From positions 65,969,089 to 66,032,769 of the forward strand of contig NC_057718.1 of NCBI RefSeq assembly GCF_004010195.1: a DNA stretch of 63,681 nucleotides, given 5' to 3'. Made by a program: the position numbers and the translations under genes. Shown one piece after another: positions 1-63,681 of the stretch; position 1 is the first letter of the stretch, and the number at the start of each line of letters is the position of its first letter. The stretch comes from Chiloscyllium plagiosum (taxonomy: Eukaryota). The notes beneath the pieces are model-generated. The model was not told the origin of the DNA and did not search any database. It was given only the letters and a program-made list of their open reading frames with translations.

Positions 1-790
1 AGGGGTATACCCGAAACCGCCCCCCCCCCCCCCTGCTCAGATAGTCTCTCCAACATTATCCTGTGCAGGGTAAAGATGAAACTTGTCAAAATGTTGCAGT
101 AAAAATTTGTGTGTGTTTGCAATGTAGAGACCCACACCCCCACCACCTCCAAAGGCAGCACCAGTCTTACTATTGGTGTCCAGTCCGGCTGCCGGGGATG
201 TGGATCGGGGTGGCGGTCTTGGGAGTGGGGCGGGTCTGGGGGTCGGACGGGGTTAGATTGGGCAGGTTGATGAGGTCATTGGGGCGTGGTTGCGGGGTTC
301 GTGTGGCAGACTAGGTGGTACTTCAATCAATGCTAACTTGTGTTTTGGTAAATTCATTACTGGAGAGTGGACATTATTGATGAGTTCAGTATTAATTGCA
401 CATGAGAAGATAGTGATGGCCTATTACCCAGTAACAATAAAGGGTCAGTGATTCATGCTTGTATTTACTTTCTTTGCCATGCAATGAATATGCTTTTTCG
501 TTCCTTAGAGGTCACCAAAAAATATTTTCCTGCCTTTTTTCATTTGTCTATTCCAAAATATGCCATCAAGCAAAATAAGCCGAAGTAATTACATGTTTTG
601 TGTTTGAGTTATTAAGTTGTCTTTCAGTTTCACTGAAGTTTTTATTTGAAATCCCTAATCCAATTTCCCAAGTCATATCAGTATTATTGTCAGATCGTTT
701 GGAATATTTTTCTTTGAATAATTTCTCTGCGCTTATCCTTTTTAAAAAAAAAAGGCTTTCTTGATGTGGATATTGTTGGCAAGGCTATAG

Positions 791-1256
791 AAGGATGTTG
801 CCAAGTTGGAGGGTTTGAGCTATAAGCAAATGCTGAATTGTCTAGTGCTGTTTTCCCTGGAGTTTCCGAGGCTGAGGGGTGACCTTATAGAGATTTATAA
901 AATCTTGAGGGGTATTGATAGGGAAAATAGGCAAGGTCTTTTCCCTGGGGTGGGGGAGGCCAGAACTAGAGGGCATCGGTTTAGGGTGACAGGGAAAAGA
1001 TTTAAAAGGGACTTAAGGGGCAACTTCTTCACGCAAATGGTGGTGCATGTATGGAATGAGCTGCCAGTGGAAGTGATGGAGGCTGGTAGAATTAAAACGT
1101 TGAAAAGGCATCTCGATGGGTATATGAATAGGAAGAGTTTAGAGGGATTTGGGCCAAGTGCTATCAATTGGGATTAGTTTAATTTACGATATCTGGTCGG
1201 CATGGACGAGTTGCATTGAAGGGTTTGTACCTGTGCTGCACAACTCTCTGACTCTA
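791..1256 (+). mobile_element. CR1-clade (HER1-like) LINE 3' fragment
   Basis: ORF 806-1177 reads LRGDLIEIYKIL...RTRGH...FFTQMVVHVWNELP, a typical CR1 ORF2 C-terminus followed by a 3' tail. Confidence 0.85.
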
Positions 1257-1520
1257 ATTTGTTGCCATCACTAATTGCCATTGAACTGGGGGCTTGCTAG
1301 GCCTTTCCTGAGGGCGATTAAATGTCCAACACATTACTATGTGTTTGCAGTCACATGTATAATCACATATTACGGCTGATTTTCTTCCTTGGAAGATACA
1401 TTCAAAATATTTGAAGAAAGAGATAATGAATGTCAATAGCTTTGTATTGTAAAGGTATGCTTTTTAGATAGCTACTGTGACAAAAAGGGCACCGACGCCA
1501 TTAATGTAAAAAATGGCGTT

Positions 1521-1830
1521 AGAACATAGAAAAGTACAGCACAGAACAAGCCCTTTGGCCCATGATGTTGTGCCAAGGATTAATCCTAATGTAAAATATA
1601 ATAACCTACGCATCCCTCAATTCACTGCTATCCATGTGCATGTCCAGCAGTCGCTTAAATGTCCCTAATGACTCTGCTTCCACCACCACCGCTGGCAACG
1701 CATTCCATGCATTCACAACTCTCTGCATAAAGAACCTTCCTCTGATGTACCCTCTATACCTTTCTCCTAACATCTTAAAACTATGAAGCCTCGTGCCAAT
1801 CAGTCCTGCCCTGGGGAAAAGTCTCTGGCT
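1521..1830 (-). mobile_element. CR1-clade LINE 3' fragment
   Basis: FFMQRVVNAWNALP...FKRLLDMHM, with a ttctatgttcta tail. Confidence 0.85.
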
Positions 1831-2375
1831 AAATAGCAAGGTTGGATCAGATGGAATACAAGGAGAACGAGCTGTTTGAATACAGAACTGGCTCGAAGGT
1901 AGAAGATCTTGGTGGTGGTGGGGGAGGGTTGCTTTTCAGGCTGGAGGCCTGTGTCCAGTGGTGTGCTGCAAGGATTGCTGCTGGGTCCATCGCTTCTCGT
2001 CATTTATATAAATGATTTGGATGTGAACATAGTAGTTTTGTTTACTAAGTTTGCAGATGATGCCAAAATTGGAGGTGTAGTGGACAGTGAAAAAAGTTAT
2101 CTCAGATTACAACGGCATCTTGATCAGATGGGCCAATGGGCTGAGGAGTGGCAGATGGAGTTTAACTTAGATAAATGCGAGATGCTGTATTTTGATAAAG
2201 CAAATGAGGGCAGGACTTATACACTGGGGAGTGTTGCTGAACAAAGAGACCTTGGACTGCAGGTTCATTGTTCCTTGAAAGTGAAAGTGAAATTGCAGGT
2301 AGGTAAGATAATGAAGAAGGTTTTTGGTATGCTTGCCTTCATTGGTCAGTGCATTTGAATCTAGGAGTTGAGAGG
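1830..2375 (+). mobile_element. CR1-clade LINE RT fragment
   Basis: SGVLQGLLLGP...YINDLD...KFADDAKIG...WQMEFNLDKC. Confidence 0.85.
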
Positions 2376-2822
2376 CCATATTATGGGTGGTGTGCTAACT
2401 GAACCAACAGTTACTTCTCATCTTATTGCTTTTGTAAAGTTGGTAGTGAGCTGTTGTTTTGTGCTGCTATATTCCACCTGGTGCAGAATTGTTGCAGGAT
2501 TTTCACCCACAAACAGTAAAGGAAGTCTAGTATTGTTCTAAGACTTTGTCTGACTTGGAGGGGATCTTGCATGTGTTGGTGTTCCCATGTATCTGCAGTC
2601 CTTGTACATTAGGTGATAGAGATTGCAGGTCTGGAAAGTGCTGTTGAAGGAGCCTGGGTGAGTTGCTGTGATTCGTCTTGCATAGTTGTGCATTGGTAGT
2701 GGAGGGAGCAAATGGTATTTCTGATTCATTTGTGGGATCTTGGCATCACTGGCTGTGGTACCAATTATTAACCATCCCTAAGTACTCAATTAAGAATCAA
2801 CCACATTGTTGTGGATCAGGTG

Positions 2823-2910
2823 AAGAAGGGCTTATACCCAAAACGTCAATTCTCCTGCTCCTTGGATGCTGCCTGACCTGCTGTGCTTTTCCAGCAACAC
2901 ATTTTTCACC
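2823..2910 (+). mobile_element. Single Neptune-type PLE terminus fragment
   Basis: aagggcttatacccaaaacgtcaattctcctgctcc... flanked by direct repeat atcaggtg (2815-2822 and 2911-2918). Confidence 0.7.
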
Positions 2911-4787
2911 ATCAGGTGTAACGTGTAGACCAAACAAATTAAAAATGACATCTAGGCACAGTGGTAGTATCCCTGCCCTGAACCAGGGAGACCCGAGTTC
3001 AAGTCCCACCTGATCCAGAGGTGTGTAATAACATCGGCGAACAGGTTGAATAGGAAAATAGGTTAATAAAAATAAAATTGATGGAAATCCTTCCCTAAAG
3101 TATATTAGTGAAGTAGATCGGTTTTTATAACAGTCAGCAGTGGTCACATGGTAGGCTAACTTTTTATTGAATCCTGATTTTTTTCATTTGCCATGGTGAG
3201 ATTTGAGCCCTTGACCCCAGAGCCTTACCTTGGGATTAAAGGTTACTAGTCGTGTGACATTATCAAAACACTGCCACCTTCCACTCCAGTGAGCTGCTTT
3301 GTTCTGGTTGGCAATGAGCATGTTGAATATTATTAAATTGTACTTATCTAAGTAATTGGGGAGTATTTAATCACACTCCTGACTTGTTCTTTGTAAATAG
3401 TGGGCAGGCTTTGCAAAATCAGGAGATGACCCATATGTAGAATTATGGATTGAGTGCAGAACTGAAAGCAGCATTTGGCTATTATTTGGAGGTGCGGGTG
3501 TTGGACCCGGTTATAGTCCCAACAGGTTTATTTGGAAGCAATAGCATTTGGAGCATTGCTTGTGGAGTATAAGATTGTAAGACAGAATTTATAGCCATTG
3601 TGGCTCTGTCAGGTCCTTGCAAGTGTATCACAGCGAACACTAGTGTCCAGTCGTAATTATACTCACTGCAGAATTCCCAGATACTGACCTACTCTTATAG
3701 TCACAATCTTATAAAACTGATTCAAATATTTAGATGACACTTGGGGGATTTGGACTTTTGAAGAAACTGAATTAGAAGAATTCACTTGTGTCCTCAATAA
3801 TTATTACCTGTCCATTAAACTTAAAGCCACACCACGTATGGAATACTAATTTCCTTGGCATCATTGTATTTCAGTTGGCACAAGGGAAATAAGCTTAAAT
3901 CAAAATTTTATTTAAAAAACATGCATTTCTACACACAGTAAATCTTTATGTTGCTGAGGATGCAATTAATTTATCATATGTGCAGAAAGTTAGCAGTTTT
4001 TTAATTACATATTGGATTGTAGTACTTTGAGAAAGCAGCTCACCACTACCTACTCAAGTACAACTAGAAATAGACAATAAATGTTGGCCTAGCCAACTCT
4101 CATGAATGAATAAAGAAAAATGAAATAAGACAGAGGGCATGCAAAAAGATTCCTCAGCAAATTGTGTTCATTTTTTTAAGAGAATTAATTAAGCTACCTT
4201 TGGCAAATTGAGTTAACGCCAAGATTGGTTTGCTTACAACATCTTGCACAATGACCCAATAAAGAAACAAAATGAAGAATCATTTTGAAAAGTTAAAAAC
4301 TGAGTCAGTTTACTGAGTCAATATAACATAACATCAATTTTTAAAAGTGGCGTGATCCTAAAGTGTTCATTAGCCATCAGCAGATCAGATTTAGAATGCA
4401 AACCAAACCATTTAAAAAAAAATATTCTTTCCACCTTTCTTTGGTTTTTTTTCTTCCTCTCCTCACCACCTCACACATGCCATGTGTTGCCCTACATTCT
4501 CTTCCTCCCTTGTTTTCTCATTTTCCCAGTACTGCATGTCAAATGATTTGTGGAAGTTAAATGCAGGTAGTCCCTGGATTGCAAATGGTTCCATTCTTGA
4601 GTCTGTCCACAGATCGATTAGTGTGTAAGTAGGAACACTATGCAGGACAATATAATATACCCATTTGTAAGTACAGGAAATGTTCATATGTTGGATTTTT
4701 GAAATTAAACCCTTGTATGGGATCACATACGTTTTGGATGTAGATTTGCTTGCTGAGCTGGAAGGTTCATTTCCAGACGTTTCGTTA

Positions 4788-4996
4788 GGAGAAAGTGAGG
4801 ACTGCAGATGCTGGAGATCAGAGCTTAAAAATGTGTTGCTTGAAAAGCACAGCAGGTCAGGCAGCATCAAAGGAACAGGAGAATCGACGGTTTGGGCATA
4901 AGCCCTTCATCAGGATTTCCTGAAAAAGGGCTTATGCCCAAAACGTCGATTCTCCTGTTCCTTTGATGCTGCCTGACCTGCTGCGTTTTTCCAGCA
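4788..4996. mobile_element. Fold-back (hairpin) mini-element made of two inverted Neptune-type PLE termini
   Basis: Inverted arms centred near 4916. Flanked by 14-bp direct repeat cagacgtttcgtta (4774-4787 and 4995-5008). Confidence 0.85.
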
Positions 4997-5033
4997 GACG
5001 TTTCGTTACCCTACTAGGTAACATCTTCAGTGG
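4995..5033 (-). ncRNA. Minimal type I hammerhead ribozyme motif (Poseidon-type PLE terminus)
   Basis: Minus strand reads CCA-CUGAAGA-U-GUUACC(UAGUAG)GGUAAC-GAAA-C-GUC-UG. The core is intact and stem II has 6 perfect pairs. Before the nested insertion, stem I was CCA/UGG. Confidence 0.8.
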
Positions 5034-5034
5034 T

Positions 5035-5850
5035 AAAAAACAATGACTGCAGATGCTGGAAACCAGATTTTGGATTAGTGGTGCTGGAAGAGCACAGCAG
5101 TTCAGGCAGCATCCGAGGAGCAGCAAAATCGATGTTTCGGGCAAAAACCCTTCATCAGGAATAAAGGCAGAGAGCCTGAAGCGTGGAGAGATAAGCAAGA
5201 GGAGGGTGGGGTGGGGAGAAAGTAGCATGGAGTACAATAGTGAGTGGGGAAGGGGATGAAGGTGATAGGTCAGGGAGGAGGGTGCAGTGGATAGGTGGAA
5301 AAGAAGATAGGCAGGTAGGACAAGTCATGGGGACAGTGCTGAGCTGGAAGTTTGGAACTAGGGTGAGGTGGGGGAAAGGGAAATGAGGAAACTGTTGAAG
5401 TCCTGGGGTTGAAGTGTTCCGAGGTGGAAGATGAGGCGTTCTTCCTCCAGGTGTCTGGTGGTGAGGGAGCGGCGGTGAAAGAGGCCCAGGACCTCCATGT
5501 CCTCGGCAGAGTGGGAGGGGGAGTTGAAATGTTGGGCCACGGGGCGGTGTGGTTGATTAGTGCGGGTGTCCCGGAGATGTTCCCTAAAGCGCTCTGCTAG
5601 GAGGCATCCCAGTCTCCCCAATGTAGAGGAGACCGCATCGGGAGGAACGGATGCAATAAATGATATTAGTGGATGGGAAGGTAAAACTTTGATAGATGTG
5701 GAAGGCTCCTTTAGGGCCTTGGATGGAGGTGAGGGAGGAGGTGTGGGCGCAGGTTTTGCAGTTCCTGTGGTGGCAGGGGAAGGTGCCAGGATGGGAGGGT
5801 GGGTTGTAGGGGGGTGTGGACCTGACCAGGTAGTCACGGAGGGAACGGTC
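5035..5850 (-). mobile_element. 5'-truncated Neptune-type PLE (Cys-rich linker, GIY-YIG, 3' terminal repeat)
   Basis: Minus-strand frames give LLAERFREHLRD...VAQHFNSPSHSAEDM and EEERLIFHLGTLQP. Homologous to the copies at 10722-12052 and 16440-17596. Confidence 0.85.
5129..5160 (-). ncRNA. Minimal hammerhead motif (Neptune-type terminus)
   Basis: Minus strand UC-CUGAUGA-A-GGGU(UUUU)GCCC-GAAA-C-AUC-GA. The core is intact but stem I is only about 2 bp. Confidence 0.7.
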
Positions 5851-7773
5851 GAAGCATTGCTGAAAATTCCTGCTTTCTATTTATATGTTTGGGTTTCTTT
5901 GGGTTGATGATGTCATTTCCTGTGGTGATGTTATTTCCTATGGTAAAGTCACTTCCTATTCCTTTTTTCTCAGGGGGTGGTATATGGGGTCTAACTCGAT
6001 ATGTTTGTTGATAGAGTTCCGGTTAGAATGCCATGCTTCTAGGAATTCTTGTGCGTGTCTTTGTTTGGCTTGTCCTAGGATGGATGTGTTGTCCCAGTCG
6101 AAGTCATGTCCTACCTTATCTGTATGTGAGGATACTATTGAGAGAGGGACATGTCTTTTTGTGGCTAGTTGGTGTTCATGTATCCTGTCGGGGAGAGTGG
6201 CTAGGGTTTCTGGACATGTTTTGTCTGCTTGTTTGGGTTTGTTGCTGAGAAATTGGCGGACTGTGTTCATTGGGTGCCCATTTTTTAATACGCAGTATAG
6301 GTGATTTTCCTCTGCTCTGCATAGTTTCTCTGTGCTACAGTGTGAGTTGGCTCGTTGAAATAATGTTCTGATGCAGCTTCGTTTGTGGGTGTTGGAATGA
6401 TTGCTTTTTGTAGTTCAATATTTGGTCTGTATGTATTGTTTTCCTGCAGACGCTGGTTTGAAGTTCCCCATTGGCTGTTTGCTCTACTATGACATCTAGG
6501 AATGGCAGTTTGTTGTTGCTTTCCTCCTCTTTGGTGAATTTTATGCCAGTAAGGATATTATTGATGGTCTTGAAGGTTTCCTCTAACTCATTTTGTTTAG
6601 TGATGACAAAGATGTCATCCACGTAGCAGACCCAAAGTTTGGGTTGGATGGTTGGCAGAGCTGTTTGTTCAAGTCTCTGCATTACTGCCTCTGCTAAGAA
6701 CCCTGATATCAGAGATCCCATGGGTGTTCTGTTGGTTTGTCTGTAGGTTTTGTTGTTGAAGGTGAAGTGTCTGATAAGGCATAGGTCCACTAGCTTGATT
6801 GGTCTGCAATTTAGAGCTAGCCTCAGTAATGATGACAGTGAAACCATAATTGATGGTTGTAAAAGTTTATTTGGTTCACTCATGTCCTTTACCTTTCCTT
6901 ACCATCCTTGCTTTACCTGACCCATATGCAGCTCCAGCTCCAAAGTAATTTGGTTGACTCTTAAACTTTTTCTGAAATTGCATAATTAATCACTCATTTG
7001 AAGGGCAGTTAGTGGTGAGTAATAAAATTTGGCTCCCAGCAATGTCGACATTATCATGAAAGAAATGTTGAAAACTACAAAACTATGAAGAAGGCACTGG
7101 AACATTAGATAGCTGGGAAATGTATCTTTTTAAAATGTTCTTGGGTTTGCAAATTCGTAAGAAAACTTTCCACACTCATAGTTTTTTTGGTTTATTTAAA
7201 TATACATAATTCTGATAGTTACAACATTTAATGTATAACTTCAAATTTTTGTGTCATTACTGTTTTTGAAGCTTATTCAAAATTTTTCAAACTTCTGTGG
7301 CAAATCTATTTGATATTTATTTAGTTAATATTTGTTTGTTACCTTTTCATCTCATTTACGAAAAATGCCATTCTCAATTATTCTTCAATGTTGCTTGCTA
7401 CTGAAAATCTTATTATTACTCCATGTTGCATCTAGTGTTTTAAACAATCCAGCACAATAAAATTTGAAGTGGTTAGGATGTGAGAAATCCCTCAGCTTCT
7501 GTTCGCTACAACCACTGTGCATGACATATCTGATTTGGAGTCTTGATGTGTACTGTCCATAACGACTAGTCGACTGATAGTCTTACCTATGTGGTTGCAT
7601 TTTCTACTGGCGTGGTGCTGTCCCAGTTGGGTGTTACTGCTTCAGTAGTAACTGATACTGAATGCTCAGGTTTTAAACATGCAGAAAATAAAGATACCTG
7701 GTGTAAATTAATTTAACAGTGGATGTATTTCAGTCAGTAGTTGTGATTAAAAATTGGCAAATAAAGAGGTCTC

Positions 7774-8029
7774 GAGGAAAGTGAGGACTGCAGATGCTGG
7801 AGGTCAGAGTCGAGAGTGTGGTGCTGGAAGAGCACAGCAGGTCAGGCAGCAGCCGGGGAGCAGGAGAATTGACATTTTGGATATAAGCCCTTCATCAGGA
7901 ATCATTGGACCTTCATCAGCTTATCCCAAAGCGTCAACTCTCCTGCTCCTCGGATGCTGCCTGACCTGTGCTTTTCCAGCACCATACTGTCGACTCTGAT
8001 CTCCAGCATCTGCCGTCCTCACTTTCTCC
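7774..8029. mobile_element. Fold-back mini-element (two full inverted Neptune-type termini)
   Basis: gaaagtgaggactgcagatgctggag at the left is mirrored by ctccagcatctgccgtcctcactttctc at the right. Confidence 0.85.
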
Positions 8030-9581
8030 AAGTATCTTGGGATGTTTTACAAGTAAAAGGCAGTTTACAAATATACGTTGTTGAAATTCCTCTGAAAACA
8101 AAAAATCTGTAATGTTCAATATTTCTGGCTTTAAGAATGAGAAGTGAATGTATTATTGATTAATCGTTTGCATCGGTATTTAAGGGGAAAACTTGTAATT
8201 CAGTTAATTTGGGGGCAAGTCTGATTTATAATTACTGCTAATCTGCAATATGGAAATAAAATACATTGTAACTATTCACTTTAATGAATTTAGCCAAATG
8301 AAAGTATTTAGCTAATGTTAAAGCAGATGCATATTTGATGAAATACTGTAGCGTTGTAGGCTCAGTTATTCAGTTGCTTTAGTTTCAAATTCCCTGGCTC
8401 AGCCAGCTGATTCCCATGGGAACACCTCAGCAGCTGCCCCAGAGGCTGCAGCTATCTATTTCTTCAAATTTGTCTCATTGTTGGTCTATTTCTTTCTTCT
8501 TATAGAATACCACGGTGCAGAAAGGGACTATTTAACCCACCAAGTCTGCCCAGCTCTTGTAATAAGCAATCGTATTAATCCCTCTCCCTGGGTCTTTCTT
8601 ATATATTTTTGCAATTTTTATTCTTATTTAAGTACTTAGTAAATTCTTCTTTCTTAATTATTATTGAATCTGTTTCCAGAGTTCTACATTTCAGCTCTAT
8701 TCAGATCCCATTCCTTATATCCTGTATAAATACGCTAACCTTTAATGTTCTCACCTGCTATTGCTCCAAACTGGAAATGTTTTCCCCCGATTTCCACTCT
8801 CCCTTCACCTGCATATTGTTTATCTCCAACTATTGCAATTCTTCCTTGTCTTTTGTCTTCATTTCTTTGGTAAGGCTATCAACTAATGTCCTCTAATAAC
8901 TCATATTGACTTGCACGGTGACCATTGTTACACTTCCTTCCACCTTGGTTTCTGTAAGAGTTCTATTCAGTTTAGCCAATGCCTTATCTCTATTCTGCCA
9001 ATACCAGAACCTTTTATACCAATTGCTTTGATATGTCTTTCCTTTTCTTCTGTGGACTTTCAACCATGGCTAACAAAGTTGCAGGCACTCCAATCCCAGA
9101 TACTGTCACTCTTGCCCCTTTTCAACCTTCTGTAACCACAATTGGATTCCTCTTGTCCTCACCACTAACCCCTCAAAGTCCTGTATTCAACGGACTATCC
9201 TCTGCCATTTCCACAGCCAAGATGTCATCACTGAGCATGTCTATTTTTTTTCCTTAGCAATTTGGCATTCCAAGTAACCCCTCATCTCTTTTTGTAATTT
9301 AGCCCCTCTCGTGCCATTGCAGACATTTCCTTTTTGTTTTTTTTCCCACCAAACTCAATTAAATATCTAATATTTTTCCTTGGTCTGGTGAAATTTATTA
9401 ATCTGAAATATTAACACTTACTTTCTTTCACCATAGAGGGTGCCAGACTTCAGAGCATTTCCAGGCTGATCTTTTGAACTCAGTCTTCATAAATACCAGG
9501 ATCATGTATACCTTGTTAACTATTTTAATGAGTTGTCTTGTTATCTTTAAAAGTGTAATTTTTTTTTCTTTTACTTCACAG

Positions 9582-9626
9582 TTCTACAAACATGTGGTTC
9601 AGAGCGTGGAAAAGTTTATTCAAAGG
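9582..9626 (+). CDS. SCAF8: SCAF8 internal coding exon (probably exon 3), CID domain: FYKHVVQSVEKFIQR
   Basis: Polypyrimidine tract plus CAG acceptor (ttttcttttacttcacag), GTAAGA donor, 45 nt, phase 0/0. Peptide matches the SCAF4/SCAF8 CID segment FYKHVVQSVEKFIQK as I recall it. Confidence 0.95.
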
Positions 9627-10721
9627 GTAAGAGTTTACGATTGTATAAAACTCAATATTGAATTGGATGTTTGTATATTTATGCATTAGTATCTCCTTTT
9701 ACAATTGGAACACCTTTGGTTCTATAATATTTCCATTTTTTGAGGTAACTTTGAGTGTTGAACTGTTAACGTTTTTGTGGGGTTTTTTTGGCCATTGATT
9801 GGTCTTCTAATATTTCTTTTTAATATAATCTATTGATATTACAAGTCTTTCATTGTGTTGGGTCATTTTCACATTTCTGATCTTTATTACTTCAAATTGC
9901 TGAGCATGCTTTATTTTGGACATCATACCGTTTATTATAATCTTCCCGTCTTCCATGCTAACTGCATCAGCATGATGGAGCTGGAGTAGTCTGCATAAAA
10001 GTTTTGAGGTTGAAACAAATTCCATTTGTTTTGGAGCAGTCTTACTCCAGAAAAACTGACCTTTGTATGCTGTGATGGGTGTGTGTATACACAGTGGTTG
10101 TATTACATTACTTGAGATGTTCACATTTAAATCAGGCAGTTGTCAAAACGTTATAGCCATTTCCTATATATAAAATGCCCAGTTATAGTGGACTAGGTAC
10201 ACTATTTGCTTAACAATAGGTGTTTAGTTACAAGTTAAAATTTTGATTTAAAAAATGCTGCTTTGATAAGTGCTACAAAATGCTGAAGCGGTTACCTGTG
10301 ATTACTTAACATTTGAATTTATTCTATTATTTTAGTTCAGTTTATTTCCTACCAGATCTTTATTGGATTAAGAAGGCAGCTCATCACCAACTTCTCTAGG
10401 GCAACTAGGGATGGGCAATAAATGCTGGACAAGCCAGCAACTCCACATCCCATGTTCATTTCTGACTTTGAATTCTCATCAAATGGTTCATTTGTCCTTC
10501 AGCTTCATTCCCAGTATGGTGCTTATCACTAGATTTCTATTTTCGTACTCATGTTAATTCCTTATATGTGGTCCAAATGTTTATGCTTTTAAACTTTACA
10601 GATGATTGGATCTCAGCTGCACAACAGGTGGATAAGAACTCTTGCACCTTAGATAAGAACACTGAGTAGTCACACTCTAGACTTAAACATTTTCTGATCC
10701 CATGGCTAAGGATGATGTACA

Positions 10722-12052
10722 GACGAAAGTGAGGGCTGCAGATGCTGGGGATTAGAGTGGAGAGTGTAGTGCTGGAAAAGCACAGCAGGTTAGGCAGCAT
10801 CCGAGAAGCAGGAAAATCGACGTTTCGGGCAAAAGACCTTCATCAGGAATAAGGCTGGGAGCCTCGGGTGGAGAGTCAAATAGGAGGTTAATGGGCTTGG
10901 GGGGAAGGTAGCTGAGAGTTCAAAAGGTGGATGGAGGTGGGGGTGATGGTGATGGGCCGGAGGGGAGGGTGGAGCGGATAGGTGGGAAGGAAGATGGGCA
11001 GGTCATGAGGGCAGTGCTGAGCTGGAAGGTTGAAACTGGGGATAAGGTGGGACAAGGTGGAATGAGGAAACTGGTGAAATCCACATTGATGCCATGGGAT
11101 TGGAGTGTCCCGAGGTGGGAGATGAGGTGTTCTTTCTCCAGGTGTCGGGTGGTAAGGAAGTGCCAATGGACGAGGCCCAGGACCTGCATGTCCTCGGCAG
11201 AGTGGGAAGGGGAGTTGAAGTATTTGACCACGGGGCGGTGGGGTTGGTTGGTGAGGGTGTCCCGGAGATATTCTCTGGAGCGCTCTGCGAGTAGGTGTCC
11301 TGTCTCCCCAATATAGAGGAGACCGCATCAGGAGCAATGGATACTGTAAATGATGTGTGGACAGGGCAGGTGAAACTTTGATGGATATGGAATGCTCCTT
11401 TGAGGCCTTGGATGGGGGTGGAGCGGGGAGGTGTGGGTGCAGGTTTTGCAATTCCTGTGGTAGCAGGGGAAGGTTCCCAGAGGGGAAGGTGGGTTGTTGG
11501 GGAACGTGGACTTGATGAGGTAGTCGCAGAGGGAACGATCTTTACAGAAAGCGGATGGCGTGGAGAGGGAACTATATCTCTGGTCTTGGGGTCCATTTGT
11601 AGTGGCAGAAAAGGTGGAGGATGATGCAATATATATGGAAGTTGGTTGGGTGGAAGGTGAGAACCAGGGGGTTCTGCCCTTGTTGCAGTTGGAGGGGTGG
11701 GATTCAAGGGTGGAGGTGCAGGAAGTGGATGAGATGTGCTGGAGGGCATCATCAACCACCTGGGAGGGGAAATTGCGGTCTTTTAAAAAAGGAGGCGATC
11801 TGGTGTGTTCTGTGGTGGAACTGGACCTTCTGGGAACAGATGCGGCGGAGGATTTGGGAATAAGGGATGGTGTTTTTACAGGAAGCAGGGTAGGAGAAGG
11901 TGTAGTTCAGGTAGCTGTGGGAGTTATTGGGTTTGTAGAAAATGTCATTGTTGAGTCGGTCATCGTTGATGGAGATAGAGAGGTCCAGGAAGGGGATGGA
12001 GGTGTCGGAGATGGTCCAGGTGAGTTTAAGGTCGGGGTGGAATATGTTGGTG
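10722..12052 (-). mobile_element. 5'-truncated Neptune-type PLE (RT C-terminus, Cys-rich linker, GIY-YIG), frameshifted
   Basis: GTFPCYHRNCKTCTH linker and YFNSPSHSAEDM motif. 3' terminal repeat ends in ...cctcactttcgtc on the minus strand. Confidence 0.88.
10817..10848 (-). ncRNA. Minimal hammerhead motif (Neptune-type terminus)
   Basis: Minus strand UC-CUGAUGA-A-GGUC(UUUU)GCCC-GAAA-C-GUC-GA. Intact core, palindromic ACGU, one mismatch in stem II. Confidence 0.7.
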
Positions 12053-14467
12053 ATTTATACAGTTCGTGGGTGAGTAATCCAATCTCCAGTGCAGTGAATA
12101 ACCAGGTTAACTTGTTCTTGAATCCAGCATGTACACTATTCATCACTGTGTGCTAGAGCTATTATCTGCTAAAAGAATAATAATATTTCTTCCTCCTTTT
12201 AGATAGGATACAAGTGTTTAAACTGATCTTCCCCTACCTATTAATCTGGAATAAAATTTCAATGGACTTATTATCCAATGCTTTAATTATGTTATAATCC
12301 TTTATCAGGGAAGCTTTAAGGCTTGCTGCTGTGAAATTAATAGAGCAAGGTCATTTACCCCACTTAAGTAGCTGAATTTACTTAATGTAGGAATCCTTTA
12401 AGCAGTTCTCCTTTGGACCTTTTGCGAAACTACTACATTATCTGCCCTGTGGGTGACTAAATATTGGGCACAGTGTTTCAGGTGCAGTCTCATCTGCAAC
12501 CTGTTTAATAACAAATCATCCATTTTTGTGTATTGAATGGTTCTGTTGATATATCCCAAAACTTTATGTAGACACAGAGATATGTGCAAAATATTCATTG
12601 TCAACCTATCATATAAAATTAAGTCTGAAGTCATAAGAGAGGTATGTTCCCTAACCAACTCTCCACACCACTTCTCAGTAATGGTACAGTAAATAGTATG
12701 AGACACTATATCTGTGTTGTGTATGTGTGTGTGTATGTGTAAAATTTGCAGTGATTTCACAAAGTGGATGTGATTGCCTGTTGACAGTTTTTTAATGAGG
12801 ATCATTTGCGCCTACTTCTATTATAGTAATGCACTTTGCCATTTTTTTCTGCTCACTCATTGACTTACTATTGAATTCTGTTGACCAGCTATTAGTACCA
12901 AGCCATTAAAAATGAAACGTTTGCTCTGCTGGTTTCTTAATTTTGGGTCCTCATTCTACCTATATTGTGGTACCAATGTGTATCATATCCTCCAACTTGT
13001 ACCCTACCTTGTTAGAATGTTCTGCAGCTACTTAGTGACGCCTCTGTTATTTCTTGATGTTTATGTATACTGTCGAATAATTGTGGGATGCTTTTGCACA
13101 AGTACCACCTTCACACCTGATGTAGTACAAAACTTTCCAAGCTTTTATTTTTACCCCATTATCAGAATTCATTAGAATAAGCAGAATTATTTAACAGCCC
13201 TCTCATTCTCTGTTTAAAAAAAAGACATGCTGTTGGGGCTTTTTGGCTAGCAGTCATCACGGCAGACGCAAGAATGCCAGAATTCAAAGGGAGCAACAGT
13301 TTATACTGTATGAGAAAAGAGTGCTGACTGGTTGGCAAATCACCTCTGATGAAGGCATTGTCATGGAAAATGTACCTGGAAGTTAGAATTAATTTTAAAA
13401 ATCTCTCTGTGACACTCTTGATTGCTTTTAAAGACACTACGTAGTGTTCTCTTTCGCACATTCATGTGATATAGGTATTGAGTAGAATTCATTCTCCTTC
13501 GGGGGATGTGAATCTCTGCTGTGTACTGCTGCAGTTCATGTCATGTAGGATGTGGGTCCAATGGCTGTTTTTGACCTAAACAATGTTAAATGCCCTGTGT
13601 TTTTGTAATTGCACTTGTGCAAATAAGTGGAATGTCATCCATCATATTACCCTCTGGTGCCTTGTAGGGGTGGTTGAAAGTCTGGGAAGTCTGGAGATCT
13701 GTCGGTCACCACAGAGTACCAGCCTTTGACCTACCTTTGCAGCTGCACTATTTATGTGGTTGATCTGAAATGCTCTGGAAAATGATGCTTGGAAATCCTG
13801 TGTCATTAAATATTGTGCAGAGATTTTGGAAATAGTTGTTTTTCAGGTATTGTTGTGTTAGATGTGTTACTTCTACATACCAGGCACAATTGCTTTGGTT
13901 ACAAATATTTCTGAACAATGTGGAATTGTTAGCAAACATATCAGAAGACATCCTAATTTCTGAGATTTTGTTGGAAGGGGGGTCATTAATGGAGCAATGG
14001 AAGATGGTTGGGCCTTGAACATTACTGTGATAAACCCCTGCCGTCATTACCTGATGCTCAAATGATTGGCCTTCAATGCAGACAACCATCTTCTTTTGTA
14101 TTAAGTATGTATGACTTTCACCAGTGAAGAGTTTTTCAGATTCCTGTTAACTTCAATTTTATTAGGGTTCTTTGATATCATATTTGGTCAAATGCAATCA
14201 TGATATCAAGGGCAGTCACTCTCACCTGAACACTGGGATTTGATACTTTTTGTTCGTATTTTGCTTGAGGCTGAAATGAAGCTTTGTGATCCAGTGAAAC
14301 CCTCCAAATATAGCAATTTGATGTAAATGAGTACCTTATTGGCCATTTCAGAGAGCACTTACGCATCACCCTATTGCTGTAGGTATATGATTGCATATAG
14401 ATTTCAACAGACTTGATCAGTTGAATTCCTTCCATAAAGAATATGTCATACCTGCTTCACACAACTT

Positions 14468-14657
14468 CAGGTCAGGTAGCATCTGAGGAGCAGGAGAATC
14501 AATGTTTCAGGCATAAGCCCTTCATCAGGAAAGGCCGATGAAGGGCTTATGCCCAAAACGCCGATTCTCAAGTTCCTTGGATGCTACCTGACCTGCTGTG
14601 CTTTTCCAGCACCACACTCTTGACTCTGATCCCCAGCATCGGCAGTCCTCACTTCCT
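14468..14657. mobile_element. Fold-back mini-element (Neptune-type termini)
   Basis: Arms inverted around aagcccttcatcagg-aaag-gccgatgaagggctt. The minus-strand hammerhead at 14499-14530 keeps CUGAUGA and GAAA. Confidence 0.85.
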
Positions 14658-15313
14658 TCTTCTATAACATCTTGTAAGGTCTTGCGCAACAATACTGATG
14701 CTAGCTTTTTGTTCCAGGTTTTATTGATTAAACTAACAAATTCTCCACCTATTATGGTGAGGTTTGCCCTGGTCTGTGTGGATTTGCATTATATCAACAT
14801 AATTACTGTCAGTTTTGTCATTGCGATTGATGATAATTTGATAGAGAGCGTAAACTTCAAGCTACATATAATGAAGAATAGCAATTAAATGCTTTTTTTT
14901 AAATTTGAGGTATGCTCCACTTCCAAAATGTAGTCTACTTTGACGGTACCGTATTTGATCAGAAAGGATACTATATTTATGTCATCATTGCACGTGTTAT
15001 ATTTTCTCAGAGTGAGGAATACACCAAAGAAACTATGATCTTTTATGAAAATATACAGAAATTATGTTATGAAGATCTGATCATTAATAACTCTTGAACA
15101 ATAACATTATTTGAATTTTTTGCCTAAAACTAATTACTGAAGGTGTTGGAATAAAACTTATTCTAATGATATTAGACTTTGCAGTAGCTATATGCTCAAG
15201 CAGTTTGCTTAAGTAAGATTCATCTTTTTAATGCGGTTTTAAAACATCTTTTTAAGATTGATATAAAGAATGTCTACTTGGCATATATTCAAGGTATCTT
15301 GACCGCTGACTTA

Positions 15314-15425
15314 CAATCTAGAGTGTGGTGCTAGAAAAGCACAGCAGGTCAGGCAGCATCCGAGGACCTGCTGTGATTTTCCAACATCATACTCTCAACT
15401 CTGATCTCCAGCATATGTCAGTCCT
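15314..15425. mobile_element. Fold-back mini-element with deleted centre
   Basis: gaaaagcacagcaggtc and gacctgctgtgattttc are inverted arms. Direct repeat cgctgactta at 15304-15313 and 15426-15435. Confidence 0.8.
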
Positions 15426-15612
15426 CGCTGACTTAGCATGACAAAATATCAGAAATTCTCAGCCATTGATACTGTAGATGTTACTATGTATAAGTTGACT
15501 TCTGAAACCTTGAAAAACACTCCCAAAAACTGGTTAATTCTATACCGAGTGTAGAAGTGAAGTACTGGCACGGGTGTCTGTTATTTTAAAGAATCAATGT
15601 CAGTCATCCAGT

Positions 15613-15701
15613 TAAAAATCTCACAATACCAGGTTATAGTCCAACAGGTTTATTTGGAAGCACTAGCTTTCAGTGCGCTGCTCCTTCATCAGGTAGCTGG
15701 G
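15613..15701 (-). mobile_element. Third-family hammerhead-bearing short element (probable PLE terminus)
   Basis: Minus strand UAC-CUGAUGA-A-GGAGC(AGC)GCACU-GAAA-G-CUA-GUG at 15661-15695. 10-bp direct repeat gtcatccagt (15603-15612 and 15702-15711). Related copies at about 3488-3595 and 31658-31820. Confidence 0.75.
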
Positions 15702-16439
15702 GTCATCCAGTGCAGCAATAGGCATGTCTTAAACTCTGAGGCATTTTCAAAACATTTTCACCTCTTTCTGAAGTCCCCAGTATTTCAGATAGCAGTCTTC
15801 AGCCAATTCAGTTCTCTAGGATATCACAAAACAGCAGAGACATTGAATGCTGCAAAGGCTATAGTGTTTGACAATGTTCTGACAATAGTAATGCAAATTT
15901 GAACTCTGGAAGAGGCTTCTCTCCTAGTCAAGCTGTTCTAATTCGATTACAACACTGGCATCAACCCGACAATGTGGAAAGTTACGCAGATATGTTCAGT
16001 CCTCAAAACTTTAACCCAGGCAATTATTGACTTATTAGTCTACTCTTGATAGTCAACAAATTAATGAAAGGGGTTATCAGTAGTGCTTCCAAACTACATC
16101 TCCGAAGTAACCTGCTCCCTGATGTTCACTTTAGGTTGCCTTAGGACCACTCAGGGCCTAACCTCGTTACAACTTGGTCTAAACCTGTATAAAAGAACTG
16201 AACTCCATAGGTGAGGTGAGAATGAATGTTTTAAGTTGTATTTGCCCTAATAATGGCACTAAGAAGTCCTAATGAAACTGTAGCTAATCGGAATTGGGAG
16301 GAGGGCATAGGTGAGTTTAAAGGAGCTGACTCTTAACTGGTTGGTGTTATATAAAGCACATAAGTTGTTGAAGGTCAGTTATGTCAGTCCCAGGGTATCA
16401 CTGCAGTATTTTCTCCATGTAATGACCTAGACAACTTCA

Positions 16440-17596
16440 CCAACAAGGAGGTTGAGCAATTCATCAACTTCACCAACAGATTCCACCCTGACCTTAAATT
16501 TACCTGGACCATCTCTGACAGCTCCCTCCCTTTCCTGAACCCCTCCATCTCCATTAATGATGACCGACTTGACACCGACATTTTTTACAAACCCACCAAC
16601 TCCCACAGCTACCTGAATTACACCTCTTCCCACCCTACCTCCTGCAAAAATGCCATCCCGTATTCCCAATTCCTCCGCCTCCGCTGTATCTGTTCCCAGG
16701 AGGACCAGTTTCACCACAGAACACACCGGATGGCTTCCTTCTTTAGACCGCAGTTTCCCTTCCCACGTGGTATAAGATGCCCTCCAACGCATCTCGTCCA
16801 CATCCCGCATTTCTGCCCTCAGAGCCCACCCCTCCAACCGTAACAAGGACAGAATGCCCCTGGTGCTCACCTTCCACCCTACCGACCTTTGCATAAACCA
16901 AATCATCCGCCAACATTTCCGCCACCTCCAAAAAGACCCCACCACCAGGGATATATTTCCCTCCCCACCCCTTTCTGCCTTCCGCGAAGACTGTTCCCTC
17001 CGTGACTACCTGGTCAGGTCCATGCCCCCCTACGACCCATCCTCCCGTCCTGGCACCTTCCCCTGCCACCGCAGGAATTGCAAAACCTGCGCCCACACCA
17101 CCTCCCTCGCCTCCAACCAAGGCCCTAAAGGAGCCTTCCACATCCATCAAAGTTTTACCTGCACATCCACTAATATCATTTATTGTATCCGTTGCTCCCG
17201 ATGCAACGGATGCCTCCTAGCAGAGCGCTTTAGGGAACATCTCTGGGACACCTGCACCAATCAACCACACCGCCGCGTGGCCCAACATTTCAACTCCCCC
17301 TCCCACTCTGCCAAGGACATGGAGGTCCTGGGCCTCCTTCACCACTGCTCCCTCATCACCCAATGCCTATTCACTGTTCACTCCTCCCTGACCTATCACC
17401 TTCATCCCCTTCCCCACTCACCTATTGTACTCTATGCTACTTTCTCCCCACCCCCACCCTCCTATGATTTATCCCTCTACCCTTCAGGCACTCTGCCTGT
17501 ATTCCTAATGAAGGGTTTTTGCCCGAAACATCGATTTTACTGCTCCTCGGATGCTGTCTGAACTGCTGCGCTTTTCCAGCACCACTAATCCAGAAT
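16440..17596 (+). mobile_element. 5'-truncated Neptune-type PLE inserted in an older LINE
   Basis: ORF 16854-17561 reads PLVLTFHP...GTFPCHRRNCKTCAH...FTCTSTNIIYCIRCSRC...RFREH. The upstream sequence encodes the RT thumb region. The terminal hammerhead at 17503-17534 has a mutated core (CUAAUGA). Confidence 0.88.
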
Positions 17597-17950
17597 AGAC
17601 TTAACCAACTTCAGGCCACAAAAGATCAGAAATATGGATCTTTACTGAGGATGCACAATGATTAGCACCATTCACAAAGACTTAAATTGAAGCCAAAACT
17701 GGACAGTGTCCATGGTTGGGGATGATTTGTGACAGAAATGTAATTTTCACAAAAGTATCAAGCAATGACCATCTCTTACAACAGAGAATTCAACTACCTA
17801 CTGTCTACTTTCAATGCTATAACCATTACTAAATCCCACACTATCAACATTCTATTTGTTAACATTGACAAGAAATAGAACTGGACCAGCCACGTACTGT
17901 AAATAGTGTGACTACAAGAGCAGGTCACAATCTGGGAATTCTGTGGTGTG

Positions 17951-18490
17951 TAGAACATAGAACAATACAGCACAGAAAAGGCCCTTCGGCCCTCGATGTT
18001 GCGCAGACCTGTGAACTATTCTCAGCTCGTCCCCGTACACTACCCCAAAATCATCTATGTGCTTATCTAAGGATTGTTTAAATCTCCCTAATGTGGCTGA
18101 GTTGACTACATTAGCAGGTAGGGCATTCCACATCCTTACCACTCTCTGTGTAAAGAACATGCCTCTGACATCTGTCTTAAATCTATCACCCCTCAATTTG
18201 TAGTTATGCCCCTCGTACACGCTGACATCATCCTATGAAAAAGACTTTCACTGTCTACCCTATCTAATCCTCTGATCATCTTGTATGTCTCTATCAAATC
18301 CTCTCTAAGCTGCCTTCTTGCCAATGAGAACAGTTCAAGTCTCTCAACCTTTCCTCATAAGACCTTCCCTCCAGACCAGGTAACATCTTGGTAAATCTCC
18401 TCTGCACCTTTTCCAATGCTTCCACATCCTTCCCAAAATATGGGGACCAGAACTGTACACAATATTCCAAGTGTGGCCGCACCAACATTT
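17951..18490 (-). mobile_element. CR1-clade LINE 3' fragment
   Basis: [15 protein letters not shown]...[15 protein letters not shown] and FFTQRVVRMWNALP. Confidence 0.88.
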
Positions 18491-19746
18491 GGTATATCTC
18501 ACCTGCTGACTTCGTAATGCCTGTTTACCATCTGCAAGATATGAGAGGAGTATACTGAGCTACTCCATACATAACTATCTGTATGAGTACAGCTCCAACA
18601 ACACTTGAGAAGCTTGACGCCATACAGGACAAAACAGCAGCTAAATCATCAAACAATCCAGCATATTCAATATTCACTTCCTCTATACAAAAGCAGTTTG
18701 TGCTTTCCATAAAATTCTCTAGCAACTCACCAACATTCCTCAACAGCAACTGCTGACTTCTACCACTTAATGGGACATGGGCAACAAACATAGGCCACCA
18801 TCTATAAAGTCCCGTGCAAATCAAATACCATCATGACTTGGAACAATATTGTTTTTTCTGTTGTTGATATAAACCCTGGAATTCCCTTCCTTAACAGCAC
18901 TGTGGATGTAACTACACCACGTAGACTGTAAAATTTCAAGTCCGAAGCCCACTGTCACTTTCACAGGGCAGCAAATACTGACAGATCTAGCCACATCCAT
19001 GTGAAAAACATTAAGAAGAAGCCTGTATCGCCTGCTTGATCCCTTGCCCTTAGTTATAGTGTGCTAGTAGTAAAATATGCATATACATGGTTAAGAAAAC
19101 TGAGACTGACTACTAATATAAACTTCGTGTGTTTTGGCTGCAAATGAGGGTGGACTTTTGCCTTGCCTCATATCTTTTGATATCATTTGCTAACAAAAAA
19201 AATTCTAAATACCACAGAGTTTACACCTAGTTTGTGTAATCTCTCCTTACAAGAGAGATTAAATTCAGGTGAATCTGCACAGTACTGTCACCAAAATCAG
19301 TATATCCTCCTCAACGTGTGTTGTCCAGAATTGCTGATAGTCGTTTAGGTGTGGTTTGTAAGGCATAGCATTCCATTAATCTTTCTATTGTTTGAACCTG
19401 TTTGTTATTTTAATAATTTATGCATCTCCTAGACTTTTTCGATCCGGATTGTTTCTCGCTTTAGTATGCCTACCCTTAAAACCAGTTCTTGCAATTTTGC
19501 CCTTCAGTTAATCTACATCTGCAGCTTTATGTTTTTTGAATTGCTCCAGTCATGTGGTGTGGGTTCACCTATAGTCATATTAGGGATTCCAGTATTTTCA
19601 TCCTGCGCTGGTGCAGGGATGACAATTGTAATTTCACATTCAGATGGTATATGGCTTAGAGGGAACCTGCAGGAGGTGGCGTTCACATTGCCGTTATCTG
19701 TTTAAATGCTGGAGGTTAGAAGCTTAGATGATGTTGTCAAAAACAT

Positions 19747-21110
19747 GTTGAAGTTGTTGTTCTGTTTGCCGTGCTGATGGATTTTATTGGAAACGTTTCA
19801 TCTCCCTCCTAAGTGACATCTTCAGTGCTGTATAACTTCTGGATGAAGTGCTGTCGTTGTGATCTGCCCTGAACTTATATGGATCTGTCTGTTGTGGTGG
19901 ATCGTTCTAATTCCTGTTTTGTACTGTAGTGATCTGTAGATAGGGTCTATTTAGCATGTTTGTTTATGGAACCATGGATGAATACCGAGCCTTCAGAAAT
20001 TCCTGAGCTTATCTTTGTTTAGCCTGTCCCAGTAATGTAATGCTATTCCAGTTGAATTAGTGTTCTTCATTGTCAGTGAATTGATATGAGAGAGGACTGG
20101 TTGTGTCATTTTGTTTGCAAGCTCTTGCTCATGTTTCCAGCTTGTTTGTTCTATGTAATGTTTCTCGCAGTTGCTGCAAGGTATTTTATATATCACATTT
20201 GTCTTGCATGTTGTGGGTATGGGGTCTTTTCTCCTGGATAGTAGTGTGGCTGTTGGTTTGTATGCTGTCAGTATTCCCAGAGGACGTAGAAGTCTTGTTA
20301 GTTCTGAGACATTTGTATTGTAGGGCAGGGTGGTCAGTGTGTTGGGGGAACAGTGTCTTTTTGTGCTGTTTGTATGCCAGGCATCGACAAATGAAGCTGA
20401 TAGGGTACCCATTATTGGTAAAGACTTTGTATAGGTGTTCCTCTTCTTTTTTGCAGAGTTCCGTGTTATTGCAGTATGTTATGGCTTGTTTAAACAGGGT
20501 CTTGACATAGCTCTGTTTGTGGATGCTGCATTGGTTACTGTTGTAACTGAGGACCTGGTCTGTATGTGTAGCCTTTCTGCACACCCTGGTAAGGAATTCA
20601 CCATGGTTCATTCATTCAACCAGTATGCCTAAGAACGCAAGTTGATTGTTGTTCTCTTCTTCTCTGGTGAACTTGCTATTGATAGAGTTGGTGTCTGCTT
20701 TTCAACTTGGGCCATTTAATGATAACAAAGGTATTGTCCACGTATCTGATCCATAGTTTGGGCTGGATCTGGGAGAGGGCTATGTTTCCTACTCATTGCA
20801 TTACCTCTTCAGCAATGAACCCAGACATGGGTGAGCCCTTGGGTGTCCCATTGATTTGTTTGTGTACCTGATTGTTAAAAACAAAGTGTATGGTCAGGCA
20901 TAGGTCCAGTAGTTTCAGAATATTATCTTTGCTGATAGTTTTGTTGTCTGTTTGTTTAGAAGTGTTGCCAGTGTTTCCATTGCTAGTTTTGTATTGATAG
21001 AAAAGGCTGAACCATAAACATTCTGGGCAGATCATAGTGACAACATACTGATGATAGACTACTAACAACTTCAACAACCTGAGCTACAGATCTTCACTAA
21101 AACCTTAAAT
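19747..21110 (-). mobile_element. Older Poseidon-type PLE with inverted terminal tail
   Basis: RT motif QINGTPKGSPMSG (ORF 20793-21077), thumb RKATHTDQVLSYNS, GIY-YIG NVIYKIPCSNCEKHYI. Degenerate hammerhead at 19788-19828 (minus strand CUGAAGA...GAAACGUU). Confidence 0.85.
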
Positions 21111-21257
21111 ACTTGGTGAGTTGCTACAATGCATCTTGTAGATGGTGCACACTACTTAGCTATGTGTGATGGTGGATGGGTACAGTCAAGTGAGCTGCGT
21201 TGTTCGAGATGTTGTGGTACTTCTTGGGTATTGCTGGAACTGCATTCATTCTGACAA

Positions 21258-21392
21258 ATGTCAGGTGAATTGGCCACGCTAAATTGCCCGTAGTGTTAGG
21301 TAAGGGGTAAATTTATGGGTGGGTTGTGCTTCGGCGGGTCGGTGTGGACTTGTTGGGCCGAAGGACCTGTTTCCACACTGTAATCTAATCTA
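21258..21392 (+). mobile_element. 5'-truncated V-SINE
   Basis: Matches the 3' half of 27778-28100 with a (taatc)n tail. Confidence 0.85.
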
Positions 21393-21889
21393 AAAAAAAA
21401 TGGAGCATATTCCATTACATTTCTGATTTGTATTTTGTAGCTGGTGGAAGAGATTTTGGGAACTGAAGAAGTGTGTTACTTGCCACAATGCTCTCAGCCT
21501 CTGACCTGATCTTATCACTAAATATTTATTTTTTTTAATCCCTGATTGAAACTTTTACTGTCGTCTTTTGATGCTGTTGGTAACTGTCCCAATTGTATAA
21601 TCTGTGCTTTTGGATTTTTGCATTTTCGTATGCATTTATTTTAGTTTTACACTACACCATACCTCCTTAATGACCTGTCCCATTTTAGTTCTGAGGCATA
21701 TTGTTTCAGACACTTGTTCTGGGTGTAGTTTTTAAAATTCCATGCCTTTTCTCACATGTGCTACTTTGGAAAAAAAAGGCAAAATGCCTCAATAAAACCT
21801 ATGGCATGTAGCAAGGAGATTGCCACACCATTGTTGGCTTGCACTTAAATCAACCTGCCCATTAAATAATTTTCTCTGTTGGTGTAGCT

Positions 21890-21926
21890 CTGTGTGTGTG
21901 TGGGTGTGTGTGTGTGTGTTTGTGTG
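21890..21926. repeat. (GT)n microsatellite
   Basis: Direct reading. Confidence 0.9.
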
Positions 21927-22933
21927 ACACCATAAGTAATAGGAACAGGAATAGGCATATCGGCCCCTTGAGCCTGTTCCATCATTTAGTTGGATCATGG
22001 CTGACCTTCACGCCTTGCATTTTTCCCTGAACCCTTTATTCTCCAGATCAAAACCTGCCTATCTCGCCTTAAACGGATCAAAACCTGCCTATCTCGACTT
22101 TCAGCTCAGTCTTGATTTGCCCCCACTTTAAACATGCATGTGATTAAATATAAATGTGTGCAAGCTTACTGCACTTGCATTTGTGTGGCTTGTGTTTGTG
22201 TATCTTAAGTCCTTGGCACAGTGTTCTATGCATTCTTATCTGTAATGTGTCTATTATTTCAATGTACTTTGAAGTATCTGTGTTGTTTTAGAATAACAAT
22301 CTAAAAATGATGGTACAAGCCCTTTGCATGATAAGAGTTAAGAATGCTTTTCTTTTGTTTTAATGAATATAAGATACTATTTAATATATTAAGAAGGTTT
22401 ATCATGGTTACTTGATTGCCTGTGATTACATAACTGTCTCTTTGTGAAGCAGCATAAAATGTACAGTCATTAAAAATTTTGTGAATTTGTTTGCCCATCA
22501 CTACATCAATCCTATTTCTAAATTAACAACAACTCGCACCAGCATAATAGGAAATGGATAAAATCAGCAAACAAGAATGAAACCTGGCTATTGTGAGGTC
22601 AGATGATAGATGCAAATCAGTTTTACAAGAAGGGACAAACAGAAGTGATGGGTCAAGATACCACAGAGGAGAGATTTGAGGAGTGGCTGGTAGTAATGTG
22701 GTTACGTCGTTGAGTTCTTTTAAGCATACCCTTTGGGTGGTGTAAAGTTCAAAAAAAGGGCTCTTTCATGAATGCAAATAAGCCTATTGATTGTAGAATT
22801 ATGAAGAACAAGAAATGAACACAGTAACAAGAATTGCAGACAAAATCCAAGAAAAGTTGTGAGAAAGGATCAAGCAAAATACTAAGAATTGTAGCAAAAG
22901 AAATTCCCACCCCACCCCACCATTTCCCAATCT

Positions 22934-23255
22934 NNNNNNNNNNNNNNNNNNNNNNNNNNNNNNNNNNNNNNNNNNNNNNNNNNNNNNNNNNNNNNNNNNN
23001 NNNNNNNNNNNNNNNNNNNNNNNNNNNNNNNNNNNNNNNNNNNNNNNNNNNNNNNNNNNNNNNNNNNNNNNNNNNNNNNNNNNNNNNNNNNNNNNNNNNN
23101 NNNNNNNNNNNNNNNNNNNNNNNNNNNNNNNNNNNNNNNNNNNNNNNNNNNNNNNNNNNNNNNNNNNNNNNNNNNNNNNNNNNNNNNNNNNNNNNNNNNN
23201 NNNNNNNNNNNNNNNNNNNNNNNNNNNNNNNNNNNNNNNNNNNNNNNNNNNNNNN
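22934..23255. other. Assembly gap (N run)
   Basis: Run of N, flanked by C-rich low-complexity sequence. Confidence 1.
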
Positions 23256-23427
23256 ACCCCACCTCTTCCCTCCACCCGACCTCTTAACGTCCTCCTGCTG
23301 CTTCCTCCTTTCCCTACTATGTCTTCCCTCCCATGTCTCCCAACACCCCTCTCCCCTCTCTGTCCACCCCCCCCATACATTTCTGTTTTCTGTTTTTCCA
23401 AATATTGAGTATCTTGGTGGTTAAGTC

Positions 23428-24005
23428 CATAGAACATATAACAGTACAGGCCCTTCTACCCTCGCTGTTGTTCTGGTCTTTTATCCTACTCTAAGATCAG
23501 ACTATGCCTTTTATTTTAACATCTTCCATGTGCTTATCAAAGAGTCACTTAAATGTCCCTAATAATGTATCTGGCTACTATGACTGCCAGCAGTGCATTT
23601 CACGCACCCACCACTCTGTGTAAAGAACTATCTCTGACATCTCCCCTAAACCTTCCTTCAATTACCTTAAAATTATGCCCCCTCATGATAGACATTTCCA
23701 CCATTGGGAAAACGACTCTGACTATCCACTCTATCTATGCCTGTCAACATCTTGTATACCTCTATCAAGTCACCTCTCATCCTTCTTCACTCCAATGAGA
23801 AAAACCCTAGCTCCCTCAACCTTTCTTCATAAGACATTCCCTCCAATCCAGGCAGCATCCTGGTAAATCTCCTCTGCACCCTCTCTAAAACTTCTACATC
23901 TTTCCTATAATGAGGCAACCAGAACTAAATACAGTATTATAAGTGTGGCCTAACCTGGGCACTGTAGAGCTGCAGCATAACCTCACGGCTCTTAAACTCA
24001 ATCTC
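23428..24005 (-). mobile_element. CR1-clade LINE 3' fragment
   Basis: Same 3' ORF2 and tail layout as 17951-18490 (catagaacat tail on the + strand). Confidence 0.8.
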
Positions 24006-24069
24006 TGTATCTTGTTGCAAATGATTTGCTCATTCAGCTGAAAGGACTTATTTTAATATTTTGCTTTTA

Positions 24070-25230
24070 GACCATAAGACATAGGAGCAGAAATTAGGCT
24101 ATTTGGCCCATCAAGTCTGCTCTGCCATTCAATCATGCTTGATTCATTTCTCAACCCCATTTTCCTACTTTCTCCCTGTAACTTTTGATCCCCTTGGCAA
24201 TCAAGAAACTATCTATCTCTTTTTTAAATATACTCAGTGAGCTGGCCTCCACAACCTTCTGTGACAATGAGTTCCATAGATTCACCACTCTCTGGCTAAA
24301 GACATTTCTCCTTATTTCCATTCTAAAAGGTCTTCCCTTTACTCTAAGCTGTGCCCTCAGGTTCTTGTCTCTCCTGCAAGTGGAAACATTTTCCCAACAT
24401 CGACTCTGTCCGGGCAGTTCAGTATTTCAATCAGATCCCTCCACCATTTTAAACTTGAGTGAGTGTAGTCCCAGAGTCCTCAAACATTCCTCGTATGTTA
24501 CGTCTTTCATTCCTGGGATCATTGTTGTGAACCTCCTCAGGACCCATTCCAGGGCTAATACATCCTTCCTGAGGTGTGGGGCTCAAAATTGCTCTCAGTA
24601 CTCTAAATATGGTCCAACCAGAGCCTCATAAAGCTCCAGATGTACATCCATGCTTTTATATTCTAGTCCCCTTGAGATGAATGACAACATTGTACTTACT
24701 TTCCTAATTACTAGCTCAACTTACAAGTTTACCTTGAGAAACCTGGACGAGAACTCCTTTGCACTTCAGATTTTTGAATTTCCTCCCCATTTAGAAAATC
24801 GTCCTTGCCTCTATTCTTCCTACCAAAGTGCATGACCTCACACATTCCATGTTGTATTCCATCTGCCACTTCTTTTCCCACTCTCCTAACCTGTCTTAAT
24901 CTTCCTGCAGTCTCCCTGCCGCATCAATACTACCTGCCTCTCCACCCATCTTTATATCGTCTGCAAACCTAGCCAGAATGCCCTCAGTTCCTTCATCCGG
25001 ATCATTAATGTATAAAGTGAAAAGTTGTAGTCCCAACACTGACCCTTGTGGAACAGCATTAGTCACCTGCTTCAATCCCGAGTTTAGGACCCTTTTTTCC
25101 CCACTCTCTGCCTTCTTCCAGATAGCCAGTCTTTTATCCATGCTAGTATGTTGCCTGTAATATCATGGGCCCTTGTCTTTATTCAGCAGACTCTGTGCAG
25201 CATTTTTTCAAAGGCCTTCTGAAAGTCCAG
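24070..25230 (-). mobile_element. CR1-clade LINE RT plus 3' fragment
   Basis: VPQGSVLGLQLFTLYIND...FADDIK (ORF 24896-25141), with a cataagacataggagcag tail. Confidence 0.85.
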
Positions 25231-25299
25231 ATAAACAACAACATTCCCTGATTTCAGTGAAATATTCTCTATTCCTTCCCATCTCATTCTAATTGTCTT

Positions 25300-26090
25300 T
25301 GTCACAAAATTACCAATCTGCTCGAAAGTTTTGACTTCTCTTTATTTAATAACCTGTTCGTAACTTGAATCATCAATCAGACGCTGACTCATTTTGAAAT
25401 TTATTGCCCCATCAATGCTCAGGCTGTTTTCAGTCCTAACATCATATTTGATCTTAAAATTAGGTTCTAACACACATTTACATCATCACTAAGACTGCCT
25501 TTTTGCATCCATAATGTCATTCAAATCTGTCTGTCCTTCAGTTTATCTTTGCTGAAATTTTCGTTTATGCCTTTATGGCTTCTAAGCTTGACTATTTCAT
25601 GCATTCCTGGTTGGCGTCCCACATTCCACCCTCCATAGACCTGAAGTCATCCAAAACTTTGCGGTTCTGAATTTTTTCTTACACTAAGTCCTATTCACTT
25701 ATCATCATGGTGCTCACTTACCTAATATAACAATGCCTCAATTGAAAATTTCTCGTCCTTGTAATCAAACTCCTCTATAGTCTCCCCTCTCCCTATCTGT
25801 TAAATCTCGTCGAACCCCACAACTGTCTAAAATATATGCTGTCATCTAATTCACATCTTTCGACCATCCCTTATTATTATTGCTGCACCTAAGATGGCCA
25901 CACTGACAACGCCTAAGCCCTAAACTGCAGAGTTCGCTCTGTAAATCTCATTGTTTCTAAACATGTTTCCTCCTCCTAGAGCTCAGTAAAATCTACTATT
26001 TTGGCCAAGCTTTTGACTATCTTCTCCCAATATTTTGCTTCACAATGCTCCTGTGAAGAATTTAAAATGTGAAGGTTTTATCAGATAAAT
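25300..26090 (+). mobile_element. Old L2-like LINE 3' fragment (related piece at about 28500-29180)
   Basis: gtttatgcctttatggcttctaagcttgactat... translates to a degenerate HAFVTSRLDY.N.LL.G motif. Confidence 0.55.
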
Positions 26091-26294
26091 ATGTGATTAT
26101 TGAATTGCTTGGACTTTGAACTTAATTGACAGCAAGCAATAACCAAAAAAAAACCCATCCAATCACCCTTCCCCTCCCAAAATAAGTCTTTAGGGCACCA
26201 ATATGGAATGTCACAACTAAATGGAATTAGTTTATAATCATGATAGGTTAAAAAAAATTATTATCTTTTTCTATTGAATAAAGATGTATTAGAA

Positions 26295-26466
26295 TTAGGA
26301 TTCCTACAGCCCAACAAGTTCACACTGACCCTCTGAAGTGTAACCCACCCAGACCCATTCCCATATAACTCTACATTTCACCCTGACTAATGCACACATC
26401 CCTGAACACTATGAGCAATTTAGCATGGCCAGTTCACCTAACCTGCATACCTTTGAGTTGTGGGAG
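26295..26466 (-). mobile_element. 5'-truncated V-SINE
   Basis: gcaatttagcatggccagttcacctaacctgca is the reverse complement of the V-SINE body. Confidence 0.8.
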
Positions 26467-27777
26467 TGTGTTAGAAATAGTTGTAAAAATGCCCTTTTTG
26501 AAGTCTCCAGCCTCAAAGTCTTTAGACTATAGTACTGCCTGTCACATAATTTAGAGTTCTAGATATTTTAGTAATTCATAACAAGTTCTGAGTATCTCAT
26601 TATTGCATCGCCTATCCAGTTCCAATAAATATTGTAGAGAACAGAAACTCTGACGTTGTTAGGATGAAATTATTTATCAAAACAGTATAAGAGAACTTTT
26701 TCTTACGAAATGTTTGTGAAACCTGTACAATGTCCTAGCTCATTAACATGGTGAACACACAATGGGCAAATACAGTTACAGAAAAAATGGAGATCTGGTA
26801 TCTTATGGTTTAGGTCTTATTTATGGATCTCCCATAGTGCACCACATGGGAAGATTGGAGACCTGAGATTATTTGGTGAGAGACCAATGAATCATTGGAC
26901 CAGGGCCTGCAGATTAAACTTGGTTTCAAAGTCATAAAATCCATTTTAAAATTTTGGAAAAGAGTACAATTGCAGACACACTTGGTGCAGACGTATGATT
27001 ATGAATGTACCATTATGGACTTTAAATTGTTACAGAATTACATCTTTTTGTTCTGTTTATATGAATGATAGTAATTTTGATTCTGAACTTAGCCAGTGGT
27101 AACTTGTGAAAGGTTTGTAAACTTTGATATTTGGAATCATATTGATGAATTTGCAACGTTCTTCAGGGTACCATTGCAACTTTATTTAAGAAAGGAAATA
27201 AATGTTAAAAAACACACATTTCTTGTGCTTTGCTCAGTAACAAATGAGTTCCTCTCTACCAGTGATCTGTATGCATTTATATAATACTGGTACAGACTTA
27301 CTCAGCTGGAGGTGATAAAGCAAATAGGTATATCATTGAGAAAGCAATCAAGAAATTTGCTTTCTCTCTGGACAGATCCTTTTTAATGTTGACGTGCATT
27401 TTGTCCCTTTGCAGCCATATATTTTGCAACAAATTGAGCAGAACCACTATACATTGTATCAGGTTGAAGAAATCTGAATTAGAAAAGTATAGCATCTTTA
27501 TCTGTTTCAATGTTTGACTTATGGCTCAAAATATAGTCTCACTCTTTTAATTTCATTGTCACAGGCAGAAATATGTTAAGCGTCACATTATTCAGTCACA
27601 AATATACAAAGTAGTTGTAACTATCTGTTAAAATAATGATCAGGAAAAATCTTGTAAGTGACTAGTTTGGAAAGTTCAGTTTTGACCAACATCATCGCTT
27701 GTATCACTGACTGGATTGGTAAGTATGGCCCCATAAATAACTTAGTTGTATTTATGAAAAAAATCTTAAAATATTTT

Positions 27778-28100
27778 GGGCGCCACGGTGGCACAGTGGT
27801 TAGCACTGCTGGCTCACAGCACCAGAAACCCGGGTTCAATTTCCGCCTCAGGCAACTGTCTGTGTGGTGTTTGCACATTCTCCCCGTGTCTGCGTGGGTT
27901 TCCTCTGGGTGCTCCAGTTTCCTCCCACAGTCCAAAAATGTGCAGGTTAGGTGAATTGGCCGTGCTAAATTGCCCATAATGTTGGGTGAGGGGGTAAGTG
28001 TAGGGGAATGGGTTTGGATGGGTTGCTCTTTGGAGGGTCGGTGTGGACTTATTGGGCCGAAGGGCTTGTTTCCACACTGTAAGTAAGTAATCTAATCTAA
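27778..28100 (+). mobile_element. tRNA-derived V-SINE (HE1-like), full length
   Basis: A box tggcacagtggttag, B box gggttcaattt, V-domain ctccccgtgtctgcgtgggtttcctc, LINE-like tail, (tctaa)n end. Direct repeat aatattttg on both sides. Confidence 0.9.
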
Positions 28101-28674
28101 TATTTTGAACAAGAGAAAAATTCTCCTGAGTCAATATGTTTTTCCAAAATCCCTCTCTTTTCTCAAATTGGCTGCTACATTTCCTGCATTACAATAAAGG
28201 CTATACTTGAAAAGTATGTCACTACCTCAGAACTTCTCCATTACTTTACAGCTAATGAAAGATGGAGTCATAATAATATAATAAAAGAATAATATTGCAA
28301 GTTCTTTAAAGCAGGCCTAAAAATGTAAATTTTACCTAACATTATTTTCTAGTTTTATATGTTTGCTGCCTGGAGCTTTTTGGTCTTGAAGGCATGAGAA
28401 ATTCATTCATGTGAAGCTTGCAACTTTATTTTCCTGTCCTCTAGTTACGTTTTGTTCAGCATCTATGTGCAGCTGTGGCACTTAAGCAGTCCAGAATGTT
28501 ATTGACTTTTGATTTCATTTCTTCTGTTTTTTTTTACTTAGTCTCAATTCATCTTCCACTGGAATCCTCATTCATATCTTTGTATTGCTAGCTTGAATTC
28601 CAAAGTACTCCTTGTTGGTATCCCACAAGTCTGTAAACCTGAGATAATCCAAAATTGCCCATTTCTTAACTTGC

Positions 28675-28824
28675 TGAAAATGTGTTGCTGGAAAAGCGCA
28701 GCAGGTCAGGCAGCATCCAAGGAACAGGATTCTCCTGTTCCTTGGATACTGCCTGACCTGCTGCGCTTTTCCAGCAACACATTTTCAGCTCTGATCTCCA
28801 GCATCTGCAGCCCTCACTTTCTCT
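28675..28824. mobile_element. Fold-back mini-element (Neptune-type termini, ribozyme centre lost)
   Basis: Near-perfect inverted arms of about 55 bp. 15-bp direct repeat catttcttaacttgc (28660-28674 and 28825-28839). Inserted in an L2-like fragment. Confidence 0.88.
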
Positions 28825-30432
28825 CATTTCTTAACTTGCAACAAGTCCTGTTCACCATCGCCCCCTGCTGACGTACATTGGCCCCAGTCAAACAACATCT
28901 TGATTTTGTTTCTCTTCTTTATCAAACTTCTTGAGCAGCCCTGATTTTAGTCATTGTATCATTGGTGGCTGTACTTTTGGTTGTCTCAGCCATAAATTCT
29001 GAACTAGTCTCCCTACATCTATTTGCCACTGTACTTTAGTTCTTGTCTTTGAGATGCTGCTTAAAACTTACCTCTTTAACTAATATCTTCTTCTGTAGCT
29101 TGGTATGCCATTCTTTATAATATAATGCTTCTGTGACGCAGCTTAGTATTTTTTATGTTAAAGCTGCAACATAAATATTACGTTGCAATTTGGCCTCCCT
29201 GTTGTTCCAAGTCCTTTTTAAGTTAATTCTTTTTCAAAGTTCTTTTCAGTCCATTTACAATTCACTGAATCACAAAATTGTTGCAGTGCAGAAAGATCAC
29301 TGCATGGTGAATGATTTATTGTATAAAATGCAAGGCATGAGTATGAACCTAAATAGTTAGGACAATGAAATAAGTCCACTAAAAAGAGAAGAAAGAGGTG
29401 AAAGAACACACGAGAAAATAAATTTGTAAATGGTGAGCATCAAAACTAATTATATGCATGCTGTATATTCAGAAACGCTCTGTGATAAGCCCTGGAGAAT
29501 GCCATGAAATATCTACAATTATTCATTGAATGATTTATTTTAAAATAATAATGTTCTATAACTTTATTATTCTTCAAATGTAAACGTTTTTATATAGACT
29601 TTTTAAACTTGATAAAGTTTATCAAAATTGTTTTCCTTCATTTAGTTGTCCAAAATTAACATTATTTTTGTTCATTGAGCACCCCCAAAATACACGCTTA
29701 GTTCCCTAAGATAAACACTGTCTTCCTTTTTCTATTATGCTGCAACCTATTATCAGTCTGTGCTGCCAATCACTATTATTGAAATATTGTCATTTCAATG
29801 AGCTTCTGATCACGAAACTGTAAAATTTTGAGATGGGAGTGTAGCACTTAATAGTGTAGAAACGTTGCAGATGCTGAAAACAAAATATTGTAACAAAGAA
29901 ATGACTCCTAGTTGCTATGGTATAATCTTAATATTTGGAAATATTTCCTATGTGAGAATAAAATGAAATGATCAGCAGCAGCACTGAGGGATATGTTTGG
30001 CCTTCCATGCTGAAAACTAGAAAGAATTTCCTTTTTAAAACTCTTCAATTTAATCTAGTTTTTCTATACATTTGCTTTGAAGTGTTAATATTCTTAGGTT
30101 TAATGAGTTTTTTTTCCCCCTTTTTAAAAATTCTCTAGCCCAAGAGAAGAGTTTTCTACATTTAGGATGTTTATAGAAATCTGTGCTGAAATTGCTTTTG
30201 ATTTTTACTGTATCTAGGAACGTACTCAAATTCAGTTAGCAGCTAACTTGAATGGCACAAACAAAATTCACAACGCTCTATGTGGAGAGTCTTGGACTTA
30301 AAACCCACAACATGCCATTCCTGACATTTTCCCAGTATATAGATTGGTTTTGTATATAGCTATAATATTCCAAAGTAAATTGGACATTATCTTATTGAAG
30401 TGCTTTATTTGTATTTAAATATATATCCACAG

Positions 30433-30594
30433 TGTAAACCAGAATACAAAGTCCCAGGGCTGTATGTTATCGACTCAATTGTGCGTCAGTCTCGTCATCA
30501 GTTTGGTCCAGAAAAGGATGTGTTTGCGCCCAGATTTTGCAAGAACATCAATACAACTTTCCAAAACTTGTACAAATGTCCTGCTGATGACAAG
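30433..30594 (+). CDS. SCAF8: SCAF8 internal coding exon (probably exon 4), CID domain: CKPEYKVPGLYVIDSIVRQSRHQFGPEKDVFAPRFCKNINTTFQNLYKCPADDK
   Basis: ccacag acceptor, GTATGT donor, 162 nt, phase 0/0. Contains the CID hallmark LYVIDSIVR. Confidence 0.97.
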
Positions 30595-31657
30595 GTATGT
30601 GGTTTTCATAGTCTGTATAGTATATGCACTAAATTTAATGCAATAAAACTAAACTAATGATATGAATTCTTCAGTTTTTTTTAAATTTAATGAATCCAGC
30701 TTGGCTGATGCTACGTTTTGAACCAAACCAGCTAATTCACTTATTTATTAAGTATAGTCTGGATGAAGTCTGGATAATTTAGAATTTGAATCTTAAGCTT
30801 TGATTGAGCATAAAGTTAGTTTAGCACAGTTTGAAATTTGCTAGGTTTGAGATGAATTTCTGTTTAGAGCACTAACTTTTGGAAGTGAATTCGGAGAAGT
30901 GGAGAATGAGCAGTAACAAATGCTGGATTTCTGACCAGATGAGGAAATTATGGTTCTGATATTGGTGCTTACATCTGTAGACAGATTACAATATATTTAT
31001 AAAAGTGAAATTGATGGCAGAAGACAACTGGATACTACTTGAATTTTTAAAAAAAAATCAGATTCTTGAATCTGAAATTCTCCCCCTAAGGATATTTTAG
31101 TCAACCCTACAGCATGTGGACTTCAACGGTTTAAGAAGCCAGCTCACCATCACCTTCTTGAGGGCAACTCAGATCAGGCAATAAATGCTTGCCAGCCAGC
31201 AAAGCCCACATCCCATGCCTGAATTTTTATAAAGTAGCAACTTTGAGAAAATTAACTTTTTGCAGTGAAATGAATAATGCTTTAGTCCTTTCTCATTGTT
31301 TTAAAATGGTGCAGTAATAATATGAGATAAATCTGAAAAGCCTATTAAAAATCTTTCAGCAGATTATGTGGACTAAAAATTATTAAAATTTGTGTCATTG
31401 TATACATAGTAACTTAGATAAAATAGAACTTATTTCATTAGGAAGGAGACTAATGGTTGCCCATGTTAATTCAAGAAATGTAGTACACAAAAACAACTGT
31501 ATTTCTGGGTGTGAGGTTTTTACCAATTACAGTCCCCCACTTACCAACCCATCTGTCCAAAGAATAAGCTTTGTATGTGATTTATAATTTTAATAAAGGC
31601 ATTTTTTTTTTCCATTTGCTTGTCTTGTTGTGTACCACTGTAGTTTTAAAAGAAAAT

Positions 31658-31820
31658 GGTGTGGAGATGCTGGTGTTGGACTGGGGTGGACAAAATTAAA
31701 AATCTCAACACCAGGTTATAGTGCAGCAGGTTTATTTGGAAGAACAAGCTATCGGAGCAGCGAAAGATTGCGCTTCCAAATAGACTTGCTAGGCTGTAAC
31801 CTGGTGTTGTGATTTTTAAC
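31658..31820. mobile_element. Fold-back mini-element of the third terminus family
   Basis: caacaccaggttatag...tttggaag is mirrored by cttccaaa...ctgtaacctggtgttg. 13-bp direct repeat tttaaaagaaaat (31645-31657 and 31821-31833). Confidence 0.82.
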
Positions 31821-32699
31821 TTTAAAAGAAAATCACCATCTTGGTGTAAACCCTCGTCCAGTGCCATTATAACTCATGATTTTCACCTTATTTTGATTTA
31901 GTCACACCTATGTCTAGGTATAAATGGGTCAGGCAAAGCTGTTGGTTCCTGGCCACAGCCAACATTTTTGCATCTCTCTACTGTCTGACGACCAGCTGGA
32001 GATCTCTACCAGTAGTCAAATGCCAGTCCATCTTGGGTCCCTCTCCTAAGTCTACTGGGAGTCTATTGCAAAATCCTCTGGGTATGCTGTAATAATAGGA
32101 GTTTGGTGAAGCAGCAAAGCCAGTTGAGCTTTTCTTTAAGAAAAGATGACAGATGAAATGGCAGGCTATTCTGAGTATTTTCTTAATTTCAGTATTGAGT
32201 ATAAAATCCCAGAAATTCTTCTTGTAGGCATCCAATTTACTTTTTTTTGGGCAATTTTCAAATTCCAAGTTTGACAAACATGTAGGTAAGTAAAGAGCCT
32301 GTTCACTTTGTAAAGTCCAAATCATTTTCAGTTGGTTGAAAATTAGTGCTGGTCCCCTACTTTCACATTGTCTGTTGCTTCCTGGACATTGCTTATCTGG
32401 ACAGTTTAATTAATGTCCTCTGATGTCGCTTTGATTGGTATAAGTATCTGTTGGTTATTAGTGGTCTTCTGTTACAATTTATTTTGTTTTCTTGATGTTT
32501 ATACTTAGTCCCACTCTTTCACCTTGATTACTGAGTTGATAAGCTGTTGCAATCCTGTGTGCTGTCTCACGCAAGTGTTCAGAGATAAGCAGTTATATAA
32601 TTAATGTCTTAAATCACTAAATAATATGCTGGGCTGATTTAGACAAGTTTAACTGTAGTGGAAATATTGAATTAGTTCCTGGGCAATCTGACAGCATCC

Positions 32700-33250
32700 A
32701 CTAGTGGAATAGCAGTTTTTCTTGATAGAAGTCCATACATCGTGGACTCCAGTGAGTGAAATTACTTACGGAAGCGAAATTTGCAAATCATTTACGCAAG
32801 TTACCATGGGAAAAGGGTATTATGAAGAGTTTCAATTGGTTAAACGAGATTCCACAAGTTGACATCATCGTATTCATGGGCAACATGAATGCACAAATTG
32901 GTGCAGACAGGACTGAATTTCAGAATTTCTAGGCCACTGTGGAAATGAAAGATGCACAAATAATGGAGATCACTTTGTACAGTTTGTTCCACAATCTCAA
33001 GTTTACTCTTTAACATCTACAAAACCAGATGAGCTTTGAATGCCAGCAGAACTCCAATCAAATATCCATTAAGCACTGTTAAATAATGTTAGGGTACATT
33101 GTGCAACAGACATTCGGTGGTGACCATTTGGTAATGGCATAGATCACGCTGAGGACGCAGAACAGTCAGTCAGATGTGGGAAAGATTTTGATATCAGCAA
33201 GCTTGGTGGTGATAAAACTAAGAGCAGGTTTGGTGTCCTGGCTGATCTCA
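32700..33250 (+). mobile_element. Highly degenerate RTE-like LINE endonuclease fragment
   Basis: gacatcatcgtattcatgggcaacatgaatgcacaaattggt translates to DIIVFMGNMNAQIG, resembling the APE GD.NA.IG motif. Confidence 0.45.
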
Positions 33251-34522
33251 GGCCTTGAATGGTAGACTGATGGAGATGAAAACTAAAGGAGGAAATTCAA
33301 GTAGAAGGAGAAATGTGAGTCAGTGACCACACATGGGGATCTTCATGCAGGAAAGAAGATACATTATCAGAAAAGTGAAAATGGAAACATGAGCCTTCCA
33401 TCAGACTTCTATAAATGAGAAGGGAAAAGAATCAACAAACCAGCAGAAGACGCAGTTGCTTGCAGTAACAGTCTTTCTTTGAGAGAGTTTTAACAGCTGG
33501 CACTCTGCAATACTCATGAATGTAGGGAGTACAAGCATCAAATTGCATCTTGACATTTTTATAACTGGATGCACATACTGCCAAGATGATTCCCTAATAT
33601 GTGTAAACATGTAAGAATTATGCTTGGCATTTAATGAAAGCAGTGTTTTTATATGCAAGATAAATCTAACAACCTTTATTCTTTTTCATAATCAAACCTG
33701 AGTTCTTTTAATCTTTGATTTATTACTGCATTTGATCCATCTAACTATTGGATAAATTTTAAATCCAGTCAGTTTCCCAAAATCACTTTTGGTTTTATCT
33801 GGAAACAGTTTACACAGTTGAATGACTAAGAAACAAAATTTTCTGTCATCATTCTAATCAAAAGGAAAGCAAAATAATACAGAAGTTAGGAAATGTTGGA
33901 AACACTGTGCAAGCCGAGCAAAACATTGATGACGTGTCATCACCTCTGTTGAGATATGGTGAAAACGCTTTTCTCTGAAATACTAACTCTCCATCTTTCT
34001 GTTCATATGCTGTCTCTTTTCAGTTCTTTTTTAAATGACCTTATAATCACTTCAGGTGAAATTCCACATTCTGATAATCCTCTTCATGAGTATGGTTTTA
34101 CTAACTCATTGTATTCTTCTTGTATTCTGAATCTTTGCCAGGATTTCCCAAATTGATGTTTGCAACACCTAGTGGAGTTGCTATCTGACAATTTGGGGTT
34201 GTGCGATAAAAGGCAACAATCGTTGGTGGAGCTCTGGCCAATTGCAACCAGCTTAAAGCTCTTTAAAGCTCATTAAATTGTGACCATGGCTTAAGTCGCA
34301 GTTCTTTGATCCTTGAAGTATGAACTCTATCTCAGTAGCAAAGTGGATGCTTTTTACTTAAACCTCTATGGATTAAACAGCTTCTCCTAGCTGTCAGGTC
34401 TCTCATCCCCTTCTTACCTCCCCAACTACCACCACTCCTGTCAGGGGTCTGCATTTCAACCGTGCTGTGAGAGGTTTGTCACTTCCTATCCCAAACCCTG
34501 GAGCAACTTTCTCTGGCAAAGA

Positions 34523-34870
34523 GTGACACAGTGGCTCAATGATTAGCACTTAGCCTCAAAGCGCCAGGGAGTCGATTTGCTTCTACAGTCAGGCAACTGT
34601 AAATGGAGTTTACACATTGTCCCCATGTCTGCGTGGGTTTCTTCCCAGATGCTCTGGTTTTCTGCCACAGACCAAAGATGTGTAGGTTAGGTAGATTTGG
34701 CATGCTAAATTGCCCATAGTGTCCAGGGATGTGCATGGGTGTATTATCCATGGGAAATGCAGGGTTACAGGGACAGAGTAAGGAGGTGAATCTAGTTGGG
34801 ATTCTTTTCAGAGGATCGGTGTGGACTGATGGGTCAGATGGCCTACTTGCACATTGTAGGATTTCTAGGA
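34523..34870 (+). mobile_element. V-SINE (diverged)
   Basis: tRNA-like head plus V-domain plus tail. Confidence 0.82.
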
Positions 34871-35099
34871 GTTTTGTCCACCTCTTGGATACTTCTGCCA
34901 CATTCTGTGATCTGGAGGCATTGCAGTTATACCCAAATGGGATCATAATAAGAAAATGTTTGGGAACCACCGGACCTGTTGTTCCTGATTCTCAGAATTG
35001 TTACTGCAGAAAGGAGGCTATTTAGCCCATTGTGTTTACTCTGATTCTTCAAATGAGCATTATGACTTGGTGATTTGCCTGATTTTTCCCAATTTATTA

Positions 35100-35302
35100 G
35101 GAGAAAGTGAGGACTGCAGATGCTGGAGAAGTCTGAATCGAAAAGGGTGACACTGGAAAAGCAGAGCAGGTCAGGCACCATCCGAGGAGCAGGAGAGTCG
35201 ACAATTTGGGCATTCTTGATGAAGGGCTTATGCCCAAATGCTCAACTCTCCTGCTCCTCTGGTGCTTCCTGACCAGCTCTGCTTTTCCAACGCCACTCTT
35301 TT
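35100..35302. mobile_element. Fold-back mini-element (Neptune-type termini)
   Basis: The left arm is complete from gagaaagtgaggactgcag. The right arm is inverted and contains a degenerate ttgatgaagggcttatgcccaaa core. Confidence 0.8.
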
Positions 35303-38300
35303 GCCAGATTATTGCTTATTGTTTTTATTCAAATAATCATTCAATGTTCTCTGAAATGCCTCCACAAACTGCCTCCTGTACACTTTCAGGAATGTTCATC
35401 CAGACCCAAACTACTCACCCATTGTGTGAAAGCATTTTGTCTCTCATCACGTTTGCAAATGACTATAAATCTATGTGCTATGATTCTGGATCCTTTGACG
35501 ATTGGGCACAGTTTATCCATGTCTGCTTTTTAAACACATGTAAACAAATAATTCACTTTTTTGAGGCTTTTCATAATTTTTGAATTTGTTATTGCACCCT
35601 TCCTTTAAGCTTTTCAGTTCCCTCCTCTGTTTTTGCATAGTATGTCCTTCTGTTCCTGGATAGTACGCCTGTGACAAGTTAGTATTTTAAGCTGTAAATG
35701 AGCGGAAGATTGCAGTGTGTTTCTTGTAGGTCACTATGATTGCAGTCTGTAGCCTCTGTTAACAGCTGCAGTTTGCATCTTCAACCAATAATGGCTTTTT
35801 GAATATGTTCCCTCAAGGTCTTGAGGTTTCCAAATAACTTTCTCTTATCAGATCATGAAGAGACCTGAGCCATATCCAAGGTGAGGAACGCTAGCAAAAA
35901 TGTGAATTTTTTTTTCCATAAATCTGTTCAGAGATGCTATTGCACACATTTGAAGCACTTGAGAACACAGGCCTCCTAGTTCATAGATGGTACACTACCA
36001 CTGTGCCAAAGAACTTCACTAGCAAACATGCACGCGGTAAACAGACCACATAAATAAACCCTGATCAAGCTGGTGTGTGCATCTTTAAGATTCCAATTGC
36101 AGGTTATAACCATATGTGCAAGAACAGGGTACCTAAAAGCATTGGGAAGAGATTCTTCAAAGCAATGTTCTGCCTTTTGACTTCCCTCCCACTTAATACA
36201 GACATGTCTTTGATATGTGGAAAATCTGCATAAGTACTTGATTGATAAATTTTGGGGTGGTGAGGGACCTGGAACTTAGGAAATAGGTGTCCAACTCCAT
36301 TCACTTGATGGGCTTAGTCTATCAATTTAGCATAGACCAAATCTGGAATTATCTGGTCACTTTGGGTTAAAATTAGTGTGCCGGCTCATTTTTACTGTAC
36401 GATAGATGCAGTGTATGGAAGATATTTATGGTTTGTGAAATCCTAATTGTCAAAATAAGTAGGTTTTATTGTGCATATGCATTCTTGCCAACTGTGTGAA
36501 ATCTGCATTTAAGTGATTTCATGATGAATTGAAATGCGAGGAAATGAATTGTAAAGATGTTCCTGAAAGGATGGCTGGAGGTCACTGAAGATACATTGGA
36601 AAATGGCAAACTGTTCCTCCTCCTGGGAGTGTAGTGGAACAGGAGGGGTTAAAGCAGTACCATAGTGCTGCTACAGCCTGTACACAGCCCTCCTGGATCT
36701 CACTGCCTTATGTACTGGAGTAATGTAGGGGCATACTTCAGCAGTACTTTCAAAGGTGCTGTTTGAGATTGAGATACCTACCTAGAGTGGCTGCAATGCA
36801 TTGAATGGTCCTGACCATATAGTCCATACATAAGTGGAGAATTATGTAATTGTTACAGCGTGGAAGGTGTCCATTAAGTCATTATGTCTATGTTGGCTCT
36901 CTGCATAATTAACGAGTTCAATTCCCTGCCCTTTCCTTTTGGTATAATTATTTTTATTCTGGTTTCTTTCTGCTTTGAAAGTTGCATAAATCTTGCTCCA
37001 TCACACACGACAGAAATGCATTTTAGATCCTAACCACTTGTTTAGAAAATAAAAATTCTTTATGCTGCCATTTTTTTGTCACTCAACTTAAATTGATATG
37101 CTCTAGTTCTTGAGTTTTCAACCAAAGGGAGCAGTTCTGTCCTACCTAGACCCTCAAAGGGACCTCTTATCAAATTTCCTCCCAATTTTTTAAAAGAAAT
37201 TCCAGCTTCTCTAATCTCTCTACCTCACTGAAGTTCTCATCCTTGGAGCTATTCTCACAAATCTTTTCTGTGTGATCTCTAAAGCCTTCATAACTGTTCT
37301 AATGTGCAATGCCTGGAATTTGATTTCAGTTCAGGTTGATCCAGTGTTATCCAGATGTTGTTCACCATCTCTTTATAAACCCCATAATTTCATATACCCT
37401 TTCAATGAGTTGTTCAAACTATCCTGCCACCTTCAGCAATTTATGCATGGTTTGTCTAGTCTCTGTACCCCATTTTATATGTTTATATTAAGTAATCACT
37501 TTCTTCCAACCCAGTTCTACATTTCATACTTTGTGTTACATTTTGTCTCTCGTGCATAATGTTGTCAACACTGTTGCTTTCCTCCTCATAGTTTACAATA
37601 CTTCCAAATTTTCTGTCATCTGCAAATTCTGTCTTTGACACCATGTCTGGGTTATTGATCTATATCAAGAAAAGCAGTGGCTGCAAGAGCAGTCAGAGGC
37701 TCAGAATTTTGTGGTGAGCAATTTGCCTCCCAACTCCTCAAAACCTGTCAACTATTTACAAAAAGAATGTCAAAAATGCAGTGGAATGTTCTTCATTATC
37801 CATATCCTTTTTAGTTTTAAGGATGACCACGGCTGCAACAACACTCACAAGGCTTAACACAATTTTGGATAAAGCAGTCTCTACAATGTACACCTTATCC
37901 ACCAATTTAGACAGTAACTTGTTCCACCACTGATGCATAGTGATAGCCGTGTGTACTATCTGCAAGATGCACTGCAACATATCACCAAGCATTTATAAAC
38001 AGCACCTTCTAAATCCATGACCTGCAACAGGCAAGGGCTGCAGATGCATAGGAACAGCACTATCTAAAAGTTCCCCTCCCAAGTCGCACACTACCATGAC
38101 TTGGAACTATGTTGAAGTGTTTTCCTCGTTGTTGGGTCAAAATACTGGAACTCCCTCCATAACAGCACTGCACATCGCATAGAATACTGCAGTTTAAGCA
38201 GATAGCTCACCACCATCTTTTCAAATGAAATTAACAATGTGCATTTAATAATGGCCTCACCAGTAATATTTGTCTCTTATGAATGAACAAAAAAAGTCCA

Positions 38301-38901
38301 GGAAAAGGTAGTAAAAATCTGGTGCAGCCCACTGTCTCTTCCTCTAAAAAAACAACTGTCCACACCTACTGTTTCTTGTCATTCAGCCAATGTTACCACT
38401 GTTCTTGTTATTGCATGTGCTTCAACTTACTTGCAAGCCTATTAATTAGCACTTGATAAAATGCCTTTTAGAAGTCCACAGAGACTAAATCAAACACACT
38501 ACCATTATCAGCCCTATCTGTTTTCATTTCAAATGAAAAACCTCACTCAATTAGTAAAAGGATTTGCTTCCTGTGATATAGCATGGTATATAATAATCTG
38601 GGTACCCTGCCATTTTTCTTGAGTCAACGTACAAATGCTTTTGAAATGATATGTCAAAAATGGTTTGTATACTACTGAAAAATATTAACTTCCTCATATG
38701 GAAAAGAGAGAGTTTACTTTGAGAAGCACATCTTAATTACAGGTAAGCACTGACGTTTATAATGAGCAGAGGTAAACAGGTTTTTGTTTTAGGGATTTCA
38801 GTTCATTCTTTGTGAAGTTTTGGTATAATTCAGTGTGTATTGGCTAAATATCTGGTGATTATTAGTAGCTCTAATATTAGGTTGATATGTGTGTTTTACA
38901 G

Positions 38902-39061
38902 AGTAAAGTAGTGCGGGTACTGAACTTGTGGCAGAAGAATGGAGTGTTCAAAAGTGAGATCATACAACCACTTCTGGACCTAGCAACTGGGATTCCGCCA
39001 CCATCTGTCGCCCCTGCTGTTGCCAGTACTACTGCAGCAACTGTGAGCAGCAACACACCAG
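38902..39061 (+). CDS. SCAF8: SCAF8 internal coding exon (probably exon 5), end of CID: SKVVRVLNLWQKNGVFKSEIIQPLLDLATGIPPPSVAPAVASTTAATVSSNTP(G)
   Basis: ttttacag acceptor, GTAGCC donor, 160 nt, phase 0/1. The GIPPP...SNTPG tail is SCAF8-like rather than SCAF4-like. Confidence 0.96.
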
Positions 39062-40507
39062 GTAGCCATCTAGTAACTTTAGCTTAAAATAACATATATA
39101 TCATTCAGAAGTAATACAGAAATAGTTTTGGGATTGAATAATATGTATATTATGTGGACGATCAATCCCATACAATTTATCGTTTGATAAAGCAGTCATG
39201 CAGAACAGATGTTATGAAAACATAGTTCACAGTGAAAGCACTGGAACCACAGCCTTAATCATGTATTAATATTTCAACTTTAAGTGAACACTGAGAATCT
39301 TTGGATTAGATCTACTTTGTCCCATGATCCTCCTTGTATCAATCTACCTGTTACTTAGATAAAATGTATGCCCCAACAATGACTGTTCCATTGTTACTTT
39401 GCTTGAGGCTAAACATATGACCATTCTGATTAATATTTGTGCTGGACTATGCTGGTAGACTGTAGAATTTTTGAAAAGTTCTTTTTCATGGTAAAATTGT
39501 TAAGAACATAACTGTTTCCATTGTTTTTGTTTTTGAGCACTTTGAATGTTCTTTAGAAAAATATGACTTGAAAAACTCCATCAATTTTTGTTGTAAATGC
39601 TACTGCCAGTGATCAAATTAGGAATGGCATAATAGAACAGTTGATGTCAGTGTTGATGGGGAGCTAGAAATGGACCCACATTTCTGGTTGGCAATTTCCT
39701 CAGAAATTAAACTCTGAACTTATAGCTTGTTTTCTGTAGCAATTAATAATTCTTTAATACAGAACTTAAGTATTGCTGAAAATAGAAATATTTTCCAAGT
39801 TGTTTCTCACACTTATCAGGACAAATGCAAGAATGCCCAAATTTCAGTGTACACTACATGTGAAAAGTGTGTCAATTGTTTGGTGAGTCGACTGTGGTCA
39901 TAGCATTGCCATAGAAAAGCAGTAGGGAACTATAGTCTTCCCAAACTCGAGGTATCTCATAGAAGCTGCTAGGCTTTAATATTTTCCTGTTGGTTGCAGG
40001 AATTGTGTCCCTGCATTTGAATAAGCCAAGTTGAGCTTGACTGATTATTTTAAATTGGTTGTTAGTGTGGCTATTCGCACACTCACCGAATCAAATTGAA
40101 TTGTAGATGTTTTGTTGTAAACTGTTTGCATATGTCTGTAGTCTGCCTGTTACAAAGTACTGAAGGAGCATGCTGTTTGGTGCGATCAATTGTTAGGACA
40201 TAAAGTATAAGAATCCAGAAACATTACAGTGCATTGGAGGCTATTCAGTCCATTTTGCTTAGTATTACACTCCAAGTGAAATTAATGCATAATGTTGATT
40301 TTTTTTGATTGGGAGAATGCCATTTTAGTCTGAAGGCAGCACGTTTGTTAGCAAATGATTCTCGCAAATTTGAACGATAATTCAAGCAATCCATTTCAGC
40401 CTGCAGCAACACTGTGTGGGTGGCACTTTTCACCAACTGGACTTATTTTGAGATTGCATCCAAAGTAGAAAGTTGGGAAATGACTAAGCATGTGGCTTAT
40501 ATTCATA

Positions 40508-41845
40508 AGATGATAAGATAGAGGAGCAGAATTAGACCATTCAGCCCTTTGTGCCTACTCCGCCATTTGATCATGACTGTTATGTTTCTCAACCCACTTC
40601 TCCTGCCTTCTCCTCATAACACTTGATCCCCTGACCAATCAAGATCTACCTATCACTGTCTTAAATACACTTAGTGACTTGGCCTCCATAGCCTCTTGTG
40701 GCAATGAGTTCCACAAATTAATCACTATCTAGCTAGATAATTTCCTCCTCATCTCCGTTCTAAAGGGTCATACCTTCACTCTGTGGCTCTGCCCTCGAAT
40801 CTACTCTCTCTTCCTAGCAAACATCATCTCCACATCCACTCTATCAGCATTTTGTAAATTTCAGTGATTACCACCTCTCATCAAGACCCAAAGACCTCAC
40901 CTCTTCATTAGCAGGATCATTGTAAACCTCCTCTGGCACCCCTCCAACCACAGCACATCCTTCCTTAGATGTGGGGCCCTAAAACTGCTCACAGTGTTCC
41001 AAATGCAAACTGTCCAGAGTCTTATAGAGCCTCATCAGTAAATCTCTGCTCTTGTATTCTAGCCCTCTTTAACTCAATGCTAACATTTCATTTACCTTCA
41101 CAACTGTCAACTAAACCTCCATGTTAACCGTAAGAGAAATTTGAACTAGGCTGCTAAGTCCCTTTGTGGTTCAGGTTATCAAAGCCTTTTCCCATTAAGA
41201 AAATATACTGTGCTTTTATTCTCCCTACCAAAATGCACAACCTCTCACTCCCCCATGTTGTATTCTATCTGCCACTTTGCCAATTTCCTAGCCTGTCCCA
41301 ATTCTTTGTGCAGCCCTTCCTACCTCCTCAACGCTACCAGTCTCTCCTCCTATCTTTCTGACATCTGTAACTTAGCAACAATGCCTTTGGTTCCTTCATC
41401 CAGATCATTAATGTATAATGTGAATAGTTGTGGTCCAACACTAACCCAGTGGAACTCTGCTTTTCACTGGCTGCGGTCCTGCAAAAGACCCTTTTATTAC
41501 ATTCTGTGCCTTCTGCCAGTCAGCCAATCCTCTATCCATACTACTACCTTGGCCCCTAACACAGTGGGCTTTGATCTTATTTAGCAGCCTTCTGTGTGAC
41601 CCATTGTCAAAGGCTGTTGTGGAAATCCAAAATGAGTGCATTCACTGGTTCTCCTTTGTCTAGCTTGCTCATTACCTCCTCGAAGAATTTTAACCGGTTT
41701 GTCAGGCATGATTCCCATTGACAAAACCTTTCTGACTCAGCACTATTTTATCATGCATTTCCAAGCACTACATAATCTCATCCTTAATAATGGACTGTCA
41801 AAATCTTATCAATGGCCATGGTCTGGCTGACCGCCCTATAATTTT
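40508..41845 (-). mobile_element. CR1-clade LINE RT plus 3' fragment
   Basis: AFD..SHRRLLNKIKAH.VRG motif on the minus strand, with a cataagat/gataagat tail. Confidence 0.8.
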
Positions 41846-41982
41846 CTGTCTTCTGACAGGCAGTGTTGGTAAAGAGAATCTGGATGTGCTGCATTTCTAG
41901 AAAGCATTTGATAAGAAACTACAGGAAAGAAAATTGGAGCTCATGGTGTAAGAGATAACATAATTGCATGGATAGATATTTT

Positions 41983-42097
41983 AAGATTAGAGTGGTGCTG
42001 GAAAAGGAGGAGCAGAATGCTGCCTGACCTCTGTGCTTTTCCAGCACCACTCTAATCTTGACTCTGATCTCCAGCATCTGCAGTCCTCACTTTCGCC
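41983..42097. mobile_element. Fold-back mini-element with deleted centre, inserted in a CR1 fragment
   Basis: aagattagagtggtgctggaaaag and cttttccagcaccactctaatctt are perfectly inverted. Imperfect direct repeat tagatattt/tagaaattt. Confidence 0.8.
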
Positions 42098-43757
42098 TAG
42101 AAATTTAGTTAGTTGACAGGAAAACAAAGTTGGCATAAATAAATAATTTTCAGATTGACACATTTGAGTACCACTGAGATCCATGCTGGGTCTTAACTAT
42201 TTACATTCTACGTTAATGATTTGGATAAAAGAATTTTTGGATATATGATTGCAAAATTGCTGAAGATGCATTAATAGGTCAGAAGGTAAGTTGGGAAGAA
42301 GTCATAAGAAATCTACAAAGGGATGGTTAAGTGAGTGGACAGAAAATTGGCAAAAGGAATATAATGAAAGTAAATGTATGTATGATCACTTTGAAAGGAA
42401 GAATAGAAAGAATATTATTTAAATGTGGGCGAATTGCAGAGCTCTGAGGTGCAGGGGGATCAGGGTATCCAGATATACGCACCACTAAAAGTTGGCATGC
42501 AGGTACAGCAAGTGATTAAGAAGTCGAATGGAATACTGCTTATTGCAAGTGGAATTGAATACAAGTGTAGGCAGTTTAATTGTAATTATATAGAGTATAA
42601 TGGATTGAAAATTGGTTGGCTGATAGGAAACAAAGGGTAGTGATAAACGGCTCCATTTCAGAATGGCAGGCAGTGACCAATGAGGTACCGCAGGGATCCG
42701 TGCTGGGACCGCAGCTTTTTACAATATATGTTAATGATATAGAAGATGGTATCAGCATAACATTAGCAAATTTGCTGATGATACAAAACTGGGTGGCAGG
42801 GTGAAATGTGATGAGGATGTTAGGAGATTATAGGGTGACCTGGACAAGTTAGGTGAGTGGGCAGATGCATGGCAGATAAATGTATGGTTATCCACTTTGG
42901 TGGCAAGAACAGGAAGGCAGATTACTACGTCAATGGAATCAATTTAGGTAAAGGGGCAGTACAGAGAGATCTGGGTGTTCTTGTACACCAGTCAATGAAG
43001 GTAAGCATGCAGGTACAGCAGGTAGTGAAGAAGGCTAATAGCATGCTGGCCTTCATAACAAAGGAATTGAGTATAGAAGCAAAGAGGTGCTTCTGCAGCT
43101 GTACAGGGCCCTGGTGAGACCACACCTGGAGTACTGCGTGCAGTTCTGGTCTCCAAATTTGAGGAAAGACATTCTGGCTATTGAGGGAGTGCAGCGTAGG
43201 TTCACGAGGTCAATTCCTGGAATGGCGGGATTACCTTACACTGAAAGACTGGAGCGACTGGGCTTGTACACCCTTGAGTTTAGAAGACTGTGAGGGGATC
43301 TGATTGAGACATATAAGATTATTAAAGGATTGGACACTCTGGAGGCAGGAAACATGTTTCCGCTGATGGGTGAGTGCTGAACCAGAGGACACAGCTTAAA
43401 AATACAGGGTAGACCATTTAGGACAGAGATGAGGAGAAACGTCTTCACCCAGAGAGTGGTGGCTGTGTGGAATGCTCTGTCCCAGAGGGCAGTGGAGGCC
43501 CAGTCTCTGGATTCATTTAAGAAAGAGTTGGATAGAGCTCTCAAGGATAGTGGAATCAAGGGTTATGGAGAAAAGGCAGGAGCAGGATACTGATTAGGAA
43601 TGATTAGCCATGATCATGTTGAATGGCGGTGCAGGCTCGAAGGGCAGAATGGCCTACTCCTGCACCTATTGTCTATTGTCATAGTACTGGTGAGGGCACA
43701 TCTGGATGATCTACAGTTTTGGCTTGCTTGTTTAGGAATGAATGTAAATACATTATC

Positions 43758-44070
43758 ATGGCATGCTGGCTCAGTGATTAGTGCTGCTGCCTCAGTGCCA
43801 GGGGCCCAGGTTTGATTCCAGCCTCTGGCGATTATCGGTGTGGAGTTTCCCAATTCTCCCCGTGTCTACGTGGGTTACCTCTGGGTGCTTCAATTTCCTC
43901 CCACAATTGAAAGATGTGCAGGTTAGGTGAATTGGCCATGCTTAATTGCTCATCGTGTTCAGGGATGTATGGGTTAGGGGTAAATGTAGAGTAATAGGGT
44001 AGGAGAATGGTTCTGGGTGGGGTACTCTTCATAGGGTCAGTGTGGACTTCCCACACTGTAGGGGTTCTGT
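43758..44070 (+). mobile_element. V-SINE inserted in an old CR1
   Basis: tggctcagtgattag head and V-domain. Confidence 0.82.
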
Positions 44071-45768
44071 GATGATTCTATTTTCCAATTCAAAGAAGGT
44101 TCACTCAGCTGACACCTGGAAAGTTGAGGTTATTTTATGATGAAAGATTAATTAGTCGGGGCCTATATCCATCAGAAATTAGAAGAATAACAGGTGATCT
44201 TAATGAACAGTGCAAGATCCTGAGAGAACTTTATAAGGTGGGTACAAAAAGGATGTTTTGCCTTGTGGGAGAGTTTAGAATGCAAGGAGATGATTGAAAA
44301 ATTGCACTCCTTCACTGAAGACAGGAAAAGAATCCTCTTCTCAGAGCGTTGTGTGTGTCTGGAGCACTGTTCCGCAGAGCATGGCAGAGGTAGCTTTGTT
44401 CAATACTTCGAAGGTTGAGGTAATTATATTTTTGACTAACAAGGGAGTCAAAGATTATAGCATATTCTCATAAATGTGGAGAAGTCAGGTTAACCAAGAT
44501 CTTGTTGAATGGAGAGTGTATGTGAGGGGTTAATTCCTGCTTCTCATTTACAACTTGTTCGGATCACATCTTGTCCATTATGATATTGCCAACATTCAAT
44601 GCTGAAATGGAAGTTCCACTGTCTATTCAGCTTTGTTCAACCATTGGATTTTTCTCCAAATGAGTCCTTCAAGGATAGCATGAAAATAAAAATGGAATGA
44701 CTGATCAAATGGAGAAACATACCAGCTTTGGTGGCAATCATGTGTGAATGGGTTGTGGAGGCCGAGAATGAAATCAGATCCGAAATTTTTTTATCAAATC
44801 TTAGGAATAATAATATGGCATATCAAATGTACTTGATTGAACTGTAGATTATTTCTGTAATAAATAATAAATGCAGTGCCTCACATTTGTGTAAATTAAC
44901 TCTACCTGCCACTTCTCGGCTAATTGGTCCATCTGATCAAGATTCCTTTGTACGTAGAGGTAACCTTCTTTGCTGTCCACTACATCTCCAATTTTGGTGT
45001 CATCTGCAAACTTACTATCTATACCTCCAATGTTCACATCCAAATCATTTATGTAAATGACGAAAAGCAGTGGTCCCAGCTCCGCTCCTTCTGGCATACC
45101 ACTGGTCACAGGCCTCCGGACTAAAATGCAACCCTGTATCACCATCCTCCGTCTTCTACCTCCGAACCTGTTCTGTATCCAAATGCCTAGTGACCTAATC
45201 TTGCTAACCAGTCTATCATGAGGAACCTTATCGAATGCCTTACTGAAGTCCGCATCGATCACATCCACTGTTCTGCCCTCATCAATCCTCTTCGAGACTA
45301 CTTCAAAAAACGAATCAAGTTAGTAAGACATGATTTCCCACGCACAAAGTCATCTTGGCGTCACTAATCAGTCCTTGCCTTTCCAAATACATGTAAATCC
45401 TGTCCCCTCAGGATTCCCTCCGACAACCTACCCACAAGTGATATCAGGATAATGGGTCTATCGTTCCCTGATTTTTATCACCTTTCTTAAAGACTGCCAC
45501 CATATTAGCCAACCTCCAATCTTCCGGCACTTCACCTCTGACTATCGATGTTATAAATATCTCAGCAAGGGGCTCAGCAATCACTTTTCTAGCTTCCCAG
45601 TGACTTTTGAGATACACCTGATCAGGTTCGGGGGTTTTAACCATCTTTTTGCGTTTCAAGACATGCAACACTACCTCTTCTGTAATATGGATATTTTTCA
45701 AGATGTCACCATCAATTTCCTCACATTCTCTATTTTCCATGTCCTTTTCCACCATAAACACCTGATGC

Positions 45769-46133
45769 AGGACGGCACAATGGCTCAGTAGTTAGCACTG
45801 CTACCTCACAGTGCCAGGGACCCAGCTTCGATTCCAGCCTCAGGCAATTGCCTGTGTGACGTTTGCACAATCTCCCATGTCTGCGTGGGTTTCCATCGGT
45901 GCTCCGGTTTCCTTCCACAGTCCAAAGATGTGTAGGTTAGGTGAATTGGCCATGCTAAATTGCCCATTGTGCTCAGAGATGTGTAGATTAGGTGAATTAG
46001 TCTGGGGAAATGTAGAGTAATGGGATAGGGGAATGGGTCTGGGTTGGTTACTTTTTGGAGGGTTGGTGTGGCGTTGTTGGGCCAAAAGGCCTGTTTCCAT
46101 TGTTTCCCTGTTTCCACTGTAGAGGTTCTATGA
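45769..46133 (+). mobile_element. V-SINE inserted in the long CR1
   Basis: Head ggacggcacaatggctcagtagttagc, B box gcttcgattcc, V-domain and tail. Confidence 0.88.
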
Positions 46134-47078
46134 TGAAAATACTCATTTAGTATCTCCCCATCTCCTGTATTTCACACAGGGTGCTTTGCTGATCTTTTGA
46201 GGAGCCCTATTCTCTCCCCAGTTACCCTTTTTTCTTTAATGTATTTATAAAATCCCTTTCTCCTTAACCCTGTTTTTCAAAGCTATCTCATGTCCCATTT
46301 TTGTCCTCCTGATTTCCCTCCAGTATGCTCCTCCTGCTTTTATACACTTCTGAGGATTCATTCGATCTCTACTATCGATACCTGACACATGCTTGATTAA
46401 AACCTCAGTTTCTGTAGTCATTCAGCATTCCCTACACTTGTCAGACTTGCCTTTCACCCTAACAGAAACATACTGTCCCTGGACACTCTCCCTCATTTTT
46501 GAAGGCTTCCAATTTTCCAGTCATCCATTTCCCTGCGAACAGCTGCCCCCAATCAACTTTGAAAGTTCTTGCCTAAGACTGTCAAAATTGGCCTTTGTCC
46601 AATTTCGAACTTTAACTTTTAGATTAGGTCTTTCCTTTTCCATTACTCTTTTAAAAGTAATAAAAAATGTTCTTGGACACACCTGATAAATACCTCTCTA
46701 TTTAACCCCAAATGTTGGTTTGTGTGCCGTTATGAGTCCTAGGGGTCGCAGTAGTCTGGCTCAGTTCTGAGATGCTCCTGATGTATGGTAGTGTGGCTAG
46801 TCCTTTTGGTTGTGGTATGTCCTCGTTCCGTGGTCTTTCTCTTAGGCATCTGTTGATGAAGTTGCCCCAACACACACAAACGAAGCTGCATCAGGACACT
46901 ATTCAAAAGGGCCACAACACACTGCAGTACACCAGAACTGCAAAAAGAAGAAGAGGAACACCTATACAAGGTATTCGCCAAAAACGGATACCCGCGCAAC
47001 CTCATCAACAGATGCCTAAGAAAAAGACCACGGAACAAGGACATACCACAACCAAAAGGACTAGCCACACGACCATAC

Positions 47079-47625
47079 NNNNNNNNNNNNNNNNNNNNNN
47101 NNNNNNNNNNNNNNNNNNNNNNNNNNNNNNNNNNNNNNNNNNNNNNNNNNNNNNNNNNNNNNNNNNNNNNNNNNNNNNNNNNNNNNNNNNNNNNNNNNNN
47201 NNNNNNNNNNNNNNNNNNNNNNNNNNNNNNNNNNNNNNNNNNNNNNNNNNNNNNNNNNNNNNNNNNNNNNNNNNNNNNNNNNNNNNNNNNNNNNNNNNNN
47301 NNNNNNNNNNNNNNNNNNNNNNNNNNNNNNNNNNNNNNNNNNNNNNNNNNNNNNNNNNNNNNNNNNNNNNNNNNNNNNNNNNNNNNNNNNNNNNNNNNNN
47401 NNNNNNNNNNNNNNNNNNNNNNNNNNNNNNNNNNNNNNNNNNNNNNNNNNNNNNNNNNNNNNNNNNNNNNNNNNNNNNNNNNNNNNNNNNNNNNNNNNNN
47501 NNNNNNNNNNNNNNNNNNNNNNNNNNNNNNNNNNNNNNNNNNNNNNNNNNNNNNNNNNNNNNNNNNNNNNNNNNNNNNNNNNNNNNNNNNNNNNNNNNNN
47601 NNNNNNNNNNNNNNNNNNNNNNNNN
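47079..47625. other. Assembly gap (N run) inside a fold-back PLE
   Basis: Run of N. Confidence 1.
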
Positions 47626-47948
47626 GTTGTCCGCTGTAGTGGTTGGTATATTGGGTCCAGGTCGATGTGTTTGTTGATGGAGTTTGTGGATGAATGCCAT
47701 GCCTCTCGGAATTCATGAATTCGACTGGGACAACACTACTATCATAGGGCAAGCCAGACAGAGAACAGCCAGGGAATTCCTAGAGGCATGGCATTCATCC
47801 ACAAACTCCATCAACAAACACATCGACCTGGACCCAATATACCAACCACTACAGCGGACAGCTGAAACTGACAACCGGAAGCGGCAGGGACAGACCACTA
47901 TAAACACCGGAGGAAACATCAAAGAAGCGCTTCGCAGGAGGCTCCCAA

Positions 47949-47988
47949 GCACTGATGATGTCGCCTAGCCAGGGGACGAAACGTTTGC
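47949..47988 (+). ncRNA. Minimal type I hammerhead ribozyme motif, sense to SCAF8
   Basis: GCA-CUGAUGA-U-GUCgCCU(AGCC)AGGgGAC-GAAA-C-GUU-UGC. Intact core, stem I GCA/UGC, stem II 6 of 7 pairs, predicted cleavage after 47985. Confidence 0.8.
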
Positions 47989-49388
47989 AACAAAAACTTC
48001 CAGCTCGCCGAACAGAACCACGACAACGAGCACCCAGGCTACAAATCTTCGCACAAACTTTGAAGGTGATCATCCCTTTCTTATTTCTCAGTTTCACCCA
48101 AATAACATCTCTGAACGTATTCTCAGGAGTACCTTCCCTAAGTACAGCTGCAATTTTATCCCTTATTAGCAACCACCCCGCCCCAATCCTCCTGCAGCAT
48201 TTGTATTCTGGAACATCAAGCTGCCAGCCTAAAACATCCCTGAGCCACATCTCTGTAATTGCTATGATATTCTAGTTCCATGTTCTTGACTATGCCCCGA
48301 GTTCATTTGCCTTCCCTGTTCGCACTCTTGCATCGAAATAAATGTAGTTTAATTAATCTACTTTGTTCTTGCCTCCCCTGACTGTTTGACTTGCTGTTTT
48401 TCCCAACTGTACCAGTCTCAGGCTGACCTGTTTCCTCTCTATCTTTCATACTGGATTAAATCCTCCTGAGCAGCTCTAGCAAATCTCCCTACCAGTATCT
48501 TTGTCGACTTCCAAATCAGATGCAATCCATCCTCCTTATACAGGCCACTTCTACCCCAAAAGAGATTTCAGTGATCCAAAAGCGTGCACCCTTCTCTCCT
48601 GCACCAACTCCTCAGCCACGCATTCATCTGCTCTATACTCTTTTTGCTACCCTCACTAGTTCGTAGTACTGGAAGTCATGCAGGTATTACTACTGTCGAA
48701 GCTCCTTTTTAAATTCCTGCCTAAATTCCTATCTTCTCCCTTCAAAGTCTCATCCTTTTACTTTCCAATATTTTCATTCCAGTGTGCACAACAACCTCTT
48801 GCTGGTTCCTCTCCTGTTTGGGAATATTCTGCACTCTCTCTGAGATATCCTTGATCCTGGCATCAAGGAAGTATGACACCATTCTTATTTATATCTGCTG
48901 GTTGCAAAAACGTCTGTGTGCGCCTCTGACCAAAGAATCCCCTATCACAATCGATAGCTTGGAATTTGACGTACCTCTTGTTACACTAGAGCCATTCTCG
49001 ATGCCAGAATGTTGGCATTTTCCAAAACTTGTTTTAAAATGGGGATAGCCACAGGAGATTCCTGCCATACCTCTCCTGGAGGTAATTCATCTATTTGATC
49101 GTGTGTGGTTTTTCTCCCTTCCAATAACTGCCATCCGTCATACCTCCTAGCTCCTGTAAATTCCTCATTGCCCCTAACCACTGCTCCAACTGATCCATGC
49201 GATCTGATAGGATTCACAATCAAAGATACTTCCTGCAGTCATAATCATCAGTAACATGGAAACTCTCCCTAATCTCCTACATCTGACAGGATGAGCACAT
49301 CACTATCTTTGCTCCTTAGCAATCTGCAAACCCAGAAAATAGCACCATCTTGCTGCTCTAAAAAACAGTGCTCCAGGCTAACTTAGTA

Positions 49389-49737
49389 CAGGGAGACAAT
49401 CCTTTATCTGAAATTCTGAAATCTGAAAAGTTCCAAAGTCTGAAGGTTTTTTTGTGAAGTTTTTTTTCTCATTAACAAAGCTGTTTGGCATGCAAACCGT
49501 TAACCCAAGTCGACACCTACTTGATGTGTGTCGCTCAGATGCGACGTGTGGGAGTGTGGCCCAGCACTGGCAGGCCTCAATTCTCTCTCGAGGCCTGTTT
49601 TACTGAGTGAATATACTCCTCCGGTAAGATTATTAAAAATGTCACCATCAAACTGGCACTTATTCTGAAATTCAAAAAATTCTGAATTCCGAAAACCAGC
49701 TGGTCCCAAGCATTTCGGATAAAGGATTGTGCACCTG
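49389..49737. mobile_element. Tc1/mariner-pogo (Tigger-like) MITE
   Basis: Terminal inverted repeats cagggagacaatcctttatctgaaat and atttcggataaaggattgtgcacctg. TA on both sides (49387-49388, 49738-49739). No transposase. Confidence 0.85.
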
Positions 49738-51693
49738 TACCTGTGTTTTATATTTTAAAAATTTAATCGAGAGACAGAGCTCAGTAAAACATATAATCAA
49801 AAAAGAACCTCATCTGCACGTGTTAAGTGATGTTGCATCTTTAGGTCACAGGTATCTTGACATTGTGAGCAAATGAAATGAAACGTGGATATAATTTACT
49901 TTTGATGTGAATCAAGAGGCAGGAAGAAAGGAGTGACTGAAATAGGTAACTTCAGTTTGGCGTGCAATATTGATAAAATTAGGATAAAAACTGATATCAT
50001 ATGAAAATATCCTGTGTCATTGGCTCCAGTGATGCCACTTACCTTCACCGTGTCACTGCTGCCATAAAAAGTCTTTTGCTTATAATTTTAAACAGGTCAT
50101 CCATGCCTAAGGAGAGTGTGGAGGCAACTTCTGGCTTTGTATTGCTTTTGATTTGTGTGTGTGTGTTGATTTTACTTTCTGTAAGAACCAAGGTAATATG
50201 TTACTGTTGTGTGCAAGATATAGGTGAATTGAAGTGATGCATTTACTGTTCTGAAACAAAATAATGCAGAAGGGGAATGTCACCTGTGGTGGCACAAGTG
50301 TGATGAGCAAATATTTGAGGATTCTTAGCCTAACAAGTCTGGTGAGATTATTAAGCATTTTCCAAATTGCAGTCACATCCTGTGAGCTAAGCTTCTTGTT
50401 TTGATATCTTCAACATCCTGTTCCTTGTAGTGATTGAGATGGTGCCCATTTCTTGTCATTTTGCAGGAATCTGAACCTCGAATATTGCATCAAGCTGTGT
50501 ACCCAGTTTTGATCTCTTGTGGTCATTTTGCATCTTTAAACATTTCCCTGTTGTCTTCAGCCACATTGCACCACCCTTTTAAAAAGAATGTTAAGAGATG
50601 TCATAAGCGTCTGGTTTCTATTGATCAACCTCCTTTCTGTCCATGCTGTTAAAGTACCTTCCCACCCAACTTTATTTAGTATACCCAGTTTATTATTGCC
50701 TGGTTACCCTTCTCTCCTAAGTTTACAGACATTAATGTTGATTTCTTGTTTATCTTGATTTACATTCCACCCATTGTTACAGTATGCATATCTAAGGATT
50801 AGAACATTGTGGTTAAGAACTAACGATCTTCAATAATCTACTTATGTGCTATCAGACCAATTGACTTAACTATTCTGTGTTTTGCAAATATTTTGAAAGA
50901 TTTTCCCTTTCTGGAGATTATCTAACAATACTTCAACATCATTCTTCTGTACACTTTTGCTCTTTATTTCCATTCTTAACACTCTAAATGATGTAAATAT
51001 GTAATTCCTATTTCTCTAATAGCTTCTTCCACTGCATTTCACTTTCCCTTTCCATCCCTGAGTATTTTAAGGACTCTTTACACTATCAACTACACCATCC
51101 TTTTTCGGAGTCCATTTAGATTTCTCATCTCTATTTCAAATTGTTGCAACACTCTTTTTCCTATAATTTTCTTATTGTTGAGCCGAATTTTATTATTTCC
51201 AAAATCATCTCATTTTAATTTAATCTTATTGCTTTATTATAGCAGTTCTAACCTTTGGGATTCACTTACATTTCTTCTACACTGTAATCTACTCATCTCA
51301 TTTTTGAGGATTTCATGAGCCAGTGTGTTTGAATTCCTGTCTTTTTACACCACTAAGTGTTTCCTTTTTCTAGTCTGGGAGTCTTTGACTCTTCAAGATC
51401 CTTTCCTCTTCTAAATTTAATTTGAATTCTGCTCGATTGTTCCCTTATTTTACACAAGTTAATTCTTTGCAAGAAAATTTAACTTTTTTTTATTATTCTG
51501 TTTGGTCAAGTGTTTATGAAAATTTCTCTGAATGAAAGGCTCTATAAATAGATTGAGCAAATAAATGTTTGCCAAGTGATTATTGACAATGAGAATGAAC
51601 ATTGATTTGTTTTTAGCATATATTCCATGCAGTTTACCTGTAGTATGTTATAGTGTGACTATGCCCAAATTTTATTGTGCATATGTGAATCTT

Positions 51694-51987
51694 GATTAGA
51701 TTAGATTACATTAGATTACATTACATTACATTACAGTGTGGAAACAGGCCCTTCGGCCCAACAAGTCCACACCGACCCGCCGAAGCGAAACCCACCCATA
51801 CCCCTACATTTACCCCTTACCTAACACTACGGGCAATTTAGCATGGCCAATTCACCTGACCTGCACATTTTTGAACTGTGGGAGGAAACCGGAGCACCCA
51901 GAGGAAACCCACGCAGACACTGGGAGAACGTGCAAACTCCACACAGTCAGTCGCCTGAGGCGGGAATTTAACCCGGGTATCCGGCGC
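51694..51987 (-). mobile_element. Young V-SINE with (attag/attac)n tail
   Basis: Reverse complement of the 27778 family with CpGs retained. Confidence 0.88.
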
Positions 51988-52189
51988 ATGTATGTATTAG
52001 GGCTTCCATCACTTCTTAAAAAGGTATACTCTACATAGTTTCTTCAGACTTGACGTATACAAAGCAGTAACTTGGTTGGTGTGCAGGTTGGAGTTGTATA
52101 TCGGAACCATGTGGGTTTCCTAATGCAGTTGATCCCTTCAGCAAACCCGGAAATCAGAAGGCCCAATGGGCTATTTTGCTGGTACTGCC

Positions 52190-52505
52190 AGATGGATCAG
52201 TGGTCAGTACTGCTGCCTCACAGCACCAGGGATTGTGTATGTGTGTGTGTGTGTGTGTGTGTGGAGTTTGCACAATCTCCCTGTGTCTGCTTGTGTTTTC
52301 TCCAGGTGCTCCGGTTTCCTCCCACAGTCCAAAGATGAACTGGCAATACTTCAGTACCCATAGTGTCCAGGGATGTATAGGCTAGGTGCATTAGCCATGG
52401 GGAATGAAAGATTACAGGATGAGGGTGGGGTGTGGTTGGTGGGGATGCTCTTTGCAAGGTTGATCTGGACGAATGGCCTACTTCCACGCTTTGGAGATTC
52501 TATGT
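52190..52505 (+). mobile_element. Diverged V-SINE with internal (GT)n expansion
   Basis: tggatcagtggtcagtactgctgcctcacagcaccaggga head. (GT)n at about 52235-52263. Confidence 0.8.
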
Positions 52506-54039
52506 TCTGTGTGGAACCCTCCAAAAAGTCCCCTTAGCGCTGGAGACTTTAGGCAATAGAAATGTAATAGTTATCCAAGAAAAGTTGGTGGATAATAAGT
52601 CTGTAACCTCTGGGCAAGTAGCTGAGCCACCCCCTCCCCGCTTCAAAACAGGCAGGACCTGCCTGATTCTGGCACGCAATAACCTGACATTTTATCCCTC
52701 ACTTACCTTACACATTTATTATTTAACTCATGAAATAAAACAACAAGTTTTGTTAAAAAAAAATGTCTTGGACTGTATTGTTACTCCTGCACTGAGTGGA
52801 CGTCTCCTTGGTTATCTTATTAGCCCATTCAAGACATGGATTCTTGGCTGTAAAAAGTGCAGGCAGATTTGTGGGTAAATTTAAAGGTGACTGCCATTGA
52901 TGAATGGTAATCAAAACATCTGGCCGCTTAGTTGTTTGGCATGCATAAGATGAATAAAGGATTGCTAGATTCAATAGAAATTATTTACTCTGCTGAAAGG
53001 TTCCAGATCAGATTGGGAAAAGAAGTGCCCAGCCTTAAAATTAGAAAAAGGCATTCATAAATGTTGGCAGATCGCAATTAAAGCAGAGTCCATAAAAGTG
53101 ACCATCACTCCTGCCTCGAGGTGAATCATGGTGGGAACAGATAGTTGGTTTTCACCTCCACCATTAACCTTAGGGTTCCAGTGTCATATCTAAAGGACTA
53201 CTGGATAAGCATTCGTTTAAACCAAGACTCTGAGAATGGATGGCTGTAGCTGAACGTTTTGGCCCTTCCATCATTGTATGTTTCGTCTATTATCCTTGAC
53301 CAGGTGGACAGGTTTTTCATCCATGATTGGCCATCTTGTCTTGCCCATTACTCTCTCATTGCCTTTCTTCAATGATTCTCCATGTCTTGAATAACTTGAA
53401 TGACTATTGCAACCCAATCTCCATCATGACATGGCACATCCAAACTCTCCATACAATTGACTTCAAAGTTTAGTCTGTATGGTAATTTGCTTGGTGTGTG
53501 CAGTCGGGGATGTGAGTTACGAAGAACTTATCTGATGTGGGGAGCTTAATTCTGCCAAGCTGGTCTTTCAACAAGCATGCATGGTACACAAATACAGACA
53601 AAGGACTTAGTGACACTTGCTATTGGGAAAACTTGACCAGTCTTTACAGTTTGGAACTTTCATCACTTCATTGAGAAGGTAATGTTTGGTTCCTTGCACA
53701 GTAAAATCCCACACCAACTTTGCTTCCCCTTTCCGAGAGCAGCACGAGAGTCCATCTGAAGTGTAGAGAAAGTCTGGAACACTTATTCCTCAATCAGCAG
53801 TTGAGGCTACTTCAGTTGAAATTCTTGAACCTGAGCCTGAAAAATTGTTGTTAAGCAAGGATGTTGGGTTAAAGCACCAAGGTTGACAGATGGAGTTAAG
53901 ATGTGGATCAACTATGATTTCAGTGACTGATCGGATAAAATAGAATTGAAGTACAAAATGACATACTCCTTCATAACAACAGACTACTTTTGTGCTGTAA
54001 ATTCGACACAACATTTTCTCAATGTGACATTTTCACTTC

Positions 54040-54370
54040 AGCCATGAGTTCATTGATTGAGACTCCACTCCAGAAATTTACATGCTTAACCTAGGCTGAT
54101 GGTTCAATGTCATATTAAATGTGCTGCGGAGTCTTTCAGGTGAGCTGTTGGAAGCAGAGTCCTACTTGCCCCTTTAAGTTGACTGAAAGTATCCTATGGC
54201 ACTTTTGAGGAGTAAGGAAATTTTTCCAATTCTCCCATCAATGTGTCTCTTAGTCAATTACCAATCATGATTATCTGCTTGTGCTTTGTGGCATCTTGGA
54301 TGTTGACTGCCAATGAGCATTGGTTAGTACAAATTGACAGATACTAAAGAAGTAGTTTATTTCTTGTTAA
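54040..54370 (+). mobile_element. Highly diverged DeuSINE-like element
   Basis: cactccag...ctaggctga...gtctttcaggtgag...atcctatggcact...gattatctg...tttgtggcatcttg follows the Deu-domain SINE layout as I remember it. Confidence 0.5.
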
Positions 54371-55060
54371 ATAGGTGCATGCATTTATGTTTTAAGACTT
54401 AAGTTCAGCAGGGATTACTGGTCAGAGTGAAAATAATCAATGCAGAAATCAGGAATGCCATTTAAAGTGCAAGTTTGATTAAATTTATTCCAAAAGTGTG
54501 AACTTTACATATGCGGTTCCTGTAAAATCTTATTTAGTTTAATTTGGTAAAGTATTGGTTAATGTTGGAAAAAGAGAAATTGATCTTGAACATATACTTC
54601 ATTGACAAATACACAGAAGTAAGTATTAAGTTGTATTTAAGATATGTTGTGTGATTTTTCTCAAGCATTCAGTGTCTCAGTAGGCCCTTTTAATGGGGTA
54701 TCTAATCGAGTATTTTGAAGTTGTTAGTTCAAGTGTTTCCTGCTATTCACAAACTCAGTTCCTGCATTTTTGAACATCTGATTTTGTTGCTTCCACAAAC
54801 CTCTCTTCAGTTAGGTTAATTAAGAAATGCTATTCCTCACTTCAAAACTCAGGCCTTATTGAATGCATTTTTAGAGTTCCATATGTTTTAGGAGAAACCA
54901 TATTGATAAAATATACTGATTATTAATTATTTGTACAGTGGTTCATGGTTCATTTTGTGTAAGAAATCAGCTAATGCATTTCATGCAAAAGTTGGCCTTT
55001 ATCAGAACTGTAAATATCGACAATTGCAATTTGCATATGTGCGAATGTTTTATTTTCCAG

Positions 55061-55197
55061 GAACTCCAGCCACCCCTGCTACTCCAGCTAATGTCATGCA
55101 AAACTTACCTGATGCGTGGGCCTCCATCTCTCAGCTGTCAAACACAGACACGATTGCTGCTGTTGCACAGCTTCTGCAGAGTCCCCAGGGTCAACAG
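55061..55197 (+). CDS. SCAF8: SCAF8 internal coding exon (probably exon 6): (G)TPATPATPANVMQNLPDAWASISQLSNTDTIAAVAQLLQSPQGQQ
   Basis: ttttattttccag acceptor, GTGTGC donor, 137 nt, phase 1/0. Completes the split Gly codon (G|GA). Resembles human SCAF8 GTPVTPVTPANVVQGLPDPW...AAVAQILQSPQGQQ. Confidence 0.95.
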
Positions 55198-56379
55198 GTG
55201 TGCTACTCTTTGCCATTTTTTAATGTATGTGTGTGATAATTGTTGATAACAGTTGCAGACCTTTTGAGGCTCCTGTGTGACAGTGGTAGTATTCCCATGT
55301 ATGGACCAGAGGATCTGAGTTTAAATTCCACATAACATGTTTGACCAAGAACCCTGTTTCTCAATGAAGCATACCTTAATGTACGAATATATGTTAATAT
55401 TGGTGCATGTGTGTCGAGAATGCCTGAGTCTTGGAAGTCTGATTATGGTCACATGTAGTTATGTTTTGTCCCCAGTAGTGAAACTACTTTCCATTTTGGA
55501 AATATGCCAAGATGGAAGGATCCAAGCAACAGATCATGCTGAGTGTTTGGTTTTAATGGTAATTTAATTTAGAAAAAATAGGTTTGCTTATTTTTGTTTC
55601 TTGCCTGGATAGAGGAATTTTATCCAGATAATATCAAGATGGCTAAAACTCAAACAATATAAATGGTTTAAAATATTTTATAACGTCCTCGCTGACAATG
55701 CTTGATTAGCTATTTTGTAAATAAAATGCAAGATGGAGCAAATGTTGGAAATCTGAAGCTAAAACTGCCGTAGATTTGCCAGCATCTGGGGACATGAGCT
55801 CTTTGGGTGCATATCTTTCAAAATGCACCATCTCTTTATGTTTTCCCTTAGAAGCATCCCCTCAGTGCGGTGCAATCACAAAATTTTGTGACTGTTACCA
55901 AATTGACCTTTTTCGTTGTCTGAAAGCTCATTTCGGGTTGGGGAAGACAAATTTGGTTTAATTATTATGTATTTGGAAATCGTTCCGTTTTTTCCCAGTC
56001 ATGTTCCACACCATTTTCTTTTACCTTGCATGAAGCATAGACAGGTTCCCTGCAGCCAGATGTTTGGCAATGTTGCTTTCTAAAAGCTTATTAAAAAGTT
56101 GTTAGTGTACAAACATAATTTAGACTGACTTTCCTTCAATTATTTCAGCTCTTTTATCAGGAAGGTTATTTAATGCCTCCACACAGTCAACAGCTATGGA
56201 ATTGTGGAAAGTTATAGGTGTTTTTGTGGTGGCCATTCTATTTAAATGATATTAGTTCAAGTAGTGTCATTATTTATATATACTTATACAAGTGTTACAG
56301 GAGAGAAGTGGTTATTTGTAGTGATGATTCATTGATTTTCAATGCAAATGATTTCTTTATCATGTCCATTTATCTCTAG

Positions 56380-56553
56380 CTCCAGCAGTTGGTGCAAAGT
56401 CTTCAGATGCAGCAGCAAAAACCTCAGCCTTCTCTGCTTCAGGCTCTTGATGCTGGGCTTGTAGTTCAACTGCAGGCGCTTACAGCCCAGCTTACAGCAG
56501 CTGCAACTGCTAATACACTCAATCCACTGGAGCAGCGACTCAATTTTAATAAG
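56380..56553 (+). CDS. SCAF8: SCAF8 internal coding exon (probably exon 7): LQQLVQSLQMQQQKPQPSLLQALDAGLVVQLQALTAQLTAAATANTLNPLEQRLNFNK
   Basis: Absent from the + strand ORF track and translated by hand. tctctag acceptor, GTATTG donor, 174 nt, phase 0/0. QALDAGLVVQLQALTAQLTAAA is SCAF8-specific. Confidence 0.95.
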
Positions 56554-59129
56554 GTATTGTGATGGAAACAATTACGTTAGAGAGATAACATAACAAAGCA
56601 TGAGGCAGTATGATTCTGATCATTGGGTGTGGTACCAAAAATGTTCTACATTCACTCCTCAGTAAATGAATAAAATATAAAGTGTTGTGATATTTAACTA
56701 AGCTTTAATACTTTTGTTTTCAATATACATTAATTGACTACTATTGATATTTCAAAATGCATAGCATTTTTAAAATATAGTCCTCTATTTTCACAATTTT
56801 CCATTAATCATTAACACTAAGTGACAAATGGTTTTGCAGGTTGACAGTAATATTCTTTTGGTTTGAGCATACCACTGTTCGCACGCACTGCTTTCCATTA
56901 TTCATTTCCAGATAGTCAATCTTTTTTACCTTTGGCATCAAGGTAATGATTTTGCTCCAAGTTTTCCATTTTCTGATAGCCATACCCTTAATTGGCCTTG
57001 ACGTGGCAGACTAAAGTGGGCTAGAAATAGGATGATTCTAAAGTGAGAGGTTAAAATGCGGGCTTCTGTTTCTAAAAAGCAAATACCCAGTTTTTGCAAT
57101 AGAGTCAGCAGCAAAGGTTGAGTATATTGAAAAGGTTTTACAATCTATGGAAATTTAAATCCTTTTGATCAATATAAGCACCCTCTCACCCTGCCTCCCC
57201 TCATCATTATCTATTTTTATGAACAGAATTAAAAAGCCATATTATTACAGAATGAAGTTGAAAAAAAGACTTTTTCCATTGGAGCAGAACCTATTAGATT
57301 TAATAGCTTTTAAAATTCTGAGAGAAGACATTAAATTGAATAGGGAAAGCCCATTTCCTCTGGTTGGAGATTAGATACTTATTTTAAATTTGCATTTGTG
57401 CCGTTGTGTACATAATCATTCAATTCCAAGTCTTTATTCATTTCACTAGCCTATGTCCTAATGCAAGAGCAGACAGATATGTGACACAACTATGCAAATC
57501 CCTAAAACTATTGATGCTGGTTGATAAAGACATCACAAATCACAGGCTATGCTTGCCAGGAAATGGAAATCTTGGAGCAAAAAACACTACCGAGATGCTA
57601 AAGGCAAGAAAGGGTTTAATTTCTGGAAGGAAAGAATTGAAAAGTAGAGCTATTATATCAAGTTAGAAATATGGTTGGACCACACTTGAAGTGAATGGTG
57701 TTGACAGCATATTATGCAAAGGCCACATACAACAGTTAGCACTATTTCTTTCCTTTTTCACAAATTTGCCCCACAATGAAGAACTTGTCTAGGTAGGTGA
57801 TTGGTGATAGTCAATTTAATAGAGATTGATCCAACACTTGAATGGAGAGAACTGTTCATAATATTAACTAACGAGCTGACTCTGACGTTGTCAACAGTTT
57901 ACTGGGAATAAGGTTTAGTGAGGAGGGTGTGTGTCTCGTGGCCAACATAAGTTCAAACAGGATATAAAGTGATAAACTAGTGAAATGTGAGAGTTTAGAT
58001 TTGGGGGAGGATCTTTTAGAGGAGGTTTGACCCAGTGACATGGTTGAGGCAAATGATTGGATCATCTTGATTTCAGTGATAAAGAAGTCTTTGAACATCT
58101 CTCGCTTTGCGTTAGAGGTAAGGATAGGAGACCGGTATAAGAAGAGATTTTCAAGACTGGAAAGGTGCTTAAGAAAGACATTTGCAGCAATGAAAAGAAA
58201 CTGGGGTCACCTTTGTATTCCAGGATGGTTCTGAAATATTGAACAAATTTCATAGCTAAGCTGTAGATAATTGTGCTTTGTGTAACCTAGCTAGATGTGG
58301 TGGCTGGCTAAACCTGTTACGCACCCTATCCTGTTTTCCATGAATTTGCAGTTTGTGGAGTTAAGGTCATATCAGGTGAAATGCCTAGGATGAAAGAGAC
58401 AAGTAATTTTATGAGGGACTATGGCATCACAGATAGATATGAGGATATAGTTTGGTAAATCAGTAGTTGCTGAAATGTTCTGGTGGACTAATTGCGAGGT
58501 CTCGTGTTGATGTTTTGAATGAAGTTACAGGTGAACTGGGAAATTAATTTGGATGTTTAGTATTTTAAAGAAAGAACTTCCTCAATGTACTCTTCACCTA
58601 TAAAATTATCTCCTGATTTAAATTATATGACCAATCAAAAGAGACATGGAAGAAATAGCCACCTACCTGTTTTCCTGTGATGCCACACTTCAACCCTGAC
58701 ATGTAGAAACAAGTAGAAGGGGCACTCTGCCATCAGTTTTTATCTCCCCCTGCTCTTTTTTTGCAGTTTGCTCTTCCAATCCACTTGTCAGTGATGCTGC
58801 CTTGCTGCAAGATGATGGGGTGGTCATAAATATGGATTAGTGAGTTTACTGGAATTGAGTGATTTAGAGAAGATAAGACGACTGTTAACTCAAAAAGAGT
58901 ATGATAAGTTTAGATTGAGGTTAAAATGGTTAATTATGGCAGGTTGGTGTATAGAAACTGAGGGGAAAGACACAAAGATGTCTTGGTGAGAGAATTTAGA
59001 TCATGTATAGAAGGGCGGTAGAGAATGAACTAAGATGAGTGGAGCAAGTTGAGGTGCTCAGAGGAGAGTGAAGTGTTGAGCGGTCTGGTGGTCAGGCCAA
59101 GATGAGATTTGCTGATTAGTGTCTAGGAA

Positions 59130-60280
59130 CTGAAAAATCCCAGGTCATAAAGACCAGCATCCCAGAGAACCTAAGGAAGTGGTTCTAAAAATAATGGATG
59201 CGATGGTGATAACCTTTCAAGAGTCCGTTGACTCTAGAACATTTCCTATGGTTGGGAGGGTAGCTAATGTAGCCACACTAAATAAAAAGAAGGTAAAGAG
59301 AAACTGGGAATTATAGACTGGTTAGCCTAATATGGGTAGGAGGGAAAATGTTAGAGTCCATTGTAAAAGATTGAATGGTGGAGCGCTTGGAAAACAGTAA
59401 CAGGATTGGCCGGAGTCAGCATAGATTTATGAAAGCAAAATCATGCTTGACAAATTTATTGGAATTTTTCAGTGCTGTAGCTAGTAGCATTGATAAGGAG
59501 GACCCAGTGGCTGCAGTTTATTAGGGCTTTCAGAAGGTCCCACATAAAGCGATTAGCATGTAAAACTAAAGAACATAAGATTGGGGGAAGAGTGCTGACA
59601 TGGATAGAAAAGTATTTGGCAGACTAGAATAGATTAGAGTAGGAATAAATTGGTAATTTTCCAAGTGGCAGCCAATGACTAGTGGGGTACTGCAGAGATC
59701 AGTGCCTGGACCCCAGCTATTCACATTATAGATGAGGGAACTAAATGTAATATCTACAAGTTTGGAGATGACACAAAGCTGGTTAGGCAGGTGAAATGTA
59801 GATAACACAGCGATGCTTCTGTGTGAAATGAACAAGTTGAATGTGTGGGCAAATGCATGGCAGCTGAAGATAAATGTGAGGATTTCCACTTTGGTAGCAA
59901 AATTAGGAATGCAGATTATTATCTGAATGGCAGTAGATTGGGAAAGGGCTAGGTGCATCAAGACCTTGATATCCTTGTACATCAGTTGCTCAAAGTAAGC
60001 ATGCAAATGCAGCAGACAGTGAAAAAGCTAAATGATACATAGACCTTCATAACAAGTACAGGAGCAGGGATATCTTGCTGTAACTTTACAGGGCATTGAT
60101 GAAACCACACTTGGAGTACTGTGTGCAGTTTTGGTCTTCCTATCTCAAGCTATGGAGGAAATGCAACAAAGGTTTACTAGACTGATTCCTGGGATGATGG
60201 GACTGCTATACAAAGAGAGCTTGGATTAGTTAAGACTATATTCACTGAATAGCCTACTCCTGTTCCTACTTTGTGTTTCT
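59130..60280 (+). mobile_element. CR1-clade LINE RT fragment, degenerate
   Basis: Recognisable W..ANV.P, GNYR.VSL, KSCLTNLLEFF and [11 protein letters not shown] motifs with many indels. Confidence 0.8.
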
Positions 60281-61571
60281 ACTTGTCATGTTGCCACACG
60301 ACAGTCTTTAATGCAGAAGTGGAAGAATATCTTGCCAGATGGGGAGACTTAATTAAAAGAAAATTTATTATTGCCACTCAGCCAGGTGTCTGTATGGGTA
60401 CGATGCCAACTCATTAATCCATAACCAGTTAATGGATGGTAAGGGCCTAGTTCACAAAAAAAAGGCCATTCTGATTGAGACACTAAGAGGAGTTATAAAA
60501 GCTGAGTTCATGGCCCCTACAGTGGGAAGAGTGAGATGTACAGGAAGGACTGACCCTCAACTGGCACACTGGGTGGGAAGATGGACCAGAGAGCATGTTG
60601 GAGCAATTAGGATTTGTGCTTTTAATGAGTAAGTGCCAAGTGCATCACTGAGCCTGTTCTGTGTTTTAATCTTAGAAATAAACCCATAGCAAAATCCTTT
60701 AACATGAAACAAGGTGTGGTTTGTTAATAAAACATTCATAGCAACAGCTTCTGTGCTTCATTCTGTCTGTCTCTCTCGCACTCATACTCACCTGTACGCG
60801 CGCACACAAAAGAACAAAGTTGAGAGAGAAGGAAAAAGGGAAGGGAAGCTGTTGAAATTTTGAGTGCCTAAAACAAAAGTCGAAGATCTTGATATTAGTG
60901 TTTGTGACTTGAGTCCAGAAAGTCCAGTCTGTCATCTGGCTGATCTTGCAGCAATTCTTTTCCTTAGCTGTGTCACCTTCATTTGCAACCCTTGAGAGGA
61001 AGTGGTCCCTTAATAGTACAGATGAATGGAATCCATCTTGTGTTTCCACAGTGCAAGCACAAATGCTTGGAGCATTCAGTTTAGCTAGAAATCCGTGAAC
61101 TGAAATCTTTAGTATTTAGCCAAACTCTCTAAAAGTTTGTTTAGCCTTTATAGTTTGTTAGTGAACAGGGATGGGGTAAGTTCTTTGAGGGAAAAACTAT
61201 ATCTTCAAGACTGAACATTTTCCGAACAAGCAATGTTGCTTAATTTTCTTTATCATATAGTCTCCAACGTATGATTTGGGGATGAAGCAGGAAAGTGGAA
61301 TTGAGAGTTGTCAGAATAGACATGATCGCTTTGAATGGCAAAGTACACTGGATGGACCAAATAGCCCAGTTTTGCTCCTATGCCTTGTCTTTGTTGGAAT
61401 CAGGCTGTTATTGTCAACAAACTGTAGGCAGACATTGCCACAATAAATTAATTTTTGTTTTTAAAGAAGTGTCTGATTCTAAAATAAGTAGCCATTACAA
61501 ATAAAACAAGACCCATGCTGAGGTAAGGCTAAGTTGTGAAATGCTGAATTGAGTTGTATGTTTTGTTCCAG

Positions 61572-61651
61572 AAACTCCTTGACAGATTTGAGTATGAAGA
61601 AGAACAGGATCATTCAGAGGAAACCAAGAAAGAAACATCTGCATCCCAGCT
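61572..61651 (+). CDS. SCAF8: SCAF8 internal coding exon (probably exon 8): KLLDRFEYEEEQDHSEETKKETSASQ(L)
   Basis: Not in the ORF track. ttttgttccag acceptor, GTAAGA donor, 80 nt, phase 0/2. Resembles human KLMDRFDFGEDSEHSEEPKKEIPASQL. Confidence 0.92.
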
Positions 61652-61749
61652 GTAAGAAATTGTCTTATTTGTAATCTTCTTCCCTATGTTATAACTGAAT
61701 GCATATCTTGTTCCTAAAATCCTTTGAACAATTACATTTCAATTGCAGT

Positions 61750-62520
61750 ATCATAGAGTCAATATGGCACAAAATGAGGCCAATGACCATTGAGTCTATG
61801 CCTGGTTTGTCGGGTAATCCACATAGTTTCCTTCCTGCATTTCATCCACAGTCCTATAAACTTATTTCTCTCTAGTTCACTTCCAGTTTCCTTTTGAAAT
61901 CATTCACTGGTTCCTCTTCAACAGCAATTTGCAGATCATTACCACTTCCTGGGTTTAAAAAGATATCATCCTTACAACTGCTCATAATGTTTTGTCCAAA
62001 GCCTTAATATAGTGTCCCTTAGTCCTTATGCCATTAGTGAATGGGAATTGATTTTGTCTACTTTACGTAAGCCTATAATAAATTTGCAAACTCCTATCAA
62101 TACTGCCCTCAATTTCCTTTGATCCAAGGAGAACTGCTTCACTTTATCATTACTGTTGTTAGGCCTGGAACCACCCTGATAAATTTTCTCTGCACACTGT
62201 CAAGGACTCTTTATTCATCTTTATGTGGGGTCACCAGAACTAGATACAGTACTCTTATTGGAGAATGTTTAGCATAGCTTCCTGTCTTTTGCATTCAATA
62301 CCCACATTTCAGATGCCCACGATCCCACAAGTTATGCTAACTCATCATTCGCTTTGTCCTGTCACCTTCAAAGATTTATGCTTATCAACATCCATATTCC
62401 TTTGTCACTCTTTACAATTATGGTATTTAGTTAATATTACAGTTCTATTAATTCTTCCAAAATTTCTCTATTAAATTCCATTTGCCCTTGTGTGCCTGTT
62501 CTGGAAACCCATCTGTATTC
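61750..62520 (-). mobile_element. Old CR1-clade LINE 3' fragment (similar old fragment at about 36830-37680)
   Basis: atcatagagtc tail and decayed EYCI.FW.PH motif on the minus strand. Confidence 0.55.
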
Positions 62521-63484
62521 CGTTGTAGTTGTATAGTTATATATATGAACAACATTGTACGGTGTCTTTCAGTCTGAAAAATCTGCCTTTTACCATGGCT
62601 GCTTTTCTGTCCTTCTACCTTGCCCAAGTTGACGCTTGCTGTCCCCTTCTATGAGCTGTGTTGTTGACTAGTCCTTTTTGTAGTAAATAGAAATATGCTG
62701 ATGAAAAGATTTAATTTCAGTGCTTTGTTCCTGACTTACAAAGTACAATAAGTGGAAAAGTATAATATTTTGAACAAGAGGCATTGGAGCCAAGTGCTTG
62801 TTTGTTGTGTTTCCCATCAACTACGTGCCATGGGTTTTTCTGAGTATCATTTTTGGTAACCTCATTTCTCAGTACATCATGATTTTCAGGGATGTTTTGC
62901 TGGCTATAAGCAAGAGAAGGCATATAGGGGCTATGACAATGTCTTGCACCCCTACTATGGTAGTAAACTTTAATTTGGATGCTTTGCATTTCTGCCCCTT
63001 GCAGTCCACATTCATCAGTTCTATTTTTTATAAGAATGAGTGTTGTGAGATTGGAAATTGTTTGGAAAATTGGATATTGGGTTGTTAGAAATGATACAGT
63101 TTTGATGTGTTGGTGTTAATTTTCCAAAACTTATTAGATTTGGGGAAGATTCCTTGAGGAAAAAAGTTTGCAACCAGACAATAAACGATGTTCCACACAA
63201 CTTTAAATGGGGAGGCTGCTTTGTCTGATATATGGTGAAACTACCAATTCCTGGGAGGTTATTGTTAACAGTACAAGATAAGTTTTGAATTGATTCTTCT
63301 GTATAAAGATTTTGTGCTCAGTTAGCTTGTGTTCCTGAAACGTAAAAGAATTGTGTGAGAACTTGAAATATATTTGCTACTTGCTAATTGAACAGGAACT
63401 GTCAAGAATAATAAATATAAGCAAATTTTGAGGGGTTGATATAATATCTGTATGTATTGATATGGGAGGGATAATTTTATGAAA

Positions 63485-63681
63485 CTATTGCCATAATTCT
63501 TGTCTTCTATCGATTGTTTGAAAAGCCCATCTGGTTCACTAATCTCTATTGTAAAGGATTTCTGCCGTCCTTCTGGTTTAACTGTGACTACAGACTTATA
63601 GCAATGTGGTTGTCTCTTAACTGCCCTCTGAGCGTTAGGGATGGGCAATAAATCCTGGCCAAACCAGTGACGCCCACATCT
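63485..63681 (+). mobile_element. 3' part of a second SINE family sharing its tail with the CR1/L2-group LINE
   Basis: cccatctggttcactaat...gcaatgtggttgtctcttaactgccctctg...ggatgggcaataaat. Related copies at about 6820-7060 (+) and 3075-3280 (-). Confidence 0.65.

Follow-up and report, generated by a model that had tools for sequence, protein, structure and literature searches.

The introns of SCAF8 in the shark Chiloscyllium plagiosum carry scattered hammerhead ribozyme motifs, and the question is what these motifs belong to, how they were inserted and whether the gene makes use of them. We analysed a 63,681-nt stretch of this genome (the window). SCAF8 exons 3 to 8 were placed on the + strand at 9579-9635, 30430-30594, 38899-39066, 55060-55197, 56380-56559 and 61569-61652, with exons 1 and 2 lying upstream at distances of about 42 and 15 kb; this bore out the intron setting proposed by an earlier sequence-only reading, and the hammerhead arms fall in introns 2-5. 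Profile searches of the window returned 17 family A arms, three family B elements (five hits) and four family C arms. The hammerhead was spanned by 14 arms, with about 10 further remnants. Core C3 of the spanning family A arms lies near 2818+, 4913-, 4920+, 5158-, 7898-, 10846-, 14528-, 14535+, 17506+ and 35216+; the spanning family B arms are 5030-, 19825- and 47952+, and that of family C is 15692-. The motifs lie where the earlier reading had placed them, and its estimate of about 15 copies or remnants was right, because 14 spanning arms were found. The majority of the window copies have decayed. A strict descriptor (core, helix II of at least 4 bp, palindromic 15.2/16.2 and NUH) passed one of the 14 spanning arms (5030-), compared with a chance level of 0.07 per window (two matches when the window was shuffled 30 times under an order-1 Markov model); five passed when helix II was relaxed to at least 2 bp. 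An Rfam scan of the window (E<=10) contained no hammerhead among its 17 matches, and the microRNA matches corresponded to head-to-head fold-back pairs.

We conclude, with a probability of about 0.9, that the motifs are minimal hammerheads in the 3' terminal repeats (pLTRs) of three lineages of Penelope-like elements (PLEs), two Neptune-type and one Poseidon-type, and that the copies are decaying, 5'-truncated solo or head-to-head insertions, likely inert. Elements of this kind are already known, since minimal hammerheads in PLE pLTRs were described in 2014 (Cervera and De la Pena 2014, PMC4209133). The available text of that paper describes the motif class, places it in pLTRs and documents how abundant it is across fish and amphibian genomes; minimal hammerheads are reported there from fish elements of the Xena, Poseidon and Neptune types. 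The shark motifs share with them the type I core without helix III, the palindromic 15.2-16.2 pair, the bulge before helix II and G10.1-C11.1, as well as the presence of several consensus families per genome, mostly as singles or close opposite-strand pairs. Shark families A and C have a helix II of 4-5 bp and a helix I of 2-3 bp, shorter than in the Schistosoma families described in the same text. The one supplementary file of PMC4209133 that was searched held no shark entries, and a literature search on hammerheads and sharks gave no shark-genome paper among the matches listed.

The assignment to three PLE lineages with ribozymes in their terminal repeats, made from the motifs in the earlier reading, was supported by coding sequence: each family was linked to an ORF with reverse transcriptase (RT) and GIY-YIG domains. 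The ORFs behind the ribozymes contained ADKG, YIDD/YVDD and GIY-YIG-type motifs, with CX4CxxC in A and C, and gave RVT_1 matches. Families A and C showed the Neptune-type combination of a DKG + YxDD RT, a CX2-5CxxC linker and, at the C terminus, a GIY-YIG in which the C and H are conserved, the clade names (Neptune-, Poseidon-type) being assigned from motifs, not from a phylogeny that includes named references. A Cys linker is present in Nematis PLEs too. The Pfam GIY-YIG model matched just one of three endonuclease fragments (E 0.053) and missed most such fragments. A search for long ORFs found no intact full-length element; long open frames considered as intact elements were rejected, being mostly N assembly gaps, and the longest true fragments were 438 and 400 aa.

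The family A ribozyme sits behind a Neptune-type ORF (RT, CX4CxxC linker, GIY-YIG) that is visible within the window, in agreement with its earlier naming. The element at 10725-12051 (-) comprises the RT end, the endonuclease, a hammerhead (C3 at 10846) with an intact core and a single helix II mismatch, and the tail. That at 16418-17586 (+) contains the RT end, the CX4CxxC linker, a GIY-YIG fragment and a hammerhead near 17506 that carries a G5-to-A change, and a 5'-truncated element at 5036-5860 (-) retains a GIY-YIG fragment, a hammerhead (C3 at 5158) with a broken palindrome, and a tail. A solo pLTR stub lies at 2818-2905 (+; core C3 to G). Head-to-head pairs, to which no strand was assigned, were located at 4787-4995 (cores 4913- and 4920+, both mutated; inside a family B pLTR, with a 12-13 nt target duplication), 7777-8035 (core 7898-, GAAA mutated), 14468-14665 (cores 14528- and 14535+), 15317-15429 (truncated downstream of the ribozyme), 28673-28823 (core absent; 17-nt target duplication) and 35100-35303 (core near 35216+, C3 to U), and a fold-back remnant without ribozyme at 41986-42099. 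Helix I of this family, omitted from the earlier note, is weak: it reads C-G, U-A, a U.U mismatch (100/144 copies) and A-U, with just 2 bp before the U.U.

Family C belongs to a second Neptune-type ORF, only ~37% identical to that of family A, whose DKG and YIDD were read from a relative (P0121, 75% identical). A solo stub at 15600-15695 (-) carries a hammerhead at 15661-15695 with an intact core, one helix II mismatch, the AGCU palindrome, the site CUA and AATAAA downstream. The remnant at 3505-3597 (-) has most of the hammerhead deleted, and a head-to-head pair at 31653-31823 joins one short and one tailed end, with a 13-nt target duplication and the core lost. The existence of the family and its AGCU palindrome had been recognized correctly, but the stem quoted for it (GGAGC/GCACU, with UAC/GUG) came from one decayed copy; the consensus is GGAGC-3nt-GCUCC with helix I CAC/GUG.

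In family B the ORF encodes RT and, at the C terminus, GIY-YIG, without the Cys linker (the L162 ORF included) and precedes the ribozyme, as expected of the Poseidon-type element that had been proposed. The motif was also as described, but what had been taken for a single family comprises at least three subfamilies. The ORF starts at an ATG inside the ribozyme, in a frame conserved across copies. The element at 4728-6898 (-) contains RT (6338-6898; RVT_1, E 1.2e-8) and endonuclease (~5959-6414) and is interrupted by two family A insertions. Its hammerhead at 4994-5033 (-; C3 at 5030, helix II 7 bp) is the sole strict-descriptor match in the window, and an insertion directly behind the cut site leaves helix I at 2 bp. 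An older element at 19750-21001 (-) has a hammerhead at 19789-19828 with an intact core and decayed helices. The element at 46713-48057 (+) contains a 5' piece in inverted orientation as well as an assembly gap (47079-47625); its hammerhead at 47949-47988 (+; helix I GCA/UGC, site GUU) is the one copy in sense orientation to SCAF8 whose core is intact, and over 46 nt it is identical to another genomic copy (L208).

The majority form of every family retained CUGANGA, GAAA and NUH in a type I layout whose helix III is no more than a palindrome at 15.1-16.1, namely ACGU for families A and B and AGCU for family C. The pair 15.2-16.2 was C-G in 68/144 A and 25/63 B copies and G-C in 67/76 C copies. 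The earlier reading gave a palindromic tetramer as constant apart from CpG decay, but ACGU is kept in only those A and B copies; CpG-type decay within subfamilies was evident as CA or TG at this pair in 60/144 A copies. The unpaired base between 9 and 10.1 was A, U and A in families A, B and C, respectively, and G10.1-C11.1 was the commonest pair in all three. Between families (A/B/C), 2.1-1.1 changed as C-G/A-U/C-G, 2.2-1.2 as U-A/C-G/A-U and 15.2-16.2 as C-G/C-G/G-C. Within family B, the helix I pair 2.3-1.3 was C-G in 19, U-A in 14 and G-C in 9 of 45 copies; 87% of cells were paired, as against 30-42% in slid controls, and double changes numbered 25 versus 11.1 in shuffles (0/500), this covariation being limited to one helix I pair and about three events. 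Pair counts and pair-type counts in family B showed no excess over shuffles (442/500 and 488/500). The claim that stems covary around a constant core was thus upheld by compensatory changes in B and across families, with few independent events. Minimum-energy folds of monomers and of dimers (dimers of four natural copies) did not return the active hammerhead; this negative is weak because such folds do not model the hammerhead core.

The same conservation could reflect a role other than cleavage, as promoter, start-codon context or protein-binding hairpin, with the likeness to a hammerhead incidental. The motif lies at the inferred transcript start, covers the ATG in B and is spanned uncut by poly(A) reads; furthermore, the anole Poseidon element PAc remains able to insert in vitro when its core is mutated, and its cut site coincided with no RNA-seq read ends in the available account (Frangieh et al. 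2024, PMC11167929). However, the catalytic positions, the pre-helix-II bulge, G10.1-C11.1, the palindrome and NUH are all kept across the three lineages although their RTs are only 27-37% identical, and the anole motif cleaves, core-dependently, once protein is added (PMC11167929). We therefore consider a purely non-cleaving role unlikely.

How the insertions arose was approached through their ends. In each family, the 3' ends formed two alternative classes ~35 nt apart. Among 48 classifiable head-to-head pairs, 44 joined a short and a tailed end (p 1.5e-9 versus 50%), and a target duplication of at least 12 nt was found at 21/40 family A pairs but at 0/40 controls; target duplications overall measured 12-19 nt. 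A one-sided tail of 30-40 nt, head-to-head inversion and target duplication are insertion-unit traits of endonuclease-bearing PLEs. In the available texts on such units (Arkhipova et al. 2013, PMC3846280; Craig et al. 2021, PMC8557442), these traits are accompanied by 5' truncation, inversion of the pLTR and a putative pLTR TATA box, as in the shark; the shark inverted units differ in usually being just 150-250 nt, and the rotifer target duplications are 8-10 nt. Taken with PMC4209133, these accounts match both the pLTR location of the hammerhead and the mode of insertion. Judging from published work in other species, the element endonuclease would nick both target strands, and reverse transcription would begin at two sites within the RNA, so that one arm is short and the other tailed. 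In an active element the ribozyme may cut slowly, either as a dimer via the ACGU/AGCU palindrome (dimer cleavage: Lunse et al., via the review PMC6765202) or helped by the element protein.

The 5' ends of short copies lay just before the core in 120/270 cases and at the cut site in 7/270 (6/201 A, 1/69 C). With just these seven ends there, a cut-site origin of the 5' ends was rejected, and the template of most stubs was likely uncut RNA, copied as far as its 5' end, just before the core. These counts also bear on the idea that the short units, palindromic or solo, constitute a separate non-autonomous family (retrozyme- or MITE-like) that moves as a unit via ribozyme-cut circular RNA, for which ends at the cut site are too few. 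Short units do far outnumber long ones (only 32/201 A arms extend beyond -133), many have clean target duplications, and pLTR-derived tandem retrozymes have been reported, including in one chondrichthyan (bioRxiv 10.64898/2026.07.22.740005). According to the available text of that preprint, animal non-LTR retrozymes share pLTR-related type I hammerheads and dispersed monomers with the shark motifs, but their hallmark is head-to-tail tandem units each with a hammerhead. No such arrays occur in the window, where arms are solo or head-to-head, and the tandem retrozyme model was rejected for it. The junction was different in each head-to-head pair listed, and therefore the inverted form is made anew per insertion. 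A separate mobile family thus seems very unlikely.

For truncated PLE insertions, the preferred reading, the layout of the pLTR may explain the stubs. A TATA-like box lies upstream of the core. In RNA of a probably related species, the family C poly(A) site is used and reads cross the ribozyme uncut, fragmented poly(A) reads being blind to a 30-nt cleavage product. The 1,851 family A RNA reads were alike on both strands and showed no end pile-up and no poly(A) among the loose ends listed, so the poly(A) finding is confined to family C; Logan contigs are blind to ends and strand. A shared A(A/T)TAAA was not found in A or B. The end statistics and one RNA data set suggest a U3-R-U5-like repeat with strong-stop cDNA stubs. 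We tentatively propose, as a possibility somewhat short of even odds, that the Neptune-type pLTR is built like a retroviral LTR, with U3 (TATA near -38), R (beginning at about -8, spanning the hammerhead and ending at poly(A) at +57/+60) and U5 reaching the RT starts near +85 and +122. Copying would start near the RNA 5' end, run off and continue by strand transfer to the 3' R, and the ~400,000 pre-core stubs would be integrated strong-stop cDNAs of uncut RNA. A search for literature linking Penelope with strong-stop DNA found no relevant paper. If true, this layout would open the Penelope replication cycle to tests based on genome sequence, and the ribozyme would have no part in end formation; the uncut template and the LTR-like layout both bear on the question of the ribozyme's job. 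PAc resembles the shark elements in that two internal RT start sites bound the tail, uncut RNA is (in the shark, probably) the insertion template and RNA-seq ends are absent from the cut site, and it resembles family B in that the ORF starts inside the hammerhead (PMC11167929). PAc was assayed with purified protein, whereas the shark elements are known here from sequence; the available PAc account contains neither a 5' hot spot before the core nor a pLTR poly(A) site.

Nothing suggests a role for these copies in SCAF8. The host might have kept one or more of them to cut or regulate SCAF8 pre-mRNA, given that the 47952+ copy lies in sense orientation and has kept its core intact, and that family C supplies a functional poly(A) signal at some place in a species that is probably related; family C may donate poly(A) sites to host transcripts. 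However, the 47952 copy belongs with a dispersed subfamily and lacks an intact partner on the same strand within the window, the core is mutated in all five sense-strand A copies, the near-intact family C copy is antisense, and the arm density of the window (398/Mb) is near that of the genome sample (286/Mb). Intact cores numbered 1/6 on the sense and 6/8 on the antisense strand, a difference that was not significant (Fisher p 0.10). Domesticated intronic hammerheads of amniotes are single copy and conserved at an orthologous site; the window copies are multi-copy and decaying. Retention by the host is most improbable.

The 1.07-Mb genome sample contained 38 intact motifs, which substantiated the very high density of ribozyme-bearing elements claimed at the outset. 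Extrapolation gave ~126,000 intact motifs and ~1 million pLTR arms genome-wide; figures of 4,000 for coelacanth and 9,000 for Xenopus are given in the available text of PMC4209133, with descriptors that differ between the studies. The shark case adds scale and therefore offers a large natural data set on PLE insertion. The exact 28-nt core of family A had 1,305 genomic occurrences, compared with 0 for the reversed control.

We scanned both strands of the window for CUGANGA and ran profile searches with seeds from the window and the genome. Between 2818 and 48057 these gave 17 arms of family A (an arm being one copy or fragment of the pseudo-LTR, pLTR), three elements of family B and four arms of family C, and 14 arms spanned the hammerhead in the profile searches. 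The strict descriptor (core, helix II of at least 4 bp, palindromic 15.2/16.2 and NUH) had a single match in the window, at 5030 on the minus strand, and 2 matches in total over 30 shuffles of the window; with helix II allowed at 2 bp, 5 copies passed. An Rfam search of the window gave no hammerhead match. Genome-wide (3.56 Gb), the exact 28-nt family-A core had 1,305 occurrences, versus 0 for the reversed control. The motifs lie in SCAF8, a plus-strand gene whose exons 3–8 map inside the window (exon 55060–55197 showed 100% identity to a catshark SCAF8 protein) and whose exons 1–2 lie ~42 and ~15 kb upstream; every hammerhead copy of the window is intronic.

The sequence-only reading had named these motifs minimal hammerheads of Penelope-like elements (PLEs), which proved correct: all three families lie behind RT/endonuclease ORFs. 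At 16418–17586, a family-A element contains an RT end, a CHRRNCKTC linker, a GIY-YIG-type endonuclease and then the hammerhead arm, and the same order was found at 5036–5860 and 10725–12051; a copy elsewhere in the genome carries ADKG, YIDD and a Pfam RT match. For family B, 30 loci were retrieved using the window's RT fragment as query, and in most of them the hammerhead lies ~150–170 nt beyond the point where the endonuclease of a linker-less ORF ends. An ATG overlapping the family-B ribozyme starts a frame conserved among copies, as in the anole Poseidon, whose ORF start overlaps the hammerhead according to the available text of PMC11167929. Extension through 30 genomic loci indicated that family C has a second linker-bearing ORF, a long UTR and then the hammerhead; its relatives are present among annotated proteins of several sharks. 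Two related proteins, P0123 and P0126, are full-length RT-endonuclease ORFs of 881–882 aa on 3-kb contigs, with 53–54% identity to family C. RT identity was 37% between family A and a family-C relative, and 27% from either A or C to family B. Because the A and C ORFs bear the linker, the B ORF is linker-less and the RTs are 27–37% identical, the elements class by motif as three PLE lineages, two Neptune-type and one Poseidon-type, in line with the earlier proposal of at least three. The segment 4728–6898 is nested in three layers, a Poseidon-type B element and two Neptune-type A insertions: one long copy, and one palindrome with a 12–13 nt duplication that sits directly behind the B element's predicted ribozyme cut site.

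Anchored pair counts covered distinct copies of family A (144), family B (63) and family C (76). In that order, helix I pairs were C-G/U-A, A-U/C-G and C-G/A-U/C-G and helix II was 4, 6–7 and 5 bp long; the palindrome was ACGU in A and B and AGCU in C. Helix I position 3 of family A was U.U in 100/144 copies. Breaks were mostly CpG-type transitions, as expected of neutral decay following insertion. The stem covariation described earlier held. Among 45 distinct family-B copies, 87% of cells were paired, position 2.3-1.3 was C-G in 19, U-A in 14 and G-C in 9, and the covariation score was equalled by 0/500 shuffles; however, the counts of covarying pairs and of pair types were not above shuffles, so that the alignment points to approximately three covariation events. 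A family-A variant at two loci elsewhere in the genome (L110:8598–8760 and L216:9044) has helix II GAGC/GCUC replacing GGGC/GCCC, a compensatory double change.

The very high motif density noted from the sequence was borne out in a genome sample of 112 evenly spaced 10-kb stretches from larger contigs (1,074,111 called bases), which contained 38 strict motifs, or 35 per Mb. Extrapolation gives ~126,000 genome-wide (Poisson 89,000–173,000); Cervera and De la Pena, using a different descriptor, counted 4,000 for coelacanth and 9,000 for Xenopus (available part of PMC4209133). Arms in the sample numbered 212 for A, 24 for B and 71 for C, which extrapolates to approximately one million arms genome-wide; arm density in the window (398 per Mb) is near the sample mean (286).

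In every family, the 3' ends of the sampled arms fell into two classes, short and tailed, ~35 nt apart. Inverted head-to-head pairs contained 80/212 A, 10/24 B and 42/71 C arms. Both ends could be classified in 48 of 66 such pairs (not in the other 18), and 44 of those 48 joined a short to a tailed end. Flanking duplications of at least 12 nt were found in 21/40 A pairs versus 0/40 controls. The same insertion pattern is described for PLEs in the accessible portions of PMC8557442 and PMC3846280, and the anatomy is consistent with priming on both strands at two sites of RT initiation, by analogy with the portion of PMC11167929 available. Many assembly gaps fall within inverted or young PLE copies, and full-length PLEs are therefore probably under-represented in the assembly; the window has gaps at 22934–23255 and 47079–47625.

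With arms touching contig edges or gaps omitted (11 A, 2 C), 90/201 family-A 5' ends lay at −12 to +7 from core position C3, a count in which old subfamilies that lack a long reference would be wrongly called at the peak and a few nested arms are credited to a neighbour. Only 2/201 lay in the 20 nt upstream and 6/201 within 2 nt of the predicted cut site; the corresponding family-C values were 30/69, 3/69 and 1/69. Uniform simulated truncations in the identical pipeline gave no such peak, and it was absent from family B (2/20). Solo A arms with duplications of at least 10 nt started between −14 and +6 in 11/12 cases. If RT stalled at the folded ribozyme, one would expect ends not at its 5' edge but at its 3' side, where family A does have a smaller cluster (+28 to +47, 36/201). 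A TATA-like motif was present at −31 to −53 in 34/42 long copies of C and 28/51 of B; in family A, 37/44 copies had T(T/A)TAT within 70 nt upstream, usually at −35 to −38. Matches further upstream numbered 1, 1 and 4 (C, B, A). A rotifer PLE likewise has a putative pLTR TATA box (PMC3846280, in part), whereas the Drosophila Penelope promoter is described as TATA-less in the part of PMC2377424 available.

RNA evidence came from X20, a raw poly(A) single-cell run, probably from a related species; ~2% of it was read, likeness was 82% and the reads pool many loci. A family-C copy recruited 3,523 reads, strongly one-stranded, with neither a drop nor an end pile-up over the predicted cut site. Poly(A) was found in 367 reads at +57 and in 474 at +60, 12–15 nt downstream of A(A/T)TAAA, which is present in 38/42 C copies. 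Uncut, polyadenylated family-C RNA thus exists, which is compatible with cutting too, and a few loci may dominate the reads. Family A gave 1,851 reads, alike on both strands, without such poly(A) ends. At ~66 arms per Mb, family C could supply host transcripts with 3' ends. A(A/T)TAAA with a GU-rich downstream stretch was seen at another genomic locus (L171:1983–2003) and at 15647–15654 of the window, minus strand. At ~+50 to +77 from C3, family A carries CTGAC, a pyrimidine run and CAG, resembling a branch point and splice acceptor (example 10770–10800, minus strand).

The best reading is that the window copies are dead PLE insertion stubs. The hammerhead would have been under selection in active PLE lineages, where it may cleave slowly, as a dimer or aided by protein, as published for other species (PMC6765202, a review covering Lunse et al., available in part). 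The core was mutated in 5/5 sense-strand family-A copies in SCAF8; the only sense-strand copy with an intact core, at 47952, has no intact same-strand partner within the window. Intact cores in 1/6 sense versus 6/8 antisense copies did not differ significantly (p 0.10). A bolder reading would give the shark pLTR a U3-R-U5 layout and make the stubs strong-stop cDNAs, because of the TATA-like motif, a putative transcription start near −8 from C3, polyadenylation at +57/+60 and RT starts that would lie near +85 and +122. A search for Penelope with strong-stop among non-subscription papers returned no relevant paper, and a literature search limited to papers, outside Repbase, Dfam and two supplements, found none on the shark copies. 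The element class is already known, and the shark families are a further member.

The window also contains a dispersed repeat family unrelated to hammerheads, probably a SINE (21260–21393, 27817–28082, 43793–44045, 45887–46107 and 51721–51987), and non-PLE LINE-type RT fragments at 791–2358 and 44849–45791, with an RVT_1 match (E 9e-11) at 1903–2355.

Follow-up and report, generated by a model that had tools for sequence, protein, structure and literature searches.

The closest described systems to the structures analyzed here are the endonuclease-bearing (EN+) Penelope-like elements (PLEs), whose insertions carry an inverted, 5'-truncated copy and a tail of 30-40 bp at one end only (PMC8557442). 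In described examples, the inverted pLTR is 37 bp shorter, TSDs are 8-10 bp long, and the junctions contain palindromes (PMC3846280); how PLEs generate these inverted termini is an open question in both accounts (PMC3846280, PMC8557442). For the PLE RT, two start sites define the tail, both strands are cut and extended, and ribozyme cleavage is dispensable (PMC11167929). A CX2-5CxxC linker between the RT and the endonuclease is part of the definition of Neptune and is given to Nematis too (PMC8557442). The minimal hammerheads of metazoan PLE pLTRs include, in Schistosoma mansoni, opposite-strand pairs 100-700 bp apart (Cervera and de la Pena 2014, PMC4209133).

The window, meaning the whole 63,681-nt stretch of shark DNA that was analyzed, contains all eight hairpins that an earlier note had placed in it with sizes of 110-260 bp; they measure 113-256 bp and amount to 1402 bp in total, a density of 8 in 62.8 kb. 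They are listed below, with arm positions given relative to a cut (position 0) predicted from minimal-hammerhead rules, using the copy at 10721 as the coordinate reference.

4788..4995, no strand, family A hairpin of about 208 bp, inserted into the core of a family C PLE's ribozyme; left arm full, right arm stops at +49; inner ends at -30/-31, the ribozyme front edge
7774..8029, no strand, family A hairpin of about 256 bp; both arms full; inner ends at -32/-17, with 17 nt of filler that includes a templated repeat; no above-chance TSD
14468..14659, no strand, family A hairpin of about 192 bp; left arm stops at +33, right arm full; inner ends at -37/-26; no above-chance TSD
15314..15426, no strand, family A hairpin of about 113 bp without ribozyme core; inner ends at +13/+28; short arm stops at the tail boundary (~+62, TSD excluded)
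28675..28824, no strand, family A hairpin of about 150 bp; right arm begins at the predicted cut (0), left arm at +5; short arm stops at +59
31658..31823, no strand, family B hairpin of about 166 bp; short arm missing its final 33-34 nt; junction within ribozyme stem II
35100..35301, no strand, family A hairpin of about 202 bp; inner ends at -13/-32; short arm stops at +58; no above-chance TSD
41983..42097, no strand, family A hairpin of about 115 bp without ribozyme core; short arm stops at +58; junction downstream of the cut

In all eight, inverted copies lie head to head, and the three that were folded as RNA differed from shuffled sequences with z scores of -18.3, -4.3, and -6.5. The hairpin at 41983 has probably suffered an internal loss within its left arm. 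The layout resembles the canonical EN+ PLE architecture (Arkhipova et al. 2013, PMC3846280; Craig et al. 2021, PMC8557442; Goubert-type curation guide, PMC8969392) in its head-to-head termini, one arm that falls 30-40 nt short of the other, a variable TSD around the whole unit, and palindromes or microhomology at the junction. It differs in that both shark copies are reduced to 24-135 nt with no ORF between them, and in that the TSDs reach 13-15 bp, compared with 8-10 bp in the rotifer examples (PMC3846280). The hairpins look like a miniature, very abundant form of the published PLE insertion pattern rather than a new self-copying element.

The arms are PLE termini, as the terminus of the family A hairpins also caps three RT/GIY-YIG remnants in the same window, listed here with two unpaired stubs.

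5032..5850, minus strand, long family A copy with GIY-YIG remnant, ribozyme, and terminus with tail
10721..12053, minus strand, long family A copy with RT thumb/GIY-YIG remnant, intact ribozyme motif, and terminus with tail
16400..17597, plus strand, long family A copy without tail, stopping at +61, with RT and GIY-YIG remnant and CX4CxxC linker
2821..2909, plus strand, unpaired family A stub spanning -27 to +62, tail-less, with an 8-bp direct repeat
15612..15701, minus strand, unpaired family B stub with a complete ribozyme motif, tail-less, with a 10-bp exact direct repeat

A family A remnant is 83% identical to a shark PLE protein, and the C-x4-C-x2-C linker is present in the 16776 frame and in P0001-P0004, by which family A would be classed as Neptune-type, the same motif being given to Nematis in PMC8557442. 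A Pfam search of nine PLE frames returned one RVT_1 match, in family C only. The earlier note had read all eight hairpins as copies of one terminus, and this held for the seven of family A, but the hairpin at 31658 has a different terminus and belongs to family B; an ORF-bearing copy of that family is absent from the window, and its assignment to PLEs is by ribozyme motif and tail only. The loop sequence is TTAT in the hairpin arms versus TTTT in all three long copies, implying that the direct parent of the hairpins is absent from the window.

The anole Poseidon PLE studied in vitro (Frangieh et al. 2024, PMC11167929) is similar in having start sites one tail apart, a ribozyme within the pLTR whose cleavage is unneeded, and nicking and extension of both strands. 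Unlike it, family A appears Neptune-type through its CX4CxxC linker, and its terminus gives no support for an overlap with the ORF start. The idea that the arms double as the start of the ORF gained no support: a profile of 27 full-length relatives gave a best E of 0.45 for the arm as encoder of the N-terminus, anchored scoring placed none of 18 frames below p 0.13, and a direct protein search found none among 70 candidates.

The arms differ in length in seven of the hairpins, as the earlier note had described for most copies, with 7774 as the exception that is full on both sides. This asymmetry is the published PLE "tail" (30-40 bp, one end only). Five of the seven short arms end 33-40 nt short of the terminus, which is the stop point of the tail-less unpaired copies; in family A, the outer ends fall at +58 to +62 in four of six short arms and at +61 and +62 in unpaired copies (P about 0.001), and in family B, the short arm of 31658 shares its end point with the solo copy at 15612. 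Unpaired copies end at either point, with the tail or without it. The remaining short arms stop off the tail boundary, at +49 (4788) and +33 (14468).

Exact TSDs of variable length flank four hairpins, and all of the repeats previously reported (14, 10, 15, and 13 bp) are present, whereas none of 600 random position pairs used as a chance control had an exact repeat of at least 10 bp.

4774-4787 / 4995-5008, exact 14-bp TSD of the 4788 hairpin
15304-15313 / 15426-15435, exact 10-bp TSD of the 15314 hairpin
28660-28674 / 28825-28839, exact 15-bp TSD of the 28675 hairpin
31645-31657 / 31821-31833, exact 13-bp TSD of the 31658 hairpin

At the 4788 site, the 14-bp sequence is single in two family C paralogues that align gap-free across the site, so that this TSD is confirmed by paralogous empty sites. 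The 9-bp repeat flanking 41983 is imperfect, with a single mismatch, and is equalled by 16 of the 600 random pairs, near chance. Against the same control, no above-chance direct repeats were found around 7774, 14468, and 35100. The unpaired stubs are likewise flanked by direct repeats (8 bp at 2821, exact 10 bp at 15612).

Less of the ribozyme survives in the hairpins than had been supposed. Each was taken to consist of a ribozyme-bearing terminus and its inverted copy, and while the inverted PLE termini are there in all eight, the core is decayed or absent, with no complete one in the 16 arms and no core sequence upstream of the predicted cut in 15314, 28675, and 41983. The suggestion that each ribozyme would be masked by its own antisense arm is moot because no arm has an intact core. 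Identification of the ribozyme rests on the complete hammerhead motifs of the unpaired copies at 10721 and 15612, which point to a putative minimal hammerhead in the family A and B pLTRs; an Rfam search returned no family at gathering score. The metazoan PLE hammerheads of PMC4209133 are similar in their minimal type I motif, palindromic 15.2-16.2 positions, scattered truncated ends, and some opposite-strand pairs, but the shark families differ from those described there in that the arms directly abut and the cores are decayed or missing throughout.

The turn-around points differ among all eight hairpins, as had been claimed, but not all fall at or near the ribozyme: five lie within it, one at the predicted cut (28675), and two 13-38 nt downstream (15314, 41983). 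The arms are joined through 0-2 nt of microhomology or short filler, and no junction is shared by any of the 21 family A pairs. Sister arms have subfamily or private variants in common in all seven family A hairpins, and in 35100, three variants are common to both arms and occur in no other copy within the window. The uniqueness of every junction, together with the subfamily variants common to sister arms, makes it probable that the hairpins arose separately, each at its own insertion.

The favored interpretation, with a probability of about 0.78, is that the hairpins are one-off integration products, dead on arrival, of endonuclease-bearing PLEs (Neptune-type for family A), newly made at each site. 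The GIY-YIG domain would cut staggered nicks at the target, and the RT would prime cDNA at both nicks on RNA from the same source, starting from the tail end in one case and from an internal start site one tail-length inward in the other. Both cDNAs, at most about 135 nt long, would then be joined end to end via the microhomology or filler. In a variant, one cDNA may self-prime and the endonuclease may trim at the tail boundary, with the same product, indistinguishable here. The "insertion by-product" branch offered by the earlier note is supported. A clustering of inner ends is seen at the front edge of the ribozyme (P about 0.015, for an interval chosen after the data had been seen), which is possibly, on weak grounds, the 5' end of the RNA; the cDNAs might stop there since the template RNA starts there, at an initiator-like motif with A at -32 that is found in two of three long copies and is expected by chance about once per 80 nt. 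Alternatively, the RT might stall on the ribozyme fold. The template RNA may have been mostly uncleaved.

Several observations run against this proposal, namely, that three hairpins have no above-chance TSD and one has a near-chance repeat, that two short arms lie off the tail boundary, that 7774 has two tails, and that the long copies, with their TTTT loop, do not include the direct parent. The evidence comes from one window, and its empty sites are paralogous, not orthologous.

We consider it unlikely that the hairpins form a protein-free replicating class, in which whole hairpins would be transcribed and PLE proteins would retrotranspose them in trans, copying their junctions. The high density of hairpins, an intronic position that provides transcription, the lack of a long copy of the loop-TTAT subfamily in the window, and the sufficiency of pLTRs in cis for mobilization in trans (PMC3846280) would all suit such a class, but it finds no support in the window, where all junctions differ, the hairpins derive from several subfamilies and two families, and the 53 private changes show no A-to-G excess as a signature of dsRNA passage (6 A>G and 6 T>C, a comparison of low power). 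Seven family A copies rule out only a junction type present in about half or more of copies, and one at a frequency of 20-40% is compatible with them (P 0.58-0.16). It is similarly doubtful that some hairpins are masters of a MITE-like, protein-free retroelement class, transcribed from introns as complete fold-backs and re-inserted junction-intact by PLE RT/GIY-YIG with the loop-TTAT subfamily as vehicle. The non-LTR retrozymes (Li et al. 2026, bioRxiv 10.64898/2026.07.22.740005) share with the hairpins a protein-free makeup, derivation from PLE pLTRs, a type I hammerhead, and an occurrence in a cartilaginous fish; they are head-to-tail tandems with complete ribozymes, whereas the shark hairpins are head-to-head without them. 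No head-to-tail tandem retrozyme array appeared in TRF output for the window; the arms are inverted, and the cores are incomplete.

A snap-back or joining of cDNA at the ribozyme self-cleaved RNA end is improbable as a general rule. The youngest family A hairpin, 28675 (arm identity 56/57), does have a right arm that begins at the predicted cut, inside a 2-nt microhomology, but among the 14 family A arms, 8 cross the cut, reaching 13-37 nt upstream, 5 stop downstream, and this 1 is what chance provides (0.9 expected). Moreover, the anole PLE uses mainly uncleaved RNA, and no RNA-seq ends were seen at the cut (PMC11167929). Assembly or library fold-back artefacts, or single stubs rearranged after insertion, are very improbable: two near-perfect family C fold-backs do adjoin an N gap at 46783-47860, but the hairpins are distant from N gaps, their arms diverge by 2-24% in six of seven family A hairpins, and four whole hairpins are enclosed by exact TSDs.

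MITEs of class II are defined by TSDs of constant length and by terminal inverted repeats that match at the two outer ends. The least probable reading, that these short, non-coding elements with inverted arms and direct repeats are DNA-transposon MITEs whose TIRs resemble or have captured a PLE end, is already largely refuted, as the TSDs are of 10, 13, 14, and 15 bp, the outer ends are unequal in seven of eight, and the same sequence occurs solo and at the 3' end of RT/GIY-YIG ORFs; the retrotransposition and PLE origin argued for in the earlier note are supported.

A literature search, mostly without subscription papers and Repbase/Dfam entries, turned up, under those descriptions, neither a PLE class made of hairpins alone nor PLE ribozymes in sharks; the supplements of PMC4209133 and bioRxiv 10.64898/2026.07.22.740005 may list shark families. 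Hairpin-pattern scans for further copies gave none in metagenome contigs, none in viral contigs, and no shark loci; four bacterial loci from genome contigs were regarded as chance and left out. Many short hairpins with both start points and both stop points readable could serve as a data set for separating twin priming from self-priming and for deciding whether cDNA synthesis terminates at the 5' end of the RNA.

The hairpins lie within introns of a SCAF4/SCAF8-type gene, three exons of which encode parts of its CID domain.

9582..9626, plus strand, host exon, SCAF4/SCAF8-type CID domain, about residues 37-54
30433..30595, plus strand, host exon, CID domain, about residues 54-108
38902..39061, plus strand, host exon, end of the CID domain

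Because the hairpins are intronic, it is plausible that they give rise to dsRNA in the pre-mRNA. Inverted Alu pairs are a comparable source of dsRNA in primates, and roughly one hairpin per 8 kb in introns would amount to a sizeable reservoir of short dsRNA in the pre-mRNA of the shark.

The fold-backs analyzed here are miniature members of the known insertion pattern of EN+ Penelope-like elements (PLEs). The eight hairpins described in the earlier note were all found at the starts reported for them (4788, 7774, 14468, 15314, 28675, 31658, 35100, and 41983), measuring 113-256 bp and together occupying 1402 of 62,812 called bases, with 76-100% identity between sister arms over shared columns (56/57 in 28675). 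Seven belong to family A and one, 31658, to family B. The earlier proposal that the arms derive from PLE 3' ends was upheld, as the family A terminus also caps three longer pieces:

Long family A copies ending in the same terminus
5032-5850, RT/GIY-YIG remnants
10721-12053, RT/GIY-YIG remnants
16400-17597, RT/GIY-YIG remnants

The best protein match of family A (83% identity) is labelled Chiloscyllium punctatum, followed by whale shark and zebra shark, which marks the window as shark-type DNA; the family A linker between the RT and endonuclease, C-x4-C-x2-C, fits the Neptune/Nematis definition in PMC8557442 at the sequence level. The window yielded no ORF-bearing copy of family B. The ribozyme corresponds to a minimal hammerhead motif, of which the long copy 10721 and the unpaired family B stub 15612 hold complete versions and the 16 hairpin arms none; an Rfam search did not detect the hammerhead motif. 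The loop reads TTAT in the hairpin arms and the unpaired family A stub 2821 versus TTTT in the long copies, and the parent of the hairpins, autonomous or not, is therefore absent from the window. The window has no second copy resembling the lone hammerhead-like core motif at 13346-13369, which may reflect chance, and a decayed partial family B stub at 3505-3560 lacks both the ribozyme core and a target site duplication (TSD).

Exact direct repeats had been claimed at four hairpins and were confirmed for 4788 (14 bp), 15314 (10 bp), 28675 (15 bp), and 31658 (13 bp), while none of 600 random position pairs carried an exact 10-bp repeat. The 9-bp repeat of 41983, with one mismatch, was equalled by 16/600 random pairs, and the flanks of 7774, 14468, and 35100 showed no direct repeat exceeding chance in the same comparison. 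The unpaired stubs 2821 and 15612 have repeats of 8 bp (3/600 random pairs as good) and 10 bp, respectively. The 4788 hairpin interrupts the ribozyme core of an element from a third PLE family, C. Deleting the hairpin together with one copy of the repeat restores a site that can be aligned gap-free over the junction with each of the two other family C copies tested, indicating that 14 bp were duplicated at insertion. This family C element belongs to a nested cluster (4727-6898) that also holds the long family A copy 5032-5850, ~30 nt from the hairpin, hinting that PLEs target the ends of other PLEs.

The cut site was predicted by the rules of PMC4209133, and all arm positions rest on this prediction:

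Ends of family A hairpin arms relative to the predicted cut (0; -, upstream; +, downstream)
4788, inner ends -30/-31, short arm outer end +49
7774, inner ends -32/-17
14468, inner ends -37/-26, short arm outer end +33
15314, inner ends +13/+28, short arm outer end ~+62
28675, inner ends +5/0, short arm outer end +59
35100, inner ends -13/-32, short arm outer end +58
41983, inner ends about +30 to +38/+18, short arm outer end +58

With copy 10721 as reference, the outer ends of full family A arms fall at +91 to +98. Four of the six short arms stop within one 6-nt interval (P ~0.001), and the unpaired copies stop at +62 (2821) and +61 (17480). The short family B arm lacks the last 33-34 nt and ends where the solo 15612 does. 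What makes the arms unequal is the PLE tail, which adds 30-40 bp, often to one end only (PMC8557442; PMC8969392). In a rotifer PLE, the inverted copy of the pLTR is shorter by 37 bp, with an 8-10 bp TSD surrounding the unit (PMC3846280), and in an anole element, the tail is the stretch between two RT start sites, with both target strands cut and extended (PMC11167929). Counting against the tail reading, two short arms lie off the boundary (+49, +33) and 7774 has two tails.

Junctions differ in all eight hairpins, with 0-2 nt of microhomology, 1-nt fillers, use of stem II (31658), and a 17-nt filler in 7774 (7903-7919) containing a templated repeat of part of the left arm. Fillers repeating nearby sequence are typical of templated end-joining. 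Non-majority states are common to both sister arms in 7/7 family A hairpins (private: three in 35100, one in 14468), suggesting either one source for both arms or later conversion. The hairpins combine PLE termini, head-to-head pairing, tail asymmetry, variable TSDs, and unique junctions. Their formation would involve staggered nicks at the target and two short cDNAs, one per RT start site, primed and then joined. Alternatively, a single cDNA could self-prime, as proposed for PLEs in PMC3846280, followed by trimming at the tail boundary. If, as in the anole element (PMC11167929), the tail region also lay near the 5' end of the RNA, short run-off cDNAs would account for both stubs and hairpins; tests for overlap of the family A terminus with the ORF start were negative.

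As to replication as hairpins, no pair among the seven family A junctions matches, which rules out only a junction type at ~50% or more (P 0.06). Pattern scans of metagenome, viral, and genome contig collections for further copies gave no shark loci; four bacterial hits among the genome contigs were attributed to chance. The 53 private substitutions showed no A-to-G excess (6 versus 6 T-to-C).

Snap-back of cDNA at the ribozyme-cleaved RNA end, suggested earlier, is not supported as a general rule by the inner ends: 8/14 family A arms cross the predicted cut and 1/14 begins there (0.9 expected by chance), so the template RNA was probably mostly uncleaved, in agreement with the dispensability of ribozyme cleavage in the anole element (PMC11167929). 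The left arm of 41983 may reach to about +5, with internal loss. Inner ends fall at the core front edge (-37 to -26; C3 at -28) in 6/14 arms (P ~0.015 for this interval, picked post hoc), the solo 2821 begins at -27, and -37 is the farthest that any arm reaches. The initiator-like consensus YYANWYY, with its A at -32, occurs in two of three long copies (background frequency of such motifs, 1.25% per base), and we hypothesize that the RNA could start at this A.

In Schistosoma, minimal hammerheads occur in opposite-strand pairs 100-700 bp apart (PMC4209133). Non-LTR retrozymes are defined by tandem units with complete ribozymes, and a retrozyme identity was rejected on this ground (bioRxiv 10.64898/2026.07.22.740005). 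A MITE identity was also rejected. A literature search, with subscription journals mostly outside its reach, found no report of hairpin-only PLE stubs in sharks.

Pfam gave CID-domain matches in 2/119 frames tested, PDB matches name SCAF8 and SCAF4, and a SCAF4/SCAF8-type gene has at least six exons within 9582-61650 (tblastn, 52 of 150 relatives):

SCAF4/SCAF8-type exons
about 9580, 30430, and 38900, + strand, tblastn, splice sites present
about 55100, 56400, and 61570, + strand, tblastn

This gene probably encloses the entire window. Six of the hairpins are located between exons; the other two, 4788 and 7774, lie upstream of the first detected exon and, since that exon starts only near residue 37, are probably also intronic. 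The fold-backs pair whichever strand is transcribed (three hairpins folded), so dsRNA would be expected in the host pre-mRNA. An inverted pair of a SINE-like repeat (80 nt, 88%, 312 nt apart) at 51866-52337 is unrelated to the PLE hairpins. At 14581-14612 and in equivalent arms, the sense terminus contains a branch-point, a pyrimidine tract, and a CAG that together look like a splice acceptor, and + strand arms could, unless paired, act as a cryptic acceptor; retained introns near PLE ribozymes are described in PMC4209133. Finally, a family C (Poseidon-like) PLE at 46736-48030 carries two fold-backs within its ORF, of 83 nt (95%) and 87 nt (99%), both adjoining an N gap (47079-47625), which represent either folding back far from the ribozyme or an assembly effect at the gap edge.
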